From assembly GCA_045125935.1 (NCBI GenBank), contig JBGVNW010000056.1, positions 64,715 to 128,714 of the forward strand: a DNA stretch of 64,000 nucleotides, read 5' to 3'. The translations under genes and the position numbers were made by a program. Below, in pieces: positions 1 through 64,000 of this stretch; within the stretch, counting starts at the first letter, position 1; every line of letters starts with the position of its first letter. The notes beneath the pieces were generated by a model. That model saw nothing but the letters and a program-made list of their open reading frames with translations, was not told where the DNA came from and did no database searches. The stretch comes from Bacilli bacterium. GTDB lineage: Bacteria > Bacillota_I > Bacilli_A > RF39 > UBA660.

Positions 1-1175
1 AATACAATTCCACCGCTACAATTTGCTTCAATAATTGAATTGTACATTGATACTAGTGCATTGCCTTGCTCTTCCTCTGTCATGTTACCTTGATTAAATC
101 CTTTGTTTTTATCTATTGATGCTGGAGCTCTGCTTGTAGGAACACCGAATTCACTAATAATTACAGGTATACTATGATAATCACTTAATCTTTTTAAATA
201 TGCATAGTAGGTATTTATTGTGCCTGTTGAATCTACATAACTTGTCTTATCAGCTTCATAATTTAAATAATCAGGATAATATGGATATATGTGATATGAT
301 GCGAAAGTTCCACCAATAAAATCTTCAGAAAATTCTAACTCTTCCACATCAACTTTTGCGCACTTTTGAAAGTAGTTGGCAATTTTTTCTTCATGTGTTA
401 CCGGATCTGTAGTAGGCCAATTAGAAAAAGCAAGCAATCTTTGGTGACCATATTTTTCACTTTCATACTCAATAGATTGATCTCCAATATATGCAAGTAA
501 GCTAGAAAAAGCTGAGGCATTATCTTTAGCACTTAAATATTTTCCTTTGTATGGAGACACTTCATTTTTATTATTAGTATAGGCTACTGTTGTATCTTCC
601 CATTCTACTCCTAGGATGTAACCAATTACCCACTCTGAAATATTTTTAGCATATAATCCATTTGCATACGCATCATTTGGTAATATATATTTTCTACCAT
701 GAATAACATCAATCATTATTTTGGTATCAGCTAATAATTTATCACCAAATTCAGAGGAATAAGCATCTACTTTGGAATTTTGAATGTAATCATCTACCCA
801 AACACCATGAAGTAAGTATAATGGATTGTCATTATTTTTGTTATACTCATAAAATGCATCATAGAAATCTGGTGATAGAATTGTATAAACTCTAATTGTA
901 TTAGCACCCATTTCTTGAATTTGTTTAAACCATCTTTTATATGTATCTTTATCTATAGCATAATCAGTTGCAAAATATCCTGGAATTCCCGCTCCCATAT
1001 TTACACCTTTTATTGTATATGGTTCATTATTTACATAGATTGTGGTACTGTCACTTTTGGTAAATGAACTTGGAGTTTTATCTGTCTTTATGTATATACC
1101 AAAAACAAAATAAGCTAAAAATGAAAAAAACAATAGAATTATTAATGATACTATATATATTAAATATTTTTTCAT
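1..1175 (-). CDS. membrane-anchored TIM-barrel glycoside-hydrolase-like protein (N-terminal ~391 codons; C-terminus lies beyond window start)
   Basis: Own minus-strand translation from ATG at 1175, with RBS AGGTGGAG upstream. It begins MKKYLIYIVSLIILLFF (TM anchor), then YTIKGVNMGAGIPG, GANTIRVYT and ISEFGVPTS, which look like GH TIM-barrel strands. It stays open to position 1 and is absent from the ORF track because it runs off the edge. Confidence 0.5.
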   Translation of the reverse strand, partial: MKKYLIYIVSLIILLFFSFLAYFVFGIYIKTDKTPSSFTKSDSTTIYVNNEPYTIKGVNMGAGIPGYFATDYAIDKDTYKRWFKQIQEMGANTIRVYTILSPDFYDAFYEYNKNNDNPLYLLHGVWVDDYIQNSKVDAYSSEFGDKLLADTKIMIDVIHGRKYILPNDAYANGLYAKNISEWVIGYILGVEWEDTTVAYTNNKNEVSPYKGKYLSAKDNASAFSSLLAYIGDQSIEYESEKYGHQRLLAFSNWPTTDPVTHEEKIANYFQKCAKVDVEELEFSEDFIGGTFASYHIYPYYPDYLNYEADKTSYVDSTGTINTYYAYLKRLSDYHSIPVIISEFGVPTSRAPASIDKNKGFNQGNMTEEEQGNALVSMYNSIIEANCSGGIV

Positions 1176-1187
1176 TGCTCCACCTGC

Positions 1188-2606
1188 TTATTTATTATAT
1201 TTTTTATTTCTTGATTCATGGCAGTATTGTTTTAATGTCTCAATATTCTTATCCATCCAATCACCACGTTCTTTTATGGCATTTTTTAATTGTGTAATTG
1301 CTTCATCATAATTATTTGGAATAAAATGTGGAATAAGTGATGGTGATATAGAATTATAGCCCCAAACTAGAAAATTTCTTTCTATAGATGCACCTAAGTA
1401 TGCTACAGTCTCATCTATATAATTATTTAGATATTCTTCCGATAAATATGTTTGTCGCAATTCTTTATATCTTTTAATTACTCTATCAACAAATTTTGGA
1501 TCTTTCAGTAGCATTACATACCATATATTTTCTTGTAATTTAAAATGTTGATTATTATCTAATAAATCATTTTCATAATTATTATTTGCCGAATTAAAAT
1601 CCCATATATACATTTTATATTTTCCAGAAACATCTTTATATATATAAGTTGATGTAAAACCAATGTCATAGTTTTGAGTAAATTCATTAATAATGAAATA
1701 ATCTACAAAACTGTTGACGTCAATATAATCATCATATTCTTTATAGTCATATGAATATAATATTTTTTCAAATTTCGAGAAATCATCAGTTATATACTTC
1801 TTAGTTTCTTCTGTTAAATCCTCTTCTTTTGGATATTCAATTACTATTCCTAATTTTTTTTCTGGAGTGCTTCCTATTTGGTTAGTATATACAGAAAAAC
1901 TATTTAATGATTTTTTTTCATTTAAAACATTTACATCTACTTGCAGCAAATAACTAGTAACAATGCTATTTTGATTCTTTTTCGATATCATTGTTCTTGT
2001 CTTTTCACTTTGAGTAACCGCTTCTACTGCTACATATAGTCCTTGGTATTGATTATTTACATATAGTTCTGTAAATCTTGTTTTTGGAGCTTGTCCCATT
2101 ATTTCTTGACCTATGTTATACCACATATAATTCCTAATTAAACTTTTATCTATGAACGGTCCATGTAGTACCCAGTCACTTTCTTCTGGCATTCCGAGTA
2201 GTGATTTATCAATTTTTACATCTTGATCATCGACAAATTTTATTGAATAACCTTTTTTATCAAAGCCTAGAGATGATCGCCCTCTATATCTTATTCTCAC
2301 TTTTGATGAGGTACCATTTTCACCTAAAATAGTTACATTATCTCCACCATCATAGATATTTATATCGGCAATAATGTAATTTTCTTTATTTTTATCTTCT
2401 CCAGGTATTGTTTGATTATTGGTATTAATACTTATAATTGGTAAATGCGAACAGTTTTCTATTCCTGTACACATAGATTCATCAGCATTATCTTCTAAAT
2501 GTTGATGATATACATAATTTAACTCTTCTTGATAATATGAACCAAGAATTATTCCTCCTATAATAAGAACAAAAACAGTAAAAATAGTTATTACTTTGTA
2601 TTTCAT
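1188..2606 (-). CDS. CotH kinase family protein, N-terminal TM anchor
   Basis: 472-aa ORF. IRYRGRSSLGFDKKGYSIKF and WVLHGPFIDKSLIRNYMWYN resemble conserved CotH-family blocks. It sits next to VTC and DUF4956 genes, the usual CotH neighbourhood. Confidence 0.75.
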   Translation of the reverse strand: MKYKVITIFTVFVLIIGGIILGSYYQEELNYVYHQHLEDNADESMCTGIENCSHLPIISINTNNQTIPGEDKNKENYIIADINIYDGGDNVTILGENGTSSKVRIRYRGRSSLGFDKKGYSIKFVDDQDVKIDKSLLGMPEESDWVLHGPFIDKSLIRNYMWYNIGQEIMGQAPKTRFTELYVNNQYQGLYVAVEAVTQSEKTRTMISKKNQNSIVTSYLLQVDVNVLNEKKSLNSFSVYTNQIGSTPEKKLGIVIEYPKEEDLTEETKKYITDDFSKFEKILYSYDYKEYDDYIDVNSFVDYFIINEFTQNYDIGFTSTYIYKDVSGKYKMYIWDFNSANNNYENDLLDNNQHFKLQENIWYVMLLKDPKFVDRVIKRYKELRQTYLSEEYLNNYIDETVAYLGASIERNFLVWGYNSISPSLIPHFIPNNYDEAITQLKNAIKERGDWMDKNIETLKQYCHESRNKKYNK

Positions 2607-2608
2607 AA

Positions 2609-3286
2609 CTATCCACTTATTTCATCGTTTTGAACAACTAAATTAACATGTTCAACACCATTTAATTTATATAATTTTTCTGTAATACTTTCAGCTGTTT
2701 TTTGTTCTTTATCAAATAATTTTTTAGTAATTTCATAAATTAGTTCAATATTGTCAGTAGTTGTGTTTTTTACTCTCATAATTGCTTTTTTATTGAAATG
2801 ATTAAATATTGTTCCTTCAATTTTCTTTTCTAATGTTCTTGAGCCTCTAATTATTAGAAGAACTCTATTATCATTTTTGATTCTTCCGAAGAGTAACATA
2901 ATAATAAATACTGTGGCACTTCCAATTCCTGCTACTGTAAAGTCTCCTACTCCACAGCAAATACCTACAATAATTGCCCAGAAAATATAGGCTGTATCAC
3001 GACTATCTTTAATTGCTGTACGGAAACGAACGATAGATAAGGCACCAACCATACCTAAAGATAAGGCAACATTATTTCCGATTACAGTCATTACCATACT
3101 AGTTAAAACTGTTAGCATTACTAATGATACGTTAAATTTTCTACTATAAATTGTTCCTGAATGACTAATATAATATGATAAATAAATAGCAATTCCGATT
3201 ATTAATGCTGCTACTATTTGCATTATAATTTGTTGTACTGTTAATGATGCACTGTTTGATAAAATTTTATATAAATATTCTTTCAT
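2609..3286 (-). CDS. DUF4956-like polytopic membrane protein
   Basis: 225-aa ORF with several TM helices followed by a soluble C-terminal part. It contains SIVRFRTAIKDSRDTAYIFWAI and is tightly packed between the VTC and CotH genes. Confidence 0.6.
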   Translation of the reverse strand: MKEYLYKILSNSASLTVQQIIMQIVAALIIGIAIYLSYYISHSGTIYSRKFNVSLVMLTVLTSMVMTVIGNNVALSLGMVGALSIVRFRTAIKDSRDTAYIFWAIIVGICCGVGDFTVAGIGSATVFIIMLLFGRIKNDNRVLLIIRGSRTLEKKIEGTIFNHFNKKAIMRVKNTTTDNIELIYEITKKLFDKEQKTAESITEKLYKLNGVEHVNLVVQNDEISG

Positions 3287-3299
3287 TTTAACTCACTCC

Positions 3300-3998
3300 T
3301 TAAATATATGTGTAATTTAGGCTCACTGATCTGGCTAGACAATATTTACTTATTGATATTTGACTTTTATTAACATTAGCGATTATGTCTTTTATATAAC
3401 TTAGTAGAAATGTATTGTACTTAACTTCTAAGACAACATTAAACTTATTAAATACAGGATACATATTTAGATTCTCATCAAAAATATTAAAATTTGTTTC
3501 TGTTGCGATAATATTATGATCGAAGGTTATTCGCGTCTGATTATCTTTACAGACAAATGCTTTGCGGTCATATTGAACAACACACTTTGGTAGATATCCT
3601 TCTGTTATCATATAGGTATAACACTCATTTGCAAAATCGTCATTGTAATTTAATAAGCAATCATAATTACCTTTAATTAATTCTAAGGCATCTTTTTTAT
3701 TTACTTTTAAAGACCTCTTTAGTTGATGATCACCTTGTTTTTGTTTAATTTCTAACATTGCAAAATTATCATTCGGATCATAAACTCTTAGTCTTACTTT
3801 TCTTCTTATTTCAATGCCCATTTCTTTTTCGTGAAAATCCTTATTGTCAATCGTATCAAAATATAAACTTCTCACTATATAACCATTACTTGAATTGTGT
3901 TCATCCCCTGGTAATACCCTTTCAAAAAGATTGGAATATTGCTTGTACTCCAGTTGATTTAATAAATATTTTTTCTCTTGCCTTAATACTTGTCTCAT
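3300..3998 (-). CDS. VTC-domain (polyphosphate-polymerase-like) protein
   Basis: 232-aa ORF. RQEKKY, YIVRSLYFDT, RRKVRLRVY and LEIKQK resemble CYTH/VTC-type beta-tunnel motifs. It is the first gene of the VTC-DUF4956-CotH-GH string. Confidence 0.65.
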   Translation of the reverse strand: MRQVLRQEKKYLLNQLEYKQYSNLFERVLPGDEHNSSNGYIVRSLYFDTIDNKDFHEKEMGIEIRRKVRLRVYDPNDNFAMLEIKQKQGDHQLKRSLKVNKKDALELIKGNYDCLLNYNDDFANECYTYMITEGYLPKCVVQYDRKAFVCKDNQTRITFDHNIIATETNFNIFDENLNMYPVFNKFNVVLEVKYNTFLLSYIKDIIANVNKSQISISKYCLARSVSLNYTYI

Positions 3999-4176
3999 AC
4001 ACTCACCACTGCGCTACTATTATAGCTCTTTTAGATTTTTATGTCCATAAATAATATGTGTTTGTTTTCTTTTTATGAGCGGCATATTATGAGTGTTTGC
4101 TTTATTTTTATTATTTTACTAATTTAAAGACTGCTTTTCGAAATCTTCTGAATGGAATTCTATAAAATATTAAAAA

Positions 4177-4197
4177 AAGCAACTTTTACAGTTGCTT
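4177..4197 (-). terminator. intrinsic terminator downstream of 4342-4890 gene
   Basis: Stem aagcaact/agttgctt with a 5-nt loop, followed by a T7 run on the minus strand. Confidence 0.5.
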
Positions 4198-4341
4198 AAG
4201 TTTTTATTAATTTATATGTGTTTATATATTTCATTTTTTAAGAGTTAAAGTTATGTTATGAGTTGTTTTCTTATTCAATATTAATTATATATTTCAACCC
4301 ATTATAGTTAATTTTGAAGTTTAATATTATCTAATTATATT

Positions 4342-4890
4342 TTATGAAATAATACTTTTTATAATAAAACATATTGCATCAATTACAAATATTATTACTG
4401 TTATGTTAAATATTCTATTTACTTTTTTGTTTCCCAATTTCTTTATAATTTTTTCAAATAGTGGTTGTAAAATATATAAGAATAATACTCCTCCAAGACC
4501 AAATATTGTGCTAGGAAACAAAGCTATTCTGCCTTGAAAATCATATTTATACTTACTGTAATCCCATGACCATGATCCAGTTATGAATTCACATAGATAT
4601 GATGCTATTAACTCTATTATTGTTGCGATTATTGCGGACAGTATAAAGACTACTGGTATCATTAGAATTTTTCTTTTTAATGACTTATCTTTTATAAGAT
4701 GATAAATTAAAATGATAAATAATATGGCTCCTACTCCATATACAGGGCAGTATGGCCCAAACAAAACCCCACGATTAGAATATTCATGTCTCTTTATTAA
4801 TACTAATAAAATTTCAGATAACCAACCAATCATTGAATACATTAAGAAATATAAAAAGTATTTTTTTAACTCTATAGCTTTTATTTTCAT
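4342..4890 (-). CDS. small polytopic membrane protein (resembles the 'putative ABC-transporter type IV' family)
   Basis: The track ORF is 4342-4995, but a strong RBS (AGAGGAGG) precedes the internal ATG at 4890 (MKIKAIELKKYF...). It has about 6 TM helices and a GPYCPVYGVGA motif. Confidence 0.45.
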   Translation of the reverse strand: MKIKAIELKKYFLYFLMYSMIGWLSEILLVLIKRHEYSNRGVLFGPYCPVYGVGAILFIILIYHLIKDKSLKRKILMIPVVFILSAIIATIIELIASYLCEFITGSWSWDYSKYKYDFQGRIALFPSTIFGLGGVLFLYILQPLFEKIIKKLGNKKVNRIFNITVIIFVIDAICFIIKSIIS

Positions 4891-4981
4891 ACTATAACCT
4901 CCTCTTTTGATGTCAGTTATAGTATTTACATAATTTATAGAATTATTAAAAAAGCTTAATCTGATGAATGAAGTTACTTTT

Positions 4982-5609
<628 letters not shown>

Positions 5610-5620
5610 TTTTACCTCCA

Positions 5621-5650
5621 AAAAAAGAAAAGAAGTCCCCCTTCTTTTCT
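5621..5650 (-). promoter_or_regulatory. terminator-like hairpin in the upp leader, abutting the RBS
   Basis: On the minus strand: agaaaagaag-gggga-cttcttttct, then ttttt, then GGAGGT and the ATG. This is a 10-bp perfect stem plus a U-run, directly 5' of the ribosome-binding site. Confidence 0.45.
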
Positions 5651-5799
5651 AAATTCTATTATTAGATTTTGAAATGATTCTGTTCATAACAATCACTCTA
5701 TTGTTATTATATCATATATTACATAATTACTATAGATTTATTTTAGAATAACACAACTTAATTATTTACATATAATACTTTAGTTAGAAAGGAGATTTT

Positions 5800-6020
5800 A
5801 TGAAAAGAAAAATTAGTTTGTTTGTCATTGCGATAATTTTATTTATAATTTTAATAATTAGCGCATTATTTTTTGATTTTAATAAAGGTGATAATAAAAA
5901 TACAAAGGTTACAGTTGCGGAAGTTGCCCATACTATTTTCTATGCACCACAATATGTTGCAATTGAGAATGGATATTTCGAAGAATATGGTATTGATGTT
6001 AGTCTCGTATTGGCAAATGG
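5800..6020 (+). pseudogene. ABC substrate-binding protein (NMT1/SsuA-like), 5' fragment cut by the ICE
   Basis: RBS AGGAGA, then signal/TM MKRKISLFVIAIILFIIL, then VAHTIFYAPQYVAIENGYFEEYGIDVSLVLANG. The frame continues precisely at 31052. Confidence 0.85.
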
Positions 6021-6046
6021 TGTGAAGTCATAAAGTGTAATCAATT

Positions 6047-7606
6047 TTAATTGTTACTAAATTTATAATAAATATTTACTTCTCTATCTTTCGATACTGT
6101 TATTTTTTCTATTAATTGAAACATTAGTTCTCTGTCTGGTTTTTGATTTAGAAATTTTTCTGCAAGTTGTTTGGAGTTTATACTATTTAAATTTTTTTTG
6201 TTTTTTTGTTCTACCATCTTATCTAGTTTTTTATTTAAATCTTGTAATTCATTTTCTGTGTTTTTCGATAACATTATATATGTTTCTTCGCTAAGTATAC
6301 CCTTAAATTTATCTTCGTACAAACATTTAATTTTTCTTTCTAATTCTCTTTTTTCTTGTTCTAATTGTTTTTGGTTGCTAAAATCTTCTTCTTGTTTTCG
6401 ATATTGCTGTATTGTTTCTATGCCATCTATTATTTTACTTGTCTGAATTTTTCTACATTGAATTTCAATCAATTTTAGTATTTCTTTTTCAAGTATTTCA
6501 TACGAAATAAAATGTGATGTACAGAACTTATTTTTTGCATTCCTAGTATATCTATTACAATTCATAGTGTAGTGAATTTTATTTTTGTTTCTTTTATCTA
6601 TTCTTATTCCTAGTAGGCAACCACATTCTTCACAAAAGACTAGACCTTCTAATAATTGTTTTTCACGATCCGTTCTTAGATGTTTTCTTTTCTCAGGATG
6701 TGTATTTGCTAATTTATATTCTTCTTCAGTCACTATTGCTTGATGAGTGTTTTTTACTTCTATCCATTGACTCTTATCTAATACAATTCTTTTTTTTGAT
6801 TTATAATTCAATTTTGCTTGAACACCTTGAACCATATTTCCAGTATACATTTTATTTGCTAATATCTGATAAACTGAACTCGCTGTCCATACTTCTGGGT
6901 TTCTATACCTTTTTGCAATTTTTATATTTTTATAAATTATTGGTGTAATGGTATTTTCTTGATTTAATATATATGCTATTGTTTCATTACTTTTATTTTC
7001 TAGTGCTAAATCAAAAATTCTGCGTACTATTGGAGCTGTTTTTTCATCAATTATTAGTTTATGTTTATTGTTTGGGTCTCTCTTATATCCAAAAGCAGTG
7101 CTGCTTCCTAAAAATAAGCCTTGTTTTTTTCTATCTCTTAATATTGATCTTATTTTTTTTGAGTTGTCTTTACTTTGCATATCATTAAAAAGTGCTTTAA
7201 ATGGTGCTATGTCATTATTAGTACTGTCTATTGATGTATCTATATTATCTAATATTGAAACATATCTTACTTTCTTCATAGGAAAATATTGTTCTAAGTA
7301 GTACCCACTTTGAATATAATCCCTTCCTAATCTAGACAAATCTTTAGTTATAACCATATTGATTTTCCCGTCTTCTATGTCTGAAATCATTCTATTAAAA
7401 GAAGGTCTATCAAAAGTTGTTCCACTAAATCCATCATCAACATATTCTTTTGTTAATATTAAATTGTTATCTCTTATATATGATAATAATAAACTTCGTT
7501 GATTCATTACACTTTCACTTTCAGATTCTCTTTGTTTTTTTTCATCTTCTTTTGATAATCTAATATATATTGCTACTTTATAATTGTTATTATCAATGTT
7601 TAACAT
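6047..7606 (-). CDS. large serine recombinase (ICE integrase)
   Basis: 519 aa. The N-terminal resolvase domain has VAIYIRLSKEDE, VITKDLSRLGRD and NQRSLL. A recombinase/zinc-ribbon region follows (CEECGC...CNRY), then a C-terminal coiled coil. RBS GAAAGGAGA. The stop is 26 bp from the element end. Confidence 0.9.
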   Translation of the reverse strand: MLNIDNNNYKVAIYIRLSKEDEKKQRESESESVMNQRSLLLSYIRDNNLILTKEYVDDGFSGTTFDRPSFNRMISDIEDGKINMVITKDLSRLGRDYIQSGYYLEQYFPMKKVRYVSILDNIDTSIDSTNNDIAPFKALFNDMQSKDNSKKIRSILRDRKKQGLFLGSSTAFGYKRDPNNKHKLIIDEKTAPIVRRIFDLALENKSNETIAYILNQENTITPIIYKNIKIAKRYRNPEVWTASSVYQILANKMYTGNMVQGVQAKLNYKSKKRIVLDKSQWIEVKNTHQAIVTEEEYKLANTHPEKRKHLRTDREKQLLEGLVFCEECGCLLGIRIDKRNKNKIHYTMNCNRYTRNAKNKFCTSHFISYEILEKEILKLIEIQCRKIQTSKIIDGIETIQQYRKQEEDFSNQKQLEQEKRELERKIKCLYEDKFKGILSEETYIMLSKNTENELQDLNKKLDKMVEQKNKKNLNSINSKQLAEKFLNQKPDRELMFQLIEKITVSKDREVNIYYKFSNN

Positions 7607-7651
7607 TATTCTCCTTTCTGCATAACATTTTAAGTTAGCTTAATCTTACCA

Positions 7652-7756
7652 TTACTTTTTAGATTCTAAAAATCTACAAAAATATACTTTGATATATTCG
7701 AGCATTATATTTTCAATACTTTTATTTGTATTTGAAAAATGTTCTTTAAATATCAT
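7652..7756 (-). CDS. 34-aa ORF immediately upstream of the ICE recombinase
   Basis: Own translation MIFKEHFSNTNKSIENIMLEYIKVYFCRFLESKK, with strong RBS AAAGGAGGG. It is too short for the track. Confidence 0.3.
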   Translation of the reverse strand: MIFKEHFSNTNKSIENIMLEYIKVYFCRFLESKK

Positions 7757-7769
7757 AAAGCCCTCCTTT

Positions 7770-7955
7770 TTATTTATTGAGGTTTTTAATTCTGATTGTA
7801 ACTTTTGGTTTTTCTTTATTCATTTCTTCTATATCTAGTAATTTACTATTTATTATTGTATCTTTTACTATTCTGTTGGCTTCTCTTCTATTTTTTGCCT
7901 CTACTTCCATTTTATTTATTTGTGTTCGTTTTATTAACACTTCATATTTATTCAT
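7770..7955 (-). CDS. DpnD/PcfM-like small conjugative-element protein
   Basis: RBS GGAGGA precedes the internal ATG. MNKYEVLIKRTQINKMEVEAKNRREANRIV matches my recollection of the DpnD/PcfM pattern (K-Y/F-E-V...VEVEA...EA..IV). Confidence 0.45.
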   Translation of the reverse strand: MNKYEVLIKRTQINKMEVEAKNRREANRIVKDTIINSKLLDIEEMNKEKPKVTIRIKNLNK

Positions 7956-8267
7956 TTTTCCTCCATTATATTTCAAATTGTTTGAGCGATATTTTTCCTA
8001 TCTCCTCACTCAAGGAATTTATCAAACGACTAGCTGCTTACTAGTTCCATAAGTCATTGCCTCTTTGTGGAACACACAAAGCCGCTCCCATTGTTTTATT
8101 CTATGGCTAAGCGGAAGTATCATTATCACTATTACTTATCATCGCAATATTAGAAGCAATCTAATTTTATAGTCAGATATTTATCGCAAGCGTATCTACT
8201 AATGTGCTCCAAGTAATAGAATTGTGTTTGATAAATGAACATTAAATTTTCAAAGAACATCCATTTA

Positions 8268-8299
8268 CTAAAAATGGTGAGAGTTTTTTTGCTCTCACC
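8268..8299 (-). terminator. intrinsic terminator after the sigma-factor-like gene
   Basis: Stem ggtgagag (8276-8283) pairs with ctctcacc (8292-8299), followed by atttttag on the minus strand. Confidence 0.55.
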
Positions 8300-8330
8300 A
8301 TATACCTGACTAAAACTTAATTTGTGTAGT

Positions 8331-8822
8331 CTATTTTTTCATTTTTTTAATTATTTTTTCTAAAGCAATATCCACACTAAATTTTACAGCTCTTTTTGTG
8401 CATTTTTCTTCTCTTGCTATTTGTTCAAACGATTTATCTTCATAATAATACTTTTTTAATCGTCTTTTCTGAATTTCTGGTAGTTCATCAATATATTTTT
8501 TTAATCTTTCATTTATAATATTTTGCTCTGCAATTTCTTCTATTGAGGATGTGTTGTTCATCAAACTGTGAAAAATAATAATTTCTGATTCTTCCGTATT
8601 ATCCATAATTCTATAATCTCTGTGTAAATCATCTTTATTCATTTGTGATAAATCATGTAATTCAAATTCATTAAATGCATTATAAACTTCTATACTAATT
8701 TCAACATCTAGTAGCTTTCCTCTGCTGTCCTTAAATGATACACTATATTTATTACTCGATTCATCGCTATATAGCGTGTAAGGATTATCTTTGCTTTTTC
8801 TTCTTTTTGGACGTGTTCCCAT
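8331..8822 (-). CDS. sigma-70 region-4-type HTH protein (ICE regulator)
   Basis: RBS GGAGGAAA precedes MGTRPKRRKSKDNPYTLY at 8822. The C-terminus LPEIQKRRLKKYYYEDKSFEQIAREEKCTKRAVKFSVDIALEKI looks like a sigma region 4 HTH. Confidence 0.6.
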   Translation of the reverse strand: MGTRPKRRKSKDNPYTLYSDESSNKYSVSFKDSRGKLLDVEISIEVYNAFNEFELHDLSQMNKDDLHRDYRIMDNTEESEIIIFHSLMNNTSSIEEIAEQNIINERLKKYIDELPEIQKRRLKKYYYEDKSFEQIAREEKCTKRAVKFSVDIALEKIIKKMKK

Positions 8823-10254
8823 TTTATTTCCTCCAATCAATTTTTTTGATTGGAGATTTGGAGGGGCTCTACATTTGATACTCAGTTTTTTAGCAACAAA
8901 AAAAGTCAAATTTATTCTTAAATAAAATAAATTTGACTTTGTTATCGGTTAATTTGATGATTGTATATATAATTAATATATTGAACATAAGCACCGTACC
9001 AATTTTTAACAATGCTAAAAATTGTTAGAAGGTACTGCTTAATATCTAACTTCAAAATAAAATATGGGAATACTGTATTACAACAATTCTGTAAACAGAG
9101 TGCTATCCCCCTTTAGCACTGCCTTTGTGAATTATTATACTATTATTTCCATATTTTTCCAGTAAAAGTATATTGTGTCTTGATTTTTTAAATTTTAAAT
9201 TTATTGTAGATAAATTTAAAATTTCCCATAACCTTCCTGTTGTCTTGTTTTTTTATATTATAGTTTTGTGTTATTGGTACTTTTAATAGTACTTCTTTTA
9301 TTTTCTGAATAATTTATTTTATATGCTTTGTATGTAAGAATGATGTTTAGTTTTTGTAAGTTCATCATATTATGTATTATCATTCTTTTTATATTTTCAT
9401 AGTAAAGATTACTAAGTAATTGATAATAACAATTATTTAATTGTATTTAAACAGTAATTATTTTATTTATATATTCTAATTTTGATTTACATTTTGTGTT
9501 CAATAACTGCGTATGTGATTTTATTATATCTTCTATGTTTTTTGTATTTTTAGACAATACATACTTTATTTTGATAGTCTGCTATACGATGTAGATATTA
9601 TGTAAGAACTGTCTTCTAATACATGATTCAAATTTTCCCTTTCAAAAATTACATTATATATTAATAAAAAACGACTCTAAAAATATAATTAATTTATTTA
9701 TTTGTTTTTTATTAAGAATTACATTCTGAGTTTTTAGATTATTAAGTGTATTATTTATATCATCGTTCATTTGTACTTCCCCGCTCTCAAAGTAAAACAG
9801 CAATACAAAACAATTTGTATTGCTGTTTATGAGTAATTTAACTTATTTTTTATTACAGCATCATGTGCAGACTAAAACTAAATCAATGGATATTCGACTA
9901 TATTTTTTTGTTATATGCTATATTGAAAGCGAAATATTTGAATGTTATTTAAAGAAGCAATCAGTAAAGGCATTTTACAGTTATGTGATAAAAATAATAT
10001 AATATCTAAATAGACTTGACTAACTATAAACTATACCATCCACTACTTTCAAAGATACAATTAATAATAGAGTTAATAATTCTAGTACAGTTGTTATCTA
10101 TAAAATATATATAACTTTGAATATGAATCTAATTTTTTACACGAATTTATTCTTATCAGAACTTGATAATTAATCCTATAAACAAGCATTTATAATGAAC
10201 ATAATTACAATAGCGAAAAAACATTATGTTCATTAAATTATAGAAAATTAATGA

Positions 10255-10938
10255 CTAATTATTTTTACAGTATGTATCATAAAATTTCGATGGTAAAAAT
10301 AATTTTATATTAATTATAATCAATATAAAAATAGAAATAATATAAACAGAAAATGATATAGTAGATAAATTTTTAAACAACGATGCAAATATTATAAAAA
10401 TTGGAATCAAACTTAACAATTTTTTACTATTATTTAAACTAAACAAATTTAATGACAAAATAACTAATAATAGCATATTGATAGTAAACATCAAATCAAT
10501 AGCCATAATATAAATATAACTTGTAAATTCAATACTGGATTCAAATAATACAAAACAAGACAATACTACTAAATTAAGTATTACTCTCATTATAAAGATA
10601 TAAAATATAAAATTTGTTATTTCAAGCAACATCCATTTTTTTTTATTTATTCTGATCATTATATATTCAATAGTGTTATTTATGCTATCAACAAACACCT
10701 TAACAATAAGATATATTGTAATTAAATATGTCATTGCTTTTATTAAAATATCAAAAATATTTGCTTCGTTTATACTACCCAAACCTAAAATATAAGAATA
10801 TCGTTTTAAATCAAAATATGCTATAGCACTTCCATTTATGAAGATATATGTAAAAATAAATAGTAACTGCATTAAATAAAATTTTAATATACTACTTTTA
10901 AATTGCATTTTGTTTTTCAAAAATAAATATTTCATCAA
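10255..10938 (-). CDS. ABC-2-type permease-like membrane protein (LanG-like position)
   Basis: 227 aa with about 6 TM helices. It is the last gene of the ATPase-permease-permease string. Confidence 0.5.
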   Translation of the reverse strand: MMKYLFLKNKMQFKSSILKFYLMQLLFIFTYIFINGSAIAYFDLKRYSYILGLGSINEANIFDILIKAMTYLITIYLIVKVFVDSINNTIEYIMIRINKKKWMLLEITNFIFYIFIMRVILNLVVLSCFVLFESSIEFTSYIYIMAIDLMFTINMLLLVILSLNLFSLNNSKKLLSLIPIFIIFASLFKNLSTISFSVYIISIFILIIINIKLFLPSKFYDTYCKNN

Positions 10939-10943
10939 AACAC

Positions 10944-11702
10944 CTACTCATCAATTTTTATTTTATTAAATTTAATTAATAAATATATAAATAAAGCAAG
11001 TAATAAAAATAATAAACATATAAATATTATTGTATGAGATACTTCTAAATTAAAAGAAGCAAATTGAGCAGAAGTTAGATAATATTTAAAATTCAAACTC
11101 TTAATTGAAAAGTGACTAATTATATTTGATGATATGGGATGGCAATAATAAAGAGCCAAAATTATCAAGTAATATACATATCCAATTATTTTACCCCCAA
11201 ATTTATGTGCACAAATACCTATCAGCGACAGAATATTAATAATTATAAAATATTTTACTATGGTAAAGATACTATATGTTACATATGATATATTATAATA
11301 TTCAACATTTGAAAAGGTCATTAATCCAAAATATTTAAATGTAACAAATAATATTCCAATGACAATTGCTGATAAAAAGATTATAAAATTACCGATGGAT
11401 ATAGAAATTAAAAGTCTTTTTAAATAATCTATTTTATCATTAAATCGCAGTAGGGTCGAATAATCTTTATCAAATGATTCAAGAAATATACAAGACGATA
11501 CAAATACTATACTAATTAGTGGAAATAAAAATATTGAACTACTGATATAATTGAATAGAGCCTCAGAATAAGATATACTTGGTAAAATATTAAAAAAGCT
11601 AAAAAAACATGCCGAAAATATGGTTAAAAATATGATTTTAAATTTTTCCATATCTAAAATATACTTCACTCGAGAGAAATTAATTTTTATGCTATTTAAC
11701 AT
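10944..11702 (-). CDS. ABC-2-type permease-like membrane protein (LanE-like position)
   Basis: 252 aa with about 6 TM helices. Its start overlaps the end of the ATPase gene, suggesting translational coupling. Confidence 0.5.
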   Translation of the reverse strand: MLNSIKINFSRVKYILDMEKFKIIFLTIFSACFFSFFNILPSISYSEALFNYISSSIFLFPLISIVFVSSCIFLESFDKDYSTLLRFNDKIDYLKRLLISISIGNFIIFLSAIVIGILFVTFKYFGLMTFSNVEYYNISYVTYSIFTIVKYFIIINILSLIGICAHKFGGKIIGYVYYLIILALYYCHPISSNIISHFSIKSLNFKYYLTSAQFASFNLEVSHTIIFICLLFLLLALFIYLLIKFNKIKIDE

Positions 11703-12333
11703 TGTATTTTCTCAATTTACCAGACTCAAACATATATGTTTCATCCGCTAATTCCTTAATATCATCTTTAATATGACTCGTTATTATTATTATTTTATCT
11801 TCTTTTTTCATTTCTCTAAGTAATTTTTTTATCTTTTTTACTGAAACTTCATCGATTCCACTAAAAGCCTCGTCTAAAATTATAACTTGTGGATTTTCCA
11901 TAATCACTTGTGCTATGCCCAATTTTTGCTTCATTCCTAAAGAATATTCACCATATTTTTTATCTTTTTCTTGAAATAAGAAACATTTTTTTAGAGCTTT
12001 AAATATATCATTATCAGATATCTTATTTTGAATAGATGCTAATAATCTTAAATTTTCGTATCCTGTCAAATTCGGAATAAAATTAGGTCCTTCTATTAAT
12101 GCCCGTGTGTCCTTTGGAAATGAATTTGCCTTGATATAGTCAAAACCATCTTGTAAAATACAGCCATCTGTAGGTATATAAAAAGCACATAACATCTTTA
12201 AAAATACACTTTTACCTGAACCATTTGGTCCGATTATTCCATATATTTTTCCAGATTCAAAAGTGATGTTAACATTTTCAACAACTGTTACCTTTTTAAA
12301 CTTTTTTGTTAAATTTTTAACTTCAATCCTCAT
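11692..12333 (-). CDS. ABC transporter ATP-binding protein
   Basis: Walker A GPNGSGKS, signature YSLGMKQK, Walker B IILDEAFSGID and H-loop ITSH. 213 aa. Confidence 0.9.
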   Translation of the reverse strand: MRIEVKNLTKKFKKVTVVENVNITFESGKIYGIIGPNGSGKSVFLKMLCAFYIPTDGCILQDGFDYIKANSFPKDTRALIEGPNFIPNLTGYENLRLLASIQNKISDNDIFKALKKCFLFQEKDKKYGEYSLGMKQKLGIAQVIMENPQVIILDEAFSGIDEVSVKKIKKLLREMKKEDKIIIITSHIKDDIKELADETYMFESGKLRKYNVK

Positions 12334-12341
12334 ATTTCTCC

Positions 12342-13289
12342 CTATCTTTCACACATATTAATTAATTGTTCTTTATTGGCATAAGAACGTACTGCTATAA
12401 ATAGAGTTACAATAAACAGTACTATATTAAATCCCAGGTGTACATACATATTATCAATACCACTCCAAGTATATAAATTCATTAAATTGAAATTGTCTGG
12501 ATTAATTTCAAAATAATAATTACCTATATTACCAAATACTATAATACTAAAACACCATATAAAAAAAATAAATAGTTCGCTCTCTAATAAGGCAATAATA
12601 AAATTCTTAGTTCTACTTTGTACTATTAGGCCTATGTTTATATACAATCCCATTCCTAAAAATAATGTTAGAAAATAAATAAAAGGAAATGCTTTATTGT
12701 CAATGAATAATAAATTTGGTAGCACATAATTAAATCCAATATCTGCCGCAGGATTCATATTTCCTCCTGAAACAATAAAGGAAATTAAAAATGTTATCGC
12801 TATAATAATTGGAATAAAAAATATATTTTTATATGCTGTCTTAAATATATATTTTATGTATTGCCTGTAATTTTCACGTAAACAATAATTAGTGATTACC
12901 TTATTTTTAAATTCTCTTGATATTATATATACAAAAGGAAAAATCACTATTATTGGAATGAAAACTGGAAATAAAAAGCTTTCTTCAATAAAAAATTCAT
13001 CAAATGTATTATAGGTACTATTAGGCGGACTTCCGTATGAAACATATTTATTACACTCATCATCATTTAAATCAAAATCTTTATTTTTCTTTATAAGTTT
13101 CTCTTTCTCTGATTGAGTCGCTGAAGATAAATAAGTTTCACAAAGAGAGTACTGCTTATTTTCCCAAGACTGACCTTCTTTAGTGTCTTTTACTAATTTT
13201 CCCCAGCAAAGGACATAGTATATTATAAAAAGAACACACATAATTGCAACCAATTTACTACTAAAAATTAGATATTTTTTATATTTCAT
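12342..13289 (-). CDS. polytopic membrane protein with a large first extracytoplasmic loop (ABC-2-like accessory permease)
   Basis: 315 aa. TM1 is followed by a hydrophilic loop of about 80 aa and then about 5 TM helices. Confidence 0.45.
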   Translation of the reverse strand: MKYKKYLIFSSKLVAIMCVLFIIYYVLCWGKLVKDTKEGQSWENKQYSLCETYLSSATQSEKEKLIKKNKDFDLNDDECNKYVSYGSPPNSTYNTFDEFFIEESFLFPVFIPIIVIFPFVYIISREFKNKVITNYCLRENYRQYIKYIFKTAYKNIFFIPIIIAITFLISFIVSGGNMNPAADIGFNYVLPNLLFIDNKAFPFIYFLTLFLGMGLYINIGLIVQSRTKNFIIALLESELFIFFIWCFSIIVFGNIGNYYFEINPDNFNLMNLYTWSGIDNMYVHLGFNIVLFIVTLFIAVRSYANKEQLINMCER

Positions 13290-13342
13290 AAACTTTTCTC
13301 CTATTAAAGTAATAGAAATTATATTTCGCCTATTTTTTTAAT

Positions 13343-13744
13343 TTATTGGTCTAAATACCAAACACCACTGTGTCCAGCAGTGCATGGACTAAAAACGTCA
13401 TTTCTTATATATAAATTGTAAGCGTCAGCAGTATGAGTGCTGCCAGGATTATTTGACCAACTGCTAGTTGCACTATCAGAAACTTTTATCCAAGCTGATT
13501 CTCCACCTCTTTCAGATTCAACCATAACTTCAATTGTGTTACGATTGGAAGTACAACTATTTACTGTTCCTAAATTATAGTATGCCTGTGGACCAGAGCT
13601 TGTTTTTGTTTTGGGTCCTAATTGAGTTTCACCACTTAGTGCTTTTAATGTAATACTATAGTGGCCAGTAGTTGCAAAAGCTGAAATACCTGTTGCCAAA
13701 ATTGTGACTATTAATATTCCTAAAGTCAATTTAACATATTTCAT
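13343..13744 (-). CDS. small secreted protein of unknown function (~108-aa mature, 2 Cys)
   Basis: Sec-type signal MKYVKLTLGILIVTILATGISAFA. The mature part is Ser/Thr/Gly-rich with Cys at SCTSN and SPCTAG. It is the first gene of the cargo operon. Confidence 0.6.
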   Translation of the reverse strand: MKYVKLTLGILIVTILATGISAFATTGHYSITLKALSGETQLGPKTKTSSGPQAYYNLGTVNSCTSNRNTIEVMVESERGGESAWIKVSDSATSSWSNNPGSTHTADAYNLYIRNDVFSPCTAGHSGVWYLDQ

Positions 13745-13822
13745 TATTTTTCAACATCCTTTCACTTAGCGAGAATATAATTTCTATTAACTCTCGTATA
13801 TCATATTTTTTCTGCAATGTCA

Positions 13823-13856
13823 ATATTTTCCTAGATATAATATTTTCCTAGATATA
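13823..13856 (-). promoter_or_regulatory. perfect 17-bp tandem direct repeat x2 abutting the -35 of the cargo operon promoter
   Basis: atattttcctagatata occurs at 13823-13839 and again at 13840-13856. On the minus strand the repeats are followed by TTGACA, a 17-nt spacer, then TATACG preceded by TGa (extended -10), about 50 nt before the 13744 start. Confidence 0.55.
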
Positions 13857-14070
13857 ATACTTGTGAATAAAGGAAATAAGAAGCAATGCGTAAGAATTTT
13901 TTTGACAATTTATAATGAAGAAATAATATTTTACAATAACTTTATTTTGTATAATATTGTTTTAAAAGGATGTTTTAAGTTTTTTGCTAAAATATCTAAA
14001 AAATCAAATTTATAATTTTATTCTAATGATTCTGCTTCTTATTTTTAATCCATAATTATATACGTTTTAG

Positions 14071-15555
14071 CTAATTGTATATTATACCAAATCCGTAGAT
14101 ACTATTACTGTTTACATTATATTGATTTTTCTTTACTTCATTATCTAAATTTCCTTCTATTGTATAGATCGTATTATTTTTTACGAATTCTACTATGCCA
14201 ACATGATTTATTTTCCCATCACCTTCCCAATCAAAAAAAATTAAATCTCCAGCTTTAGGAATATACTTTGATGTTTTCCATTTTCCTTTACTTTTAAACC
14301 AATTTGCTCCTGTTTCACAAACTGAAAATTTTGGAATTGTTCCACTTTCTATATAACCAGCTTGATTTGCAACCCAACTAACAAATATCGCACACCATTC
14401 TACTCTTGACGAAAATCCATACCACGACCAATAAGGTTTTCCACCAACATTTCCAACTTGAGATAAAGCTATTTGTACTATATTTGAATTACTATTGGAT
14501 GTTCCATATATTAAAAACATCCATAAATTATTATATTTATCACTTAATAATTCAGCTATTTGTTTTTGTTGCTGAAAATTAAAATTGTATTTTTTTATTA
14601 TTTGGTCTAAAGATTTACTACTTATAGTTATATATAGAATTGTACTATTTTTATCATCTTTTATTTCTTCAGTTGTTATGTGTGTTATTTCATTTGTTTT
14701 CCAAAATATTTTTTTTAAAATTTCTGCTTGTGTGTCATTAAACGTAAGAAAAGCTATTTTATTATCACCATTGGATATCTTTGCAATATAAATTGATAAA
14801 ACTATTTTCCATTCTGCTTGATTATAATTTATTATGCATTCATCATGTTTAATAGATTGCTGTATATTTGAGATTTTTATTGATACCTCATTATTCAGTT
14901 CTCTTACCACATCACTTATAGTAATATTGTTCTTTTCAACATCTTCATTTGAAAAAAATATTCCAAAAACAGAGTTGCACAATAATCCTATTAGACAGCA
15001 AGCAATTATAATTATAGTCACTATCCATCCTCCTGCAATTAAAGTAGAAATCAATGCTTTTGTTCCTGCAATAATTCCTTTTATAGAAGATGCAGTAACT
15101 TTGATTGCCAACTTTACCCCTTGATATGTTTTTATAACAGTCAATCTTGCTAATTTAATTGCTTGTTGAGATGATTTAATACTTTCGGTTGCAACTTGTT
15201 GACTGGTTTTTATTCCTTTTGTAGTATTTTTTAATTTTCTTTTTTTAGTTAGTTTAGTCTTTACAGATTTAATTTTTGTTTTAGTTTTCACAATATTGCT
15301 TTTAGTAGTCTTAACTGCATCACTACTCTTTTGTTTTATTTTTCCAGTGCTTACTGCTACTGCATTTCCAGTATTCGTTATTTTATTAACTGCATATTCA
15401 TTGACATTTCTAGCTTCGTTAGTGGTTGCATTTTCACTCTTTTGTTTTAAATTAATAATGTTATCTTTTATTTTTTGAGTTGCAACAACTTGTTTATCAA
15501 GAGTCTTAATAGTACCTTTTATAACTTCTTTTGTCTTAATGTTAGACATAATCAT
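14071..15555 (-). CDS. conjugation peptidoglycan hydrolase (N-terminal coiled/TM region + C-terminal CHAP/NlpC-P60 domain)
   Basis: 494 aa. It has a TM segment GGWIVTIIIIACCLIGLL. The C-terminus has WCAIFVSWVANQAGY (catalytic Cys) and GDLIFFDW...INHVGIVE (His). Confidence 0.8.
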   Translation of the reverse strand: MIMSNIKTKEVIKGTIKTLDKQVVATQKIKDNIINLKQKSENATTNEARNVNEYAVNKITNTGNAVAVSTGKIKQKSSDAVKTTKSNIVKTKTKIKSVKTKLTKKRKLKNTTKGIKTSQQVATESIKSSQQAIKLARLTVIKTYQGVKLAIKVTASSIKGIIAGTKALISTLIAGGWIVTIIIIACCLIGLLCNSVFGIFFSNEDVEKNNITISDVVRELNNEVSIKISNIQQSIKHDECIINYNQAEWKIVLSIYIAKISNGDNKIAFLTFNDTQAEILKKIFWKTNEITHITTEEIKDDKNSTILYITISSKSLDQIIKKYNFNFQQQKQIAELLSDKYNNLWMFLIYGTSNSNSNIVQIALSQVGNVGGKPYWSWYGFSSRVEWCAIFVSWVANQAGYIESGTIPKFSVCETGANWFKSKGKWKTSKYIPKAGDLIFFDWEGDGKINHVGIVEFVKNNTIYTIEGNLDNEVKKNQYNVNSNSIYGFGIIYN

Positions 15556-17867
15556 TCTCCTGGTTTAGTAGTCATCAATTTATATAATTTAGTATTGCTA
15601 GGAAACTTATTTATAAATGGAACAAGAGAACTACCGTATCTTATTAGACCACATCCTGCATCAGAGTTAGTAATATAAGACATTTGCTCATCAGAAATAT
15701 TTAATAGTTTTGCTAATTCTTTTCGATCACTTGCTGCTTGATTAAGCATAACTATAAATTCACTATTAGATAACATAGTTGAGGCTTCTACTGATGACAA
15801 AAGGTATTCTACATTTTGAGTTATTGCTGTTGGATAAGCATTTCTCTTACGAAATTGCCTCCAAGCTGAGTTAAAAAATGTTGCTGAATATTCATTTTTA
15901 AATAGTACATGAATTTCATCAATAAAAATATGTGTTCTTTTTCCATTTCTATAATTATCTGATACTCTATTTATCATTGCATCTGTTATTACTAAGAGTC
16001 CCATGGTCTTTAATTGTTTACCTAATTTATAAATATCATAAGATATTATTCTACTATTAGTATCAACATTAGTTTCATGTGCAAACACATTCAGAGAACC
16101 ATTAGTAAATAATTCGAGTGATAAAGCAAGTTCACAAGCTTCTTTTTCTGGTTGTTCTAGCAATTTTTGTCTTAATGACATTAAAGTTGGTATAACACCT
16201 GCTCTATGATAATCATCGTAGACCAAAGCTGTACATCTATCTATGATAGATTTTTCTTTTGGCCCTAATCCCTTTTTATCAAGCTGTTCAAATAATGATA
16301 AAACAAACTCTGATTTATCAGCTATAGGATTAATACTATCTCCGTAACCATCAATCATATCCATGGCATTTATATGATCTTTACTACTTGCTGATATTAC
16401 GATTACTTCTCCACCCATTGCTTTAACTAAAGTTGAATATTCTCCCTCTGGATCGCAAATCAAAATATCGTCGTCTGTCGATAATGCTAAAAATGAAATT
16501 AATTCTTTAGCACTAAATGATTTACCACTACCAGGTACTCCTAATAAAAAAGAAGATTGATTTAAAAGATTTGATTTATTAACCATAATTAAATTATGAC
16601 TTATAGCATTTTCTCCATAATATATTCCGTCTTTGTCCATTATTTCTTGTACTCTGAAAGGATTTAAAACTGCTAGACTTTCAGTAGTCAATGTTCTTAA
16701 ATTCTTTATTTTTCTAACTCCTATTGGTAAAGCTGTATTAAGATCATTCATTTGTTGATATTTTAGTGGAGATATTTGACATAAATGCTTTCTTGCGGTC
16801 ATTAGTACAGTTTCTGTATCTGCCTCTAATTGTTCTTTTGTATCCGCAGTAATTACAAGTGTTAAATTAGCAAACATCATTCTTTGGTCTCTAGTAGTTA
16901 AATCATCTAAAAATTCCTTACTTTCCTTCCTTTGTTGTTCCATATCATAAGGAATAACTGCTGAAAAATTATTATTAGCATTTTGTTTTCTTTGCCAGTT
17001 AGCAATATTAGTTTCTACTCCTAGTAATCTATTTTCAACTTCTCTTACTGCCTCATCTGTTGGTATGGGAATAACATCAATACTCATCATCATATTTTGG
17101 TTCATATCTGTTAATTCTGCTATAAAACTGTCTCTGATATAACTAGCACATTCTTTTAAAAATAAAACTCTACCAAACCTTTTACCTATTTCAAAGTAAT
17201 CACTTTTAAATGAGAAACCATCAGGGCATATATAATCTTTAAAATTATGTCCTTTTTTCATTAAATCTTTTATATCTAAATTATAATTAACTTCTTCCCC
17301 TATTCTATAAAAATCATGCAGTATTCTTAATTTTTCTTTGGCATCTAATTCTATACATTTACTACCTAATTTAGCCAAGTGTGAAACAATATTATTTCCT
17401 ATTCTTCTAAAATAATTTTTAGCTTCTTCATAATTCTTTTTAACAACTGATACAGTTAAATATATTTCCCTAACCATGCCATTGCTCCCTATTGTTTTAT
17501 CTAATAGCATTTGATTATATTCCTGTCTATAAATATCTAAACCATCTTGTTTAAATGGTAATAATATTTCTTTTTCGAAATCTTTCTTATTTATTCTTCT
17601 TAATGCTACTGTTATCTTCGTTGTTGCTCCACTATCAAATGAATTTAATAATTCTGAATAATCTAAGAACATTGCCTCTTTATCTTCTTTTGATGCAACT
17701 GCATAATTAATATCACTAAATTTGTAAGTTAAGGCATATTTATTCTTACCTACTAAAAAAATACCATCTGTCCATATTCTTTGAATAGGTATTACTTGTT
17801 GAATGTTTTTAGGTATTAAAAAATCTTCTTTTTCCTGTCTTTGAATATTTTGTAGCGATTTTATCAT
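15552..17867 (-). CDS. VirB4-like conjugal transfer ATPase (CD1110-type)
   Basis: 771 aa. Walker A GVPGSGKS and Walker B-like HIFIDEIH. The N-terminus IQRIWTDGIF...YALTYKFSDINY is typical of Firmicutes VirB4/TcpF-like proteins. Confidence 0.85.
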   Translation of the reverse strand: MIKSLQNIQRQEKEDFLIPKNIQQVIPIQRIWTDGIFLVGKNKYALTYKFSDINYAVASKEDKEAMFLDYSELLNSFDSGATTKITVALRRINKKDFEKEILLPFKQDGLDIYRQEYNQMLLDKTIGSNGMVREIYLTVSVVKKNYEEAKNYFRRIGNNIVSHLAKLGSKCIELDAKEKLRILHDFYRIGEEVNYNLDIKDLMKKGHNFKDYICPDGFSFKSDYFEIGKRFGRVLFLKECASYIRDSFIAELTDMNQNMMMSIDVIPIPTDEAVREVENRLLGVETNIANWQRKQNANNNFSAVIPYDMEQQRKESKEFLDDLTTRDQRMMFANLTLVITADTKEQLEADTETVLMTARKHLCQISPLKYQQMNDLNTALPIGVRKIKNLRTLTTESLAVLNPFRVQEIMDKDGIYYGENAISHNLIMVNKSNLLNQSSFLLGVPGSGKSFSAKELISFLALSTDDDILICDPEGEYSTLVKAMGGEVIVISASSKDHINAMDMIDGYGDSINPIADKSEFVLSLFEQLDKKGLGPKEKSIIDRCTALVYDDYHRAGVIPTLMSLRQKLLEQPEKEACELALSLELFTNGSLNVFAHETNVDTNSRIISYDIYKLGKQLKTMGLLVITDAMINRVSDNYRNGKRTHIFIDEIHVLFKNEYSATFFNSAWRQFRKRNAYPTAITQNVEYLLSSVEASTMLSNSEFIVMLNQAASDRKELAKLLNISDEQMSYITNSDAGCGLIRYGSSLVPFINKFPSNTKLYKLMTTKPGE

Positions 17868-18225
17868 TATTTTTTAATTCCTCCTTTTCTTTATTTTCTA
17901 AGTATGATTTTATTGATTCATAATAAATATTTTGTGATTCAAACTTTAATTCTTTTGGTGTTAATACTTCCGATACTATAAATGCTATGATAAATTCTTC
18001 CATTGTCATTCCGTTATATTTTATAAAACCAAATGCTATAAACGGAAATGAAAAGAGTATACATAACCATGAAGTCAGTTCAACTCCTAAATACTCTATA
18101 AATGAATAATAACTTAAAATTGCGGCTCCACAGGCCAATATAGTAAATATAAATTGTCTCAAAGATAATCCAAAAAAGATATTTTCAGTATAATTTCTTA
18201 TTTCACGATTTATTTTTACTTCCAT
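17809..18225 (-). CDS. PrgI-family (VirB3-like) membrane protein
   Basis: 138 aa. MEVKINREIRNYTENIFFGLSLRQFIF followed by two TM helices. It overlaps the start of virB4. Confidence 0.65.
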   Translation of the reverse strand: MEVKINREIRNYTENIFFGLSLRQFIFTILACGAAILSYYSFIEYLGVELTSWLCILFSFPFIAFGFIKYNGMTMEEFIIAFIVSEVLTPKELKFESQNIYYESIKSYLENKEKEELKNNDKIATKYSKTGKRRFFNT

Positions 18226-19103
18226 TATCTATCTTCCCTTCTATAATTTCTATTTTTAACATTTCTATCAATGTACTCACATATTTCATTTGCTTTTGAT
18301 ATTGCTTTAAATAACTCTTGCGGTTTATTTTCTAAAATTTTAATCCAAGATTGTATGTAACTCTTATGATTGTCATAATGTTCATTTTTTGTTTGTATAT
18401 TTAATTTTTGCATAAGAAAAGAAGAACTAATTTCTGCAATCAATTCTTCTTTAGCATATGCTTCTTTGCTATTGCCAAAATTTCTATTTAGTCTTTTTTC
18501 ATTTCCTGTAGCATGACAGATTTCATGAAGTTGTGTGGCATAATAATAATACTTATCAAAGAATTTAGAAGATTTTGGTATAACTATTTCATCGTTTAAG
18601 GTATTGTAATATGCTCCATCTCCTTCTTCTCTATATTTTACATTGATATTCTTTATAATGTTTTTGATAATTTTTGATGGTTCAATTTTCGAATTGTTAA
18701 TAACTTCAATGTAATTATCTACTCCATCAATATATTTTGCGTTATATACATATGTACACCTTGCTATTATTTTAAAATCATTAACTTCTTCAGGGTGTTT
18801 TTCTATGTATTCGTTATATTCAGATAAATTATATTTTCTTTTATTCCTAATGTTATAACTACTCCAAAATTCAATTGGAACGCCTTTTCCCTTAGCAGAT
18901 TTATTTAATTTCCATCCTTTATTATTAATTTGTACAAATGTATACCATCTTGGATCTTCATATTTTTCTTTTGATGATATAAATGACAATAACAAGCTAT
19001 TTACCCCTTTATATTCAATATTAGTTATTCCATTAATATTTCTATTACTATACCATCCTTTTCTCCATGTTATTTCATCTTCTTTTAAACAAGCAACATA
19101 CAT
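18225..19103 (-). CDS. ArdC-like antirestriction protein (ssDNA-binding N-domain + zincin HExxH metallopeptidase)
   Basis: 292 aa with HEICHATG (HExxH). The N-terminal WRKGW/PIEFWS region resembles DUF1738. The annotated ATG lacks an RBS; AAGGAGG lies 47 nt upstream, in frame, with no stop in between, so the true start may be non-canonical. Confidence 0.65.
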   Translation of the reverse strand: MYVACLKEDEITWRKGWYSNRNINGITNIEYKGVNSLLLSFISSKEKYEDPRWYTFVQINNKGWKLNKSAKGKGVPIEFWSSYNIRNKRKYNLSEYNEYIEKHPEEVNDFKIIARCTYVYNAKYIDGVDNYIEVINNSKIEPSKIIKNIIKNINVKYREEGDGAYYNTLNDEIVIPKSSKFFDKYYYYATQLHEICHATGNEKRLNRNFGNSKEAYAKEELIAEISSSFLMQKLNIQTKNEHYDNHKSYIQSWIKILENKPQELFKAISKANEICEYIDRNVKNRNYRREDR

Positions 19104-19153
19104 TTCAATTAATTTTTGTCTACTTTTATTATTTATATTAACTCCTCCTTATC

Positions 19154-19990
19154 TCATAATCCCATCATTTCTCTTACTACTCTGTCTGATAATTTTATTG
19201 TTCCTACTAGAACCAACATATTAAAAATTAATTCTCCAGTATATTTCCATACTTGAGTTACTGCAGAAGCATTTATATCTACTACTGGTGGCGTTGTTGC
19301 AAATAATGAAAATATAATGCATGAAAGTACAATAATTGCTCCTTCTAAGCAAACTGCACAGTATGACTTTAAAAAGCTCATCCCTATATTCTGTGTCGTT
19401 TCTCCAGCAAAAGTTGATAAGGGTACTGGTGCTAGTGCTGTATATAAATACAATTTAAAGAATCTTCCATATACTGTTAGTATCATTATGAAAGATAAAA
19501 TTGTTACAAATAAGCCACCAATAAGTGTTACCGCCCATAGTGGAATTGATTCGAAAAATCCACAATTTTCTACTGCAGCAATTATTTCTTGTGGTAGTAT
19601 AGTCTTTGTTATAGTTCCAAGTCCCGATGTTTCCATAATGGTTGAAATAATACCTTGGCAGATTTTAAATATTGCTAAAAGTAAATCCATTCCATAAGTT
19701 ACAATTATTTTTGCAATTGCAAATCTTATAAATAATTTTAAAGCTTGTTCTGGTCTTTTTATATCCGTAATTGAACCACATGTTTTAATTACACCTACTA
19801 TAAAGAATAATACCAATAAAGCTAAGCCAATCGCTTGTAATGTTCCGTGAATACTTTTTATTGCATTCCATATTTCTCCACCCTTGAATGTTTCTGGTGT
19901 TTGAGTAATTAAATCCCATATTTCACATAATTTAGAATTCCATGTATCTAGTGCATTTTGCAAGTTTTCTATAATCCAATTATTACTCAA
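19154..19990 (-). CDS. VirB6-like polytopic membrane protein (CD0415/CD1112-type)
   Basis: 278 aa with about 6 TM helices, located between the Maff2 and ArdC genes as in Tn1549-like elements. Confidence 0.6.
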   Translation of the reverse strand: MSNNWIIENLQNALDTWNSKLCEIWDLITQTPETFKGGEIWNAIKSIHGTLQAIGLALLVLFFIVGVIKTCGSITDIKRPEQALKLFIRFAIAKIIVTYGMDLLLAIFKICQGIISTIMETSGLGTITKTILPQEIIAAVENCGFFESIPLWAVTLIGGLFVTILSFIMILTVYGRFFKLYLYTALAPVPLSTFAGETTQNIGMSFLKSYCAVCLEGAIIVLSCIIFSLFATTPPVVDINASAVTQVWKYTGELIFNMLVLVGTIKLSDRVVREMMGL

Positions 19991-20009
19991 TTATTTCATC
20001 TCCCTAAAT

Positions 20010-20333
20010 CTATTTTTGTCCAGTTATTAAATTTAATATTTCTTTAGAGAACATAATAATAATTCCACCAAGGAAAGTATTGAAACCGTTAGTTTTTTGA
20101 CTTGGATCATGACTCTGATATGACATTCCTATTTGAGTAAGACTGATAACTACTACAATTGTTCCTATTGCTCTTGTAACACTAAAAATAAAATCTGATA
20201 AATTATTAATTACTGTTAATGGATCATCTGCTGCATATACTGGAGTTACTGAATTTATAATAAGCGATATTATTGATATAAGCATTAATAATTTTCTCTT
20301 TTTTCTATCTTTTATATTCTTTTTATTTTTCAT
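20010..20333 (-). CDS. Maff2-family small membrane protein (pilin-like)
   Basis: 107 aa. A signal-like N-terminus ends PVYAADDPL, followed by two TM helices and SHDPSQKTNGF. Confidence 0.6.
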   Translation of the reverse strand: MKNKKNIKDRKKRKLLMLISIISLIINSVTPVYAADDPLTVINNLSDFIFSVTRAIGTIVVVISLTQIGMSYQSHDPSQKTNGFNTFLGGIIIMFSKEILNLITGQK

Positions 20334-22134
20334 TTTCTACCTCTTTTCTATTTAAATATTCTTCTATATTATCACTAGATATTAATTCATAATTATTCGC
20401 TATTTCTTCAATTTCTGTAAAATTTAAATCTTCTACGTTTCTATTAAATAAAATAGTTGCAATTGCATTTTCAGATGTGCCGTGTAAATATGGCTTAGCT
20501 TTTCTATCAGCTGTCTTTTTAATATTCTGATGTTTCAAAATATTATATTTTAAATCTATAATTGGTCGTTCTCCTCTTATAAAAAGAATAGCATACTTAT
20601 TATCAAGCATTCTTACCTCATCTGGTGTCATTAATTCTCTTCCACTAATTTGGTAGTTGGTTGAATAATTTCCATTTCTTCCGCTACTTTTACCATGCGT
20701 ATCAATATTTATTGTTTCCTTACCTAAAAGTTCGCTTATATATTTATGTGTTGATTGTTCCATTCCTCCTAAATACAAAAATTCATCACAATTACCAATA
20801 ATGCTTTCCCATTGTTTTTCAAAAAGTGATTTTAGTTGTGCTAAGTTTTGTAGAATTATACTTACTGATATAGCACGAGATCGCATTACACTTAATATTT
20901 GTGCAAAATCATCAGGTAAAGCAACATTTGCAAACTCATCCATTATAAAATGTACAGGAATTGGTAGACTTCCAAAATATTTATGATCTGCTAAAAAAAA
21001 CAACTGTTGAAACAGTTGCGTATAAAGTATACTTACTAAGAAATTGAAACTTGTATCATTATCGGGAATTATTGCAAATAAAGCAACCTTTTTTTCACCA
21101 ATAGATGGCAAATCCAATTCATCTGTTACAGTTAATAATTCTAGACTTTTTAAATTAAACTTTTCCAATCTAGAAGCAAGCGTTATTTGAATTGACTTTA
21201 GTGTCTTTGGTGAACCAGTATGATAGTCTCTATAATACTTTACAGCAATATGATTAGGTTCCTTACTTTCCAATCTGTTAAATAAAATATCTAATGGACT
21301 AATATAGTTTTCATCATCTTCTTTTACTTCTCCTGCTCTCAACAATTCCATAACCATTGAAAAATTCTGCTCATCTTCAGGTGCCTCATATTTTAAATAA
21401 AAAATTAATGATAATAACAACATGCTTGCTGACGTATCCCAAAACGGATCACTGCTTGATGAACCTTTAGGTGTAGTTGCCTTAAAAATATTTGTCACCA
21501 ATCTTTGAACATCATTATCATTTTTTAAATAAACAAATGGATTATAGCAATGGCTTTTTTCCATATTAATTAAATCTAATACTTTTACTTCATATCCTTC
21601 TTGTTCTAATAAATATCCTAATGATCTTATTATTTCTCCTTTTGGATCTAAAATTACAAATGACGTGTTAGCTTGCATAATATTTGGCTTGCAATAAAAT
21701 CTTGTTTTTCCTGCACCACTTCCTCCGCATACCAACACATTTAAATTTCTCATATGTTGTTTTGCATCCAATCCAATTGCAACATTTTTAGTAAGTAATT
21801 TGTTACTCACTTTAGGTTCTTGATAATATTTTTTATTTATTTCTTTTTTGTTTCCCCATTTTGCCGAGCCATATTCTTCACGTTTACGATAGTTTTTTCC
21901 CGATGATGTGTATATGCTAATATAAATTGTATAAGTAAAAATAGCTACTAATATATTTTTCAAGGTTTGTTTTTCAAATGTTATATTAAAAGGATTATTT
22001 AATATGTTAGAAAAATCCCTTATTATTTGTGGTAATCCTCCACTTAAGGAAGGAGTTATTAGTATTACACACCAGATGACAAAAATTAAACCTATTATAT
22101 AAATAATAATTAAATTTTTTTTATTGTCTAACAT
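20323..22134 (-). CDS. type IV coupling protein (VirD4/TraG family)
   Basis: Walker A CGGSGAGKT, Walker B-like HFIMDEFAN, and N-terminal TM helices. The track ORF extends to 22176; ATG 22134 (MLDNKKN) is the more likely start. Confidence 0.85.
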   Translation of the reverse strand: MLDNKKNLIIIYIIGLIFVIWCVILITPSLSGGLPQIIRDFSNILNNPFNITFEKQTLKNILVAIFTYTIYISIYTSSGKNYRKREEYGSAKWGNKKEINKKYYQEPKVSNKLLTKNVAIGLDAKQHMRNLNVLVCGGSGAGKTRFYCKPNIMQANTSFVILDPKGEIIRSLGYLLEQEGYEVKVLDLINMEKSHCYNPFVYLKNDNDVQRLVTNIFKATTPKGSSSSDPFWDTSASMLLLSLIFYLKYEAPEDEQNFSMVMELLRAGEVKEDDENYISPLDILFNRLESKEPNHIAVKYYRDYHTGSPKTLKSIQITLASRLEKFNLKSLELLTVTDELDLPSIGEKKVALFAIIPDNDTSFNFLVSILYTQLFQQLFFLADHKYFGSLPIPVHFIMDEFANVALPDDFAQILSVMRSRAISVSIILQNLAQLKSLFEKQWESIIGNCDEFLYLGGMEQSTHKYISELLGKETINIDTHGKSSGRNGNYSTNYQISGRELMTPDEVRMLDNKYAILFIRGERPIIDLKYNILKHQNIKKTADRKAKPYLHGTSENAIATILFNRNVEDLNFTEIEEIANNYELISSDNIEEYLNRKEVENEK

Positions 22135-22297
22135 ATTTATTTTTTGATATGCAATGCTTTTCATATATTTTTGCAAATTTCAAATATAGGTCATCGATTG
22201 CATCTGTATTTATAGCTTCTTTAATCTTATTGTTTCTAAGCTCATGTAATGTATTTATAATAATTCCAATTTCATATTTATCTAATTCTACTTTCAT
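22121..22297 (-). CDS. 58-aa hypothetical protein coupled between pcfB-like and T4CP genes
   Basis: Own translation MKVELDKYEIGIIINTLHELRNNKIKEAINTDAIDDLYLKFAKIYEKHCISKNKYVRQ. It has an ATGA start/stop overlap with the upstream gene, and its stop at 22121-22123 overlaps the T4CP start. Confidence 0.4.
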   Translation of the reverse strand: MKVELDKYEIGIIINTLHELRNNKIKEAINTDAIDDLYLKFAKIYEKHCISKNKYVRQ

Positions 22298-22974
22298 CTT
22301 ACTTTTCTCCTGCTTTTATTAGTTGTTTTATTTTTTATTACCTTTTTATTATTATCTAATTTGATTTCTTGCTCTGCTTTTATTTTTTTTATTTCTTTTC
22401 TTACAGAGGACTTGTTAAAATTAGAACCCTGTTCTAAATATTTTTTGTTCGTCGATGAATGCTCGGACAGAGGGCTTTTTTCCATCTTCGCAATTTGCGG
22501 GTTTGATAGTTTCTCATTATTCTGATTTAATGTTGTATTTTTTTCATTTCGATTATTATTAATTCTTGTAACTTCACTTTTGACCGTTGCCATATTAATT
22601 GTGGCTAATTTAAATCTATTTACTATTCTATTTATTTTTCCAGCATCTTCAGCTCTTACAATAATGTCTATCATTCCATCTGTATTAATATTCTTTTTAT
22701 CAACTATTGCACTAAATAAAACCCCATATCGTTTTGATTCCTCAGTAAACTTTTTAATATCTTCTTGTCTTATCGAAAATACTTTTAATTCTTTTCCTGA
22801 TTTTAACATATTCGAAAGTTTTGTTTTTCCTTTGATTTTTTGTTGATCTTTTGCTATAGCGTATAACATTACAGCAACATTTTTTGCACCACTTCCAGTA
22901 ATTTTTGCAGCCACTTCTATTCCTTGTAATGATATTCTAACTAATTGTTCTGCCGCATCACTTGATATGTTCAT
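22294..22974 (-). CDS. PcfB-family conjugation protein
   Basis: 226 aa. The N-terminus AEQLVRISLQGIEVAAKITGSGAKNVAVMLYAI is typical of PcfB. It lies immediately downstream of the relaxase. Confidence 0.55.
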   Translation of the reverse strand: MNISSDAAEQLVRISLQGIEVAAKITGSGAKNVAVMLYAIAKDQQKIKGKTKLSNMLKSGKELKVFSIRQEDIKKFTEESKRYGVLFSAIVDKKNINTDGMIDIIVRAEDAGKINRIVNRFKLATINMATVKSEVTRINNNRNEKNTTLNQNNEKLSNPQIAKMEKSPLSEHSSTNKKYLEQGSNFNKSSVRKEIKKIKAEQEIKLDNNKKVIKNKTTNKSRRKVR

Positions 22975-24319
22975 TTAATTTGATTACCTCCTCTTTATTT
23001 TCAAATATTTTTTCATCAACTTCTTTTAGTTGATTTTCTATTATAGGAATTCTTTGTTTTATTCCTTCACATAATTTTTTTATTTCTTTGTGTTTCTCTA
23101 TTGTGTATGATATGTTATTAATTTCATTTTGCAATTTCATTTTTTCATCTATCTCAGTTGCTGTTTTTATTTTTTCTAAAAGCTTATACCTTTTATCTTG
23201 TAAATCATTTATTCTTTTTAGATTATTATCTTTATAAAATAAGAACTGTTCATAAGTGTCAATTTTATTACTTACAAGTAGTCTTGTTTCTTTTGATATA
23301 ATTTCCATTTTATTTACTTCTAATCTTATAGAAGCAGGTAATGGTTTATTTGGCGTATATTTAGGAAAAACTTTTAGCAAGTAGCAATAATAAAAATATA
23401 ATCCTTTAATTCCGTTTGTTCTGTTTTTTACTATTGGTGGACATTTAGGTTTGAATTTAGATTTTTGAATTTCTATGTGTTTTTCTTTTCTTTTGTTCTG
23501 ATTCTTTTCTATTTTGTCACATATATTCTCTACACTATATTCTTCTCCAAAACTGCGTATAATTCTTATATTTCTTTTATATGGAGCTTTCCTTATACTT
23601 AACTTTCCTGCTCTATAAGTCAATTCATATTCCATTAATTTCAATAGTCTTTCGAAATCATTATATGATAATGCGTTTGAAATTGCATAATCAATATCTT
23701 TCTTTGCTAATGTATGGTAATTAGAATGTTCTATTGACTTTTGATAATAATTACCATAGTTTATTTTACTTTTTTTACATGTTTTTTCTTCTAATACATT
23801 TAGTCCATATTCTTCACATAGACAGTCTGATATATGCCTTAGCTCTGCATATGTTTCTCTTTTATCATAATATTTCTTTCCATCGTTAAATGATACTGAA
23901 TTAATTACAAAATGATTATGATAGTTATTTGTATTTAAATGAGTTGATACTACAACTTCAAATCTATCTCCCCACATTTCTTTAGCAAGTCTAATGCCTA
24001 TTTCATGTGCTACTTTCGGTGTTACTTCTCCCTCTTTGAAAGATTGAAATGCGTGAAATCCTAAGATTCCATCACATTTATTAAATCTTGTTTTTGTTAT
24101 TAACATTTCTTGATAAGCTATTTGTGGTGTACAATTTATTCCCGTGACATAAAATTGTTGTTCTGTTTTAAAATCAGATTTAGTGTAATTAATTACATTA
24201 TGAAGTGAAGCATATTCTTCTATGTTATATTTTTCTTTATCCGTTTTATTTGTGTCTGTTGTGTATTTTAAGGTAGTGTCTAATCTTTTTGTTATCTTCC
24301 ATATTCCAACTACTGCCAT
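22958..24319 (-). CDS. relaxase/mobilisation nuclease (MobA/VirD2-type)
   Basis: 453 aa. HAFQSF and VSTHLNTNNYHNHFVINSV form a histidine-triad-type motif. The C-terminus is a coiled coil. Confidence 0.8.
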   Translation of the reverse strand: MAVVGIWKITKRLDTTLKYTTDTNKTDKEKYNIEEYASLHNVINYTKSDFKTEQQFYVTGINCTPQIAYQEMLITKTRFNKCDGILGFHAFQSFKEGEVTPKVAHEIGIRLAKEMWGDRFEVVVSTHLNTNNYHNHFVINSVSFNDGKKYYDKRETYAELRHISDCLCEEYGLNVLEEKTCKKSKINYGNYYQKSIEHSNYHTLAKKDIDYAISNALSYNDFERLLKLMEYELTYRAGKLSIRKAPYKRNIRIIRSFGEEYSVENICDKIEKNQNKRKEKHIEIQKSKFKPKCPPIVKNRTNGIKGLYFYYCYLLKVFPKYTPNKPLPASIRLEVNKMEIISKETRLLVSNKIDTYEQFLFYKDNNLKRINDLQDKRYKLLEKIKTATEIDEKMKLQNEINNISYTIEKHKEIKKLCEGIKQRIPIIENQLKEVDEKIFENKEEVIKLNEHIK

Positions 24320-24340
24320 TTTATATCCTGTTGTTTACTA

Positions 24341-24670
24341 TTATTTTTTAGATAGTAAATAATGTTGTTTTATTTCTAATATTAAATCATTCCATTTTTG
24401 GGCTTCTATTTCATAATAATCTAGATTAATTTTATCTGTATTATTCGCTATTTCAACAATTCTATTTAAGTTACTACTTATTGAAGACATTTTTTCTAAT
24501 ACTTTATAAAATTCTTTTGGTGGTGACTCCTTGGGTTCATATCCCAGTATTAAACATCTTATATATGGTGCTTCTTTCATACCTACTTTTGCGCATTTCC
24601 TTCGTAACTCTTCATTCTCTAAATAGTCTAACCATATTTGTTTTTTTATTTTTCTTCGTCTGTTTCCCAT
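24341..24670 (-). CDS. MobC-like relaxosome accessory protein
   Basis: 109 aa, directly upstream of the relaxase. SNLNRIVEIAN resembles the MobC GxNLNQIAR motif. Confidence 0.6.
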   Translation of the reverse strand: MGNRRRKIKKQIWLDYLENEELRRKCAKVGMKEAPYIRCLILGYEPKESPPKEFYKVLEKMSSISSNLNRIVEIANNTDKINLDYYEIEAQKWNDLILEIKQHYLLSKK

Positions 24671-24799
24671 TTAGTTTTCCTTCCTTTTAATATTTTTTTC
24701 TATTTCATTAATTCTATTTATTTGTAACATACTCATAATCGATAATCCTGATAGACCTCCAATTACAAGTCCAAACATAAAAAATAATAGTTCTTTCAT
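24671..24799 (-). CDS. 42-aa single-TM protein
   Basis: Own translation MKELLFFMFGLVIGGLSGLSIMSMLQINRINEIEKNIKRKEN, with strong RBS AAAGGAGGAAA. Its stop abuts the mobC ATG. Confidence 0.45.
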   Translation of the reverse strand: MKELLFFMFGLVIGGLSGLSIMSMLQINRINEIEKNIKRKEN

Positions 24800-24822
24800 A
24801 TTGTGATTTCCTCCTTTCTTTA

Positions 24823-24857
24823 ACTAAAAAGACCAATACTCTTATGTATTAGTCTTT
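24823..24857 (-). terminator. intrinsic terminator after the HEPN-like gene
   Basis: Stem aaagaccaatac/gtattagtcttt (1 mismatch) with a 6-nt loop, followed by a T-run on the minus strand. Confidence 0.6.
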
Positions 24858-24879
24858 AATCTTTTATTAATTTTAATAG

Positions 24880-25467
24880 TTATAATTGATTTAATAAGCT
24901 TTTCCAATCTTTTTCCATCTCTTCTACCCAATCAAGTATCATTAACGGTTGTATCATTGAATATACGCTTTTTATATAATGATATGTTTCTTCAATCATT
25001 TCCTCGACCTCATCAGTTTCTATGATAAAATCTTCCATTACTTTACTTGGTTTAGAAAAATATTCTTTATCTGAATGGGCAAAATACTTATCACGTAATC
25101 CTCTTATATTATTTACTGTGTTTATTTTTGTTTCCAGGTACTTTTTTAACTTATTCAATTTTTTTACTAGTTCTTCTATGTTTTCAAAATGTTTTTGATT
25201 GTTCTTGCACATTTCAATCATTGAAAATATATTCTTTTTTTCTTTTTCTGTAAACAATTTGTAGGCTTGCATAATAAACGAGTAAATTAATGCATTAATA
25301 GTAGTCACAAAAACATATGGATATTTATTTACTTTATTTAATGATCCATTAATGTCATTTTTCATCATTTTATACAACTTAAATGTATTTCTTAATTCTA
25401 TTACTTGCTTTAAATATTGTAATAATTCTTGTTCTAATTTCGATTTATCGATCACATTTATCACCAA
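24880..25467 (-). CDS. stand-alone HEPN-like (Rx4-6H) protein, Abi-type candidate
   Basis: 195 aa and all-helical by composition. LRDKYFAHSD gives R-x5-H. The gene has its own promoter (TTATAAT about 10 nt upstream) and its own terminator. The start codon is uncertain (TTG 25467 or GTG 25455). Confidence 0.45.
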   Translation of the reverse strand: MVINVIDKSKLEQELLQYLKQVIELRNTFKLYKMMKNDINGSLNKVNKYPYVFVTTINALIYSFIMQAYKLFTEKEKKNIFSMIEMCKNNQKHFENIEELVKKLNKLKKYLETKINTVNNIRGLRDKYFAHSDKEYFSKPSKVMEDFIIETDEVEEMIEETYHYIKSVYSMIQPLMILDWVEEMEKDWKSLLNQL

Positions 25468-25588
25468 GAAATATTATAACATACTACTTACTGCTGCTTA
25501 TTAATTTTTAGGGGATTGGGGATTTCCCCATATTGAATTTTGTGGGAGTAAAAATTCAGTGCTTGCTATAACAAGCAGTGTTATTTTA

Positions 25589-26554
25589 CTATCTATCAAA
25601 TTTGTTCTTTTCTGATAATAATTTATTTCTTTTAATTAATACTTCTCGTAAAAAATCATTAAAATCTTTTCCTATTGGTGGATGAATTATTTTTACGTCA
25701 TAATCCTTATTTAAGACACTTTGTAATGCTATAGATGCATTTTTACCGGCCATATCCGTATCAAAATGTATTATTATTTCTTTTATATTTTTATTTCTTT
25801 TTAAATAATTTTCAACTGCTATTGGAATTTTACTATTAAATAAATCTTTTGATGGTTGATATATTCCAGCTAAGGATATTAAATTTTCATTATACCATTC
25901 TTTTTTTGATAACTTCATTAATGTAGCATAGCTTAATAAATCTATGGCACTTTCAAAGAGGTGTATTTTGTTATTCGTATTATGAGATTTTAGTCTAAAT
26001 GAATATGCTTTATCACTTCCGTATGCATCTTGCATAAATCTTTTTTCTCCAGTTGACCTTATCCCTGCATATTTAGGTATTTTATTATCATCCAATCCAA
26101 CAAATACTACGTTATGATTTTCTTTTTGTTCATATATTAATTCGCTATCAATACAGTGGTATATAATTTCTTCATCTATTCCTCTTTTAATTAAATAATT
26201 TATCACTCTATCATTGTTATAATTTTTTTTAGGTAAAACCAATTTATTAGGCTTTTCTTTTTTTATTACTTTCTGAGATATTATACTATTAGTTTTTTTA
26301 CTCTTAACTTTGCCAATCGCTTCCATAAATGAATATCCTTTTACTTTAATTAAGTAATCTACTGCACTTTTTCCGCCTATTCCTTTAGAAAACCAATACC
26401 ACATACCATTGCTTATTCTCAGGCTATCATGAGTTTTAGTACAGTAAGTATTTTTACTCACCTGGACTAATTCGTCTGGTTCATATATTTTTAAATAATT
26501 GTATAAATCAATTTTTTTTGCTGTTTCTATTTCTTCTTTTGAATAATAAGTCAT
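25589..26554 (-). CDS. DUF3991/Toprim-domain primase-like protein
   Basis: 321 aa. The N-terminus LRISNGMWYWFSKGIGGKSAVDYL is DUF3991-like. The C-terminal Toprim has HLFESAIDLLS and IIHFDTDMAGKNA. Confidence 0.7.
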   Translation of the reverse strand: MTYYSKEEIETAKKIDLYNYLKIYEPDELVQVSKNTYCTKTHDSLRISNGMWYWFSKGIGGKSAVDYLIKVKGYSFMEAIGKVKSKKTNSIISQKVIKKEKPNKLVLPKKNYNNDRVINYLIKRGIDEEIIYHCIDSELIYEQKENHNVVFVGLDDNKIPKYAGIRSTGEKRFMQDAYGSDKAYSFRLKSHNTNNKIHLFESAIDLLSYATLMKLSKKEWYNENLISLAGIYQPSKDLFNSKIPIAVENYLKRNKNIKEIIIHFDTDMAGKNASIALQSVLNKDYDVKIIHPPIGKDFNDFLREVLIKRNKLLSEKNKFDR

Positions 26555-26641
26555 TTACATTTCCTCCTTTATAATTGCAAAAGAGAGATTTATTTTAATC
26601 CCTCTTTTGTCTATGAAACATTGACTTATTTAGATAAGTTA

Positions 26642-27001
26642 CTATCTTTCTTGTTCTTGGTCAGATTTATTTTTTTCATTTGATCTAGAACTTAAAAATG
26701 TAACTTTTTCTGTTACAACATTAATCATATTAAATTTTTCTCCGCTTTTTGTTTCTTTTAGTTTTGATTGCATTCTTCCCTTTATTCCAATTATGTCCCC
26801 TTTCTTACAATAACTAGCAGTATTTTCCGCAATACTTTCAAATGCAATACAATCAAAAAAATCAGTTTCATATACTCCTTCTGAATTTTTAAAACTTCTT
26901 GGTACTGCAATTTTTAGATTTGCGTATTTCTTTCCATTCTCATTTTTAATTATTTCTATGTCTTGCGTAAGTCTTCCAACTAAAACTATTTGATTTAACA
27001 T
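26642..27001 (-). CDS. ssb: single-stranded DNA-binding protein
   Basis: 119 aa. MLNQIVLVGRLTQDIE... is an OB fold with a short acidic tail. Confidence 0.8.
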   Translation of the reverse strand: MLNQIVLVGRLTQDIEIIKNENGKKYANLKIAVPRSFKNSEGVYETDFFDCIAFESIAENTASYCKKGDIIGIKGRMQSKLKETKSGEKFNMINVVTEKVTFLSSRSNEKNKSDQEQER

Positions 27002-27019
27002 TTTATCACTTTCCTTTCA

Positions 27020-27655
27020 TTAATTTTGTTCGCAAATAAATACTAGTTGTTTAGTTTTATCATTCATATCACAAGTTATTAATATTAATCTTGATTTACT
27101 ATTAGAAATATTTAATGATATTTTTCCTGTTTTATTTATAGAATACATATTTGTAACTTTATATGAATATTTATAATTGTTGTAGTAAATATTAACTACA
27201 TCTTCTTTTTCTAATTCTATTAGATTATTGAAAAAAGCTGTTCTTCCAGTTCCCGAATGACCAGCTAAAATCATATTTCCCTTTGCAACATCTGGCATAT
27301 CTGATTCTTTTAATAACTCAATATTTTTATCTACATTATTTAATTTAGAATTCTTTGAATAGAGACCTTCTTTTAAATTTATTTTAGGGATTTCAATAAC
27401 TGCTATATAATTCTCGTTGCTTTCTGTTGTTTTTTGTTCTTTATCACTAACAATATTATCTTCATTGCTAATTACTGGTAAGGATTTTATTTTCACATTA
27501 ATAAATTCTTCAATCTTTTTTTCATTTTTTGCTGCAACAATATTAATAGATAGTAAATTAAATATATAAATAAATATTCCAATTGTTATCAATAGAAAAC
27601 CAGTTATGATTATAATTCTATTTTTTATTATTGTCTTTTTTTCTTTTAATTCCAT
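27020..27655 (-). CDS. sortase-family transpeptidase
   Basis: N-terminal TM, ILAGHSGTG (His) and LILITCD (TLxTC-type Cys). The track ORF starts at 27673; ATG 27655 is the more likely start. Confidence 0.75.
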   Translation of the reverse strand: MELKEKKTIIKNRIIIITGFLLITIGIFIYIFNLLSINIVAAKNEKKIEEFINVKIKSLPVISNEDNIVSDKEQKTTESNENYIAVIEIPKINLKEGLYSKNSKLNNVDKNIELLKESDMPDVAKGNMILAGHSGTGRTAFFNNLIELEKEDVVNIYYNNYKYSYKVTNMYSINKTGKISLNISNSKSRLILITCDMNDKTKQLVFICEQN

Positions 27656-29135
27656 ATATAATTGTGCCACCACCTACTAAAATGAAAATTGAGCAAATTA
27701 TTTCTACAGTATGCATATCATAAGTTAATGTGTCAGGCACTTCTACTTCTTTTTTCTTATCTTTCATATTAGCTTTTATTACTTTGCCATCTTCTGTTAC
27801 AGAAAAATACATTTTTTCGGGTTTTATCTCATAATTTTCTGGTGCCTCACGTTCTAATATATAATAGTCTCCATACTCTATATTTTTTATGATAATTTGT
27901 CCATTATTATCTGTTTTACCTGCAAATATAATTTCATTATTTTCGACATTATATATTTCAATTAATGTATTTGGTAATCCAACATCTGTAGAAAAGTCTG
28001 TCTTAGTGAACACTAATTCTGATTTAATTATTTCATTTTGTAACTGAATTGATTCTTTAACTTTCTTTCCATCTATTGTAAATTTATAATCATCGTGTAA
28101 TTTATATCCTTCTTTACTTTTAATTTGGTGCAAACGGTAATTTCCAAACCCTAAATAAATTGAAGCTTCTCCATTTTCATCAGTTATTAATGTTGTTATT
28201 AATTCATTTGTAGTATCATTATATAATTCAAATTCTGCATTTTCCTCTGATTTATAAATACCATCATTTGATGAACCATATTCTTTTTTTAATTTAAATT
28301 CTGTTGAAATATTTACATTTAATTTTCCACTAATAAATGTTGGATCTCCTCTACTCATACATTTTTGATTAGAGCCATCATAAATTAATGGTTGATTGTT
28401 GTTATTCTTTGCGATCAAATCTATTGTGCCTTCGTAACCTTTTTTAGCTTTAATTATCAGTGTGTTTTCTTCTACTATTAAATCTATTGAATCATTAGAT
28501 CTTACCTCAAAGTATTTTGACAAAACTTTATTAGTATCTTCCAGTTTTACTGTTTCGCCGTTTTTTATAGAAACTTTCTGATTATTAAAACTTACTGTTT
28601 TCCCATGATTAGCAACTAAATTTTTTATTTCATTTATTTTACTATCATATCTATCAATTCTAGTTAACGTACTGTCGCCTTGTTCTACTGGATAAGGGGT
28701 ACTAACTTTATCTGTTATTTCCCAAATTAGCAGTTGCGTTGCTGCATACCAATCTAAATCTGTATGCTCTCCATAACCATATCCATAATATGCTATTAAT
28801 TCTATCTTTTCTATTTCCTCTAAAGTTAAGTTTGTCATATTTAATTTGTCGTCTATTGAATCGTATCCTACAACAGGAGAACCATCTTTAAAATGAACGT
28901 GTGCTTGTATGCAATAAACCACACTATTATCACTACTTCTCCTAATTACATTTTCTCCTGTACTTAACCAAGCAGTTAAGTCCGAATATTTTGTTGTTGC
29001 TACATAGTAAGTATAGCTATAATCAACATAAAGTGTATCACTTATTGTTTTTGCATTAGTTATTATAGGCATTGATGTAACTGTTACTACAGCTACTAAT
29101 AAACTTTTAAACAATTTTTTTATTTTATTTTTCAT
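27618..29135 (-). CDS. surface adhesin with Cna-B/SpaA-type repeats and C-terminal anchor
   Basis: 505 aa with a signal peptide. Two blocks are of the type TDENGEASIYLGFGNYRLHQIKSKEGY and TDNNGQIIIKNIEYGDYYILEREAPENY. The C-terminus has VPDTLTY, a hydrophobic helix and KRKKDNNKK. Confidence 0.75.
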   Translation of the reverse strand: MKNKIKKLFKSLLVAVVTVTSMPIITNAKTISDTLYVDYSYTYYVATTKYSDLTAWLSTGENVIRRSSDNSVVYCIQAHVHFKDGSPVVGYDSIDDKLNMTNLTLEEIEKIELIAYYGYGYGEHTDLDWYAATQLLIWEITDKVSTPYPVEQGDSTLTRIDRYDSKINEIKNLVANHGKTVSFNNQKVSIKNGETVKLEDTNKVLSKYFEVRSNDSIDLIVEENTLIIKAKKGYEGTIDLIAKNNNNQPLIYDGSNQKCMSRGDPTFISGKLNVNISTEFKLKKEYGSSNDGIYKSEENAEFELYNDTTNELITTLITDENGEASIYLGFGNYRLHQIKSKEGYKLHDDYKFTIDGKKVKESIQLQNEIIKSELVFTKTDFSTDVGLPNTLIEIYNVENNEIIFAGKTDNNGQIIIKNIEYGDYYILEREAPENYEIKPEKMYFSVTEDGKVIKANMKDKKKEVEVPDTLTYDMHTVEIICSIFILVGGGTIIYGIKRKKDNNKK

Positions 29136-29176
29136 GCTATCAGTCCTTTCTAAATAATTAATAAAAAAACATCAAA

Positions 29177-29893
29177 TTATTGATGTTCTGTTTGAATATT
29201 CAAATTGTTAAACTGACTTAGATAATATTTTGTGCCATCAACATATACTTTTACCCAACAGCCTACTGTGTTGAGGTATTTTCCACTAGTATACCCATAA
29301 TTAGTCACAAAACCATAAGTCTTATTTATTCTTTCTGCTTCACTCTTGCATTGTTCAATATCCTTAAAGCTTATTTCTTCACCATCGTAAAGAATTGCAT
29401 TCTCATATTCATATTGACTAATACCTAATATTTCCCATGCTGTTTTTTGTAGTTCTACTCTTGTTGTTGAATTTTCCAATTCATTATTTTCATAATTATC
29501 TTTCATGTTATTATTTTCGGCACTAACTATTACATTGTAATTCTCAGATTCATTATTATTAACTTTAGTCTCATCATCTAACTTTTCCTTAAGATTTTTT
29601 GAATCAGAAAAATTATGATTTAAACTTATGCTATCTTCACTTTCCACAGTTTCTTTAATTATTGATGAGCTGATTTCTGGTTTTTCCACAACTTCTGTAG
29701 ATAACTCTTCACTTTCTGAAGAAGTAATTTCAATAATTATTTCTTCTTTAAAATTTTCACTTTTACTTATTGATTTAGTATTCTGTTTAATTTCATCTTT
29801 TGTACAATTGCTTTCCTGAATTAAATTTTTGTTATTGATTAAAAACAAAAGTACAATTAATAGTATACTTGTAATAAAAATTATTTTTTTCAT
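29177..29893 (-). CDS. secreted/anchored protein with acidic low-complexity region, unknown function
   Basis: RBS AGGAAG precedes MKKIIFITSILLIVLLFL. An E/S-rich linker follows, then a C-terminal globular domain of about 100 aa. Confidence 0.45.
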   Translation of the reverse strand: MKKIIFITSILLIVLLFLINNKNLIQESNCTKDEIKQNTKSISKSENFKEEIIIEITSSESEELSTEVVEKPEISSSIIKETVESEDSISLNHNFSDSKNLKEKLDDETKVNNNESENYNVIVSAENNNMKDNYENNELENSTTRVELQKTAWEILGISQYEYENAILYDGEEISFKDIEQCKSEAERINKTYGFVTNYGYTSGKYLNTVGCWVKVYVDGTKYYLSQFNNLNIQTEHQ

Positions 29894-30046
29894 AATATCA
29901 ACTTCCTTTCTCGGAAGCAGATTAACATAATTTTTATATTTTTTCACTTATATAAATTTATATTTCTTTTTTTAGTTAGTAATATATAGTTAGTATATAA
30001 ATAAGGGAGGATTGTAAGGAGGGATTTTATGGAAAAGATACTCCCA

Positions 30047-30979
30047 CTACCTTTCCATTCTATTTTTATTTTTTTGTCGATTACTAAAATCAATTACAGC
30101 ATTAATAATATAATTTTCTATTTCCATCTCATTTTTTAAATTATTTGGTAGTACATTTTGTAATTTTCTTCTACTTACTTTTATTTTAGGAATTTGATTA
30201 GGTTTTTCTTCAGAAAATATTTTTTCAATTATATCTTCTGTTAAATTATTTTGTTGGCTTAGTTCTTTTAATTTAATAGACTGCGAAAGCGATGGGGTTA
30301 TGTCGTTATACTCAATTAGTGAAAATAAATATTCTTGCTCTTTTTCTTTTAAATACGATAATTCTACAGCAGGTCGAAATGCTATAATTTCATTATCTAC
30401 TAATTCTAATATTTTGGGTATTAAATTTGTTAATCGGATGTATCGATAAACTTGTACTCTGCTATCATTCTTATCTTTTCCTATTTTCTTGGCACTATCT
30501 AACTTTGTTTCCAGTGGGTACAAAGTTAAATCACTTCTTCTCCCTTGTCTATTCAATGCTTCCATTTTCATTTTGTATGCAAAGGCTTTCTCGCTTGGTA
30601 ATATCTTCTCACGTTGGAGATTACTATCAACCATAATAACAGTTGCAGCATCATCAGTTAATTCTTTAATAATACATGGTATCTTTTCTAATTTTGCAAG
30701 TTTGCTTGCTTTCATTCTTCGATGTCCAGATATCATTTCATATGTACCATCGTTATTACTACGTATTATAGTTGGAACTAAGACCCCATGTTCTTTTATG
30801 CTTTGTGCTAACTTCATAAGGTCATCATCTTCTTTTACTTTAAACGGATGGTTCTTAAAATTACTAATTTGAGAAATTGGTATTTCTACAATTTTTTCTC
30901 TTACTTCATCATTATTGTTATCTATAAAAAAATCATCTAATAACGAAGTTGTTTGATTATCTATGTTATCTACCTCCAA
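30047..30979 (-). CDS. ParB/Spo0J-like nuclease-domain protein
   Basis: 310 aa. NHPFKV and GVLVPTIIRSNNDGTYEMISGHRRMKASKLA are ParB N-domain boxes. Confidence 0.8.
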   Translation of the reverse strand: MEVDNIDNQTTSLLDDFFIDNNNDEVREKIVEIPISQISNFKNHPFKVKEDDDLMKLAQSIKEHGVLVPTIIRSNNDGTYEMISGHRRMKASKLAKLEKIPCIIKELTDDAATVIMVDSNLQREKILPSEKAFAYKMKMEALNRQGRRSDLTLYPLETKLDSAKKIGKDKNDSRVQVYRYIRLTNLIPKILELVDNEIIAFRPAVELSYLKEKEQEYLFSLIEYNDITPSLSQSIKLKELSQQNNLTEDIIEKIFSEEKPNQIPKIKVSRRKLQNVLPNNLKNEMEIENYIINAVIDFSNRQKNKNRMER

Positions 30980-31051
30980 AAAAGCTTATCATTTTATTTG
31001 ATAAGCATATTTCACTTAATTTGTTATGCATACACTTTATCTATTCACAGG

Positions 31052-31823
31052 CGCCGATAAGGTCACTGCTGCTGTATTGTCTGGAGACGCTGATATCGGC
31101 TTTTCTGGAAGTGAGGCCACTATTTATGTTTACAATGGTGGAGAAGAAGACTATTTAAAGACATTTGCACAATTAACACAAAAAGATGGATCATTTTTAG
31201 TATCTAGAGAGAAAATTGATAATTTTACTTTAGATGATTTAAAGGGAAAAACAATTATTGCAGGACGTGCTTATGGTATGCCTGAAATGACTCTTAAATA
31301 TGCCTTAAAACAAAATGGTATTAATCCTGATGAAGAATTGGTATTAGATACATCTGTTGCATTTGCAGCTATGAGTGGTGCTTTTATTGGAGGACAAGGT
31401 GATTTTGTCTCATTATTTGAACCAAATGCATTAGAGCTTGAAAAAAACGGCTATGGATATGTAGTTGCATCAATTGGTGAATTAGGTGGAGTTGTTCCAT
31501 ATACATCATACTCTGCTAGAATTAGTTATATTGAAGAAAATGAGGAGTTAATTTCTAATTTTACTAAAGCAATTCAAAAAGGAATTGACTATGTACATAA
31601 TCATTCTGACAGAGAAGTTGCGGAAGTTATATTAAATCAATTTCCTGATACATCATTAAATGATTTAGAAAAAGTAATTGCTCGATATAGAGAAATTGAA
31701 GCATGGCCTACTACTACAACATTTAATGAGGAGTCATTTGATCATCTTCAAGATATAATGCTTGATTATGGAGCAATTGATGAAAAGGTTCCTTATAGTA
31801 AGTTGATTTATAATGAAAAATAA
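31052..31823 (+). pseudogene. ABC substrate-binding protein, 3' fragment
   Basis: It continues ...ANG|ADKVTAAVLSGDADIGFSGSEA in the same frame. 221 nt (5800-6020) plus 772 nt gives 993 nt, or 331 codons. Confidence 0.85.
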
Positions 31824-32228
31824 ATTGCTTAGTATTAATAATTTGGGGAAATTTTATTATAGTAAAAAAGATGAAGTTGAAGCAATTCGTGATGTAAGTT
31901 TTGATATATTTGAAAATGAATTTATCTCAATTGTTGGGCCAAGTGGTTGTGGAAAATCAACTATTCTATCAATTCTTGGTAACTTAGAAGATAAAACTAA
32001 TGGAGATGTTACTTTCTATAAGGATTTAACAATTGGTTATATGTTACAAGATGATTGTTTGTTTTTTTGGAGAACAATTCTTGATAATTGTCTTATTGGA
32101 TTAGAAATTAATAATAATTTGACTATCGAAAATATTGAATATGTTATTTCTTTACTAAAAACATATGGTCTTTATGATTTTAAGGATAAATATCCCTCTA
32201 GTTTATCTGGAGGTATGAGACAAAGAGT
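31813..32228 (+). pseudogene. ABC importer ATPase, fragment 1 of 3 (Walker A to LSGGMRQRV)
   Basis: GPSGCGKST (Walker A) and LSGGMRQRV (signature), then a break. The track ORF reads on into element DNA. Confidence 0.9.
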
Positions 32229-32308
32229 TCTACGAATACTGTATACACACGGGATAATTACTTACAAGTGGCTTATAACCCTTATAAATAATGGAAAAGA
32301 GGTATATT

Positions 32309-32707
32309 ATGTTATTAGATAAAAATTCAAAAAAAGTTATAGACTTAATTCAAAAGTATGATAATTTAAGTGATATTGATAAAATTAGATTAGCAATCCA
32401 TTTACTAGAAAATAAAAATTTCAATGTAAATTTTAATGTAAGAGATATGATTATTTTGTTAAAACAAGTTTTAAATGTATTAGATCCAAATTATACTAAA
32501 GTAATAACTAATTTTAGCAAATATAAACATTTATTATTTTTTTCAGCCAAGTATTTAGAACTTAATGAAAAAGAAAAAAAGCATTTCTCTGTTGAAATGA
32601 TATTTAATATCTATGAAAATGATTTTAAAGATAAAGTTATTAATGATGAAATAAATAGTCATTTATTAGTTTATGATTATTGTTATTCTCTAATTAATAA
32701 TGAGTAA
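32309..32707 (+). CDS. hypothetical protein
   Basis: RBS AAGAGG precedes the ATG at 32309. 132 aa, helical, with no recognisable motifs. Confidence 0.4.
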   Translation: MLLDKNSKKVIDLIQKYDNLSDIDKIRLAIHLLENKNFNVNFNVRDMIILLKQVLNVLDPNYTKVITNFSKYKHLLFFSAKYLELNEKEKKHFSVEMIFNIYENDFKDKVINDEINSHLLVYDYCYSLINNE

Positions 32708-32710
32708 AAT

Positions 32711-32742
32711 AAATCCCTAATAGGCATTATTAGGGATTTTTT
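32711..32742. terminator. bidirectional intrinsic terminator between convergent genes
   Basis: 12-bp perfect stem aaatccctaata/tattagggattt with a 5-nt loop, flanked by an A-run and a T-run. Confidence 0.7.
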
Positions 32743-32762
32743 GAATTAAACCTATATACTCA

Positions 32763-33716
32763 TTAATCAAGTACACACTCAATAATATATCTAGGTCTCG
32801 CTTTAGTTTCCTTATATATTTTACCAATATATTCTCCAATCACACCAAGACATAGAGTTTGAATACCACCTATTAACCAAATTGAACAAACAATAAACGT
32901 CCAACCAGATACCGTATTACCAATTAATTTCATAATAACAGAATAAATCAAAACTACAAAACTAAGTATTAAAATAATAAAACCGATTGAAGTAATCATT
33001 CTTAAAGGTTTTATACTAAATGAAGTTATTCCATCAATAGCAAACGCTAACATTTTCTTTAACGGATATTTAGATTCACCTGCTACTCTTTCGCTTCGCT
33101 CGTAGTAAGCTATATCAGTTTTATATCCAACTTGAGGAACTATACCTCTTAAGAATAAATTAACTTCTTTAAACTCACTTAAACCTTCTAAAGCTCTTTT
33201 ACTCATTAAACGACAGTCTGCATGATTAAATACAACTTCAACGCCCATAATGTTCATTAATTTATAAAAAGCTTCTGCAGTAAACTTTTTAAAAAACGTA
33301 TCTTTTTTTCTTGAACTTCTAACACCATAAACAACATCAGCACCGGCATTATATTTTTTTATCATATCATCCATTACATTAATATCATCTTGTAAATCAG
33401 CATCCATACTAATACAGATATCTGCATGATTTTTTGCATACATTAAACCTGCAAGCAAGGCATTTTGATGTCCTCTGTTTCTAGTTAAATTAATTCCTAC
33501 GTACATATGATTTTCTTTATGTATCTTAGTTATAATTTCCCACGTTTTATCCTTAGAACCGTCATTAACTAAAACCACTTTACTATTTTCACTAATTAAA
33601 CCTTCTTCCATTAAACTACTCATTTTTTTATCAAGTTCTTTTTTTGTTAGTGGTAGTGCTTCTTCTTCGTTATAACAAGGTATAACTAAATTTAATACTA
33701 AATTATTTTTCTTCAT
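32763..33716 (-). CDS. GT2 polyprenol-phosphate glycosyltransferase (GtrB/CsbB-like)
   Basis: 317 aa. IPCYNEEEAL, VLVNDGSKDKT and SMDADLQDD (DxD), plus two C-terminal TM helices. This is the classic GtrB architecture. Confidence 0.8.
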   Translation of the reverse strand: MKKNNLVLNLVIPCYNEEEALPLTKKELDKKMSSLMEEGLISENSKVVLVNDGSKDKTWEIITKIHKENHMYVGINLTRNRGHQNALLAGLMYAKNHADICISMDADLQDDINVMDDMIKKYNAGADVVYGVRSSRKKDTFFKKFTAEAFYKLMNIMGVEVVFNHADCRLMSKRALEGLSEFKEVNLFLRGIVPQVGYKTDIAYYERSERVAGESKYPLKKMLAFAIDGITSFSIKPLRMITSIGFIILILSFVVLIYSVIMKLIGNTVSGWTFIVCSIWLIGGIQTLCLGVIGEYIGKIYKETKARPRYIIECVLD

Positions 33717-35772
33717 TTACTTCTTCCTTCTTTCTAAATAACACTATAACTTCCATGCCTAATGTTAATATCATTATTGTCATATATTCTAGATAAGTAT
33801 AAATTCCTCTTTCTTCATTATTTACTACTTCAAACATCAAATCACCAGTTTCTTCATTTCCATTCACTTCTAAAATACCATTCGGATAATAATCAAATTT
33901 TCCTTTATATGCGATATAAACTTCTAAATCACTTGTACTATCCGAACTTAATCTTAATGTATAACTACCACCTTCATAAGTTTTATCTAAATAAAAATCT
34001 GTATATTTTTTATCTTTCAAATCATTTTTTTTAAATTCTTTTTCATACACAACTTCATTTTTAGTTATTAACTCCAACTTATAAGTTGCATCATCTATTT
34101 CATTAACTTTAAATTTTAATCTTATTTTATTAAAACTATCATATAAATCTAATGTTTGGGTGATAACCGTTTCTTTATTTAAAGAAATATACTTAACCTT
34201 GTTTACACTGTCTTTTGCTACTATATTTTCTTTATAACTAATACCTGTATATTTATTAAAACTAAAAGCAAATAATGCTAAAGTTAAGACTAGTATAATA
34301 CATTTAAAGTATTTATAAAATTTGAATTTCTCATAATTGGTATTTAAAGTATCATAAGAACATGTACCTATTAGTATTAACCACGGTAAGAATGATAAAC
34401 CATATCGTGGACATACTTCCCAAACAAGATAGAAAAATACTGCTCCAAACAAGCTAATTGCTATAATTGATTTCTTACCACTTTTATAAATATTAATAAG
34501 AGATATTATTGCCATAAACATAACTACTATTTTAGAGAACTGTAATAAATAATTTATAACAATATTTTTATCTTCTAATAAATAAGAATAAGACGGATTA
34601 AAGTCATTAACTAATTCTAAATATTTTTGATAACTATAATCTCCTTTACCCCAAACAGAAACTAATTTAACTACTAATAATTTCACTGTTCCAAATGGAC
34701 CTAAATCACTCAATCTATTTTTTATTTCTTTAATATTTAAATCTGTTCTTTCTGAAACGTTTGAGGCACTACTACTTAGGTTATAATCATCTTGGGAATA
34801 ATATCCATAACTTTTTTCGTTAACTCCCATCATAATCCAATGTGTCATTGGAAATTCTTTATCAACATTAACATTTGTGAAAAATTTATTCTCAATAGTA
34901 TCAATACAAGTTATTGTTAATATTGCCCCAATTATTATTGGTGCAAACTTCTTTAACACTATTAATATCTTTTTAGTAAATATTAAATATACAAAATATG
35001 CTACTAGTATAAATATTGCAACAGCCCTTATCTTATAACCAATTATTGCGATGATACCGATCAATAAGCCATATAGAACGTTAGATTTTAAATTTTTTTC
35101 GTCTTTTGTTTTAACTATTAAATAAATTAAAATACTGGCAAATGGTAACATTAATACATCTGTATAGTAATATGATACATATAAATAAAAGATTGGAGAT
35201 AATACACATATAAATAAACTTAATAAGCCTTTATTGAGATCCCAAACTTTATTAACAGTTTTATAAGTAAATAATGACATAACAGAAATACATATTGTAC
35301 TTAGTAAAGAAAATAAAATTTGATTGCTAATAGGAATAATCTTTTGTAACCCATATAAAATAATTAATAAAAATCTATTATTAGGATAAACAGAATAGTA
35401 AACATTATTTAATATCGAATCTGTATCATTTAAACTATTTATTTCGGTTAAAATATGTATTAAATCAACTTGAGGAATACTACTAATTACAAAAGCACTT
35501 ATAAGTAATAAGATAAATTGCAATCCTAATAAAATACCTACTATTATTTTCTTTTTCTTATTATCAAGTTTGGTAATAACCTTATATAATTTATTTAATA
35601 AAAGTAAATATATAATTGAACCAACAATTAAAACTAACGGATTTAAATAATAATAACTACGATTAGTATAGAAAAATATCGCTCCTATTAAAGAAATAGA
35701 AAAACATATTATGGTAAAAATTAACAAGAAATTATTAACAAAATTAAACATTTTATTTACTAGATTTTTCAT
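33703..35772 (-). CDS. large polytopic membrane protein with C-terminal extracytoplasmic domain (GT-C/GtrC-like glycosyl acceptor transferase candidate)
   Basis: 689 aa. More than 12 TM helices over about 470 aa, then a soluble domain of about 180 aa and a final TM. It overlaps both neighbours, suggesting translational coupling. Confidence 0.55.
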   Translation of the reverse strand: MKNLVNKMFNFVNNFLLIFTIICFSISLIGAIFFYTNRSYYYLNPLVLIVGSIIYLLLLNKLYKVITKLDNKKKKIIVGILLGLQFILLLISAFVISSIPQVDLIHILTEINSLNDTDSILNNVYYSVYPNNRFLLIILYGLQKIIPISNQILFSLLSTICISVMSLFTYKTVNKVWDLNKGLLSLFICVLSPIFYLYVSYYYTDVLMLPFASILIYLIVKTKDEKNLKSNVLYGLLIGIIAIIGYKIRAVAIFILVAYFVYLIFTKKILIVLKKFAPIIIGAILTITCIDTIENKFFTNVNVDKEFPMTHWIMMGVNEKSYGYYSQDDYNLSSSASNVSERTDLNIKEIKNRLSDLGPFGTVKLLVVKLVSVWGKGDYSYQKYLELVNDFNPSYSYLLEDKNIVINYLLQFSKIVVMFMAIISLINIYKSGKKSIIAISLFGAVFFYLVWEVCPRYGLSFLPWLILIGTCSYDTLNTNYEKFKFYKYFKCIILVLTLALFAFSFNKYTGISYKENIVAKDSVNKVKYISLNKETVITQTLDLYDSFNKIRLKFKVNEIDDATYKLELITKNEVVYEKEFKKNDLKDKKYTDFYLDKTYEGGSYTLRLSSDSTSDLEVYIAYKGKFDYYPNGILEVNGNEETGDLMFEVVNNEERGIYTYLEYMTIMILTLGMEVIVLFRKKEEVNEEK

Positions 35773-36226
35773 AACTATCCTTCTTAAAAACTATTAATTT
35801 GCTTAATAAATAGTTTACTACAATTACTAATATCTGACTTACCAGTTTAAATATTTTATCATTACCTTTTAATATAGTTACAAACACAAACATTATTACC
35901 ATATCAAGTAAAAGCGTTGATACTCTTGCGCCGGTAAAAGTAATAAATTCTTTAAATTTATTTTTATTTTTACTATTAAATACAAATTCTCTATTTGTAA
36001 AATACGCAAATAAAACTCCAGCTATCCACGAAAAAAGATTTGCTATCTGTAACTCCACACTAACATTAGGATTTAATATAGTCAAACTCAACATATAATA
36101 AACAATTAAACTAATTAATGTAGTTAAAATTCCGAAGATTAAATAATTAATAATTTCCTTATATTTTTGATACAATTCTTTCACATACATCACCACAAAT
36201 AAATCTACATAATAATATTTTATCAT
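35753..36226 (-). CDS. GtrA-family flippase-like membrane protein
   Basis: About 145-157 aa with 4 TM helices. FTGARVSTLLLDM and NYLLSKLIVFK resemble GtrA-family features. The start may be ATG 36190. Confidence 0.65.
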   Translation of the reverse strand: MIKYYYVDLFVVMYVKELYQKYKEIINYLIFGILTTLISLIVYYMLSLTILNPNVSVELQIANLFSWIAGVLFAYFTNREFVFNSKNKNKFKEFITFTGARVSTLLLDMVIMFVFVTILKGNDKIFKLVSQILVIVVNYLLSKLIVFKKDSYEKSSK

Positions 36227-36247
36227 AAATTTCTATAATTAACTATT

Positions 36248-36934
36248 TTAACCTTCAAAAATAGAATCATATTTTTTATAATAATCATCATAGATCCAAT
36301 CCACTTGATGAAAATAAAAAGGTAACTGTTTTTTATCAATTTCACTATGTGGCAAAAATATATTATATAAATTGCTTTTGCGATTACTTATTACCTTAAT
36401 ATAAAATTTTTCTATTTCTTTAATATCTTTAGAATTGCTTAAACTTTTTGATTCTAAAAATAAATTTGCTTTTTGTAATGAATGATAAATATTATTTGTG
36501 TCTTGTTTAGCATAATAGCGAGTATTATAAACTAAATTTGCTAAAAACATTTTCTTAAAACCATTCAAAAATATTTCTGGACATTCATGAAAATCGGCAA
36601 CAACAAATAGTTCTTTATTATAGTTATTTTTTAAAGTTTGTTCTAATATAATTAGAAGTTCATTATGATTTATTGTATACGTATCCCTAACATAACCTAT
36701 ATACTTATCTAATATAGATATAAGATTTTCTTCTAAAGTAATTTCATTTTTTTCATAAAGTAATTTAGAATTTAATTTTATAGTACCTTTTTTTATTTTT
36801 TTAATAAGTCTATGTAATACTTCTAAACTTAATAATTTATATACTTCACCACTGCAACTATAGATCCACAATAGCAAATGTTTCTTCATTCGCTTTATTT
36901 GTATTGTATCTTTATTCAAGTAATCTCTTTGCAT
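36248..36934 (-). CDS. hypothetical protein (228 aa), first gene of the gtr-like operon
   Basis: The long ORF is co-directional with and close to the gtrA-like gene. No motifs recognised. Confidence 0.4.
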   Translation of the reverse strand: MQRDYLNKDTIQIKRMKKHLLLWIYSCSGEVYKLLSLEVLHRLIKKIKKGTIKLNSKLLYEKNEITLEENLISILDKYIGYVRDTYTINHNELLIILEQTLKNNYNKELFVVADFHECPEIFLNGFKKMFLANLVYNTRYYAKQDTNNIYHSLQKANLFLESKSLSNSKDIKEIEKFYIKVISNRKSNLYNIFLPHSEIDKKQLPFYFHQVDWIYDDYYKKYDSIFEG

Positions 36935-37057
36935 TTAAATTTTTCTTTCAATAGTTTTATTTTTACTGCAATTAAATTATAACACAAATCAGCAAAAAAC
37001 AGTCTTTAAATAAGCAAATTCTTAATATTTTTATTTTAAATGGGAAAATTATTATAG

Positions 37058-37495
37058 GTGGTAGCTATGATAGATTTTCAAAGATTAAAAGATATTAGAG
37101 AAGATAATGATATAAATCAAGAAACAATGTCACAAATACTTGGTGTACCTCGTTCTACTTATTCAATGTGGGAACTAGGTATAAGTGTTATTCCTTTAAA
37201 ACCTTTATGTGACTTTTCAGATTATTTTAATATTACTTTAGATTATGCTTTAAATAAGACTAGTAAGAATTTAATTAAAGGTTTAGATTTACAAGTTCTT
37301 GCTAATAATATGAAAGAAATTAGAAAGAAAAATAATTTATCACAAGAAAATATAGCAGATATTCTTAATGTTACTCAAAGTTGTATAGTTAAATATGAAA
37401 AAGGTAGAGTTTATATATCGACAGAAAACTTATATAAATTTGCTAAAGAATTTAAAATCTCTATAAATGAATTATGTGGAAAAACAAAAAAATAG
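37058..37495 (+). CDS. XRE-family regulator with two tandem HTH domains
   Basis: INQETMSQILGVPRSTYSMWELG and LSQENIADILNVTQSCIVKYEKG. Confidence 0.75.
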   Translation: MVAMIDFQRLKDIREDNDINQETMSQILGVPRSTYSMWELGISVIPLKPLCDFSDYFNITLDYALNKTSKNLIKGLDLQVLANNMKEIRKKNNLSQENIADILNVTQSCIVKYEKGRVYISTENLYKFAKEFKISINELCGKTKK

Positions 37496-37523
37496 TATGA
37501 AAATTTAGATCATACTATTTTTT
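37492..37523 (+). terminator. intrinsic terminator
   Basis: Stem atagtatga/tcatactat with a 9-nt loop, followed by ttttt. Confidence 0.65.
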
Positions 37524-37580
37524 ATGACGGAATGACAGATAAAAGTGGGTACCCATAAACTCCTGTCATTCTGTCATTTT

Positions 37581-38069
37581 TTATTTTTCTTTATTATTTT
37601 TTATATAAAATTCTTTTGCAAATTTTGAAGTATGTTTTATATTAGAATATATCATTAATCTATTAAATAATTGTGTAATCGCTAATAAACAAAATAATGC
37701 AATAATTATATAAATATTTTGGGTTATGTTTTCATTTATTTCTCTTAAGAAGATAACAGCTAGAAATCCAAGACCACTTAATATGATTGTTATTGCAGTT
37801 GCATCTCTAAATCCCCTTATCATTTTATCAGTTTCATTTTTTTCAGATTTTAAACCATCTACATCCCAATGCATAATTGATACTACATCAACAATTAAGA
37901 ATAATATTATAGCTATCCAATATAATCCATACATTAAATTAGTTCTTAATATTAATGTTAAAGTAAATATTATTGCCGTTAATATATCTACAATAATAGT
38001 TATAGTATTTATTACTTTATCATCAACATGAATAATTTTATAAGTAATTTTATCTATTATCTTCTTCAT
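37581..38069 (-). CDS. membrane protein (4 TM) co-transcribed with the repressor
   Basis: MKKIIDKITYKIIH starts at 38069 and overlaps the 3' end of the XRE gene by about 20 nt. Confidence 0.45.
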   Translation of the reverse strand: MKKIIDKITYKIIHVDDKVINTITIIVDILTAIIFTLTLILRTNLMYGLYWIAIILFLIVDVVSIMHWDVDGLKSEKNETDKMIRGFRDATAITIILSGLGFLAVIFLREINENITQNIYIIIALFCLLAITQLFNRLMIYSNIKHTSKFAKEFYIKNNKEK

Positions 38070-38571
38070 TTTTATCTTTCTCCCTTTCTCTAAAGTCATC
38101 TACATTAGTATTTAATAGTAATCTTTCAATTTCTTTAGCAGTTTTAATTTGATATTCTGTATCTTCTACTGTTTGTTCCATTATTTCTCTTTCTTGTGGT
38201 GATAAATTTTCATCTTTTAATTTTTCTTCAAAAGATTTAATTAGTTTTTCCCAAGTTCTTATGCTTCCTGAAGTATTAGCAAGTGCTTCTTGTATTTCTT
38301 CTCCTTTAAGACTTTTATAATAACTTTTCAAAAAAGGATTTAAATCTGTGACTTGAAAACCTAAACCTGCAGCATACATTAAATCATTATAATTTATTCC
38401 GATATGTTGACTAATTTTTCTTAATATTTTAGGATTAGGAACCTCTCTTTCTCCTGATTCAATTCTTGATATATCTGAATGACTTACTTTTGCAAGTTCG
38501 GCTAATTGTCTCATAGAAAGATTCTTTTCTTCACGACCTTTTTTTATTAGTTCTCCAACCTTTGTTGTCAT
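38050..38571 (-). CDS. XRE-family repressor with extended C-terminal helical domain
   Basis: RBS AAAGGAG precedes MTTKVGELIKKGREEKNLSMRQLAELAKVSHSDISRIESGE. Confidence 0.75.
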   Translation of the reverse strand: MTTKVGELIKKGREEKNLSMRQLAELAKVSHSDISRIESGEREVPNPKILRKISQHIGINYNDLMYAAGLGFQVTDLNPFLKSYYKSLKGEEIQEALANTSGSIRTWEKLIKSFEEKLKDENLSPQEREIMEQTVEDTEYQIKTAKEIERLLLNTNVDDFREREKDKNEEDNR

Positions 38572-38594
38572 ACGAATTACTCCTTTCACAAACG

Positions 38595-38623
38595 ATTATA
38601 ACACTTATGGAGCAAAATTGCAA
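38595..38623 (-). promoter_or_regulatory. near-consensus sigma-A promoter for the repressor gene
   Basis: On the minus strand: TTGCAA (38623-38618), a 17-nt spacer, then TATAAT (38600-38595). Confidence 0.6.
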
Positions 38624-38652
38624 CATTTTTAAAGAAATTGGTGCTAAAATGC

Positions 38653-38680
38653 TTGACATACATTTTTGATATGCTATAAT
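38653..38680 (+). promoter_or_regulatory. near-consensus sigma-A promoter for the rightward (replication/mobilization/recombinase) operon
   Basis: TTGACA (38653-38658), a 16-nt spacer ending in TGc, then TATAAT (38675-38680). It is followed by the inverted repeat GTTGCAC-N15-GTGCAAC (38689-38717). Confidence 0.6.
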
Positions 38681-38894
38681 GGTGTTAAGTTGCACCAGAG
38701 ATAAAAACAAGTGCAACGAAAAATTGTTCTTTGAAAATTTAGTCTTTGTGGAAATCGCCGATATGCTATAAAGTAAAAAAATGCAAGGCTAGATATCTCT
38801 ATTGGCATGAGAGTTGTTGGTATTACTAAAACCATCCATAGATAGATTGCTTAACAAGTATCTATAAACATCAATTAAGAAAGCGAGGTAATAA

Positions 38895-39125
38895 ATGAAT
38901 CCAAACGAAATATTAAAAGTAATTTCAAAACAATGGTGTTCTCTTGAAGATTTAAAAAAATTAACAGGTTTAGGAAAAAATAATTTATTAAAATTAAAAC
39001 GAGATATTAAAAACAATTTAAATAATAACTCTATTCCTAATAAATTACTTCCTATGAATGAAGTTGTTAAATATCTAAATATTGATATAGATTATTTAAA
39101 AAAACTTGATAGAAAGGAGGAATAA
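38895..39125 (+). CDS. small HTH-like protein (regulator or excision-directionality candidate)
   Basis: 76 aa. CSLEDLKKLTGLGKNNLLKLKRDIKN is HTH-like. It is the first ORF of the rightward operon, and its stop abuts the RBS of the next gene. Confidence 0.4.
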   Translation: MNPNEILKVISKQWCSLEDLKKLTGLGKNNLLKLKRDIKNNLNNNSIPNKLLPMNEVVKYLNIDIDYLKKLDRKEE

Positions 39126-39126
39126 A

Positions 39127-40080
39127 ATGCTAACGATAAGTGAAGTTAAAAAAAATTACACAAAAAAAGATTTCATAGTTGATAGCTTTATGAAATCTAG
39201 TGGGATATACTGTTTAGTTGCAAGACCTAAAGTCGGCAAGTCATTATTCGGACTACAACTTGCTGACTCAATCGCAAACGGAACAACATTTCTAGGATTT
39301 AAAACAAATCCATCTCCTGTCTTATATATTAGCACAGAAATGAGTTCAATGCAAATATGTGAGCGAATTGAAAAGATGAATTTACACTTTACTGATGATA
39401 ATTTTTTCATAGAAGATCAAGCATCAAAAGATAGAAAACTTAATCATATGGACTTACAATTAGTTTTTCAAGACTTTGCTCTTAATCATAATGGTAAGTT
39501 TATTATAGTTGATATGTTTACTGGTGTTGATGTTAATAATGGTTATGATTTAAATAATTATCAAGATATAAATCAATATGTATTTCCAAAATATAGAGAG
39601 TTATGTCAAAAATATGGATTTACAATATTATTAATTCATCATTTAAATAAGAATAATACTTCATTAGGAAGTACTGCTATAGATGGTGCTGTTGATGGAA
39701 TAATCACTCTAAAAAAAGATAATAATTATCCAAACAAATTATTTTTAAAATACGACAGCAGAGATTATCCAGAGATGGAATTAGTTTTAAAAAGAAATGA
39801 CAATTTAATATATGAAATATCAGAACTAGAAAAAACAGATTTACCACAAGAAATAAAATTATTTTTAAATTATGCAATTAGAAAAAAAGAATTTGAATTT
39901 ACAGCTAGTGAGATTGTGAGTACTCTAAACTTAATGATTGAACCATCAGCATTTGGAAGATTATTAAGTAATCATTTAGATGTTCTTGAAAAAGAAGGAC
40001 TTTATATTACTGATGCGAGAAAATCTGATAAAAGAAGAAAACATGCATTGTATGAAGAACCAATATTTGAAAATGAATAA
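39127..40080 (+). CDS. RecA-fold AAA ATPase (RepA/DnaB-C-terminal-like)
   Basis: RBS AGGAGGAA precedes the ATG at 39127. Walker A ARPKVGKS and Walker B-like FIIVDMF, followed by LLIHHLNK. Confidence 0.6.
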   Translation: MLTISEVKKNYTKKDFIVDSFMKSSGIYCLVARPKVGKSLFGLQLADSIANGTTFLGFKTNPSPVLYISTEMSSMQICERIEKMNLHFTDDNFFIEDQASKDRKLNHMDLQLVFQDFALNHNGKFIIVDMFTGVDVNNGYDLNNYQDINQYVFPKYRELCQKYGFTILLIHHLNKNNTSLGSTAIDGAVDGIITLKKDNNYPNKLFLKYDSRDYPEMELVLKRNDNLIYEISELEKTDLPQEIKLFLNYAIRKKEFEFTASEIVSTLNLMIEPSAFGRLLSNHLDVLEKEGLYITDARKSDKRRKHALYEEPIFENE

Positions 40081-40324
40081 TTTTCATAAAAGTTTTTGTT
40101 AACTTTTTTCTAAAAAGTTATATAAGTAAAAAATGAGTGTGGCACGTTTTGTTGCTTTAGCAATGAAAGTGGCGATAACGAATATTTTTACAATTATTAA
40201 ATGTAGTTTATCTACTTTTAATAATTCATTAAATAATAAGTATCTAGTAGATAGTTATTATTTAATCTTGTTTATAGCATTTGCCTTTACGATTAGTTTA
40301 GGCATTTGTGAAGAACAAGCATAA

Positions 40325-40394
40325 GGGGTCTTTAGGGGAATCACCTAAACTCACGATTGGGCTATGCCCTAGTGAGATAGGTCTAAAAGACCTC
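40325..40394 (+). promoter_or_regulatory. candidate oriT: long imperfect compound hairpin upstream of the MobV gene
   Basis: The outer stem is ggggtctttag (40325-40335) with ctaaaagacctc (40383-40394). The inner stems are ctcac (40350-40354) with gtgag (40372-40376), and gggc (40359-40362) with gccc (40366-40369). It ends 36 bp before the mob start. Confidence 0.35.
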
Positions 40395-40429
40395 TTTTAC
40401 AAAGATGCAATAACGAAAGGAGGCAAAAA

Positions 40430-41869
40430 ATGTATGACGGAAATCAAGTTGTTCGAGTAGTAAGTAAATATAAAAAACATGATGCTTATAATATTGGAGT
40501 TGAAATGAGTGAAAGAAAAGGAACAGGAAATTATGATAAAGAAAGAACACAATTTAATGTTGAATATGTTTCACTTAATGAAAAAAATTTATATCAAGAA
40601 ATAAAACAAACGCTAAAAAATAGGAATATTGAATTTAATGATAAACCCTCTACCAATATGTTTAATGGAATAACATTCTCAAGTGGACCTGAATTTTTTG
40701 AAACACTTGGAATGAAATTTGTAGATAGTGGTAGAACTTATCATGAAGGTAAAAAGAAAGGTCAAATTGTAAAAATACCAGAGATCAAATCTAAAGAAGA
40801 TATACCTAAAACTGTATCATATTATTTTGATTCTTGTATGGACTTTCTAAAAGATTATGTTGGTGAAGAAAATATCCTTTTAGCACAAATTCATTATGAT
40901 GAAGATACACCTCATCTTCAAGTATATTTTCTACCTATTGTTGATACTGTAAAAAGAAAACAATATGTAAAAGACAAAGATGGTAATGTTGTTAAAGAAA
41001 AACATGTAAATGCTAATGGAAATATAAATTATACACCTAAACTACTTCGAGATGAAAATGGTAAAATTATATATTCAGAAGTTAAAGGAAAATTTCTAAA
41101 TTGTGATGAGTTTTGGAAACAACGAGGTGGTCAATATTCTTTTGGTAAATTACAAGATGAGTTTAATGATTTTATAACAAAACGAGGTTTTAATTTATAT
41201 CGTGGAGATATTGGAAGTAAAGTAGAAAATCAAACTAAAACTGAGTGGCAAATTAAAGAATTAAATGCCGAATTAGAAGAATTAAAGCAAGAAAAAGAAA
41301 ATGTATTAAGAGTAATAGAAAACTCTAAAAATGGGCTTGAAACAGCTAATAAATCTAATGATAAAGATACTCTACTAAATCCCACTAAAAGAAAACTTGG
41401 AGGATATAAAGAAGAAGATGTAAATAAGATTATTGATTATACCAAAGACTTAAAAAAACAAGTTGTTGTTTTAAACACAGATAATAAAAATAAAGATATT
41501 GAAATAAACAAATTATTAAAAGAAAATAATACTTTTAGAAACAATAAGGAACTCATAAAAAGAAATGAGCTTATTAAAGAACAAAAATCTACTATTAAGG
41601 AACAAAAACAGGAAATAAATAGATTAAATGATGTTATTGATATATTGAATAATCAAATAGAAAATTTACAAGCAAAATTTGATAAATTCAAAGAAAAAAT
41701 GTATAACTTCTGCAATAAAATTTGCAGAGCATTGGCTCATAAGATTGGACTTCATTATGATAAAGATGATGATATTAATTACTATGAAATGGAAAGTTAT
41801 GCATATGACATCAATAGAAAATACGATAAAGAAAAAGATAAATCTGATGATTTTGAAATTGGAATGTAA
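40430..41869 (+). CDS. MobV-family (Mob/Pre) relaxase
   Basis: 479 aa. AQIHYDEDTPHLQVYFLPI is the HxDE...PH motif of Mob_Pre relaxases. The C-terminus is a long coiled coil. Confidence 0.8.
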   Translation: MYDGNQVVRVVSKYKKHDAYNIGVEMSERKGTGNYDKERTQFNVEYVSLNEKNLYQEIKQTLKNRNIEFNDKPSTNMFNGITFSSGPEFFETLGMKFVDSGRTYHEGKKKGQIVKIPEIKSKEDIPKTVSYYFDSCMDFLKDYVGEENILLAQIHYDEDTPHLQVYFLPIVDTVKRKQYVKDKDGNVVKEKHVNANGNINYTPKLLRDENGKIIYSEVKGKFLNCDEFWKQRGGQYSFGKLQDEFNDFITKRGFNLYRGDIGSKVENQTKTEWQIKELNAELEELKQEKENVLRVIENSKNGLETANKSNDKDTLLNPTKRKLGGYKEEDVNKIIDYTKDLKKQVVVLNTDNKNKDIEINKLLKENNTFRNNKELIKRNELIKEQKSTIKEQKQEINRLNDVIDILNNQIENLQAKFDKFKEKMYNFCNKICRALAHKIGLHYDKDDDINYYEMESYAYDINRKYDKEKDKSDDFEIGM

Positions 41870-42097
41870 TTAATAAATTCTCTCTCTTAAACTATAAGTA
41901 GCAATAACTATATATAAAATATAAATATTATAAATTTTAAAAAAATTGAAAAATGTACCAAAATTTTATCCCTAAGTATAAAGAAGTAAAAACGAAAGTG
42001 AGGATTGATATTATGAATAAAACAAAGTACAAAAATAATAAACATTACTGCTATATTAGTTTAAAATCACACTTTAAATAATATATTTAAATTAGAG

Positions 42098-42238
42098 GTG
42101 AGCTTTATAAATATAGTCTATAATGTTAAAGAAGTAGTAAATAAAACTATAACCGATAACGATTTAAAAGAGATTATAAATAAAAAGTTGTTAAATATTA
42201 TATTATTTATGGAAACTTGCACAAATGAGTGTAATTAA
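42098..42238 (+). CDS. possible 46-aa ORF upstream of the IME recombinase
   Basis: Own translation from GTG: VSFINIVYNVKEVVNKTITDNDLKEIINKKLLNIILFMETCTNECN. The RBS-like AGAGGTG overlaps the start codon, so the start is doubtful. Confidence 0.2.
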   Translation: MSFINIVYNVKEVVNKTITDNDLKEIINKKLLNIILFMETCTNECN

Positions 42239-42309
42239 ATGGTATAATTGTATTGGTTATAAGTTTAACTTGATAAGTAATTATTGCCTTAAGTTAGGAG
42301 GTAATAGTT

Positions 42310-43923
42310 ATGAATGAAATGGAGAGTGTTAGAGAGAAGATATTATTAAGAGTTGTTATTTATTTAAGATTATCAAATGAAGATAGAGATAAAATTAATA
42401 AAGATGATGATAGTGAATCTATTAAAAATCAAAGAAATATGTTGCTAGATTATATCGATAAAAATCCACAATTTATGTTGGTTGATGAATATTGTGATGA
42501 AGATTTATCGGGGGCTGGTACTTATAGACCTGAATTTGAAAGATTAATTAGAGATTGTGAAAATGGGAAAATTGATGTAGTTTTATGTAAAAGCCAATCT
42601 AGATTTTCAAGAGATATGGAAATCGTTGAAAAGTATATTAACAATAAATTCAAAGAATGGAATATAAGATTTATCGGTTTATCTGATAATGCTGATACTG
42701 ACAATAGCGGTAATAAAAAATCAAGACAAATAAATGGATTAGTTAATGAATGGTATTTAGAAGATGTTTCAGATAATATTAGAAGTGCTTTTAATTCAAA
42801 AATGAAGCAAGGAGAATTCATTTCTCCTTTCGCCTCATTTGGTTATGAAGTATCTAAAGAAGATAATAACAAGTTAGTTGTTGATCCTGTTGCTAGTGAA
42901 GTTGTTAAAGAAATATACGATTTATATTTAAAAGGTATGGGATTTACTGGAATAGCTCATTACTTAAATGATAAAAATATTCCTTGCCCCTCTCTTTATA
43001 AATATAGAAAAGGTATTAAATTAAATGTAATTAGTAATAGACCTAGAGAGGAAATTAAATGGAATACAAATGCTATTAAAACAATATTAAAAAATGAATT
43101 ATATTTAGGACATTTAATTCAAGGAAAAAGAACTACCGTTAGTTATAAAAATCATAAAGTAATTAATAAACCTGAAGATAAATGGATTCGTAGAGAAAAT
43201 ATGCACGAAGCTATAATTGATGAGGAAACATTTGCAAAAGTTCAAATTGCTTTGAAAGAAAGAACAAAACCTATGAAATCAACAGGAATTGTTCATAACT
43301 TCTCTGGCAAAGTATTTTGTAAAGAATGTGGTCGCTATATGAGAAAAAAGAATTCTTCTAAACATGAATATCTTGTATGTTCTAATAACAGAGATGGTTA
43401 CAATGATTGTATAAATAAAGCAGCGATTAGGTATGATGCTTTAGAGGAATTAGTATTAAGTCATATTAATAAAAAAGTTAAAAAGTTTTATGATTTAAAT
43501 ATTTTAGAAACAGAATCTTTGAAAAAAGAAAATAATAAGTTCACTAAAAGAATTAATTTATTAACAAAACAAAAAGAGACCATAGTTAATCAAATGGCAA
43601 AGACTAAAAATTATTTAAAAAATCTTTATGAAGATAAAGTTAATGGAATAATTAATGCAGAACAATTTAAAGAATTAATTACTAATTATAATAATGATGA
43701 TGAAAAGTTAAAAGACCAATTAAAATCTATTGAAAATGAGATTAACTATTATACACTAAAAGAATCTTCAAATAAAAATACAAAAGAATTATTTAATAAA
43801 TATCAACAATTAGAAAAATTAAACAGAGTTATAGTAGATGAATTTGTAGATAAAATCTATATCGGCAAAATCAATGAAGAAACAAATACAAGAGATATTG
43901 AAATTAAATGGAATTTTGAATAA
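42310..43923 (+). CDS. large serine recombinase (IME integrase)
   Basis: 537 aa with RBS AGGAGG. VVIYLRLSNEDRD, NQRNML and LCKSQSRFSRD form the resolvase domain. A zinc-ribbon region (CKECGRY...CSNN) and a C-terminal coiled coil follow. Confidence 0.9.
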   Translation: MNEMESVREKILLRVVIYLRLSNEDRDKINKDDDSESIKNQRNMLLDYIDKNPQFMLVDEYCDEDLSGAGTYRPEFERLIRDCENGKIDVVLCKSQSRFSRDMEIVEKYINNKFKEWNIRFIGLSDNADTDNSGNKKSRQINGLVNEWYLEDVSDNIRSAFNSKMKQGEFISPFASFGYEVSKEDNNKLVVDPVASEVVKEIYDLYLKGMGFTGIAHYLNDKNIPCPSLYKYRKGIKLNVISNRPREEIKWNTNAIKTILKNELYLGHLIQGKRTTVSYKNHKVINKPEDKWIRRENMHEAIIDEETFAKVQIALKERTKPMKSTGIVHNFSGKVFCKECGRYMRKKNSSKHEYLVCSNNRDGYNDCINKAAIRYDALEELVLSHINKKVKKFYDLNILETESLKKENNKFTKRINLLTKQKETIVNQMAKTKNYLKNLYEDKVNGIINAEQFKELITNYNNDDEKLKDQLKSIENEINYYTLKESSNKNTKELFNKYQQLEKLNRVIVDEFVDKIYIGKINEETNTRDIEIKWNFE

Positions 43924-44056
43924 AATTCAAAAATAAAAAAGGAAATTCAAAACTTTTGTAGAATAATATAAGTGAGAGGTTATACACTTCTATAACCTTT
44001 TGCTTAATACATATTTTAATACATATTAAAAATATATAGTAAAGGATGGTGAATAA

Positions 44057-44914
44057 ATGAAACAAGATAATATGCATTTAATTAATAAAATATTTAACAA
44101 TGAAACAATTAGAACTATTTGGGATAAGGATGAAGAAAAATATTATATTAGTATCGTTGATATTGTTGGTGTTTTAGCTGATAGTAAAGAACCTAGAAAA
44201 TATTGGAATTGGTTAAAAAATAAGTTATTAAAAGAAGAAAATTTTGAAACGTCTAGTATTACTAGACAGTTGAAATTAAAAGCTACTGACGGTAAATATC
44301 GTATGACTGATGTTTGTGATATTGAAGGTATGTTTAGAATAATTGAATCTGTGCCTAGTAAAAATGCTGAACCTATAAAACAATGGTTAGCTCATTTAGG
44401 TAAAGAAAGAATTGATGAAGTGTTTGACCCATCATTAACAATGCAAAGAGCAATAGATACATATCGTGCTAAAGGTTATGATGAGGCATGGATTTCTAAA
44501 AGAATTAAAGGCATTCAAGAAAGAAAAAGATTAACTGATGTTTGGAAAGATGGAGGCGTTGAAAAAACTCGCGAATATGCAATGCTTACTAATGAAATAT
44601 ATAAAAGTTGGTCAGGTATGAAAGCAAATGAATACAAACAATTTAAAGGAATTAGAAAAGAATCTTTACGAGATAATATGACTGATATAGAAGTTCTACT
44701 TACTGATTTAGGCGAAATCGCTACTCGTGATATAGCAGAATCTGAACATCCACAAGGATTTAAAGAAAATATGAAAGTAGCTCGTAAAGGTGGACAAGTT
44801 GCTAATGATGCTAGAAAATCTTATGAGAAAGCAATTAAAAAATCGGCTATATCAAATCAAAATGCTTTAAATTATCAATATATAGATGATAAAAAACAAA
44901 TAGAAAATAAATAA
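44057..44914 (+). CDS. Bro-N-domain protein
   Basis: 285 aa. FNNETIRTIWDKDEEKYYISIVDIVGVLADSKEPRKYW fits the Bro-N pattern. It lies between the recombinase and the right end. Confidence 0.55.
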   Translation: MKQDNMHLINKIFNNETIRTIWDKDEEKYYISIVDIVGVLADSKEPRKYWNWLKNKLLKEENFETSSITRQLKLKATDGKYRMTDVCDIEGMFRIIESVPSKNAEPIKQWLAHLGKERIDEVFDPSLTMQRAIDTYRAKGYDEAWISKRIKGIQERKRLTDVWKDGGVEKTREYAMLTNEIYKSWSGMKANEYKQFKGIRKESLRDNMTDIEVLLTDLGEIATRDIAESEHPQGFKENMKVARKGGQVANDARKSYEKAIKKSAISNQNALNYQYIDDKKQIENK

Positions 44915-45049
44915 CTCTGTTCCCGACAATTTGTCGGAAAGTAATAAAAATCTTAAAAATACAAGTTAAACATAAAAAAGCGAAATTTTAAAAGCCTTAT
45001 TTTTCAAGGCTTTGATAAGGTATTAGTGTCTACATTATATTCGTAGAGT

Positions 45050-45211
45050 TGCTTTAATTAGGACACTAGCAATGAAACCGGATATATTACTTTTGGATGA
45101 GCCAATGTCTGCGTTAGATTCTCAGTCAAGACTTGCAATTAGTGATGACATATATAAAATTATCAAAAAAGAAGGTAAAACTGCTGTTATGGTTACACAT
45201 GATATTGCTGA
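45050..45211 (+). pseudogene. ABC importer ATPase, fragment 2 of 3 (Walker B to H-loop)
   Basis: ALIRTLAMKPDILLLDEPMSALD...GKTAVMVTHDIAE. It is only 162 nt and is bounded by two different elements. Confidence 0.9.
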
Positions 45212-45261
45212 GACAATCTTCTTAATTAACATAAATGTTTTATAAAAAAAAAGAAGATTTC

Positions 45262-46800
45262 TTATTCTTCGTAAAATTTTATATTTATTATTTCGACCTT
45301 ACCTTTTACTTTATCTCTATCTTTATTTACTACAACTATTTCTTCTATAAAATTTGTTAAAAAATCAAATTTTTCTTTATTAGATAGATATTTCCAATGT
45401 TCTTTTATTGTTTTGGGAATTTTTACATTATCTTTATTTTGTTTAGGTAATATAACTTTTTCCAATCTATCAATTTCTTCTTTTAATCTTTGACTTTTCT
45501 TATTTAATTCATCAGTCATATATTTTAATTGTTTATCAGTTATTTTATTTATCATGAATAAGTCCATTACTTCTTTCTTTTTTGCGGATGTTTGGCCAAG
45601 AAATTTTTTTAAAGTTTTTAATTCTTCTATTTCAGCATCATTTTCTTTAATTTCAACTTTGTCTATTTCAGTTAATGCTTCAATATTATTTATATAATTC
45701 ATAAATGCTTTCTCTACTTTAGAATGACTCATCCCCAAACAGATGCATAATTTCTTTTCTCTATTAATACATCGATAGCTATTGAAGACCATTTTTGTTC
45801 CGTCTTTTTTATTTTTATTTGTCCTACTACTGGTTAATTTTTTTCCACAAAGTCCACAAACTAGTGTTCCACAATAATAAACGTCTTCCTTAGGAAGATT
45901 GGTACGATGTGACTTTTTTATTTTATGAATTTTCTCTTGAACTTGATACCATGTTTTTTTAGAAATGATTGGTTTATGTTTTCCATCTGTAATAAGTTCA
46001 TCTTCTTTTCCTATATGATATCTTACTTTTCCTATATATGTAGGATTAGTTAAAATGAGACGAATTGTTTTAGGTACCCATATACTATTAATAGTATATT
46101 TTTTACCTGTTTTACGTTGTTTTACTACTCTACCGGCATTTTTAGTAGGAATTTTTTCCGCATTTAAAATATTACATATTTCTGTAAAGCTTTTGCCTTC
46201 TATATACATTTTAAAAATACGTTTTACTATTTTCGCTTCAGCTTGATTAATTGTCTGCTCTTTTTCATGTATTTTACGATTATAGCCATAACATGTTGTG
46301 GCACAAGCTAGTGTATAACCTTGTTTTACTTTTTCCTCAAGTGCTACTTTTATTCTTTCAATTGTTTGTTCTCTTTCTAGCTGCGCTACTGCACCATTAA
46401 TTCTGACTGAAAATCTGCCTGTTGCGGTAGAAACATCTACTGTTCCTCCAGCTAGTGTAAATACTTGTATTCCATATTGCTGTATTAATTCAATTATATT
46501 TTCCGTATCTTTGCTATCACGTGTTAATCTGTCAAATTTATATAATACAACTACATCAATTTCTTTTTTTTGAATATCATTGATTAGTCTTTTTACCGCT
46601 GGTCTATCTTTAATATTTTTTCCACTTTTACCTTCATCGGCATATATATCAAATATTTTAAAGCCTTGCTGCTTGGCAAATTTACTTAAATTTTCTTTTT
46701 GTGCAGAAACAGAATATCCTTCTTTTACTTGTTTTTCAGTTGATACACGTATGTATAAACCAGCATTTATTAATTTTTCTGTAATAATAGATTCCTCCAA
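45262..46800 (-). CDS. large serine recombinase (mini-element integrase)
   Basis: 512 aa. AGLYIRVSTEKQ, YSVSAQ and VLYKFDRLTRD form the resolvase domain. A Cys-rich zinc ribbon (CGLCGKK...CINREKKLC) and a coiled coil follow. The TTG start lies 4 nt after the stop of the 32-aa ORF. Confidence 0.9.
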   Translation of the reverse strand: MEESIITEKLINAGLYIRVSTEKQVKEGYSVSAQKENLSKFAKQQGFKIFDIYADEGKSGKNIKDRPAVKRLINDIQKKEIDVVVLYKFDRLTRDSKDTENIIELIQQYGIQVFTLAGGTVDVSTATGRFSVRINGAVAQLEREQTIERIKVALEEKVKQGYTLACATTCYGYNRKIHEKEQTINQAEAKIVKRIFKMYIEGKSFTEICNILNAEKIPTKNAGRVVKQRKTGKKYTINSIWVPKTIRLILTNPTYIGKVRYHIGKEDELITDGKHKPIISKKTWYQVQEKIHKIKKSHRTNLPKEDVYYCGTLVCGLCGKKLTSSRTNKNKKDGTKMVFNSYRCINREKKLCICLGMSHSKVEKAFMNYINNIEALTEIDKVEIKENDAEIEELKTLKKFLGQTSAKKKEVMDLFMINKITDKQLKYMTDELNKKSQRLKEEIDRLEKVILPKQNKDNVKIPKTIKEHWKYLSNKEKFDFLTNFIEEIVVVNKDRDKVKGKVEIINIKFYEE

Positions 46801-46804
46801 ACTT

Positions 46805-46903
46805 TTATTTCTTTAGCATTTTAGGTATTGATGTTTTCCAAAAAAATTCTATCATTTTGATTTGAAGTTTTTTAGGAAGAATAATTTTATCTTTATTTTT
46901 CAT
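46805..46903 (-). CDS. 32-aa ORF translationally coupled to the recombinase
   Basis: Own translation MKNKDKIILPKKLQIKMIEFFWKTSIPKMLKK, with RBS AGGTGA. Confidence 0.35.
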   Translation of the reverse strand: MKNKDKIILPKKLQIKMIEFFWKTSIPKMLKK

Positions 46904-46992
46904 TTTTCACCTACTTAATTTTATGTGGTGATTTTTAATAAATTGTAAAAAAACAGTTCTTTTATTTAGAACTGTTTAATACTATTTAAAAA

Positions 46993-48486
46993 TTAATTTT
47001 CTTCTGGAATATCTTCTTCGTCGTTATCTTCATCTTTCTTGCTATCTATATATATTTTAGTACTTATTCCAGCTACTGCGGCTAAGCCTATACCTTCTAA
47101 AAATGGACCTGTTTCAATTTTTCTTGTTCCTGGTTTTTCATTTATTCTAGGTATTACATAATCGTTTTCGCTAGTTTTACTAGTTGTTGTATTTTCATAG
47201 CTACTTGCAATTTTACTTAGGCTTCCTGCTAAAGCCATTGAATTTTTATTGAAACTTTCTGTTGGGCTTTGAGTAGTTGTCTGATTATCAGTTAAATTAT
47301 TTGCTATAAAATTATTTATTTTTTCTCCTAGTAAAGTCAGGTTATTAGTGTTATTAGTTGTTGTTTGTGTTTGAGTTGTTTGAGTATTATCACTAAATGA
47401 GAAAGTTGAACTTATATTTGACTTTATTTCTGAAATTTTCTCAGTAGCTGGATTATTTGTGAGTGTATCTTTTATTTCTGAAAGTTTTTCAGTAACCGGA
47501 TTATCAATAATTGCGTCTTTTATAACGTCTGTAAGTGATTTTTCGGTGCTTGCACTTACAGATGTTAAACTAGTCGGTACTGATAAAGTTGTTTGGCCAC
47601 CATTTGATTGACTGGCACTAATCATTGTTTTTCCTGTTGTATGTGAACTAATACATGCTTCATCATTGCAGTATCCAACATGATGATATTCTCCATCCTC
47701 ATGCCATGCTGTATAGATATCATACCAAACCTCTACATCGCCTTCTGCAGTTCCTTTGAGCTCTCCTTTTCTGACCATTTCTGCCATCCCGCATAGGTCT
47801 ACTACCATTCCTGTTCCAAGGCTTGTTTCAACAAGATCCCCTTTTCTGTACTCAGCAGCTTGCTCAGTTCCGTCCATATGGGGAATATCTGCAGCGACCA
47901 TGACGTAGTCACCATACATATATACTCCGTCTTCTCGTATCCAGAAATCTAAATCAATTCCTTGTTTTCTCATAAGTGTTGCTAAGTTACTTGGATCTAA
48001 GTCACACCAAGTTTCTTTAGTTAATCTACCATCTGCGCCATAATATTTAATACTTCCTACGGCCGCAGTAAGAAAATTAGAATCCCATTTTGGATTTACT
48101 CCATATTTTTCGTAATATTCATCTAATGTATAATTTATTCTTTCTTTATCCAAATTATATCTTCTTGCGGTATTAGGATCTGCAATAATTATTGCATCAT
48201 CACCCAAAATTACTTTTCCATCATTGTACTTTTCAAGTTCTCTAGTTATAACACTAATTGTATTTTGCATTTGTTCTACTGCCGAAGATACTACATCACC
48301 TTTTTCTATATAAGGAATACCTCGATTGTAGCCTGAACTATTAATTCTAGAAATTCCGCGTTCGATTTTCTTTGATATATCTTCAAGGATGTCTTGGGCA
48401 TCTTCAAGTTTTTCTATTCCTTGTTCTACATAAGCAGGTATATAAACTATTTGATCCTTATTTATCAAATTGATTACACTATTCAT
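46993..48486 (-). CDS. 497-aa multi-domain protein: helical N-terminus, central globular domain, Thr/Ser/Asn-rich linker, C-terminal TM + acidic tail
   Basis: It has no Sec signal. The N-terminal ~95 aa are helical. The central region (about 100-290) has VAADIPH...GDLVETSLGTGMVVDLCG...VEVWYDIY, faintly like a 3D/double-psi-barrel fold. TTQTQTTTNNTNN is low complexity. The TM is GPFLEGIGLAAVAGISTKIY, followed by DEDNDEEDIPEEN. Confidence 0.6.
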   Translation of the reverse strand: MNSVINLINKDQIVYIPAYVEQGIEKLEDAQDILEDISKKIERGISRINSSGYNRGIPYIEKGDVVSSAVEQMQNTISVITRELEKYNDGKVILGDDAIIIADPNTARRYNLDKERINYTLDEYYEKYGVNPKWDSNFLTAAVGSIKYYGADGRLTKETWCDLDPSNLATLMRKQGIDLDFWIREDGVYMYGDYVMVAADIPHMDGTEQAAEYRKGDLVETSLGTGMVVDLCGMAEMVRKGELKGTAEGDVEVWYDIYTAWHEDGEYHHVGYCNDEACISSHTTGKTMISASQSNGGQTTLSVPTSLTSVSASTEKSLTDVIKDAIIDNPVTEKLSEIKDTLTNNPATEKISEIKSNISSTFSFSDNTQTTQTQTTTNNTNNLTLLGEKINNFIANNLTDNQTTTQSPTESFNKNSMALAGSLSKIASSYENTTTSKTSENDYVIPRINEKPGTRKIETGPFLEGIGLAAVAGISTKIYIDSKKDEDNDEEDIPEEN

Positions 48487-48499
48487 AGTTATCTTCTCC

Positions 48500-48802
48500 T
48501 TACAATTCTTTCTCTTCTTGACTTCTTAACCATGCCATATATTCTTCATATTGTGCTTGGGCATTTGCTCTTATTGTTGTAGTTACACCGTCATTTATTT
48601 GGCTACACTTTTGAACTTGAGTTTTTAATAAATCAAGTTCTGCATCAAGTGAGGAGTTGATATCACCAAATTGTAAATTATTACAATTTAAAAGACTCAT
48701 GGCATTATCAATGCCACTTTTTACATTATTAAACATCTCTATTGCATTATCTATTTCTGAACAACCTGCTTCTACTGCTGCTAAATCAACATACTGTGCC
48801 AT
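48500..48802 (-). CDS. WXG100-like ~100-aa helical-hairpin protein (motif degenerate: QFGD)
   Basis: 100 aa with two predicted helices either side of NLQFGDINSSL. It lies 13 nt upstream of the 497-aa gene. Confidence 0.5.
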   Translation of the reverse strand: MAQYVDLAAVEAGCSEIDNAIEMFNNVKSGIDNAMSLLNCNNLQFGDINSSLDAELDLLKTQVQKCSQINDGVTTTIRANAQAQYEEYMAWLRSQEEKEL

Positions 48803-48826
48803 TTTATCACATCCTTATATACTTAC

Positions 48827-48856
48827 TTTATTATTCTTTATTATTCTTTATTATTA
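48827..48856. repeat. 10-bp tandem repeat x3 in the 5' leader of the WXG100-like gene
   Basis: tttattattc, tttattattc, tttattatta. It sits between the putative promoter (TTGACC on the minus strand) and the RBS. Confidence 0.6.
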
Positions 48857-48977
48857 TTTTAACATTTTTATGGTCAAGTGAAAATATTTAATTTTTATTT
48901 GTTATATTTAAGTGTAAATTTTAACTAAATTGTTTCTATTTTGACATTTTGGTTATGCTTATAAAAACTATTGGTGA

Positions 48978-49149
48978 GGCTATAAGTATGTCAGATAAAA
49001 TTGTTGTTTTATCTAAGAGGCCAGCTATTGTAAAGAACATTTATGAAATTGAATTAGATAATAAATCTACTCCTATTAATAATCGTAGTTCTAAAAACTT
49101 TTCTTCATACTATGAAGCGATTTGGAGGGATTTAGATGTCCATATCTAG
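48978..49149 (+). pseudogene. ABC importer ATPase, fragment 3 of 3 (C-terminal)
   Basis: AISMSDKIVVLSKRPAIVKNIYEI... The fragments of 416, 162 and 172 nt sum to 750 nt, or 250 codons. Confidence 0.9.
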
Positions 49150-49924
49150 AGAAAAATATTTAAAAAAATTACGCAAAGAAACTTTTTTAGTTAGCTTATT
49201 TAGATTTTTATTAATATTGGTATTTATTGTTGGATGGGAAGTTTTAGCTAGAATTGGAGTTATTAATACTTTTACATTTTCTTCACCTAGTCGGGTTATA
49301 GAAACTATTATCGATTTGGTTAAACAAGGTAATTTATTTTCACATATTGGTGTTACTATATATGAAACCTTACTTAGTTTTTTTCTAGCTACAGTAATTG
49401 GATTAGGTGTTGGAACTTTATTATGGAGTAGTCCATTAGTTTCAAGAATTGTTGATCCATATCTAACAATACTTAATTCTCTTCCTAAAGTTGCACTTGG
49501 ACCACTTATAATTATTTGGGTTGGTGCTAGTACTAATTCAATCATATTTATGTCTTTACTTATTAGTACATTTATTACTATTATTAATATTTATAATGGT
49601 TTTAATAGTACTGATAAGAGCTATATAACATTATTGAAAAGTTTTGGTGCTAGTAAATGGCAAATATTTCGAAAGGTTGTTTTCCCAAGTAATTATGCTA
49701 CTATTATTAGTGCTTTGAAAGTCAATATTTCAATGAATTTAATTGGAGTTATTATGGGAGAATTACTCGTCTCTAAAGAAGGAATTGGATATTTGATTAT
49801 GTATGGATCACAAGTATTTAATATTGATTTAGTTATTACTGGAGTATTTATTTTAGGAATTATTTCTTATTTAATGTATTATGTCATTAATAAATTAGAA
49901 CTGTTTGTTTTAAGGTATAAATAA
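49136..49924 (+). CDS. ABC importer permease (NitT/TauT family)
   Basis: 262 aa with 6 TM helices and an EAA-like loop (ITLLKSFGASKWQIFRKVVFP). Its start overlaps the stop of the ATPase gene. Confidence 0.85.
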   Translation: MSISREKYLKKLRKETFLVSLFRFLLILVFIVGWEVLARIGVINTFTFSSPSRVIETIIDLVKQGNLFSHIGVTIYETLLSFFLATVIGLGVGTLLWSSPLVSRIVDPYLTILNSLPKVALGPLIIIWVGASTNSIIFMSLLISTFITIINIYNGFNSTDKSYITLLKSFGASKWQIFRKVVFPSNYATIISALKVNISMNLIGVIMGELLVSKEGIGYLIMYGSQVFNIDLVITGVFILGIISYLMYYVINKLELFVLRYK

Positions 49925-49963
49925 AAAGAGGTTTTGAATTAAAAGTTCATTTAACCTCTTTTT
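49923..49963. terminator. bidirectional intrinsic terminator
   Basis: 11-bp stem aaaaagaggtt/aacctcttttt between the convergent permease and WXG-cluster genes. Confidence 0.7.
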
Positions 49964-49969
49964 TTATAT

Positions 49970-51124
49970 TTAAACTGTTAGTTTATATGTTTCATCAGAA
50001 CTTGCGAAAGCTTGTCTATCAGTATTTTCTGTTCCGTTATATACATTTGTCATATCTCTTATAGAATATCCCCCACTATTTAACTCAGCATATGATCTGT
50101 AATTTAATACAATACCAGCTTCTGAACCTCGGGCTTCTGCTACTACGAAACGATTATTTTCTGGATCGTTTTCTATAATCATACCAACATGCCCACTACT
50201 TACCATTACATCACCAGGTTGGGCTTCTGACCAATTCTGATATGCTATGCTTTCTCCAACATAGTTAAAGTCAGTAACTGGTCTCCATTGAAATCTATTA
50301 GGCGTTCCCTTATCTACACAGTAAGAGGTCCATGGATTACAATCTACTCCGTTCATTACATATGCTGTGCTTACATACGGATTTGAGTTTGTTCCTTGGT
50401 GTTTATAGTCGAGTTTAACACCTTTATCAGCTGCTAGTTTCAATAAGGTTAGCGCAGTATTTACTGCTGCTTCTCTTCCAGTATATGTATTTTGAATTGT
50501 ATTTAATATACTTGTGATGTATTGAAAACCTGAGCCCTCTACGACATTTCCGTTTTCATCAACTTGGTTGTAGAATGAATCTAGAGTTGCATTTCCTTTA
50601 AGTTGTATTAATAAATTTTTACCTGCCGCTTTTTCTTCAGCAGTAAGTATATGGTCATATGCTGCCAATAGTTCACTAATACCTGTTACATAATTGAATT
50701 CAACATTGTAATTTACTAACGTAGTAGACGTTCCTACTGGTGTAACTTGAGCTAATATTCCCTCTATTTGAGTCCTTAAATTTTGATTTTCTTGTTCTAA
50801 TTGACTAATTTGGCTCTGGATAGAAGCTCTCTCACTAGCATTCTTTTCATTATCAGGAATACACATTAATTGAAATTTTAGTTTGGCTATTTGTTCCTTA
50901 TTTTGTTTATACTTATTCAGTAAATCTAATGCATCGAAGAAGCCACTTAATTTTGCTCTTTCTGCATTTAATTTGTTTACAACATTAGATAGTGCTGAAA
51001 CTAGTGCTGTTGCAGCTGATCCAGACCAAATTAAATCAAATGCAATATTTCCAATACTTTTTTGTGTACTTTCTAAATTAGTAGATTCATTTTTTCCATT
51101 TGTGGCAGTTTGACTATAACTCAT
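49970..51124 (-). CDS. WXG-type N-terminal domain fused to an NlpC/P60 peptidoglycan endopeptidase
   Basis: 384 aa with no Sec signal. It has FDLIWSGSAATAL (WxG), then a coiled coil. The C-terminus has GVDCNPWTSYC (Cys) and GDVMVSSGHVGMII (His). Confidence 0.7.
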   Translation of the reverse strand: MSYSQTATNGKNESTNLESTQKSIGNIAFDLIWSGSAATALVSALSNVVNKLNAERAKLSGFFDALDLLNKYKQNKEQIAKLKFQLMCIPDNEKNASERASIQSQISQLEQENQNLRTQIEGILAQVTPVGTSTTLVNYNVEFNYVTGISELLAAYDHILTAEEKAAGKNLLIQLKGNATLDSFYNQVDENGNVVEGSGFQYITSILNTIQNTYTGREAAVNTALTLLKLAADKGVKLDYKHQGTNSNPYVSTAYVMNGVDCNPWTSYCVDKGTPNRFQWRPVTDFNYVGESIAYQNWSEAQPGDVMVSSGHVGMIIENDPENNRFVVAEARGSEAGIVLNYRSYAELNSGGYSIRDMTNVYNGTENTDRQAFASSDETYKLTV

Positions 51125-51141
51125 AATGTATTTCTCCTAAC

Positions 51142-51408
51142 TTATTGATTTTCAGCCGTGTTTACAATTTCGATTAACATGTTTTCAATATTTTTCATTT
51201 TATTATGATATTCTTTTCCATCCGCAACTAAATCATTAGTTACATTTGTAAATCCATCAGCAGCATTTCCTTTCCAGTACTCATTTAATGTTTTAACCTC
51301 TTGTTGTATTGAATCCATAATATCAATTGCATCATTGTTTAACTGAGTCATTTTAGCTCCCCAGGCTTGTAAAACGTCTTTTTCAATGTATGTATACGGA
51401 TCATTCAT
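51142..51408 (-). CDS. WXG100 (ESAT-6/EsxA-like) protein
   Basis: 88 aa from the ATG at 51408, after AAGGAGGA. It has a central EYWKGNAADGF, a canonical WxG followed by AAxxF. Confidence 0.75.
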   Translation of the reverse strand: MNDPYTYIEKDVLQAWGAKMTQLNNDAIDIMDSIQQEVKTLNEYWKGNAADGFTNVTNDLVADGKEYHNKMKNIENMLIEIVNTAENQ

Positions 51409-51412
51409 TTTA

Positions 51413-51706
51413 TTATCCTCCTTGAGTATAAGCTTGCTCATGTTCAGCAGCACATCTTGCTTTTTCTTTTAACTTCATTACATTATAAGAAAGCTTTAAT
51501 GATCTATTGTTATGGATTGTCATATATCCGTTACAGGTATTATTGAATGCTTCTTTCATAGCAGTATCTTTCCATGATGGCGAACTGTAAATATTATCGA
51601 TTAGACTTTGAATTTCCTCTAATTTACTATTGTAATTATCAATTAAATTTGTTAATCTTGTCGCGCTTGCTGTCATCTCTTCTGGAACGTGTTTATATTT
51701 ACCCAA
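51413..51706 (-). CDS. WXG100-like small helical protein (SWKD variant)
   Basis: About 97 aa from TTG 51706, with RBS AGGAGA 7 nt upstream. The alternative ATG is 51676. It has a central SPSWKDTAMKEAF. Confidence 0.5.
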   Translation of the reverse strand: MGKYKHVPEEMTASATRLTNLIDNYNSKLEEIQSLIDNIYSSPSWKDTAMKEAFNNTCNGYMTIHNNRSLKLSYNVMKLKEKARCAAEHEQAYTQGG

Positions 51707-51761
51707 AAAATCATCTCCTAGAAAAAAAACTTTTTGTAAGCATGTTATAAAAAGTTTTAAA

Positions 51762-52043
51762 TTATTCAGTTTCCATTGTATTCGCAATGGCAATTATATC
51801 GTTTGCTGATTTTATAACTTGTCCATATGTTAGTTTGAACATACTTCTAAATTGATCTAATTCAGCTCTTAACTCTGCTGGTTTTCTATTTCCTTGATAA
51901 ACTGCTGTATCAACATTATCAATTTTTTCTATTTCTCTTGAAACGTTATTTAGTAATGATTCTAATTCATTTGCGATTGTTTTCATTCTTGTTGCTTTTG
52001 CCCTAGCTTCCGCAGGGTTAACTATCATTCTTCCGTCTGCCAT
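51762..52043 (-). CDS. WXG100-like small helical protein (YQG variant)
   Basis: 93 aa with RBS GGGAGG. It is a helix-turn-helix hairpin with a central AVYQGN. Confidence 0.55.
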   Translation of the reverse strand: MADGRMIVNPAEARAKATRMKTIANELESLLNNVSREIEKIDNVDTAVYQGNRKPAELRAELDQFRSMFKLTYGQVIKSANDIIAIANTMETE

Positions 52044-52063
52044 GTATATAACCTCCCTATTTA

Positions 52064-52381
52064 TTATTCTAGTGGATTTCCACTATTAATTCTACTTTGA
52101 AGATATGCTTCATCACTATCAATATTTTGTGCGCGATTTTTCATTAATTCTGCACATTCATTAAAAGTTGTTTCATATTTTAAATACTCTCCTTTTTGTG
52201 CCTGAAAAGTATTTAAGAAATCTGAAGATAATCCTCCTTTAAATTGTGATGATCCTGCAAAGTCTTCTACTAGTGAATATAATGTACGTATTAAGCTACC
52301 ATAATCACCAGAATTACTATCCATTGTAGTTGACCAATTTCTCATTTGATCTGTGTCGTGACTTACTATTCCTGTCGCCAT
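52064..52381 (-). CDS. WXG100-like small helical protein (FKG variant)
   Basis: 105 aa with RBS GAGGAGG and a central SQFKGGLSSDF. Confidence 0.5.
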   Translation of the reverse strand: MATGIVSHDTDQMRNWSTTMDSNSGDYGSLIRTLYSLVEDFAGSSQFKGGLSSDFLNTFQAQKGEYLKYETTFNECAELMKNRAQNIDSDEAYLQSRINSGNPLE

Positions 52382-52460
52382 ATTTAAACCTCCTCTATTT
52401 TTTTATTATATCATCATATCATTTTATAAAAAACATTATTTACAAAAGATTACACTTAAT

Positions 52461-53576
52461 TTACTTATATCCATATCTATTTCCAGTTTCAGTTATCATA
52501 TTATCACTATATGATGTAGAGCCATTAGATCTATAGAACAGATAATCATGATTTCTTACTCCTGATAAGCAATCTGAAACGGCTTTACTTACAGTTTCTG
52601 TATAATTACCGTTTAACCTACTTTCGTAACTTCCTGAGTCATAAACAGCAAATTGTCCTGGTGCAGTTATTTGTTGAATTGGATTTCTAGAATATTTATT
52701 TACCCAATTAGATGTTTCACATCTGTTTAAAATTGTTGTTGTTACTGCTAACGCATCATCATAAGTACCATCACTTTCAGCAGCTACTACAGCACAAATC
52801 ATATCATAATCTGTACTTGATACTTCATATTTTAAATTTCCTGTTGTGACTTGAAATCCTTGATCAGTATTATTGTGATATACACTTAAATCAAGATCAG
52901 AATTAGAGTCTCCTGGCGATATAACAACGTTACCATAAGAGCTTATTTGTCCTAGTTCTGGATATACTACTGATGGTGACTGATAAACTGTCCTTTCAGT
53001 AATTTCACCACTTACATCACCTGTTTTTTGTGTGTTAGGATTTGTATTTACATATTCTGATGCCAGTATTGCTGCTGATTTAAATGTCCCTGTTGACACT
53101 GATTCCTCCGCATTATTACTTTTAATACCACTAATTAGGCCTGCTGCAAGTGTTACTGGTGTTGTTAGTCCATCAATAAAATCACCGGTAACTTCTTCTA
53201 AAGCATTGGCTATTTTTTTTGATGGGCTTAATATAGCTGCACTATACGATGTTGTTAAAAAATCCCCAACTTTTTCTGTTATTCTGTTTAAAGAAAATAC
53301 ACCGGTATCCGTACTAATATCATCTTGATCTAATGTTGCTATTCCATTGGTATAATCAGCTATATTTTTTGAAACATTTTTCATATCTGAGGCAATTGTT
53401 TTTAAATTACTACGTAATGTATTTCCTGCAGATGAAACGTCCATTCCATCATAATCACGTGCTTGTTTAATAATTGTATTCAACTGTCCTACTGAATCGT
53501 CCAACTGATCAGATAATGTTTTTAATTGATTAGATAAACTTGACAATTCATTAACGTCTGTAATTTCAGTCTGCAT
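52461..53576 (-). CDS. helical N-terminal (LXG-like?) domain fused to an SleB/CwlJ-type cell-wall hydrolase domain
   Basis: 371 aa with no Sec signal. The N-terminal ~100 aa are helical. The C-terminus has MICAVVAAESDGTYDDALAVTTTILNR...ITAPGQFAVY, typical of the Hydrolase_2 (SleB/CwlJ) family. Confidence 0.6.
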   Translation of the reverse strand: MQTEITDVNELSSLSNQLKTLSDQLDDSVGQLNTIIKQARDYDGMDVSSAGNTLRSNLKTIASDMKNVSKNIADYTNGIATLDQDDISTDTGVFSLNRITEKVGDFLTTSYSAAILSPSKKIANALEEVTGDFIDGLTTPVTLAAGLISGIKSNNAEESVSTGTFKSAAILASEYVNTNPNTQKTGDVSGEITERTVYQSPSVVYPELGQISSYGNVVISPGDSNSDLDLSVYHNNTDQGFQVTTGNLKYEVSSTDYDMICAVVAAESDGTYDDALAVTTTILNRCETSNWVNKYSRNPIQQITAPGQFAVYDSGSYESRLNGNYTETVSKAVSDCLSGVRNHDYLFYRSNGSTSYSDNMITETGNRYGYK

Positions 53577-53733
53577 TATATATACTCACCTCTATTATTT
53601 TTATTATAGCATAAATTATCATTATAATAAAAGGTCTTTTTAGTTTTACATTGATTTTACATATCTATTTAAAACATAAAAGACTCATGTTGAAAATAAG
53701 ATATTATACTTAATTTCCGTATGAGTCCTGTTT

Positions 53734-54666
53734 TTATTTTTTTCTAATAACTGTTCCTGTTTTTCCTTCTAATGCTAATCTTGCTTTTTTTAGGGATGTA
53801 ATCATTGCATATCCAGTTGTAGTTTTAGAAGCAAAATCAATACATGCTTCTACTTTTGGTAACATACTTCCTTCAGCAAACTCTTTTGCTGCTATAAATT
53901 CCTTTGCCTCTTTTATTGTCATAGTACGGAGTTTTTGTTCATCTTCTTCTTTATAATTTATAGCAACTTGATCTACTGCTGTTAATATTAGTAGTACATC
54001 GGCTTTTAAATCAATTGCTAAACGTGCACTTGTACGATCTTTGTCAATTACAGCATCAACGCCTTTGTAACCGTTACGATATTTAATAACTGGAATTCCG
54101 CCGCCTCCACAAGCAATAACAATGTTTCCTTTATTAATTAGATCTTTAATTGTTTTTATTTCTACTATTTTTTGTGGTTTTGGACTTGGTACAACTCGAC
54201 GATATCCACGACCTGCATCTTCTTTCATTGTATAACCTTTTTCGGCACTTAACTTATCTGCTTCTTCTTTAGTATAGAATGTACCAATTGGTTTAGTTGG
54301 ATTTTTGAAAGCAGGATCTTCTTTATCAACTTCTACTTGAGTAACTACGGTTAAACAGTTTCGACGCATTCCTCTTTTTAAAATTTCTCTTTGTATTGAT
54401 TGTTGTAAATGATATCCAATATATCCTTGACTCATTGCTCCACATTCAGCAAATGGCATTTCTGGAGATTCAATTTCTTGATGTGAAACTTCCATAGCCA
54501 AATTAATCATTCCAACTTGTGGTCCATTTCCGTGTGTTACGATTACTCTGTTACCGGCCTCAACTAAATCAACAATATTTTTGGCAGTGGTTTTTACTAA
54601 CTCTAATTGTTCTTCGGGAGTATTTCCTAAAGCATTTCCTCCTAATGCAATTACAATTTTTTTCAT
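53734..54666 (-). CDS. arcC: carbamate kinase
   Basis: RBS AGAGAGGA precedes MKKIVIALGGNALG. It also has THGNGPQVG and ACGGGGIPV. Confidence 0.85.
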   Translation of the reverse strand: MKKIVIALGGNALGNTPEEQLELVKTTAKNIVDLVEAGNRVIVTHGNGPQVGMINLAMEVSHQEIESPEMPFAECGAMSQGYIGYHLQQSIQREILKRGMRRNCLTVVTQVEVDKEDPAFKNPTKPIGTFYTKEEADKLSAEKGYTMKEDAGRGYRRVVPSPKPQKIVEIKTIKDLINKGNIVIACGGGGIPVIKYRNGYKGVDAVIDKDRTSARLAIDLKADVLLILTAVDQVAINYKEEDEQKLRTMTIKEAKEFIAAKEFAEGSMLPKVEACIDFASKTTTGYAMITSLKKARLALEGKTGTVIRKK

Positions 54667-54823
54667 TTTAATTCCTCTCTTATTCTTATGTATTTTATAT
54701 TTTGAGTATATCATATGGAGTTTTTTTAGTAAATTGTTTATTAATGTATTTGACATAGATTGTTCTGTTGAAAAGTTTGATATTTTTATATGTTGTTAGG
54801 TGGTTGGAATAAAAAAAACAAGA

Positions 54824-55696
54824 TTAGTCTTCTTGTATTTTTTGGGGACTTATATTTGAAAATAATTTCATGTGTTTTTTAGTTGCAAAGTACTCTTCCC
54901 GTTCTCTTTTTAGTGCCTCACTTTTTTCCCATTCCTTTGGATAATATATTTTACTTTGCTCTAGTTCATAATTTCTTTCCGCTAGTTCTGGAATGTTTAC
55001 GCCAAAAAGTAGCATATCAAGTATTTCAATATAACTTGCCAACTCACATCTTGATTCATCAATTTGTTCTTTATGAAATTCTAAATATTTAGGTTCCATT
55101 TCACTTATCTTTTGTGAATTAATTATTTGCATATTGAAATTATCTTTAAACCAACTACTCTTTAGAATTCTTTTTGTTAAGCCGTCTACTAAATATAATT
55201 CACCATTAATATCAACTTCAATAAATGGTCTTGATTTATCTATTTGTATTCCCCTAGTTGGTGATATATAAGTAGCTTCTATAAAATTTACTTCTTCAAA
55301 AACAGACGAAATAGCTCTATTAACATCATAAACACAATATCGACCTACCTTTACAGGTGGCCTAGCTAGAAACAATGTTACTGGAATATAATGTGCAGCG
55401 GCTGGTATTTTGTGACGTAATTTATCTTTCATCCATAGAGGGATGCCACAGATATTTGGGTGCTCCTGATAACAGTAGTGTTCTTGATCATCTACTATAG
55501 ATAGATTTTCCCAATCTAGAGATTGCTTTGTTGGATCGATTTGTTCTCTATACACTAAAGCATCCATTATTGTTGCTTGAATTGCCTCTTTTTCTAAAGG
55601 TGGCAAATTGGGATGTTCAGCAATATAATCTAATATGTGCCAACATCTATAAAACACTTCGTTAGTTATTACTTCATAATCTACTAAATTTTTCAT
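54824..55696 (-). CDS. hypothetical protein (290 aa)
   Basis: Long ORF lying 11 nt downstream of the methyltransferase-like gene. No motifs recognised. Confidence 0.4.
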   Translation of the reverse strand: MKNLVDYEVITNEVFYRCWHILDYIAEHPNLPPLEKEAIQATIMDALVYREQIDPTKQSLDWENLSIVDDQEHYCYQEHPNICGIPLWMKDKLRHKIPAAAHYIPVTLFLARPPVKVGRYCVYDVNRAISSVFEEVNFIEATYISPTRGIQIDKSRPFIEVDINGELYLVDGLTKRILKSSWFKDNFNMQIINSQKISEMEPKYLEFHKEQIDESRCELASYIEILDMLLFGVNIPELAERNYELEQSKIYYPKEWEKSEALKREREEYFATKKHMKLFSNISPQKIQED

Positions 55697-55707
55697 ATTA
55701 TCACCAT

Positions 55708-56886
55708 TTATTTAAAGAATATTTTAGGATGATTGTCTGATTGAATCACGGTTCTTGCCCTAGTCATGTTCATGTGTATATTTCTTAAGCGATTCATGTC
55801 AATTGCTTCATTAGATTCAACCTTATCTATGTTATTGGCATACCATCCCAATAAAGTATTTCTAAAATCTGGAAGTTCTACTAGATGATATAAATCTTCA
55901 TAACTTTTAATTTTAGTTTCTTCAACTAGATCTTTAGCAATTTTATCTGTCAAGAAATTATGTCCTGGTAAATTAGCAAGTGACCTTTCTGGTATAGTGG
56001 CGTTGTTTTGTCCTTCAACACAATCTGCCCTTGTTGCAGCAATCAGAATTCCTGTTTGTATATCATATTGTAATTCATCTTCTAGCCAGTAGGAGAATTT
56101 TACAGTTGGATTTGCTTTTTCTATTTCTAAGCATCTCAAGTATGGATATATCATATCGATTGTGTCATACCAAATATCGACATTTACATGATTAAATACT
56201 GATAAATCTGCTGTTTTTAAGTAATCGATTCCATCTGAACATACTGTCTGAACTTTTTCACAATTTTCAAATTGTGGAAGAATGTAAGTAGTAAAAAGAG
56301 CAAGTACATCCTGATTATTATCAACAACAGTTATACTTGTAACATCTTCTTTTCTTGATAACATGTATGCTACATACCCTAAACCACAACCTAATAATAG
56401 TACATTTCCCGTTGCTTCATTGATAAATTGTTCAAATGATTGAATCTCATTTGGTTCAACGGTCATCCAACAAGTAGTTTTTTCACCTTCAACTAGTCCT
56501 GGAAAACGTAGACTTTTATCACAAACAAAATAGCTATTAACTTGGCGCATTGTCGCTAAATCTCTTTTTTTTGTTCCTAATTTAGTAATAATGCCCGGTC
56601 TTATTATTCTTCTTTTTGATAACTTAAAGTTATTAGATGCTACATTGGGAACATTAATATTTTTTAAGTATGGGTTTGCCATTATTTCTTCTCTTGTCAT
56701 AGTTTTAATTTCTGACTTATGTAAATTTGGCCTTTTGGCAGCTTTGGACATTTTTTCAAGTTCGGCCAGTGTCATCTCACCATTATCAACCATCCCATTG
56801 AACATATCATATAAAATTAATTCTTCTTCTAAAATGCTTTGAATTATGTCTTGAACTTCACGCATTTTTCTTGTATTTGCAATCAT
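55708..56886 (-). CDS. class I SAM-methyltransferase-fold protein (spermidine-synthase-like) with ~150-aa N-terminal extension
   Basis: VLLLGCGLGYVAYML (motif I), ITVVDNNQDV (acidic motif II) and VNVDIW (motif IV-like). Confidence 0.5.
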   Translation of the reverse strand: MIANTRKMREVQDIIQSILEEELILYDMFNGMVDNGEMTLAELEKMSKAAKRPNLHKSEIKTMTREEIMANPYLKNINVPNVASNNFKLSKRRIIRPGIITKLGTKKRDLATMRQVNSYFVCDKSLRFPGLVEGEKTTCWMTVEPNEIQSFEQFINEATGNVLLLGCGLGYVAYMLSRKEDVTSITVVDNNQDVLALFTTYILPQFENCEKVQTVCSDGIDYLKTADLSVFNHVNVDIWYDTIDMIYPYLRCLEIEKANPTVKFSYWLEDELQYDIQTGILIAATRADCVEGQNNATIPERSLANLPGHNFLTDKIAKDLVEETKIKSYEDLYHLVELPDFRNTLLGWYANNIDKVESNEAIDMNRLRNIHMNMTRARTVIQSDNHPKIFFK

Positions 56887-57263
56887 TTAATCATCCCCTT
56901 TTTTGTCGCTATATTATACTATATTATGTTGTAGATGTCAATTTTACACTTACCACTGACTACAAGAAAAATGAATATAAGTTAATTAAAGAGTATAATG
57001 ATTTGAAATTTGTATATAAAAAGTTAGCTTGATAATTTAGTTATGATAGAAAAGAAGTATTTTGTAAATTTGTGTATAATTTGGAGATTTTCACAATTTA
57101 AAAGGAATGATGAAAAGTTCATTCCTTACGATTAGATTTTTATAACAATTTGCTGAAAAGATAAATATCATTACTAGATTAGTATTTAAAATAACAACCT
57201 TTTTATTAACTGGAATTTAATCAGTTGTTTATATTATATTTTCTTTTTTTATTTATAGGAAGT

Positions 57264-57304
57264 AAAAGTGCCGTTATTGTTTTTGTAACAGTATCGGCAC
57301 TTTT
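57264..57304 (-). terminator. terminator-like hairpin after the sulfotransferase gene
   Basis: 10-bp stem aaaagtgccg/cggcactttt with a long 21-nt loop. Confidence 0.4.
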
Positions 57305-57309
57305 TATTA

Positions 57310-59034
57310 TTAAAACCAAATATCTTCAAAACTGTATTTAAATACACGGTAAGCATATTTCTTTGATGTGTAATTAAATTGTTTTATCAATTTACCATTT
57401 TCATCATATTCAGCGTAGCAATTACTCTTTCCAGATGAAGTAACATGATTATTATCGATATCTTGGACACTTGAAACAATTGATGAATATGCAACATCAA
57501 ATTCTTCAACTAATTCATACGTATTTTCATTCTCATCTACTAAATATTTATAGTATTTTGATGTTTCACCTTCTGCAAAAGTTCCAACGCCAGGATATTC
57601 TTCCCAAGGAAAATCTTCTCTTGTGTTACTTGCTCCATAGTTGTTATTATACATTTCTAAGTAATATTGTCCCTCTTCTAATGAAGAATCATCTAAATAC
57701 GTGATAGTATGTTGTCCAGCTTGATTTACGAAATCTCCTACTTTTTCTAAAACTAGTGATTCATATTCTGTTCCCTCGCATACTTTTTCATCTGCTATAA
57801 GATATTTAATGCTCGGTTCTTCATAAATATTTTCTACATATATAATTGTACTTATTTCTCTTCCTGATAAAACAATATCATTTTTTCCTTCAACCATGCT
57901 TAAACTGTTTAAATGTATCCAGTCTAATCCTGTTCCACCGTATGTATTTGTTCCTGATGAAGGCATGGTAGCAGTTTCATAAATTTCTGGCAGAAGTTCT
58001 TTCATATCAATTATTTCTTCAACTGTTCCTGTTTCTAGATCTAAACTTACAACTAAATCTTCAATTGTTTTGTCTTCTTCCTTTTTACTGTTAACTAGAA
58101 TCAATAATTTATTGTTTTCTTCATCTAATATATAATCATGATGCATTGTATACCCATTTAGAGCATATTTCTTTTCAATTCTTCCTAATCGATCAATTAT
58201 TGCAATATCATTTGTATCATAGCTATATAATAATTTGTCATCATAAAAGATGATTCTATCACTTCGATAATCACTTAAAACTAAGTCTGCTCGAAGAATA
58301 CCATTATTATCATAAATATAATTATTGGCATTGAATGCTTTATCTAGACCAAATAAAACGAATAATCCTTCACTTAGTTCTTCTTCACTTTCCCCATCGA
58401 TACTCTCAAGAATTGTGTCACTTTCACAGTTTACACTTGTCATGTCAATTGTAAATGTATTAGTTACTTTTTCACTGTCTTTATTCTTTCCAGTTATTTT
58501 AATTGTATTTATTTCTCCTGGAACTAAGCCAATTATTTGATAACTATGCTCTGTTGTATAATCAGAGTCTGTTCCATTATTTAATGTTTTTGTAAAATCA
58601 GGGATATTGTCATTGTCAACTGAAATTGTATATGTTATTTTTAGTTCTTCTTCTGTTGTAAAGTATACATTTAATCCTAAATTATTAGTTCCATATGGAT
58701 TTAATATTAATAGAGGCTCATCAAATGTATATTCATTTTCTAGTAGTTTTGTGATTTTCTCATCAATTACTTCTTGATAATTACTGTTATATGGCAAAAT
58801 ATTATCGTTTTTAATTACTTCGTAAATGTTTTCACCAAGATTGTCAGATAGTTCAACTGTAGTATTTTCTCTTACCCATTCAATCTTTTGCAAATTCTCT
58901 TTCAATATATTTTTTGATATTTCTTTGTAGATATTAGTTGCAAATACAGATAAGACAACTATTGCAATAATAACTAATATTTTCTTCTTATACTTCTGTA
59001 ATTTCTTTTTCATTTTTTCTTCCTTTCGTGTCAA
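57310..59034 (-). CDS. aryl-sulfate sulfotransferase (ASST)-like beta-propeller protein, TM-anchored
   Basis: 574 aa. An N-terminal TM and Ig-like region are followed by MHHDYILDEE, LDWIHLNSL and NQAGQHTITYL, reminiscent of ASST-family blocks. Confidence 0.5.
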   Translation of the reverse strand: MTRKEEKMKKKLQKYKKKILVIIAIVVLSVFATNIYKEISKNILKENLQKIEWVRENTTVELSDNLGENIYEVIKNDNILPYNSNYQEVIDEKITKLLENEYTFDEPLLILNPYGTNNLGLNVYFTTEEELKITYTISVDNDNIPDFTKTLNNGTDSDYTTEHSYQIIGLVPGEINTIKITGKNKDSEKVTNTFTIDMTSVNCESDTILESIDGESEEELSEGLFVLFGLDKAFNANNYIYDNNGILRADLVLSDYRSDRIIFYDDKLLYSYDTNDIAIIDRLGRIEKKYALNGYTMHHDYILDEENNKLLILVNSKKEEDKTIEDLVVSLDLETGTVEEIIDMKELLPEIYETATMPSSGTNTYGGTGLDWIHLNSLSMVEGKNDIVLSGREISTIIYVENIYEEPSIKYLIADEKVCEGTEYESLVLEKVGDFVNQAGQHTITYLDDSSLEEGQYYLEMYNNNYGASNTREDFPWEEYPGVGTFAEGETSKYYKYLVDENENTYELVEEFDVAYSSIVSSVQDIDNNHVTSSGKSNCYAEYDENGKLIKQFNYTSKKYAYRVFKYSFEDIWF

Positions 59035-59141
59035 TCTTACTAAGAGTATATGTCATTAAAATTAAAAAAACATTAAATACTTCATTTAAATATTTAATGT
59101 TTCCTATTTATATTATTAACATTTTAGTTAAGATTTTCTTA

Positions 59142-60329
59142 TTAATTTTTGCCAAACGCAGTAAATGATAGCATTAAGCCTCCACAAATATTTGCAGAAT
59201 GTTCATCATAACCATATTCTCCAAAAGTAAATGCAGTTATAAATGGTACTCCTTTTGCTTCTTTTACTAATTGTTCGTGGACCTCTTCTAATCTATCACC
59301 AATTGCAAGTTTTCTTCCACCACAATGAATTAGGATATATGCAGCAGCATCAGTATATAGTTGCTTTCTAGTTTCTTTTAATGTTTTACCTGTTGCATCA
59401 ATTAGTTCATCAACTGTCGCTTCTAGTTGGATAATAGCTGTTCCAGGTACAACTTTATTTCCTAGAGTAATTGTATCATCGGTTGTAGTCTTAGTTCCCA
59501 TATCATTTCCAAACATCGGATGACGAATCACTGTTAGATTACCCAATGGATCTTTTACTCCCAATGGTTTTGTTGTTGATGCTTCTAATAACTTACTTCC
59601 TTTTAAATTAGATGGCGATATATTAGTCCAATTTGAGTATTTACGTAAAGCAGATATTCCATCGATACTTACTAAAATTCTTGAGTCTTTTACTTCTGTA
59701 ATAAGTCCAATATTATTTGTTTCACGATAGTCGCCAGTATATGTTGTGACTATTTCATTATCTGTATAGAAGAAAGCTACTGCTACTCCATCTGATATTA
59801 CTTTGTCATTGCATATTACTTTCCAATTACCAGAAACATTATCATCAGCTGCACTTCCTCCAAACATTGGAACACGTCCAATAACATCTTGAATTCCCAT
59901 TAGATATTCTTCTTCTTCTTTTGGACTTGCAACCATATAAAAGTATGCTGGGGCCCTAGTTGTTTTTGCATTTTCAACAGCTTCAATAGCAACTTTACGA
60001 CCGATTGCTCTTGGATCTTTTCCAGCTTCATGACAGGCAACACCAACAGTCATATGCTTGTCATCTAAAGTCATCATTCCAGCAAATCCCGCTTCGGATG
60101 CTATAATTCCATCCTCTACTATTAATCCACCACTACTAGTACAACCAATAATTGGAATGTCAGTAATATTTCTAAGTCCTTTAATTAGTGCTTTTATATC
60201 ATTTTTTTCCGAAGTGTATAAAAATCCAATTTTGGCATTTGATAAATCCTTGGTTGCTTTTTTTGCAGTTTCTAGTCCTGTTGCAAAACTGTCTGGATTA
60301 ACACTATAACCAACTTTTGACCTTAACAT
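59142..60329 (-). CDS. FIST-domain protein
   Basis: 395 aa. IGCTSSGG, GGSAADD and FGEYG are typical of FIST_N/FIST_C. Confidence 0.6.
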   Translation of the reverse strand: MLRSKVGYSVNPDSFATGLETAKKATKDLSNAKIGFLYTSEKNDIKALIKGLRNITDIPIIGCTSSGGLIVEDGIIASEAGFAGMMTLDDKHMTVGVACHEAGKDPRAIGRKVAIEAVENAKTTRAPAYFYMVASPKEEEEYLMGIQDVIGRVPMFGGSAADDNVSGNWKVICNDKVISDGVAVAFFYTDNEIVTTYTGDYRETNNIGLITEVKDSRILVSIDGISALRKYSNWTNISPSNLKGSKLLEASTTKPLGVKDPLGNLTVIRHPMFGNDMGTKTTTDDTITLGNKVVPGTAIIQLEATVDELIDATGKTLKETRKQLYTDAAAYILIHCGGRKLAIGDRLEEVHEQLVKEAKGVPFITAFTFGEYGYDEHSANICGGLMLSFTAFGKN

Positions 60330-60349
60330 ACTGATCCCTTCTCTTTCTT

Positions 60350-61504
60350 TTACTTATATGCTTCTTGATAAATTTTAATTATATCTTCAACAGTTACTTC
60401 TCTTGGATTTCCTCCAGTACAAGCATCATTAATTGCTTGTTTTGCAAGTGTTGGTATCATTTCTTCTGGAATACCAATTTCTTGTAATGTTTGAGGAATA
60501 TTTAATTTCTTAGATAGTTCTTTAACGGCTTCTACAACTTTATTAACAGCTGCATCACCAGTTAGTCCTGCCATATCTAATCCAAAAGCATTTCCCATAT
60601 TTACATATAATTCTGGGCATACTGCTCCATTAAACTTTAAAACGTGTGGCAATAATAAAGCATTAGCTACACCGTGCGGAGTATCAAAGTATGCACCTAG
60701 TGAGTGAGCCATTGAATGCACTATTCCAAGTCCTACATTGGAAAATCCCATTCCTGCAATATATTGTGCATATGCAACATTATCAACAGCAGTTTTATCC
60801 TTATCATTTGCAGCTTTTTCTAAGTTCTTATATATTAATGCCATTGAATTTAGGTGGAACATATCTGGTATTAACCATCCTGCCTTTGTTATATATCCCT
60901 CCATAGCATGAGTTAATGCATCCATACCTGTTGAGGCAGCTATTGCTTGAGGCATTCCTTGCATTAAATCTGGGTCGATAATTGCTACTGCTGGAATGTC
61001 ATGAACGTCTACACAAACCATTTTCTTAACTCTGGTTTCATCTGTTATAACATAATTAATTGTTACTTCTGCAGCAGTTCCTGCAGTAGTAGGTAATGCA
61101 ATAATTGGTAGACATTTATTTTTAGTTGGAGCTACACCATCTAAACTTACAACATCAGAAAATTCTGGATTTGTAAGAATAATCCCTACTGCTTTAGCAG
61201 TATCAATTGAACTTCCTCCACCTACTGCTACAATTACATCAACAGCTTCGCTCTTAGCTAATTCAACACATTCTTTTACAATTGTTACTGTTGGATTTGG
61301 TTTAACTTTATCAAATACAACATAATTTATTGAGTCTTTATCAAGATAATCTGTAACCATCTTTAAAACTCCTGATTTTACAATACCTTCGTCAGTTACA
61401 ACTAAGGCCTTTTTAAAATTCCTACTTTTAATTTCTGTAGATACATTTTCTCTTGCACCACGTCCAAAGTAAGAAGTTTCATTTAAAACTATTCTATTTA
61501 CCAT
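60350..61504 (-). CDS. iron-containing (group III) alcohol dehydrogenase
   Basis: RBS GGGAGG precedes MVNRIVLNETSYFGRGA. It has GGGSSIDTAKA and metal-binding histidines in HSMAHSLG...HGVANA. Confidence 0.85.
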   Translation of the reverse strand: MVNRIVLNETSYFGRGARENVSTEIKSRNFKKALVVTDEGIVKSGVLKMVTDYLDKDSINYVVFDKVKPNPTVTIVKECVELAKSEAVDVIVAVGGGSSIDTAKAVGIILTNPEFSDVVSLDGVAPTKNKCLPIIALPTTAGTAAEVTINYVITDETRVKKMVCVDVHDIPAVAIIDPDLMQGMPQAIAASTGMDALTHAMEGYITKAGWLIPDMFHLNSMALIYKNLEKAANDKDKTAVDNVAYAQYIAGMGFSNVGLGIVHSMAHSLGAYFDTPHGVANALLLPHVLKFNGAVCPELYVNMGNAFGLDMAGLTGDAAVNKVVEAVKELSKKLNIPQTLQEIGIPEEMIPTLAKQAINDACTGGNPREVTVEDIIKIYQEAYK

Positions 61505-61608
61505 CACTCTAGCCTCCCTATTATCGTAATTATAGCATAGTTTAATATAAAAAAAAAGAGCAATTTTGAAGTGCACTCCTTTTTGGACACTTCGTTTTAT
61601 GCTCTTAT

Positions 61609-62613
61609 TTAATTTAGTTTGTCTTGTGATTTAGAGTTTAATGTTAAATCGGCTCTTCTTCCATCTAAGTATGCATAATATCCTGCCGCTGCAATCATTG
61701 TGGCATTATCTGTACAGTATTTCATCGGTGGAATTGATAATTCAACATTTAATTCATCAGCTAAATTTTGCATTGCCGTGCGCAATCCTTGATTTGCTGC
61801 CACTCCACCAGCTACAATTACTGTTTTGATATTTTTATCAATTATAGCTTTTCTAATTTTTGTTATAATTGACTCTATTGCTACAGACTGAAATGATGCT
61901 GCTAAATCTTCTTTGTTTAATTCTCTTCCTCGTTGCTCTTCATTATGTGCTAAATTTATAACAGCACTTTTTAATCCACTAAATGAGAAGTTATAACTAT
62001 CATCTTTTAACGGAACAGGTAATTTATATGTTTTATTACCAGTAGCAGCCATTTTGTCTAACTTAGGTCCACCTGGATATTCAAGATTTATTACTCGTGC
62101 TACTTTATCATAACATTCTCCAATGGCATCATCTAATGTTCCACCTAACTTATTAAACTTATAGTGTTCTGGCATTTCTATTATTTCAGTATGTCCACCA
62201 CTTACCACTAGAGCTAATAATGGGAAAGACAATTCTTTTACTAGGCTATTAGCATATATATGTCCTGCTATATGATGTACTGGAATTAATGGTTTATTAT
62301 GAATAAAAGATAATGTTTTAGCAGCTTCTAGACCAATTAGTAATGAACCAATTAACCCCGGACCATATGTTATAGCTATCGCATCTATATCATCCATTGT
62401 CATATTGGCCTTACTCAAACACTCTTCTAAAACAATTGTTATATTTTTTACATGATGTCTACTAGCAATTTCAGGTACAACACCGCCATAGTCTTTGTGG
62501 ATATCTATTTGAGAAGAAATTACTGTTGCTATTTCTTCTGTTCCACTTTTTACTATTGATGCACTTGTTTCATCGCAACTACTTTCTATTCCTAATATAT
62601 ATATATCTTTCAT
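61609..62613 (-). CDS. tsaD: tRNA N6-threonylcarbamoyladenosine synthesis protein TsaD
   Basis: ILGIESSCDETS, SRHH, SGGHT and GPGLIGSLLIG. Confidence 0.95.
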   Translation of the reverse strand: MKDIYILGIESSCDETSASIVKSGTEEIATVISSQIDIHKDYGGVVPEIASRHHVKNITIVLEECLSKANMTMDDIDAIAITYGPGLIGSLLIGLEAAKTLSFIHNKPLIPVHHIAGHIYANSLVKELSFPLLALVVSGGHTEIIEMPEHYKFNKLGGTLDDAIGECYDKVARVINLEYPGGPKLDKMAATGNKTYKLPVPLKDDSYNFSFSGLKSAVINLAHNEEQRGRELNKEDLAASFQSVAIESIITKIRKAIIDKNIKTVIVAGGVAANQGLRTAMQNLADELNVELSIPPMKYCTDNATMIAAAGYYAYLDGRRADLTLNSKSQDKLN

Positions 62614-63012
62614 TTACTTCACTCTTTCCATTAAAATGCCATTTTTCCCATTGTAATAATTTTCTCGAATAGCTTGTTTTGTAAATCCTAATTCTTCATA
62701 CACCCTAATTGCTGGAAAATTATCTTCTCTAACCTCTAAAGTAATATTTTTATCCACAAGTTCGATCATTTTCTTGAGTAGTTTTTTTCCTTTTCCACAA
62801 TTTCTGTGGGAAACTTCTATCTCAAATTGATTGATTTCTGCTCTTTCATAAATATCACTATAGTAAATATAGCCAATTATTGTATTTTCTTCCTTTAGAA
62901 TTAGATATTTTCCAAATGGGTTTATGCTTAATTCTTGTTCTACAGTAGATTTTGATAATAAATTATTTTCATCTATATCATCAATATTTTTTCTTGTTAT
63001 TTCAGTAATCAC
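62614..63012 (-). CDS. rimI: ribosomal-protein-alanine N-acetyltransferase (GNAT)
   Basis: 132-aa GNAT (HRNCGKGKKLL, NFPAIRVYEELGF) in the conserved tsaB-rimI-tsaD context. Confidence 0.75.
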   Translation of the reverse strand: MITEITRKNIDDIDENNLLSKSTVEQELSINPFGKYLILKEENTIIGYIYYSDIYERAEINQFEIEVSHRNCGKGKKLLKKMIELVDKNITLEVREDNFPAIRVYEELGFTKQAIRENYYNGKNGILMERVK

Positions 63013-63632
63013 GATAGTTTGCTTTCTTCTGCTTCTGTTAATTTTAAATATTCAGGATTAACAGCATGCGGATTAATTGCTTCTTTATCTTTAAATGCCA
63101 TCACTATTCTCAAAATATTAGGATTATATTCTTCTATTGTATTTTCTAATTCAAATTCATCATTTGTGATAATTGTATATTCTTTATCTGCAAGCTTTTC
63201 TAATAACTCTGTCATTTTTATATGTTTTGGTTTTATTATTGTTTCATTATCTTTACTGTATGCAGCACCAAATACATATCCTCTTCTTGCATCTAATATT
63301 GGAACACGAATCATTTCACTATCGCTTGATATGCTCATTGCCTCTAAGGCAGAAATTACTGTTATTGGAATATTTAGACTCCAAGCATATACTTTAGCAA
63401 TGGTAATACCAATTCTTATTCCTGTAAAAGATCCTGGACCATTTACTACAATTATTTTATCAATATCTTTTGGCGTAATATTACTTTCGGTAAATAATGA
63501 TGCTATTTCTGGTAAGGCCTCTTCTGATAGACTGTGTCCAAATTCTTTTTTTACTTCACATAAAATCTTTTCATCTGCTACAATTCCAGCATATAGATAA
63601 CTAGATGAGGTATCTATATATAAAATTCTCAT
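63009..63632 (-). CDS. tsaB: tRNA t6A synthesis protein TsaB
   Basis: MRILYIDTSS and NGPGSFTGIRIGITIAK. Confidence 0.9.
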   Translation of the reverse strand: MRILYIDTSSSYLYAGIVADEKILCEVKKEFGHSLSEEALPEIASLFTESNITPKDIDKIIVVNGPGSFTGIRIGITIAKVYAWSLNIPITVISALEAMSISSDSEMIRVPILDARRGYVFGAAYSKDNETIIKPKHIKMTELLEKLADKEYTIITNDEFELENTIEEYNPNILRIVMAFKDKEAINPHAVNPEYLKLTEAEESKLS

Positions 63633-64000
63633 AATACTGCCTCACATAATTCTTCATATTTTTTACCATATGGAGTAATTGTAATTGTTCTTTTGTCTTC
63701 ATCTTCGCCTGATGTTTTAAATTTAATTTCTAATCTTTTTTCTGGCAAATAATCTGGAATCATGTCTGCCCATTCAATTATTGTAATACCTTTTTTAGTG
63801 TAGTATTCTTCAATACCTAAATCACCTACTTTTCCATCTAAACGATATACATCCATATGATATAGCGGTAATTCACCTGTAGTATATTCTTTTATAATAT
63901 TGAATGTTGGGGAAGTTATTTCTTCTTCTACTTCTAATGCTTTAGCAAAACCTTTTGTAAAGATTGTTTTACCAGTTCCTAAATCTCCGATTAAACAAAT
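63629..64000 (-). CDS. tsaE: tRNA t6A synthesis ATPase TsaE (C-terminal part; N-terminus beyond window end)
   Basis: The minus frame is open to 64000. It has GDLGTGKT (P-loop), SPTFNII and LYHMDVYRL. Confidence 0.85.
   Translation of the reverse strand: MCLIGDLGTGKTIFTKGFAKALEVEEEITSPTFNIIKEYTTGELPLYHMDVYRLDGKVGDLGIEEYYTKKGITIIEWADMIPDYLPEKRLEIKFKTSGEDEDKRTITITPYGKKYEELCEAVL

Follow-up and report, generated by a model that had tools for sequence, protein, structure and literature searches.

We found that a transport operon of a gut Bacilli bacterium is interrupted three times by mobile DNA, and that the three large serine recombinase (LSR) elements responsible very probably occupy lineage-specific sites of a multi-site landing pad. 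The operon lies in a stretch of 64,000 nucleotides that we refer to as the window. An earlier note on this DNA had proposed that three different LSR elements sit inside a single ABC-importer operon, and our analysis agrees: each lies in a coding sequence of one binding protein (SBP)-ATPase-permease operon, and its removal leaves an intact reading frame. The features on which the argument draws are listed here in window coordinates.

5800..6020, + strand, 5' fragment of the SBP gene (codons 1-74; NMT1/THI5-like, NitT/TauT family)
6021..31051, element 1, a 25,031-bp integrative conjugative element (ICE) at SBP codon 74
6047..7606, - strand, LSR1, 519 aa, 26 nt from attL
15552-17867, element 1 VirB4-like protein, DUF87/AAA_10 (precomputed Pfam)
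20323-22176, element 1 coupling protein, T4SS-DNA_transf/TraG-D_C (Pfam)
22958-24319, element 1 relaxase, MobA/VirD2 (Pfam)
31052..31823, + strand, 3' fragment of the SBP gene (codons 74-330)
31813..32228, + strand, first 416 nt of the ABC ATPase gene, with the signature motif LSGGMRQRV at the end
32229..45049, element 2, an integrative mobilizable element (IME) of 12,821 bp inserted at ATPase codon 139
32763-36226, - strand, element 2 surface-glycosylation cargo (GT2, PMT_2-like and GtrA)
39106-40080, element 2 AAA_25/DnaB_C-like protein
40430-41869, element 2 Mob_Pre relaxase (precomputed Pfam)
42310..43923, + strand, LSR2, 537 aa, with a C-terminal DUF4368
45050..45211, + strand, middle part (162 nt, from Walker B to the H-loop) of the ABC ATPase gene, lying alone between elements 2 and 3
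45212..48977, element 3, a 3,766-bp minimal LSR island at ATPase codon 193
45262..46800, - strand, LSR3, 512 aa
48978..49149, + strand, final 172 nt of the ABC ATPase gene, with the stop codon
49136..49924, + strand, intact permease gene, 262 aa, BPD_transp_1 (Pfam)

We deleted 6021-31051, 32229-45049 and 45212-48977 in silico and both split genes became whole. As it stands, the SBP 5' fragment reads three codons into element 1 and then meets a stop. Joining 5800-6020 to 31052-31823 instead yielded a 993-nt ORF of 330 aa that runs through LVLANG/ADKVTAAVL, and joining 31813-32228, 45050-45211 and 48978-49149 yielded an ATPase ORF of 416 + 162 + 172 = 750 nt (249 aa) whose frame is continuous through LSGGMRQRV/ALIRTLA and VTHDIAE/AISMSDK. 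All coordinates and lengths in the earlier note held when these joins were recomputed. Pfam recognized the rebuilt SBP as NMT1/NMT1_2 and the rebuilt ATPase as ABC_tran, and the homolog check that the note had called for showed that both align end-to-end with intact proteins at 76-78% identity. For the ATPase, residues 1-249 were covered in many genomes, and at the loci that matched it the SBP aligned over residues 1-330 and the permease over 2-262. An exact look-up of the permease gave no match, and an Rfam search found no riboswitch upstream of the operon. The core gene tsaD lies close to the operon in 35 loci, indicating that the operon is chromosomal and not itself cargo.

All three recombinases contain Resolvase, Recombinase and Zn_ribbon_recom domains (PF00239, PF07508 and PF13408) above the gathering score, with R-x-S motifs near their N-termini (YIRLS, YLRLS and YIRVS), and are intact LSRs. 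In element 1 attL and attR have GG in common, in element 2 AGAGTT and in element 3 TGAG, compatible with the cores proposed previously (GG; GT within AGTT; GA within TGAG). The accompanying claim that each element has its own inverted-repeat ends stood for elements 1 and 2, where 1.4% and none of 500 shuffles, respectively, reached the observed score, and was not supported for element 3, where 41% of 500 shuffles did so. The ends of element 3 are upheld by three other observations: the restored frame, a site that is continuous in locus L081, and a P' arm motif, AATTAACAT, that is common at a fixed spacing to homologous elements in other species.

The gene content of element 1, with an LSR, a relaxase, a coupling protein and a VirB4-type ATPase in one bounded element, identifies it as an ICE. 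Further Pfam domains include ArdC, DUF3801, DUF3991-Toprim, ParB_N, a TED-SpaA adhesin and, among the precomputed matches, a CHAP hydrolase. A putative sortase was assigned by a sortase Pfam match to the equivalent ~215-aa gene beside the adhesin in L173-L179, and the cargo comprises an ABC ATPase/permease set, a sigma-70-type factor and AbiU2. The element had no megablast match among phage records. We considered whether L173 might come from a circular element-1 relative joined at attP; the ORF following its recombinase encodes the N-terminal piece of an SBP, which makes L173 an ordinary attL.

Element 2 carries a Mob_Pre relaxase and an LSR with no T4SS domains among its called genes, the composition expected of an IME. 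It also encodes two HTH regulators (the element was annotated with precomputed Pfam and PHROGs), and megablast found no match among plasmid records. Copies with at least 98.6% identity were present on at least 10 metagenome contigs in five host backgrounds, and their five different right flanks confirm the element boundaries. Four of these flanks belong to the same ATPase family as the window gene and one to a different ABC ATPase (L083), interrupted at the same motif; in this small sample they represent at most two or three 50%-identity target clusters. Thus, the element 2 recombinase is not strictly operon-specific. In the wider LSR2 lineage, seven of eight distinct flank contexts are this ATPase family at the same codon. 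The near-identity of the copies shows that this IME has spread recently, nearly unchanged, through several host species. We also asked whether the 162-bp ATPase fragment travels with element 2, since BLAST against L081 gave one 99% block extending to 45211. Direct alignment split this block at the attR core, from which the flank is only ~70% identical, and the idea was rejected. In the L081 host, the importer operon adjoins a GerA-type germination operon.

Element 3 consists of LSR3 and genes for 497-aa and 100-aa proteins. Mobilization genes are absent: beside LSR3 there are only these two proteins, neither with a significant family match, and we do not class the island as an IME, for which a relaxase or an oriT-type mobilization function would be needed. 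The 497-aa protein had one Pfam match below the gathering score (PsV_CP) and none in NCBIfam or PADLOC, the 100-aa protein had one weak PHROGs match (E = 0.0037) and none in NCBIfam, and neither resembled the downstream WXG100-like cluster. With no significant terminal inverted repeat and no transfer genes, element 3 may be an immobile remnant.

Related gut Bacilli show insertions in this operon too, on more than 50 further contigs and at six fixed codons: SBP74, SBP146, SBP196, ATP139, ATP193 and PERM205, the last of which is empty in the window. When 35 LSRs were clustered, five groups emerged that followed the site: PERM205 (11 LSRs), ATP193 (8), SBP196 (11), ATP139 (3), and SBP146 together with SBP74 (2). 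Searches that started from the recombinases rather than from the operon gave the same picture, with all eight homologs for which contigs were fetched located at the window's sites. The LSR1 homologs (93, 72 and 66% identity) each adjoin an SBP fragment ending at residue 74-75, those of LSR2 (76 and 79%) are found where the ATPase gene of this operon is interrupted at codon 139, and those of LSR3 (75, 69 and 63%) belong to a series of homologs, 38-75% identical, that occupy ATPase codon 193 in at least 10 distinct loci besides the window. In the 160 operon-anchored loci, LSR matches were confined to operon insertions and to positions immediately adjoining a truncated operon gene; the rest of the ±10-kb flanks had none, and the LSR-free loci amounted to 1.16 Mb of flanking DNA. 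At least one site was occupied in 21 of 80 species representatives, and ATP139 was occupied in 8 of 52 metagenome contigs. A single element is the usual state of an occupied operon, and several species have double hits. The note had considered such an accumulation of elements very unusual; these counts amend that view and indicate that the clade's LSR elements target this operon recurrently and as a dedicated site, with triple occupancy the tail of a common pattern.

Related genomes, as the note had proposed to check, contain both empty and singly occupied sites. Conspecific contigs whose operons are at least 98.7% identical have the same site empty in some cases and occupied in others. Excision of the L079 element in silico reproduced the real empty sites of L152, L163 and L150 (128 of 128 nt), and excision of the L186 element matched the empty L031 at 147 of 148 nt; the L031 attB is nearly identical to the deduced element-2 attB of the window. 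Both the restored window frames and the agreement of sister elements with real empty sites are what conservative recombination at a short (2-bp) core should leave. For the window's own species, a metagenome scan with the rebuilt SBP returned no conspecific (best match 84% identity) and no same-species empty site, and the exact LSR1 and LSR3 sequences occurred in one sample only, apparently from the same strain. The idea that excision would restore the operon therefore holds in silico for the window, and against real attB sequences for the sister elements only.

We next considered what determines the sites. ATP139, ATP193 and PERM205 fall at the 95th-99th percentile of conservation within their own genes, and SBP74 and SBP146 at the 38th and 58th percentiles. 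A model in which the sites are simply the most conserved DNA fits the ATPase and permease sites and fails for SBP74 and SBP146, suggesting that sequence conservation explains only part of site choice. The most likely reason for the targeting would be that the operon, though conserved across hosts, can be lost at little cost.

The account that we favor is as follows. A NitT/TauT-family importer operon near tsaD on the chromosome of an uncultured, low-GC gut Bacilli bacterium has been inactivated by three unrelated elements. Every one of them entered a coding sequence at a short core by conservative attP x attB recombination, carried out by its own LSR. Each of these LSRs comes from a lineage whose members take the same codon in other species. 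Across the clade, elements of five LSR clusters come and go within species at six or more sites, and triple occupancy is the extreme of this common polymorphism. It is the combination of lineage-bound codons, at least six sites and turnover within species that leads us to view the operon as a multi-site landing pad. The three window elements would probably still be able to excise, and the operon is presumably dispensable or only conditionally needed.

Could the insertions instead have built up by chance in a dead operon, a first hit having killed it and relaxed-specificity elements having then landed neutrally at sites not dedicated to them? The DUF4368 of LSR2 (PF14287, E = 7.8e-06) is typical of the multi-targeting TndX-like clade (PMC10083194), and the near-identical element 2 copy in L083 disrupts a different ABC ATPase. 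Double hits also appear slightly more frequent than independence predicts, on a rough reading of small counts. Against this, lineages keep to their sites across 38-93% recombinase identity and many species, the LSR2 lineage among them with its seven of eight contexts, and the predominance of single-element operons indicates that a prior hit is not needed. These comparative data make chance build-up unlikely, and we give it little credence. We are at least as skeptical of a programmed, reversible interruption like skin, SPbeta or gin, or of active lysogeny, in which conditional excision rebuilds the importer. Such rebuilding of split genes by LSRs has precedents (PMC5595907, PMC4191935 and PMC5499854), the rebuilt frames are all stop-free in the window and in other species, the recombinases are intact, and the germination operon beside the L081 importer would suit the idea. 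However, the importer is not a known sporulation gene, three different recombinases would need to fire together, and no directionality factor or developmental promoter was identified. Moreover, the mixed cargo (conjugation, mobilization, defence-like and metabolic) is typical of ordinary mobile islands, and conspecific strains simply lack the elements. A programmed interruption is thus very improbable.

A misjoining of fragments and elements during assembly or binning is scarcely credible. The 129-kb source contig probably derives from a metagenome-assembled genome, and some related contigs break at element ends. However, the junctions restore three reading frames at exact codon level, and junctions of these types are found again in dozens of assemblies produced independently by different studies. 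Furthermore, a Logan assembly of SRR25030072 matches the window at 100% identity over 40148-53923, a span that includes the right end and attR of element 2, element 3 with both junctions, and the permease.

It is also conceivable, though we think it unlikely, that interruption of the operon is itself selected and that the operon behaves as a population-level switch with six independent 'off' positions. Five LSR lineages would then have converged on it since knock-out or reversible toggling benefits the elements or the host, either through loss of a surface-exposed SBP that rival phages or conjugative elements use as a receptor or through switching of gut-metabolite uptake. Selected interruption has been argued for competence genes.

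Several known systems are comparable. SCCmec-type cassettes, which Ccr serine recombinases move into rlmH, are likewise small islands of recombinase and variable cargo that can stack at one conserved chromosomal gene; they use one site at the 3' end of a gene that is not disrupted, whereas the window sites are multiple and inside genes.

The landing pad described here adds a striking example to a category already recognized, the LSR target-gene hotspot. In the hotspots of Durrant et al. 2022 (PMC10083194), a single gene cluster draws many LSR clusters that are only distantly related: an Mg-chelatase/ATP-dependent protease gene is the target of 12.4% of site-specific LSRs, and 33 LSRs share one site in a prolyl isomerase gene. 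The parts of that paper that were searched do not name the importer operon as a target. As in these hotspots, distinct LSR lineages are tied to conserved attB sites in a coding sequence that is disrupted across species; unlike them, the importer has six sites in three adjacent genes, each with its own lineage, and up to three resident elements. The same paper defines multi-targeting as a 90%-identity LSR cluster that targets more than three gene clusters, and treats the DUF4368 clade of the TndX/TnpX-type transposases (Tn5397 and Tn4451) as multi-targeting. LSR2 resembles these enzymes in its DUF4368 tail, its mobilizable element and the occurrence of its element in more than one gene. It differs, together with relatives 54-79% identical to it, in strongly preferring one ATPase-family codon over broad dinucleotide-level targeting. 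Streptococcal IMEs with serine integrases insert in traG, maff2 and snf2 of Tn5252-superfamily ICEs (Coluzzi et al. 2017, PMC5357655). There too, small IMEs with variable cargo disrupt neighboring conserved genes of one module and integrase family follows target gene, but the module is the conjugation machinery of another mobile element rather than a chromosomal transport operon near tsaD. Finally, the gene-intervening elements skin in sigK, SPbeta in spsM and gin in gerE (PMC5025042, PMC4191935, PMC5499854 and PMC5595907) are LSR elements, some small and non-phage, whose precise excision from a coding sequence rebuilds the gene. These elements interrupt mother-cell genes of sporulation, they leave at a set developmental stage, and the directionality factor is known; by contrast, nothing links the importer or its elements to sporulation, and these elements are polymorphic like ordinary mobile DNA.

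Collectively, these findings describe a previously undescribed, heavily used integration platform in poorly known, uncultured gut Bacilli; of the species sampled, about a quarter have this 2.5-kb operon occupied by one or more elements. A single type of recombinase-att module serves both a 25-kb ICE and a 4.3-kb mini-island, and the six natural attB/attP/LSR sets, with their comparative support, are of interest for recombinase tool discovery. Annotators should be aware that 'pseudogenised' ABC transporter genes in such genomes may be split by excisable DNA. Why so many recombinase lineages have converged on one importer is a question that can now be tested.

Reading five junctions directly in the window sequence (G+C ~26%) and joining the fragments in silico reproduced the split coordinates and continuous frames that the earlier note had described. 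A 993-nt ORF encoding a 330-aa protein was rebuilt from 5800-6020 and 31052-31823, and a 750-nt ORF encoding a 249-aa protein from 31813-32228, 45050-45211 and 48978-49149. The first product is an NMT1/THI5-like substrate-binding protein (SBP); the second, an ABC ATPase, is unbroken across its signature motif (LSGGMRQRV/ALIRTLA, with the slash marking the junction) and its H-loop (VTHDIAE/AIS). The predicted restored attB junctions (empty sites) for elements 1, 2 and 3 are, in order, GGCAAATGG/CGCCGATAAGG, CAAAGAGT/TGCTTTAATT and ATTGCTGA/GGCTATAAG. NCBIfam placed the SBP, the ATPase and the permease in the nitrate/sulfonate/taurine (NitT/TauT) importer family; none of the three scored above the cut-off of an equivalog model, leaving the substrate unassigned by family search, and Rfam detected no riboswitch upstream of the operon. 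The inserts and the intact gene are:

6021-31051 (25,031 bp), element 1, an integrative conjugative element (ICE)
32229-45049 (12,821 bp), element 2, an integrative mobilizable element (IME)
45212-48977 (3,766 bp), element 3, a recombinase and two cargo genes only
49136-49924, permease (BPD_transp_1), intact

The inserts total 41,618 bp, in agreement with the ~41.6 kb of mobile DNA estimated previously. Domain matches bore out the claim that each interruption carries a distinct large serine recombinase (LSR): Resolvase, Recombinase and Zn_ribbon_recom domains were found in one protein of each insert (LSR1, LSR2 and LSR3; 519, 537 and 512 aa), with DUF4368 also present in LSR2. The sequence common to both junctions was GG for element 1, AGAGTT for element 2 and TGAG for element 3. 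Each element had further been said to have its own inverted-repeat ends; terminal inverted repeats exceeded shuffled controls for elements 1 and 2 and did not for element 3. Element 1 encodes conjugation and maintenance functions (a VirD4-type coupling protein, a MobA/VirD2 relaxase, a VirB4-like ATPase, a CHAP hydrolase, ArdC, DUF3801, a DUF3991-Toprim primase and a ParB-like protein), a thioester-SpaA adhesin gene adjoining a sortase-like gene, called from the Pfam match of the equivalent gene in loci L173-L179, and cargo comprising an ABC ATPase/permease set, a sigma-70-type factor and AbiU2. Between its recombinase and sigma-factor genes, element 1 also has a pemK RNA motif detected by Rfam (8047-8126, minus strand; 38 bits against a gathering score of 34.8). 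Element 2 carries a Mob_Pre relaxase, an AAA_25/DnaB_C-like protein, two HTH regulators, a Bro-N-like protein and a GtrA, GT2 and PMT_2-like cassette that would modify a surface glycan. The cargo of element 3, whose recombinase gene ends 50 nt from the junction, consists of two proteins, one of 497 aa bearing a membrane anchor at its C-terminus and one of 100 aa that is helical. Searches of Pfam, NCBIfam and PHROGs gave no significant match for either, and PADLOC, run on the 497-aa protein only, returned nothing.

We then examined the operon in related bacteria. A species scan with the rebuilt ATPase as query, limited to one genome per species, yielded 80 loci, mostly from uncultured gut "Bacilli/Tenericutes/Mollicutes" bins, and a metagenome scan with the binding protein as query yielded another 80, for a total of 160 operon-anchored loci. 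In many of the species loci the ATPase matched over residues 1-249 at 70-78% identity, and in the same loci the SBP matched over residues 1-330 and the permease over 2-262. The rebuilt ORFs therefore align end-to-end with intact homologs, contrary to the outcome that the earlier note said would refute its reading. In both sets the same fixed positions of the operon were cut again and again, and a serine recombinase gene adjoined the break every time. Six sites, named for gene and codon, were distinguished:

SBP74, SBP codon 74, holding element 1 in the window
SBP146, SBP codon 146, empty in the window
SBP196, SBP codon 196, empty in the window
ATP139, ATPase codon 139, holding element 2 in the window
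ATP193, ATPase codon 193, holding element 3 in the window
PERM205, permease codon 205, empty in the window

Thirty-five recombinases fell into five clusters that followed the site: PERM205 (11), SBP196 (11), ATP193 (8), ATP139 (3) and a shared SBP146 and SBP74 cluster (2), whose two members are 37% identical to each other. Insertion orientation relative to the target gene was constant within each site. At least one site was occupied in 21 of the 80 species representatives and two sites in 4. The metagenome loci, which are unbiased for the ATPase because they were picked by the binding protein, had ATP139 occupied in 8/52 and ATP193 in 3/41. All recombinase matches in the 160 loci lay in operon insertions or immediately next to a truncated operon gene, with none elsewhere in the flanks; loci lacking a recombinase match contributed 1.16 Mb of flanking DNA. 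In 35 loci the core gene tsaD lay within a few kb of the operon, indicating that the operon belongs to the chromosome and is not cargo in its own right.

Several loci had features of their own. The PERM205 recombinases of L001, L008, L016 and L026 are short (331-460 aa compared to ~510-570 aa at other sites) and may be truncated or decaying copies, or reflect wrong start calls. In L047 (10729-15412) and L153 (5648-10319) the permease looks full-length, and its C-terminal ~50 codons recur ~3.8 kb downstream; the inserted element may bring a substitute 3' end and so leave the permease intact. No recombinase was detected in L047. Metagenome contig L159 (1-60) begins at SBP residue 74, the element-1 site, perhaps because the assembly broke at a polymorphic insertion, or else by coincidence.

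Because this census was anchored on the operon, we added searches starting from the recombinases. Homologs of LSR1 at 93% (L173), 72% (L174-L179) and 66% (L180) identity all adjoined an SBP fragment ending at residue 74-75. Homologs of LSR2 (76% and 79%) occupied ATP139 in the same operon, with PERM205 filled as well in one host, and homologs of LSR3 (75%, 69% and 63%) all adjoined an ABC_tran gene truncated at ~195-209 aa with an NMT1 gene neighbouring, two of their hosts also having SBP146 occupied. Thus, the predicted codon was targeted by 8/8 homologs whose contigs were fetched. The element of L174-L176 measures just 4.3 kb and shares its att arms with the 25-kb ICE; in these loci the ATPase is interrupted as well, at residue 140. 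Comparison of the L174 mini-element (1267-5574) with the ICE at 6021-31051 revealed a 72% identical LSR and conserved P and P' arms; this shared recombinase-att module points to exchange of integration modules between elements. Small conserved ORFs lie directly upstream of recombinase genes (window 7770-7976, minus strand; L173:3652-3955; L180:3621-3958; L186:3804-4008; L091:9898-9996), with sizes of 61-63 and 34-35 aa in the LSR1 lineage, 41 and 32 aa in the LSR2 lineage and 32 aa for LSR3, and are candidate directionality factors. Some ATP193 elements have an extra gene between the LSR3-type recombinase and the att site at the ATPase fragment, encoding a 609-aa OLD/AriA/GajA-like ATPase in L185 and a 355-aa protein of unassigned function in L182.

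Evidence of mobility came from element 2, which was present at 98.6-100% identity in at least 10 metagenome contigs with varying right flanks. Four versions lie in the importer-operon ATPase family (window, L081, L084 and L085); in L081, flank identity falls to ~70% exactly at the core and the ATPase runs uninterrupted through the element-3 site. The fifth (L083) is a different ABC ATPase, again interrupted at the QRV/A codon, indicating that LSR2 recognises signature-motif DNA of more than one ABC family. This copy (L083:11700-12854; ERZ28653950 scaffold_2793) is 98.9% identical to element 2, and its flank, VAIIRTLIMNPEIILFDEPTSSLDPKMVEEV, belongs to a polar-amino-acid type ATPase. Conspecific contigs with operon DNA at least 98.7% identical differed in occupancy: one species had empty, SBP196-occupied and ATP139-occupied versions and another had empty and ATP139-occupied versions. 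In silico excision of the L079 element gave 128 nt identical to three real empty sites, and excision of the 5,976-bp L186 element gave 147/148 nt identical to L031, whose attB is nearly the same as that deduced for element 2. Real empty sites matching sister elements thus exist in related genomes, while the search found none conspecific with the window. Exact matches to LSR1 and LSR3 came from a single sample, SRR25030072; its contigs share 100% identity with the window and probably represent the same strain.

The elements found at the operon sites are 3.7 kb to >10 kb long and have highly variable cargo, which includes hybrid histidine kinases, NikA-like mobilization proteins, an HD-domain protein and a DUF4411 and M78/HTH pair; RhuM and RhuM-Fic proteins, a xanthine/uracil permease, a NAGPA enzyme with sortase and a Schlafen/AlbA_2 protein; and a signal peptidase with DUF5305, restriction-modification genes and an OLD/AriA/GajA-like ATPase. 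This looks like ordinary accessory and defence-type island content and not a dedicated developmental cassette. Directly 3' of the window's permease (49970-53576, minus strand) are three ~100-126-aa proteins that are WXG100/ESAT-6-like by eye, and 371-aa and 384-aa proteins with C-terminal parts resembling cell-wall hydrolases; only the 371-aa protein had family matches, both weak (SleB and ESAT6_2), and the cluster may encode type VII secretion substrates. The layout of the element 3 cargo resembles this cluster, with no detectable sequence similarity between them. In L081, a host of element 2, a GerA/GerAC/spore-permease germination operon (13510-17265) follows the importer operon, which suggests that at least some bacteria carrying these elements form spores.

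The analysis confirmed what the earlier note saw and supports how it read it, except that the note had called three elements in one operon very unusual, while interruption of this operon by LSR elements proved recurrent and lineage-specific in related genomes. In the proposed mechanism, LSR-catalysed exchange between attP (the site on the circular element) and attB inside coding sequence would integrate each element and truncate its target gene, such that the importer could not be made in the window's strain; excision would depend on the recombinase together with a directionality factor and would rebuild the gene exactly. DNA conservation accounts for site choice in part: ATP139, ATP193 and PERM205 lie at the 95th-99th percentile within their genes, SBP196 at the 75th, SBP146 at the 58th and SBP74 at the 38th. 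On the simplest account, several recombinase lineages would have specialised on the operon because it is widely conserved in the clade yet cheap to lose. Per-site occupancy in the census was ~3% to 16%, and the triple hit would represent the tail of independent insertions.

The same mechanisms operate in known systems. PMC10083194 documents many LSR lineages converging on one gene and links DUF4368 to multi-targeting. In streptococci, serine-integrase IMEs insert into several adjacent genes of Tn5252-type ICEs, and the integrase family corresponds to the gene that is hit (PMC5357655); in the gene-intervening elements of spore formers a split gene is rebuilt by LSR excision (PMC5595907, PMC4191935, PMC5499854). 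New in the present case are the target, a chromosomal importer operon, the number of distinct sites inside 2.5 kb, the presence of up to three elements together, and the host group. The case stands out for the density of the sites and the fidelity with which they are used.

Follow-up and report, generated by a model that had tools for sequence, protein, structure and literature searches.

A probable integrative mobilizable element with a Gtr-type glycosylation cargo in an ABC ATPase gene of uncultured gut Bacilli

Genes for a large serine recombinase (LSR), a relaxase and several glycosyltransferase-like proteins lie side by side in the window, i.e., the whole 64,000-nucleotide stretch of DNA that we analyzed, which raises the question of whether they form a mobile unit delivering a surface-glycosylation cargo, as the original prediction had it, or an immobile conserved chromosomal locus. 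Reading the junction sequences placed the element at 32227-45049 (12,821 bp), within 2 bp of the predicted boundaries (32229-45047). It interrupts a NitT/TauT-type ABC ATPase gene, separating the Arg codon at the end of LSGGMRQR|V's first part from the Val codon that follows. The sequence at the left junction is ...ATGAGACAAAGA GT|TCTACGAATA and at the right junction TATTCGTAGA GT|TGCTTTAATT, the element ends forming a perfect 10-bp dyad centred on the GT crossover; the dyad common to the whole element family is GTGTCT-N7-ATTCAAAGA|GT|TGGATGAAT-N7-AGACAC. In-silico removal of the element yields a single continuous ABC ATPase reading frame, and the uninterrupted attB junction is present as an exact match in metagenome contigs of two related genomes (L095 and L096), where the SBP-ATPase-permease operon is whole. 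The reconstructed attP is TATTCGTAGA-GT-TCTACGAATA; neither a circular form nor this junction was recovered from public assemblies, so that excision in vivo is inferred.

The element has recently spread among at least six bacterial lineages: copies that are 98.7-100% identical occupy the same codon beside six different flanking sequences (right flanks). At L001, L003 and L004 the element is 99-100% identical over nearly its full length, and the DNA flanking the L001 copy is only 76% (ATPase) and 68% (permease) identical to that of the window. Near-identical copies beside six flanks, together with the empty sites, thus speak for mobility rather than for an immobile locus. The wider family gives the same picture of site choice. 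Relatives of the LSR number 115 in species-representative genomes; where the flank is readable, the target gene is the same, and nearly all of these loci hold an element, 2.8-13.2 kb long, at that codon. Dozens of uncultured gut Bacilli species carry elements of the family there.

Table 1. Features of the element, its insertion site and the neighbouring conjugative element (window positions)
Feature	Position	Strand	Evidence
Conjugative element (ICE), ~25 kb, interrupting the substrate-binding-protein gene of the ABC operon to which the target gene belongs; candidate helper	6031..31030	-	
ICE LSR	6047-7606		
ICE VirB4	15552-17867		
ICE VirD4-type coupling protein	20323-22176		
ICE MobA/VirD2 relaxase	22958-24319		
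Target gene 5' part, NitT/TauT-type ABC transporter ATPase, ends ...LSGGMRQR	31813..32228	+	ABC_tran, E 1.3e-17; intact homologues in L095, L096
attL; crossover GT 32227-32228, then element arm TCTACGAATA...ACACAC	32200..32260	+	Family consensus AGA|GT|TGGATGAAT-N7-AGACAC
138-aa protein, no assigned function, conserved left-end gene of element family	32291..32707	+	Homologues 59-93% identical at left end of other members; no match in family searches
Bidirectional intrinsic-terminator-like hairpin between 138-aa gene and cargo unit, closing the cargo unit	32711..32739	.	
GtrB-like GT2 polyprenyl-phosphate glycosyltransferase, 317 aa, DAD motif, two C-terminal TM helices	32763..33716	-	Glycos_transf_2, E 1.7e-24
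GT-C fold glycosyltransferase, 689 aa, polytopic	33703..35772	-	PMT_2, E 3.9e-10, 40.6 bits (Pfam gathering cut-off 26.1)
GtrA-family small membrane protein, putative lipid-linked sugar flippase	35753..36226	-	GtrA_DPMS_TM, E 4.6e-23, 82 bits (cut-off 26); phrog_2224
228-aa helical protein, first gene of leftward unit	36248..36934	-	Pairs with divergent tandem-HTH regulator; no match in family searches
Tandem HTH_3 (XRE-type) regulator, divergent from cargo unit	37058..37495	+	HTH_3, E 1.4e-24, two stretches
172-aa membrane protein, overlaps end of repressor-like gene	37581..38099	-	No significant family in searches
cI-like HTH repressor candidate, 179 aa	38050..38589	-	HTH_19, E 2.7e-14
Divergent promoter region	38595..38680	.	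Rightward TTGACA-16-TG-TATAAT, 12/12; leftward TTGCAA-17-TG-TATAAT; consensus matches only
76-aa small protein, first gene of rightward backbone unit	38895..39125	+	Kept with AAA_25 gene in family members; no match in family search
AAA_25 / DnaB_C / KaiC-type RecA-fold ATPase	39106..40080	+	AAA_25, E 1.4e-21; PHROG helicase/primase families
Candidate oriT: three conserved hairpins, then invariant CTCAC-N4-GGGCTATGCCC-TA-GTGAG-ATAGG at 40350-40381	40258..40400	+	Nucleotide conservation
Divergent MobV-type relaxase, 479 aa	40430..41869	+	Mob_Pre, E 9e-12
LSR, 537 aa	42310..43923	+	Resolvase + Recombinase + Zn_ribbon_recom + DUF4368
Bro-N protein, 285 aa, PADLOC phage-defence candidate PDC-S13	44057..44914	+	Bro-N, E 1.6e-5; PDC-S13, E 2.6e-108, full length; phrog_15286, E 1.4e-97
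attR; element arm GTGTCT...TATTCGTAGA, crossover GT 45048-45049, then target gene continues	45020..45075	+	Junction sequence, family dyad

Domain searches located every gene that had been predicted, including the backbone of LSR, Mob_Pre relaxase, RecA-fold ATPase, Bro-N protein and HTH regulators, next to a candidate oriT (Table 1). The relaxase is a divergent one. It covers positions 8-185 of the 187-position NCBIfam MobV profile at 84 bits, below the cut-off of 100, and its family profile matches MobM (4LVI, E 8.8e-14). At the position of the catalytic His22 of MobM the family has M/L-x-x-R in place of an invariant His, and in the motif H-x-D-E-D-T-P-H-x-Q/H the window copy carries Gln for the final His of HxDExxPHxH; for these reasons, together with the sub-threshold score, its nicking chemistry is uncertain. 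The region upstream of mob is conserved in nucleotides, while the Mob proteins share only 46-63% identity; two of its hairpins show compensatory changes, a 23-mer from it is exact in 22 loci and occurs once in the window, and it has no match in Rfam. About 20 loci keep an intact Mob together with this cis region, a retention that points to purifying selection for a functional relaxase and oriT. The divergent HTH pair and the near-consensus, back-to-back promoters probably control the backbone genes, and the AAA_25 ATPase could act as replication helicase on the circle after excision. Likening the backbone to Tn4451, as had been done, holds for the architecture and not beyond it: the named relatives recovered for the LSR are plasmid-borne genes annotated tndX, to which it is ~31% identical, and it is strictly site-specific, whereas Tn4451 inserts at many GA sites (PMC5704250).

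Domain searches detected neither a type IV secretion system nor a coupling protein within the element. The conjugative element predicted 1.2 kb away is real; it ends near 31030, encodes VirB4, a VirD4-type protein and a relaxase, and also carries genes for a CHAP hydrolase, ArdC, ParB and sortase-anchored TED/SpaA adhesins. We consider it probable that the 12.8-kb unit belongs to the serine-integrase/MobV class of integrative mobilizable elements and carries a Gtr-type glycosylation cargo. According to this model, the LSR would insert the circle at the single conserved GT site, splitting the ATPase gene, and excision would restore that gene; the relaxase is then predicted to nick the hairpin region directly upstream of mob, and a co-resident conjugative element, for instance the nearby ICE, would lend its coupling protein and type IV secretion system for export of the DNA; co-transfer with the ICE can be envisaged. 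The AAA_25 ATPase may aid replication of the circle.

A rival view has the element spread mainly without its own relaxase, carried along by the ICE, transduced, or taken up by transformation and then integrated by the LSR. Mob would then be accessory or vestigial, and the family would consist primarily of LSR "intervening elements", which interrupt the ABC ATPase gene reversibly and serve as a gene switch in the manner of skin- or SPbeta-type elements. Many family members indeed consist of LSR and Bro-N only (~3.1-3.6 kb) and sit at the identical codon in many species, so that conjugative mobilization is not the sole possible route; moreover, the relaxase lacks the canonical His, three LSR elements interrupt the single ABC operon in the window, and the literature on integrative mobilizable elements also draws this parallel to genes that are restored by excision (PMC5357655). 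We nevertheless find this explanation improbable, given the loci that keep an intact Mob and a conserved cis region with compensatory changes. Nothing ties the transporter to a developmental programme, and the intact operon at the empty sites shows that the insertion is no fixed part of development. Still less probable, to the point of being very doubtful, is a phage satellite (PICI-like) or decayed prophage remnant packaged in helper phage particles. In its favour are the DnaB/primase-helicase-like ATPase with its PHROG matches, the placement of Bro-N in phrog_15286, a small AlpA-like ORF and the divergent switch of repressor type; however, domain and PHROG searches found no terminase, portal, capsid, capsid-redirecting or lysis gene in the element, a relaxase homologue and a conserved oriT-like site are present, and the 12.8-kb gene content fits the integrative mobilizable class (PMC5704250, PMC5357655). 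IMG/VR contained no phage-borne relative, neither of the GT-C protein nor of the attP sequence, and single weak matches were obtained among 50,697 phage records and among the plasmids searched.

The cargo was predicted to be an operon of four genes. The four leftward genes (228-aa, GtrA, GT-C and GT2) do overlap or lie 21 bp apart, and the GtrA/GT-C/GT2 triad stands as a unit; the 228-aa gene does not belong with it, since the triad persists in decayed derivatives that lack this gene, whose homologues accompany the tandem-HTH regulator instead. Its product represents a small lineage-restricted family whose members are always paired with a tandem-HTH gene, in unrelated contexts, and a structural search with its confident model (pLDDT 90.4) found no relative. 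As judged from gene neighbourhoods, the 228-aa gene is thus best assigned to a separate regulator-linked module, outside the glycosylation module. The triad itself is retained at ~97% nucleotide identity in backbone-less derivatives with IS-type transposases (L091) or LSR remnants (L094), and a variant occurs in a sibling ICE (VirB4 94% identical; GT2 84%, GtrA 68%, GT-C 54%), suggesting that it is under selection. In phage gtrABC clusters, GtrB and GtrA are conserved and the GT-C is divergent, a pattern that the variant triad mirrors. Vehicle and cargo are each of a known type; their combination is unusual.

The GT2 matches Synechocystis GtrB (5EKP) over its full length (E 1.2e-60), as well as ArnC and the "GtrB-like" phrog_841 (E 1.3e-100). 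The prediction that the 689-aa protein is GT-C-like was borne out by the above-threshold PMT_2 match, by alignment of residues 2-474 with the GT-C family TIGR03766 (E 1.5e-19) and by an AlphaFold model (pLDDT 93.7, pTM 0.93) whose long structural matches are all GT-C enzymes (STT3, AglB, ALG, ArnT, AftB, PMT), at low TM-scores of ~0.3. A PMT_2-type membrane domain (~1-510) is followed by an extracytoplasmic beta-sandwich (512-655), which weakly matches carbohydrate-binding and jelly-roll folds, and a C-terminal TM anchor (660-678); D103, Y203, K369 and E452 are invariant, Asp103 lying at the start of the extracytoplasmic loop helices in the model. NCBI records label the protein "glycosyltransferase family 39".

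Based on these assignments, the GT2 would charge undecaprenyl phosphate with a sugar on the cytoplasmic side of the membrane, the GtrA protein would flip the lipid-linked sugar, and the GT-C, whose membrane-anchored beta-sandwich probably binds the acceptor, would transfer it to an extracellular acceptor, probably a wall/lipoteichoic-type polymer or another surface glycopolymer. A teichoic-type acceptor is plausible because a GT-C homologue adjoins a TagD-like cytidylyltransferase gene, acyltransferase genes also adjoin family homologues, and one related genome has three TagF-like genes. Alternatively, the cargo might target no phage-receptor polysaccharide and instead O-glycosylate surface proteins (Pgf-/PMT-like) or modify some other part of the envelope, to the benefit of host interaction, tolerance of stress or evasion of immunity. 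The best NCBIfam match of the GT2 is PgfS of the S. mutans protein-glycosylation system (E 3e-72), the GT-C is of PMT_2 type with a family 39 label, and the nearby ICE encodes the sortase-anchored adhesins. However, the PgfS score lies far below the equivalog cut-off (243 vs 500 bits), and the Tag-type genes and the weak carbohydrate-binding resemblance of the beta-sandwich also count against this possibility; none of these points is decisive, and we regard it as somewhat unlikely. With a surface glycopolymer as acceptor, the likely benefit would be a changed surface epitope or phage receptor, from which phage resistance or serotype conversion might follow. A further phage-related cargo may be the Bro-N/PDC-S13 gene, which many family members have alongside their LSR. 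In one of the near-identical copies (L003), the GT-C gene is split.

The 12.8-kb element interrupts an ABC ATPase gene of the NitT/TauT type, in a window with a G+C content of ~26%. The ATPase ORF departs from the family alignment past ...LSGGMRQRV, and its reading frame picks up again beyond a block of 13 genes, whose domains agree with the gene list first drawn up from the sequence. These genes form a leftward unit (an uncharacterized 228-aa protein, GtrA, a 689-aa PMT_2-type protein and a GT2), a central regulatory group (a tandem-HTH regulator, an HTH repressor-like gene and a 172-aa membrane protein) and a rightward unit (a 76-aa protein, an AAA_25 ATPase, a Mob_Pre protein, a large serine recombinase (LSR) and a Bro-N protein), with a 138-aa protein of no assigned role at the left end. 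By sequence match, near-consensus promoters lie back to back between the two HTH-flanked units, and a bidirectional terminator is predicted at the end of the cargo unit. Close relatives of the host are MAGs labelled uncultured Bacilli, Tenericutes or “Mycoplasma” from the gut of sheep, rabbit, mouse, chicken and human, and their chromosomes measure 1.3-1.5 Mb; Candidatus Onthousia and other named relatives are classed in Bacilli incertae sedis.

Coordinates of the element, its target operon and the neighbouring elements (window positions)
Feature	Position	Strand	Remark
Substrate-binding-protein gene, N-terminal part	5800-6030		77 codons
Conjugative element (ICE)	~6031-31030		roughly 25 kb
ICE segment of low G+C	9000-13800		G+C 18-25%; five ORFs without assigned role
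Substrate-binding-protein gene, remainder	31026-31823		homologues 333 aa
ABC ATPase ORF	31813-32322		
Block of 13 genes	between 32227 and 45049		
228-aa protein and tandem-HTH regulator	36248-37495		two-gene module
Conserved non-coding block	40100-40260		upstream of the hairpins
Near-perfect palindrome	40228-40266		19 nt
Mob N-terminal domain	40430-41239		
ABC ATPase reading frame, resumption	45048		
Second LSR element	~45224-48980		3.8 kb
LSR of the second element	45262-46800	-	512 aa
497-aa protein of the second element	46993-48486	-	weak capsid-like Pfam match alone
100-aa protein of the second element			

The left junction reads ...CAAAGA-GT-TCTACGAATA and the right junction TATTCGTAGA-GT-TGCTTTAATT, from which we reconstructed attP as ...CATTATATTCGTAGA-GT-TCTACGAATACTG...; the junctions therefore define attP as a perfect 10-bp dyad around GT, and the length of the element as 12,821 bp. 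The 36-nt reconstituted attB was found twice in JGI metagenomes (contigs L095 and L096). In both, the operon of substrate-binding protein, ATPase and permease is unbroken, and window position 32229 joins directly to 45045 within DNA ~66-78% identical to the window. These contigs are true empty sites in related species, and the element is a discrete insertion with its own integrase and defined att sites, as expected of an integrative mobilizable element (IME). The 36-nt attB core is identical in the two contigs and the window despite the divergence of the flanks, a conservation greater than expected from synonymous drift in this ABC-signature coding region. Scans for tRNA genes and Rfam families at the element ends returned nothing. 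A search for the excised circle with the attP 35-mer found no match in IMG/VR, and contigs carrying the left-end gene showed the integrated form only, with no attP junction.

The 537-aa protein is a large serine recombinase: N-terminal resolvase catalytic, recombinase and zinc-ribbon domains are all present (Pfam Resolvase, E 6.5e-23; Recombinase, E 5.5e-25; Zn_ribbon_recom, E 2.8e-13; also DUF4368), and the expected serine lies in the N-terminal IYLRLSNED segment. Fourteen public contigs encode an LSR protein of exactly this sequence. Along almost its full length, the element is 99-100% identical in loci L001, L003 and L004, and mosaic (86-100% identical) in L011. Every copy borders its own version of the target gene; we read six different right flanks, beside which the copies are 98.7-100% identical, while the L001 flanks share just 76% (ATPase) and 68% (permease) identity with window DNA. 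A near-identical element in divergent flanks is direct evidence that it recently passed between lineages and re-inserted at the same codon, and such horizontal spread between genomes is again a property of IMEs. An exact look-up of the permease for other contexts returned no record.

Scanning one genome per species yielded 115 LSR relatives, of which we kept the best 80 loci (64% to 100% identity). In nearly all loci with readable flanks, the LSR closely precedes the 3′ portion of this ATPase gene and the permease, and wherever both junctions were captured, the insertion falls between the Arg and Val codons. These both-junction elements measure 2.8-13.2 kb and share the end consensus GTGTCT-N7-ATTCAAAGA-GT-TGGATGAAT-N7-AGACAC; the family as a whole spans dozens of uncultured gut Bacilli species. 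The smallest members consist of the LSR and a Bro-N/PDC-S13 gene alone, and around 20 carry the HTH/AAA_25/Mob backbone; among the best 80 of the 115 loci in this species-representative scan, glycosylation genes were found in L011 only. The precisely mapped attB and attP of this strictly site-specific family, present in dozens of species, may also serve as a recombinase/target pair. In the complete MAG chromosome OZ006970.1, two LSR relatives lie ~14 kb apart within 680-716 kb (L031 and L084, with 78% and 64% identity to the query LSR), which suggests tandem or nested elements at the site.

The Mob protein scores above the cut-off for Pfam Mob_Pre (45.7 bits, cut-off 25.5) and below that for NCBIfam MobV (84.4 bits, cut-off 100), the latter match spanning positions 8-185 of 187 in the profile. 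The family profile aligns with the MobM relaxase domain (PDB 4LVI) in three colinear blocks (E 8.8e-14). Of the metal-site motif III (HxDExxPHxH), H-x-D-E-D-T-P-H is invariant across the family, and the last position is Gln in the window protein and His or Gln in relatives. For motif I (HxxR), the family reads M/L-x-x-R at the position of MobM His22, in a stretch where the N-terminal alignment is uncertain; the first 150 residues contain no invariant His, and three tyrosines (Y2, Y14 and Y35) are invariant. As there is no conserved His at the His22 position, the chemistry may differ from that of MobM, and the missing His together with the three tyrosines hints at another nucleophile inside a MobV-like fold.

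Conservation in the 330 nt preceding mob exceeds that of the Mob protein, even where Mob identity is just 46-63%. This stretch contains three hairpins, two of which show compensatory changes. The third is invariant (CTCAC-N4-GGGCTATGCCC-TA-GTGAG, then ATAGG); 22 loci match its 23-mer core exactly, the window contains this core once, and it resembles the nick region of pMV158, TAGTGTG/TT. Neither Rfam nor the tRNA scan gave a match in this region, which we read as a candidate oriT. A further conserved non-coding block upstream of the hairpins, GTAAAAAATGAGTGTGGCACGTTTTG ... AAGTGGCGATAACGAATATTTTTACAATTATTAAA, includes a near-perfect palindrome and could be a binding site for an accessory protein or a replication origin. 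None of the element's ORFs matched a T4SS or coupling-protein family, so the element has a relaxase and an oriT-like region and lacks mating-pore genes, as IMEs do. Serine-integrase/MobV elements without a coupling protein are a recognized IME class (PMC5357655, PMC5704250), and helper-dependent conjugative transfer would therefore be the expected mechanism. The original prediction had placed a conjugative element 1.2 kb away, and the ICE found there does encode VirB4, a VirD4-type coupling protein and its own MobA/VirD2 relaxase, along with a CHAP hydrolase and ArdC.

The backbone had been described as being in the style of Tn4451 (TnpX and TnpZ), which holds for the architecture and not for family membership. 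Like Tn4451/Tn4453, the element is small, combines an LSR with a Mob_Pre/MobV relaxase, lacks T4SS and coupling-protein genes, has a 2-bp crossover and is presumably mobilized in trans (PMC5704250). However, its LSR is only ~31% identical to plasmid-borne genes annotated tndX, which are named relatives and not TnpX/TnpZ themselves, and its insertions are confined strictly to one codon in a single gene, in contrast to the many GA sites of Tn4451 (PMC5704250); on this low identity and different target behaviour, we rejected membership of the Tn4451/Tn4453 family proper. It also differs in its cargo (the glycosylation triad and PDC-S13 instead of catP/catD), in its extra regulator and AAA_25 modules and in the absence of a conserved His at the MobM His22 position of the relaxase. 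The streptococcal IME_Class_6 has the same signature combination of a serine integrase, a Rel_PF01076/MobV relaxase and no coupling protein (PMC5357655), although hosts (uncultured gut Bacilli), target site, cargo and relaxase subfamily are all different. A prophage or phage satellite was rejected, since virion, packaging and capsid-redirection genes were absent from Pfam, NCBIfam and PHROGs matches and the element is absent from IMG/VR. Judged by its genes, the backbone is a previously unrecorded member of the serine-integrase/MobV IME class.

The cargo triad consists of GtrA, the 689-aa protein and the 317-aa GT2, encoded on one strand with overlaps of 14 and 20 nt, which places the transferase directly beside the A and B components; this order is unchanged in L091, L094 and L101-L103. 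GT2 matches Synechocystis GtrB (5EKP) end to end (E 1.2e-60) as well as ArnC, belongs to the phage “GtrB-like” PHROG phrog_841 (E 1.3e-100), and shows a DAD motif and a hydrophobic C terminus, in keeping with the DXD motif and two C-terminal TM helices expected of a GtrB-like GT2. GtrA scores 82 bits against GtrA_DPMS_TM (cut-off 26) and matches phrog_2224.

The original prediction had called the 689-aa protein GT-C-like and proposed classifying it by profile or structure, and both routes bear the assignment out. It exceeds the threshold of PMT_2, its only Pfam match; residues 2-474 align with the GT-C family TIGR03766, its only NCBIfam match; PHROGs gave no match; and NCBI names 97%-identical copies “glycosyltransferase family 39.” A first homology search returned just 97-99% identical copies, useless for alignment, and a 50%-clustered library supplied diverse homologues. 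The family is large: a limit of E 1e-3 gives 2,787 representatives, most of them 690-750 aa long. With 68 diverse homologues, the AlphaFold model (pLDDT 93.7, pTM 0.93) shows ~14 membrane helices, a beta-sandwich (residues 512-655) and a final TM helix, and the invariant Asp103 starts a juxtamembrane loop helix (103-117). The long Foldseek matches are all GT-C enzymes (STT3, AglB, ALG3/9/12, ArnT, AftB and Pmt1/2), with probability 1.0 and TM-scores of just ~0.3. Neither the single sequence nor a 69-sequence profile found a relative in the PDB, and the link to solved GT-C enzymes runs through the predicted structure only. A YfhO-type transferase was rejected, as no YfhO profile (Pfam, NCBIfam, PHROGs) matched. 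Searches of phage, plasmid and IMG/VR collections found essentially no trace of the GT-C family, with one weak match each in the phage and plasmid sets and none in IMG/VR. In L003 the GT-C gene is split into ORFs of 118 aa and 583 aa.

One correction concerns the 228-aa gene, which had been counted in a four-gene glycosylation operon. Its homologues, a small family confined to these lineages, always stand divergent from an adjacent tandem-HTH regulator in contexts without glycosylation genes, and derivatives of the element keep GtrA, GT-C and GT2 at ~97% nucleotide identity without it; on these context grounds we rejected it as a glycosylation component. The protein has no match in Pfam, NCBIfam, PHROGs or PADLOC, and its confident, all-helical model found no structural relative. 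Together with the tandem-HTH regulator it forms a conserved two-gene module (also in L097, L099 and L100), which occurs beside type I R-M genes too.

The triad itself outlasts its vehicle. It is intact in L091-L093, where IS-type transposases take the place of the backbone, and in L094, where the backbone is down to LSR fragments next to ribosomal-protein genes; this retention suggests that the cargo is under selection. Among diverged triads, the nearest (GT2 84%, GtrA 68% and GT-C 54% identical) lies inside a sibling ICE (L101-L103) that shares 94% VirB4 identity with the window ICE. Conjugative as well as mobilizable elements therefore spread such modules, and their third component diverges fastest. 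In the sibling ICE, a VanZ-like gene follows the triad.

Three-component cargo of this kind is familiar from prophages of Gram-negative bacteria and from the chromosomes of Firmicutes. The triad resembles gtrABC of Shigella and Salmonella phages in joining GtrA, a GtrB-like GT2 and a polytopic acceptor-specific transferase, and in having A and B components that are conserved and a third that diverges, as seen between the element and the ICE-borne variant; in contrast, its carrier is mobilizable and not a prophage, its host is of Gram-positive type, and a PMT_2-type GT-C, bearing a beta-sandwich and a C-terminal anchor, stands where a member of the GtrC family would. The Firmicute systems CsbB/YfhO/GtcA and GtlA/GtlB and lactococcal CsdAB/CD/EF with CflA likewise combine an Und-P-sugar synthase, a GtrA-type flippase and an extracytoplasmic GT-C (PMC7389260, PMC10821137); they decorate LTA, WTA or rhamnose polysaccharides, with documented effects on phage sensitivity (PMC7389260, PMC10821137). 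These systems are chromosomal and often split across loci, whereas the triad is contiguous on a horizontally spreading element, and its GT-C has no match to YfhO. One predicted non-phage precedent is an IS5 composite transposon of Oenococcus oeni, which would carry a GtrB-like GT2, GtrA and a Pmt2/ArnT-like GT-C (PMC12504390). It differs in being a composite IS element with a two-component regulator, no integrase/relaxase backbone and a range of one species (PMC12504390). The combination of vehicle and cargo is new, and each part works in a known way.

From what is established for GtrB/GtrA/GT-C systems (PMC7389260, PMC10821137), the triad would load a sugar onto Und-P, flip it and transfer it extracytoplasmically to a surface acceptor. 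The window encodes sortase substrates, a CHAP hydrolase and CotH, a member of the GT-C family adjoins TagD-like and acyltransferase genes, and one related genome has three TagF-like genes. On these grounds the hosts are walled, and teichoic-type polymers are plausible acceptors; a protein acceptor, with glycosylation of the Pgf or PMT type, is also conceivable. The Bro-N protein matches the PADLOC candidate PDC-S13 over its full length (E 2.6e-108). We found no paper on PDC-S13, and PDC families are untested defence candidates (PMC11514479). A phage-related role of the island appears reasonable.

A wider reading, which we put forward tentatively and hold as rather doubtful when all its parts are taken jointly, would have uncultured gut Bacilli swapping “surface-glycan editing” cassettes on linked vehicles, ICEs and the IMEs that travel with them. 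Under this joint reading, the IME would dock at the ABC-signature codon, a site conserved in dozens of species, through a recombinase family specialized for it, and its relaxase would function despite lacking the canonical MobV catalytic histidine. Its cargo would be a two-layer anti-phage package of receptor glycosylation and the PDC-S13 Bro-N protein, the transferase would represent a new GT-C subfamily whose membrane-tethered beta-sandwich binds the acceptor, and divergent GT-C alleles on different elements would amount to transferable “serotypes.”

More firmly, the original observation is confirmed, and its interpretation is supported with the corrections made here. Surface-glycan conversion by mobile DNA is textbook knowledge for Gram-negative prophages (gtrABC); to our knowledge, conjugative or mobilizable elements have supplied hardly any documented examples, and we know of no documented case in uncultured small-genome gut Bacilli, which are common in animal and human guts. 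Here, a near-identical element with a complete Gtr-type module occurs in at least six host backgrounds. These backgrounds, the sibling-ICE variant and the derivatives that keep the triad together indicate strong selection on surface decoration in these Bacilli, most plausibly imposed by phage or host.

The ICE itself sits in the substrate-binding-protein gene of the same ABC operon, which it splits in two. A second LSR element cuts the same ATPase gene further 3′, between ...VTHDIAE and AISMSDK...; with the ICE insertion in the same operon, there are therefore three separate LSR elements in one three-gene operon. The proteins of the second element had no PADLOC or NCBIfam matches, and it is absent from L001 and from the two empty-site contigs. 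Within the ICE, two ORFs of the segment of low G+C were scanned and gave no Pfam matches; this segment occupies the position of the glycosylation triad in the sibling ICE, and may be an alternative cargo.

Follow-up and report, generated by a model that had tools for sequence, protein, structure and literature searches.

A 3.8-kb serine-recombinase element with a two-gene operon inside a split ABC ATPase gene of a Bacilli bacterium

The insert and the gene that it splits

The window analysed here, a 64,000-nucleotide stretch of DNA from a Bacilli bacterium, contains a 3,766-bp insert (hereafter, element B) that interrupts an NrtD/SsuB-type ABC ATPase gene at the codons T-H-D-I-A-E/A (the slash marks the insertion point). 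Both junctions share the tetranucleotide TGAG (attL core at 45209-45212 and attR core at 48975-48978, plus strand), and the four ORFs of element B all lie on the minus strand: a large serine recombinase (LSR; 45262-46800), a 32-aa ORF (46805-46903), a 497-aa protein (46993-48486) and a 100-aa protein (48500-48802). An earlier note on this DNA had described the same content, that is, an LSR, a short ORF and a two-gene operon only, and the absence of transfer, replication and resistance genes that it reported was borne out; no oriT, relaxase or replication gene was found in element B.

The target gene lies in three pieces on the plus strand. Piece 1 (31813-32229; ABC_tran, 1.3e-17) runs from Walker A to the signature motif and ends in ...GGMRQRV, piece 2 (45051-45212; ALIRTL...THDIAE) forms the left flank of element B, and piece 3 (48979-49149; AISMSDK...DVHI) its right flank. 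Joining the flanks gives ...THDIAE/AISMSDK..., and the full reconstituted gene encodes a 249-aa protein (ABC_tran, 1e-26) that is colinear across the junction with solved ABC ATPases. The break between pieces 1 and 2 is due to a second LSR element (element A; 12.8 kb, 32230-45050), located 160 bp from element B. The uninterrupted target site, GTTACxCATGATATxGCxGAAGCTATAAGxATG, is present in the related contigs L001 and L005 (all comparison loci, denoted L0xx, are metagenomic contigs), and exact-sequence searches for attB and attP returned neither a circular form nor a same-species empty site.

Beside the TGAG cores lie the 24-nt arms of the element, P' (ACAATCTTCTTAATTAACATAAAT; 45213-45236, plus strand) and P (GGTTATGCTTATAAAAACTATTGG; 48951-48974, plus strand). 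P' has homologous counterparts in the attL arms of L004 and L010, and P in the P arms of L007-L010. Together, the two arms make up an imperfect inverted repeat (15/24 matches, P=0.0011), as do the arms of the L010 element (20/24 matches, P=1e-7). The repeat has its centre on xGAx, which supports the central GA of the shared tetranucleotide as the crossover dinucleotide, as the earlier note had suggested, and from this dyad symmetry we infer that strand exchange takes place there. Element B thus shows the features expected of an LSR integrative element, i.e., short dyad att sites, an identical core at both junctions, an empty site and a target that is restored upon removal. That is, cores, empty sites and restored ORF all agree on a genuine LSR-bounded insert that splits the ATPase gene, and the boundaries previously drawn from the restored reading frame are right to within 4 bp.

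The location of element B is a hot spot for site-specific integration. Within the ABC operon, two LSR elements interrupt the ATPase gene and a third one interrupts the binding-protein gene, and every sampled ATPase gene is broken by one or more LSR elements. Neither the ATPase gene nor the permease gene has a frameshift, and both show low dN/dS values (in comparison with L004, 0.056 for ATPase pieces 1 and 2 and 0.10 for piece 3). An ICE and a mobilizable element also lie within 15 kb of element B.

The recombinase module and its larger relatives

The LSR ORF spans 512 aa from a TTG codon, and its true start is likely the ATT at 46788, which would give 508 aa as in its relatives; all relatives carry ATG at this position and, consequently, the window LSR may be poorly expressed. 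The protein matches the Pfam families Resolvase (7.9e-38), Recombinase (4.2e-25) and Zn_ribbon_recom (1.5e-6), and its catalytic YIRVST motif aligns with TP901-1 integrase (1.8e-23). SprA is matched at 3.8e-18 and TnpX at 2e-5, the latter over the catalytic domain only; membership in the TnpX/TndX subfamily was rejected since TP901-1 and SprA score far better. TnpX and TndX use GA as their crossover dinucleotide. Element B therefore has a serine recombinase and the inferred GA dinucleotide in common with Tn4451 and Tn5397, but TnpX is distant and no resistance or mobilization (relaxase) gene was found in element B. With the elements of TP901-1 (Int), SPbeta (SprA/YokA) and A118 (Int), it shares the recombinase domains (Resolvase, Recombinase, Zn ribbon), short att sites in which imperfect dyad arms flank a 2-bp core, and precise intragenic insertion, with in silico removal restoring the ORF; unlike them, it is only 3.8 kb long, has no phage, replication or transfer genes, and carries a host operon and the 32-aa ORF.

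The 32-aa ORF has its own Shine-Dalgarno sequence and a conserved core, KMIEFFxxTSIPKM (59-76% identity by tblastn). It directly precedes the LSR gene in all family members, shows dN < dS in most locus pairs with estimable dS and has no family match in profile searches; its product is a candidate directionality or regulatory factor. Upstream of it, a promoter-like motif (46917-46949, minus strand) is composed of xxxACA, a 17-18 nt spacer and CATAWW, and CATAnnnT is found 20-29 nt before the ATG of the ORF in 8/8 elements. We take this motif to resemble the CATA-type -10 boxes of mother-cell sigma factors, although it fits an ordinary sigma-A promoter equally well.

The LSRs of the window and L004 are sisters, on long branches, and the dN/dS between them is 0.21 (family range, 0.15-0.30). 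Purifying selection on the LSR, the 32-aa ORF and the ATPase fragments suggests that the recombination module of element B is probably still active, and the LSR would presumably still excise and re-integrate the element.

LSRs 57-75% identical to that of the window occupy the same ATPase codons in other genomes (four MAG loci carry an LSR at this site), and these homologous same-site elements are 8-13 kb long with phage- or plasmid-like modules (e.g., ~8.2 kb in L010 and ~13.2 kb in L009), while the L007 element is without cargo. In the full-size relatives, 6-11 kb of accessory genes lie between the P arm and the module of 32-aa ORF plus LSR. A small resolvase and a RecA/UvsX-like ATPase are found in all full-size same-site elements, as well as in L013 (74%) and L014 (69%), whose LSRs are the nearest to that of the window, DUF3846, a ClpP-like protease and an HTH protein in most full-size relatives, and DnaB in L009. 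The presence of same-site LSR relatives within 8-13 kb elements suggests that the window element is a reduced member of their family, and the earlier proposal of a minimal element as a distinct kind largely gives way to these much larger homologues, one of them cargo-free. When the cargo of the recombinase's relatives was catalogued, it consisted of accessory phage- or plasmid-like genes, and among the elements examined the pair of 100-aa and 497-aa genes is carried only by the window and L004.

The two-gene operon and the neighbouring cluster

The pair is preceded by a sigma-70-like promoter (48850-48884, minus strand; TTGACC, 16 nt and AATAAT, or TTTTCA, 17 nt and TAAAAT) in a region whose homologue also precedes the pair in L001 and L004. 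A terminator hairpin followed by a T-run (46951-46977, minus strand) closes the operon, and in L001 a homologous hairpin comes after the pair. The operon contains no third gene and hence no adjacent immunity gene. Neither protein scored above the family cut-off in Pfam or had a match in NCBIfam or PHROGs.

The 100-aa protein had been labelled WXG100-like, a label that derives from its size and a two-helix prediction; homology is undetectable. WXG100 identity was rejected since there is no match to the WXG100 profile (PF06013/TIGR03930), the invariant loop is NNLxFGD with no W-x-G at the hairpin turn, and hhalign probabilities against the WXG-like families of the neighbouring cluster are <5%. 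The family is very small (only 14 relatives by exhaustive HMMER). The AlphaFold2 model consists of two helices (7-41 and 45-99), with a pLDDT of 74.7 but a pTM of 0.31, and Foldseek returned no match for it.

The 497-aa protein comprises an N-terminal helical hairpin (aa 17-88) and a conserved beta-rich domain (aa ~99-290, with invariant D200, D230 and D256), followed by a disordered S/T/N-rich linker, a C-terminal hydrophobic Gly/Ala segment and an acidic tail. The hairpin aligns with EsxA at TM 0.74-0.76 and an rmsd of 2.3-2.4 Å (E-value 0.26-0.32, such hairpins being generic), and it probably associates with the 100-aa protein to give a four-helix bundle of the Esx type. The central domain is common to DUF348-G5 and SH3_3 fusion proteins, is also found in proteins with a membrane anchor that are encoded on 35 IMG/VR contigs, and has a weak match to phrog_20590 ('peptidase'); the protein has no Pfam LXG or WXG100 match and its putative hydrolase domain no Pfam or PDB match. 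The domain fusions are the basis for reading this uncurated domain as a probable cell-wall hydrolase, and the most likely role of the 497-aa protein is that of such an enzyme, exported and tethered to the membrane. Its export may be type VII-like; no EssC or other type VII core genes were found in the window ORFs scanned (those before 55.7 kb) or in the related loci. A C-terminal toxin architecture, as in LXG-type effectors of T7SSb, was rejected since the conserved domain is central, with the linker and hydrophobic tail after it. Hence, of the likeness to small-helical-partner-plus-effector units seen earlier, the signal-less multidomain protein and the EsxA-like predicted hairpin stand, whereas WXG100 homology, C-terminal toxin and immunity gene fall away.

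The related cluster reported 1 kb away is present (49970-53576, minus strand) and does include a true WxG protein (88 aa, 51142-51408, motif YWKG), together with a 371-aa protein (weak SleB/Hydrolase_2 match), a 384-aa protein and small proteins of 105, 93 and ~97 aa; it is the putative source position of the displaced cargo operon. The host looks like a spore-former, as the window encodes CotH and L019 encodes CotZ.

Origin of the operon and nature of element B

By sequence comparison, the pair is a complete host transcription unit and not travelling cargo. In L001, L005 and L022, it is found directly after the 384-aa gene with no LSR nearby, and window positions 48903-46931 align at ~79% identity, the same as the flanks, with all of the L001 sequence that separates the 384-aa gene from the permease gene. 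L004 shares the layout of the window, with the pair inside the LSR element, and in the more distant relatives L017-L021 (e.g., the core pair of L017 and L018) it occupies core-chromosome sites, either upstream of ligA-gatCAB or beside ftsW; in the available sequence of L007, L008 and L010, tblastn matched neither the cluster nor the pair. Pair and cluster genes show identical quartet topology (84-99% bootstrap), i.e., the pair's tree tracks its neighbours, and the element genes resemble the flanking host genes in synonymous divergence (0.59-0.78 versus 0.64-1.29). On the host-gene tree, however, the window and L004 are not neighbours (91-99% bootstrap) and yet their LSRs are sisters, which implies that the locus was rearranged at least twice or was exchanged as a whole by recombination.

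Accordingly worded as a model, element B is probably a reduced, chromosomally resident member of the TP901-1/SprA-type serine-integrase element family, with a host operon in its bay. Members of this family insert at the codons given above and would exchange strands at the central GA between ~24-bp imperfect inverted arms; in the window and L004, the bay for accessory genes is occupied by a 2-kb host unit (promoter, 100-aa gene, 497-aa gene and terminator) that in related lineages appears as the last operon of the WXG100 cluster, 1 kb off, across the permease gene. The pair would share the history of the chromosome and not be passed around among genomes, and its present position inside element B may have come about through at least two rearrangements or a locus exchange.

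Alternatively, element B might be a domesticated gene-intervening switch, in which regulated excision by the LSR, with the 32-aa product as helper, restores the ATPase gene. The elements skin, SPbeta and gin (the last in gerE) interrupt sporulation genes, with mother-cell excision proven experimentally, and gin, with 31 genes, shows that elements of this type need not be prophages (PMC5595907, PMC4191935), as it is LSR-excised and has no phage-related genes (PMC5595907). As in these elements, the coding sequence is split into intact pieces by an LSR element; unlike them, the target is an ABC ATPase gene. The low dN/dS of the ATPase pieces, the similar synonymous divergence of element and host, the conserved LSR, 32-aa ORF and promoter-like motif, a spore-former-like host, and ATPase genes that are LSR-interrupted wherever sampled would all fit; excision could take place in, for instance, a terminally differentiating cell, and the captured host operon would make permanent loss costly. 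However, the interrupted gene belongs to a transporter and is not known to act in sporulation, the motif is ambiguous, the full-size relatives resemble ordinary phage- or plasmid-derived elements, and purifying selection could also arise if occupied and empty alleles replace one another in populations. We consider a switch unlikely. Equally doubtful is the fuller version in which the mini-element is a long-lived, vertically inherited and reversible switch, its retention tied to a conserved host cell-wall operon, and the ABC operon a dedicated landing pad; if true, the genes of this operon, hit by three LSR elements in the window and by comparable ones in relatives, would be kept functional by regulated excision.

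It is also improbable, in our assessment, that element B is an inert remnant, fixed in place with the LSR unexpressed or inactive and the ABC transporter simply inactivated. The ATT start in place of ATG, the loss of all accessory genes, the long branches of the window and L004 LSRs and the repeated hits on the ATPase and binding-protein genes are consistent with decay, but against this stand a full-length LSR with a dN/dS within the family range, a conserved 32-aa ORF, att arms that are still symmetric, and frameshift-free ATPase and permease genes with low dN/dS.

Very improbable is the autonomous, self-integrating cassette that the earlier note proposed, moving a secretion-substrate/effector pair between genomes: an intact LSR gene, symmetric arms, the pair as sole cargo, and a nearby ICE and mobilizable element that could give it a ride would suit such a cassette, but the cargo is a recognisable host operon, pair and LSR occur together in the window and L004 only, always at the same ATPase site, the pair tree equals the chromosomal tree with element dS like that of the flanks, and there is no oriT, relaxase or replication gene and no match in phage, plasmid, IMG/VR or JGI collections. 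Also in favor of movement, the pair is found in at least four genomic contexts across relatives and thus relocates over evolutionary time. Given that the pair is a host operon in related lineages and that element B has a larger family, this does not appear to be a new kind of effector shuttle. CIMEs are not known to have a recombinase of their own, whereas element B keeps its own. Like IMEs and CIMEs, which are decayed or non-autonomous integrative elements, it is small, without conjugation functions, beside an ICE and a mobilizable element and in an integration hot spot (reviewed in PMC5704250), but it differs from IMEs in having no relaxase. Nor is the kind of element undescribed, as the earlier note had supposed, since the PEST cassettes of Mycobacterium prophages are WXG100-plus-toxin units on mobile elements (PMC10654092). 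Both have a ~100-aa helical protein beside a larger one with a matching N-terminal helical domain, on an integrated element; however, in PEST cassettes, which are carried by full prophages, WXG100 motifs are recognisable and a C-terminal toxin is accompanied by an immunity gene (PMC10654092), whereas the pair in element B, with no WXG100 match or immunity gene, has a hydrolase-like domain, a membrane tether and vertical inheritance.

Element B and its recombinase family

The insert that the earlier note reported at 45212-48975 of the window (hereafter element B) was confirmed as an observation, with a large serine recombinase (LSR), a 32-aa ORF and a two-gene operon all present. On the minus strand, element B encodes the 512-aa LSR ORF (45262-46800), the 32-aa ORF (46805-46903), and the 497-aa (46993-48486) and 100-aa (48500-48802) ORFs that form the cargo operon (hereafter the pair). 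On the plus strand, the left junction reads ...GTTACACATGATATTGCTGAG followed by ACAATC..., and the right junction ...CTATTGGTGAG followed by GCTATAAGTATG..., with TGAG common to both (45209-45212 and 48975-48978), which gives an insert of 3,766 bp. The 24-nt arms flanking TGAG are imperfect inverted repeats of each other both in the window (15/24 matches, P=0.0011) and in the related element of locus L010 (20/24 matches, P=1e-7), and since the centre of this repeat is xGAx, crossover at the central GA, as the earlier note had also proposed, is well supported by the geometry. The reconstructed attP reads ...AAAAACTATTGGTGAGACAATCTTCTTAATT... and the reconstructed attB ...CATGATATTGCTGAGGCTATAAGTATG...; exact searches found neither the attB in JGI metagenomes nor the attP in IMG/VR. 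Megablast of element B against phage and plasmid collections returned no match, and Rfam and tRNA scans within the element returned nothing.

The gene at the insertion site encodes an ABC ATPase and is present in three pieces (31813-32229, 45051-45212 and 48979-49149). Joined, these pieces encode a 249-aa protein (ABC_tran match, 1e-26) that aligns unbroken over both junctions with solved ABC ATPases and matches CmpD of a bicarbonate transporter at 1.2e-37. The site of element B is unoccupied in the related loci L001 and L005, where it reads GTTACxCATGATATxGCxGAAGCTATAAGxATG.

Mechanistically, element B is a standard large-serine-integrase element. The LSR matched the Pfam families Resolvase (7.9e-38), Recombinase (4.2e-25) and Zn_ribbon_recom (1.5e-6), and its best NCBIfam matches were CcrB and XisF, all far under the cut-offs. 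Its closest solved relatives were the TP901-1 integrase (1.8e-23), SPbeta SprA/YokA (3.8e-18, nearly full length) and the A118 integrase, and TnpX was matched at 2e-5 only. Relatives of the LSR number in the hundreds, with no match in IMG/VR, and scanning species-representative genomes yielded four MAG loci (three labelled Bacilli bacterium, one binned as Muribaculaceae) with LSRs 57-64% identical to that of the window, the LSR being flanked in 4/4 by the two ATPase-gene pieces that flank it in the window. The element at the ATPase site measures ~8.2 kb in L010 and ~13.2 kb in L009. In L008, the 32-aa ORF and LSR adjoin the ATPase piece and are followed by 5.9 kb with a further LSR gene, of the 537 type and apparently disrupted (its match is in two pieces), and in L007 ~200 bp, with no cargo on that side, separate the ATPase piece from the 32-aa ORF, the far end not being found on this 6-kb contig. 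The nearest LSR relatives with genomic context were those of L013 (74% identical) and L014-L016 (69%). One gene set recurs in L009, L010 and L013-L016, though it is not complete in every element, and comprises DUF3846, a ClpP-like protease (PHROG 'head maturation protease', 1.2e-50), HTH regulators, a small resolvase and a RecA/UvsX-like ATPase, and this set is followed by the 31/32-aa ORF and then the LSR. L009 has an extra gene, for a DnaB-type helicase; in L013 and L014, a 355-364-aa gene lies 3' of the LSR. Because the relatives of the LSR carry this phage/plasmid-like set, we conclude that element B is a stripped form of a family of ordinary phage-/plasmid-derived integrative elements. 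This defines an LSR family whose attB, precise and conserved, lies within an ABC ATPase gene and whose members have a conserved 32-aa partner micro-ORF; the family is of interest in its own right and could serve integrase toolkits and the study of directionality factors.

A host operon in the cargo bay

Of the 62 relatives of the 497-aa protein, none is annotated with a family over the shared region, and the location of the pair among them varies. In L001, L005 and L022 (497-aa homologue 54-65% identical), the pair (104-106-aa and 471-577-aa genes) directly follows the 384-aa gene of the cluster, the chromosomal WXG100 gene set that in the window occupies 49970-53576, 1 kb from element B. No LSR is found at the pair in these three loci; in L001 and L005 the pair stops 26 bp from a convergent permease gene, and the L022 contig ends just past the pair. 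L004 (72%) has the layout of the window, L019-L021 (49%) carry the pair after a DUF4176 gene and beside ftsW, and in L017 and L018 (~60% over the first 280 aa) the pair lies between an NTP-transferase gene and ligA-gatCAB. The cluster had no match in the DNA examined of L007, L008 and L010, whose elements are without the pair.

Window positions 48903-46931 align with the whole interval from the 384-aa gene to the permease gene of L001 at ~79% identity, which equals the identity of the flanking chromosomal genes, and the common stretch takes in the promoter region and the terminator hairpin. Within element B, this segment is internal, between the canonical P arm (the element-side att arm) of the family and the 32-aa ORF, which is the same bay that the accessory genes of the full-size relatives occupy. 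One promoter-to-terminator unit can thus be compared side by side in two positions, since some lineages have it outside the element and others inside. The comparison documents a host operon within a minimal integrase element and shows in what way host genes can end up in a small, site-specific element.

The pair (1.2 kb) and five cluster genes (2.3 kb), analysed by bootstrapped quartets and distances, returned the same unrooted topology, ((window, L022), (L004, (L001, L005))), with quartet support of 79-96% (cluster genes), 84-91% (pair) and 91-99% (both combined). This shared topology indicates that the pair evolves with the chromosome, whether in or out of the element. Synonymous divergence (dS) between the window and L004 was also alike for genes of the element (100-aa gene, 0.59; 497-aa gene, 0.78; LSR, 0.76) and of the host (C-terminal ATPase piece, 0.64; permease, 0.68; ATPase pieces 1+2, 1.05; 384-aa gene, 1.29). 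Compared with the LSRs of the full-size elements, those of the window and L004 group together as sisters. Since these two genomes, both with the pair in the element, are not neighbours on the host tree, the sequences point either to a rearrangement that was repeated or reversed or to exchange of the whole locus by homologous recombination. One hypothetical route into the element that would fit is a tandem duplication of the DNA running from the pair as far as the P arm, with subsequent loss of the redundant copies and the old cargo. Aberrant excision, as in specialised transduction, is an unlikely route, given that the P and P' arms are canonical at the two element ends and that the operon sits internally, in the normal cargo bay. 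A single capture in the common ancestor of the window and L004 is unsupported by the host-gene quartets.

Predicted properties of the cargo proteins

An AlphaFold2 model of the 497-aa protein (45 sequences) was of usable confidence over residues 4-294, with disorder beyond. Residues 17-88 form a helical hairpin that superimposes on S. aureus EsxA (TM 0.74-0.76, rmsd 2.3-2.4 A), a match with weak E-values and with many generic hairpins scoring alike; such hairpins dominated the Foldseek search of the model, which never returned the central domain. The latter (residues 99-290; window 47617-48190) is beta-rich, with invariant D200, D230 and D256 and the conserved motifs KETWxxL, WIREDG, YVMVAADxP, ETSLGTGxVxD and DIYTxW. 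It had no match among Pfam and PDB profiles, and its best PHROGs match was a weak 'peptidase'; a canonical 3D domain is thus without support from any of these profiles. The domain is also found C-terminally in DUF348-G5 and SH3_3 proteins, and in membrane-anchored coiled-coil proteins on 35 IMG/VR contigs (L023-L057; 30-46% identity), one of which weakly matches phrog_20590 'peptidase'. Based on the DUF348-G5 and SH3_3 fusions and the weak peptidase PHROG relative, a cell-wall hydrolase can reasonably be inferred, and the domain probably represents an undescribed, uncurated family of such enzymes. The family C-terminus carries a conserved hydrophobic Gly/Ala segment (AxxAGxGxKxYxD). No signal peptide was found in the 497-aa protein, nor an immunity-like third gene in the operon.

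The 100-aa protein is predicted as two long helices (pLDDT 74.7, pTM 0.31), and this model had no Foldseek match. The protein matched nothing in Pfam or NCBIfam, showed no profile similarity to the small proteins of the cluster and has only 14 relatives by exhaustive HMMER search, the family not being found in JGI metagenomes. The one convincing WXG100 protein of the cluster is 88 aa long (51142-51408, minus strand; motif YWKG; TIGR03930, 6.7e-7); the 103-aa ORF there probably starts at an internal ATG, giving 88 aa, the length of its orthologues. BLASTP among the three large cluster proteins revealed no common N-terminal domain, and none of the scanned ORFs and loci contained an EssC gene. 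Considering the EsxA-like hairpin, the WXG100 protein of the cluster and the DUF4176 gene before the pair in L019, a family linked to type VII loci, Esx-like export of the 497-aa protein with the 100-aa protein as partner is plausible.

The earlier note further viewed the minimal element as a self-integrating cassette that moves a secretion-substrate/effector pair, a kind of element that it did not know to have been described. Related elements are larger, the very outcome that the note itself had set against this view, and a new kind of self-integrating effector cassette is not supported, given these larger relatives, the host operon as cargo and the precedent of the PEST cassettes of Mycobacterium prophages, which already combine a mobile WXG100 gene with a toxin gene (PMC10654092). 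In PEST cassettes, the WXG100 motifs are clear and both toxins and immunity genes are present (PMC10654092), whereas the pair has none of these. A new class of effector-shuttling cassette is not established by this finding.

Possible activity of the module, and the interrupted ABC operon

Element B resembles skin, SPbeta and gin of spore-formers in that it also splits a gene, although the target gene differs and any regulated excision of element B is hypothetical (PMC5595907, PMC4191935); gin carries no phage-related genes (PMC5595907, PMC4191935). It also resembles decayed integrative elements in integration hot spots (PMC5704250).

An ORF of ~30-34 aa lies directly upstream of the LSR in every family member (window, L004, L007-L010, L013-L016), with the core KMIEFFxxTSIPKM and a separate ribosome-binding site. 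It is under purifying selection, dN being lower than dS for the majority of pairs with an estimable dS; it matched no known family and may encode a tiny factor with a role in directionality or regulation. The LSR has a full-length ORF, keeps the catalytic YIRVST motif and has a dN/dS of 0.21 against L004 (family range, 0.15-0.30). These properties of the LSR, together with the conserved 32-aa ORF, the symmetric arms and the intact ATPase pieces, argue for activity of the module. Counting against activity are the lack of matches to attP and attB in public assemblies and the LSR start, which is ATT (46788) in the window vs. GGAGG, 5-7 nt and ATG in all eight relatives; the sole alternative, the TTG of the listed ORF start, overlaps the ribosome-binding site (46786-46800), and the ATT may result in weak LSR expression. 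A promoter-like motif (xxxACA, 17-18 nt, CATAWW) is found 5' of the 32-aa ORF in all eight elements (window 46917-46949) and could be a sigma-A promoter. The motif also resembles the CATA-type -10 boxes of mother-cell sigma factors; a sigma-E or sigma-K promoter (CATAnnnT) is a lead only, and was not adopted because the motif equally fits sigma-A.

The ATPase pieces contain no frameshift and no stop, and dN/dS was 0.056 over 151 codons of pieces 1+2 (upstream of the insertion) and 0.10 over 56 codons of the C-terminal piece. Such purifying selection agrees with cycles of excision and integration, or with occupied and empty alleles replacing one another, whereas an old dead insertion does not fit these ratios and the intact frames. 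That selection persists on a gene interrupted by one or even two elements makes it possible that genes other than the classic sporulation genes are also reversibly reconstituted. As a separate observation, the arms of different elements (window, L004, L010) lengthen the broken frames similarly, with the arm-encoded tails TIFLININVL, AIFIISITIY and VIFLISMTTSYGVV, each ending in a stop, after THDIAE (arms at window 45213-45245; L004, L010). The P arm (window 48949-48978) gives the C-terminal piece an in-frame start (TTG at 48949, ATG two codons on), and the L010 P arm provides an in-frame ATG for the same piece. In principle, two polypeptides could be made from the split gene.

Element B is one of three LSR elements in this operon, a conjugative element lying in an NMT1-type substrate-binding-protein gene and elements A and B in the ATPase gene, and an ABC operon that holds three such elements with its genes staying under selection is of interest. 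Element A (12.8 kb; 32230-45050), 160 bp to the left of element B, encodes a 537-aa LSR with a DUF4368 tail (42310-43923), a Mob_Pre relaxase, an AAA_25/DnaB-like ATPase and a Bro-N protein. Its site is empty in L004, and elements A and B are therefore independent. Long minus-strand ORFs lie at 32763-36934 of element A, its junction repeat is AGAGTT, and a related element with a Fic/RhuM gene occupies its site in L001 and L005. The conjugative element (~25 kb; ~6022-31034) splits the NMT1-type gene into fragments at 5869-6021 and 31035-31820, and encodes a 519-aa LSR (6047-7606), a VirD4-like coupling protein, a VirB4-like ATPase, a MobA/VirD2-like relaxase, a CHAP hydrolase, ParB and a thioester-domain adhesin. 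The NMT1 gene of L014 likewise holds a second LSR (520 aa), with a 29-aa ORF 5' of it. An Rfam pemK RNA motif (38 bits vs. a gathering score of 34.8) is located within the conjugative element at 8047-8126 on the minus strand.
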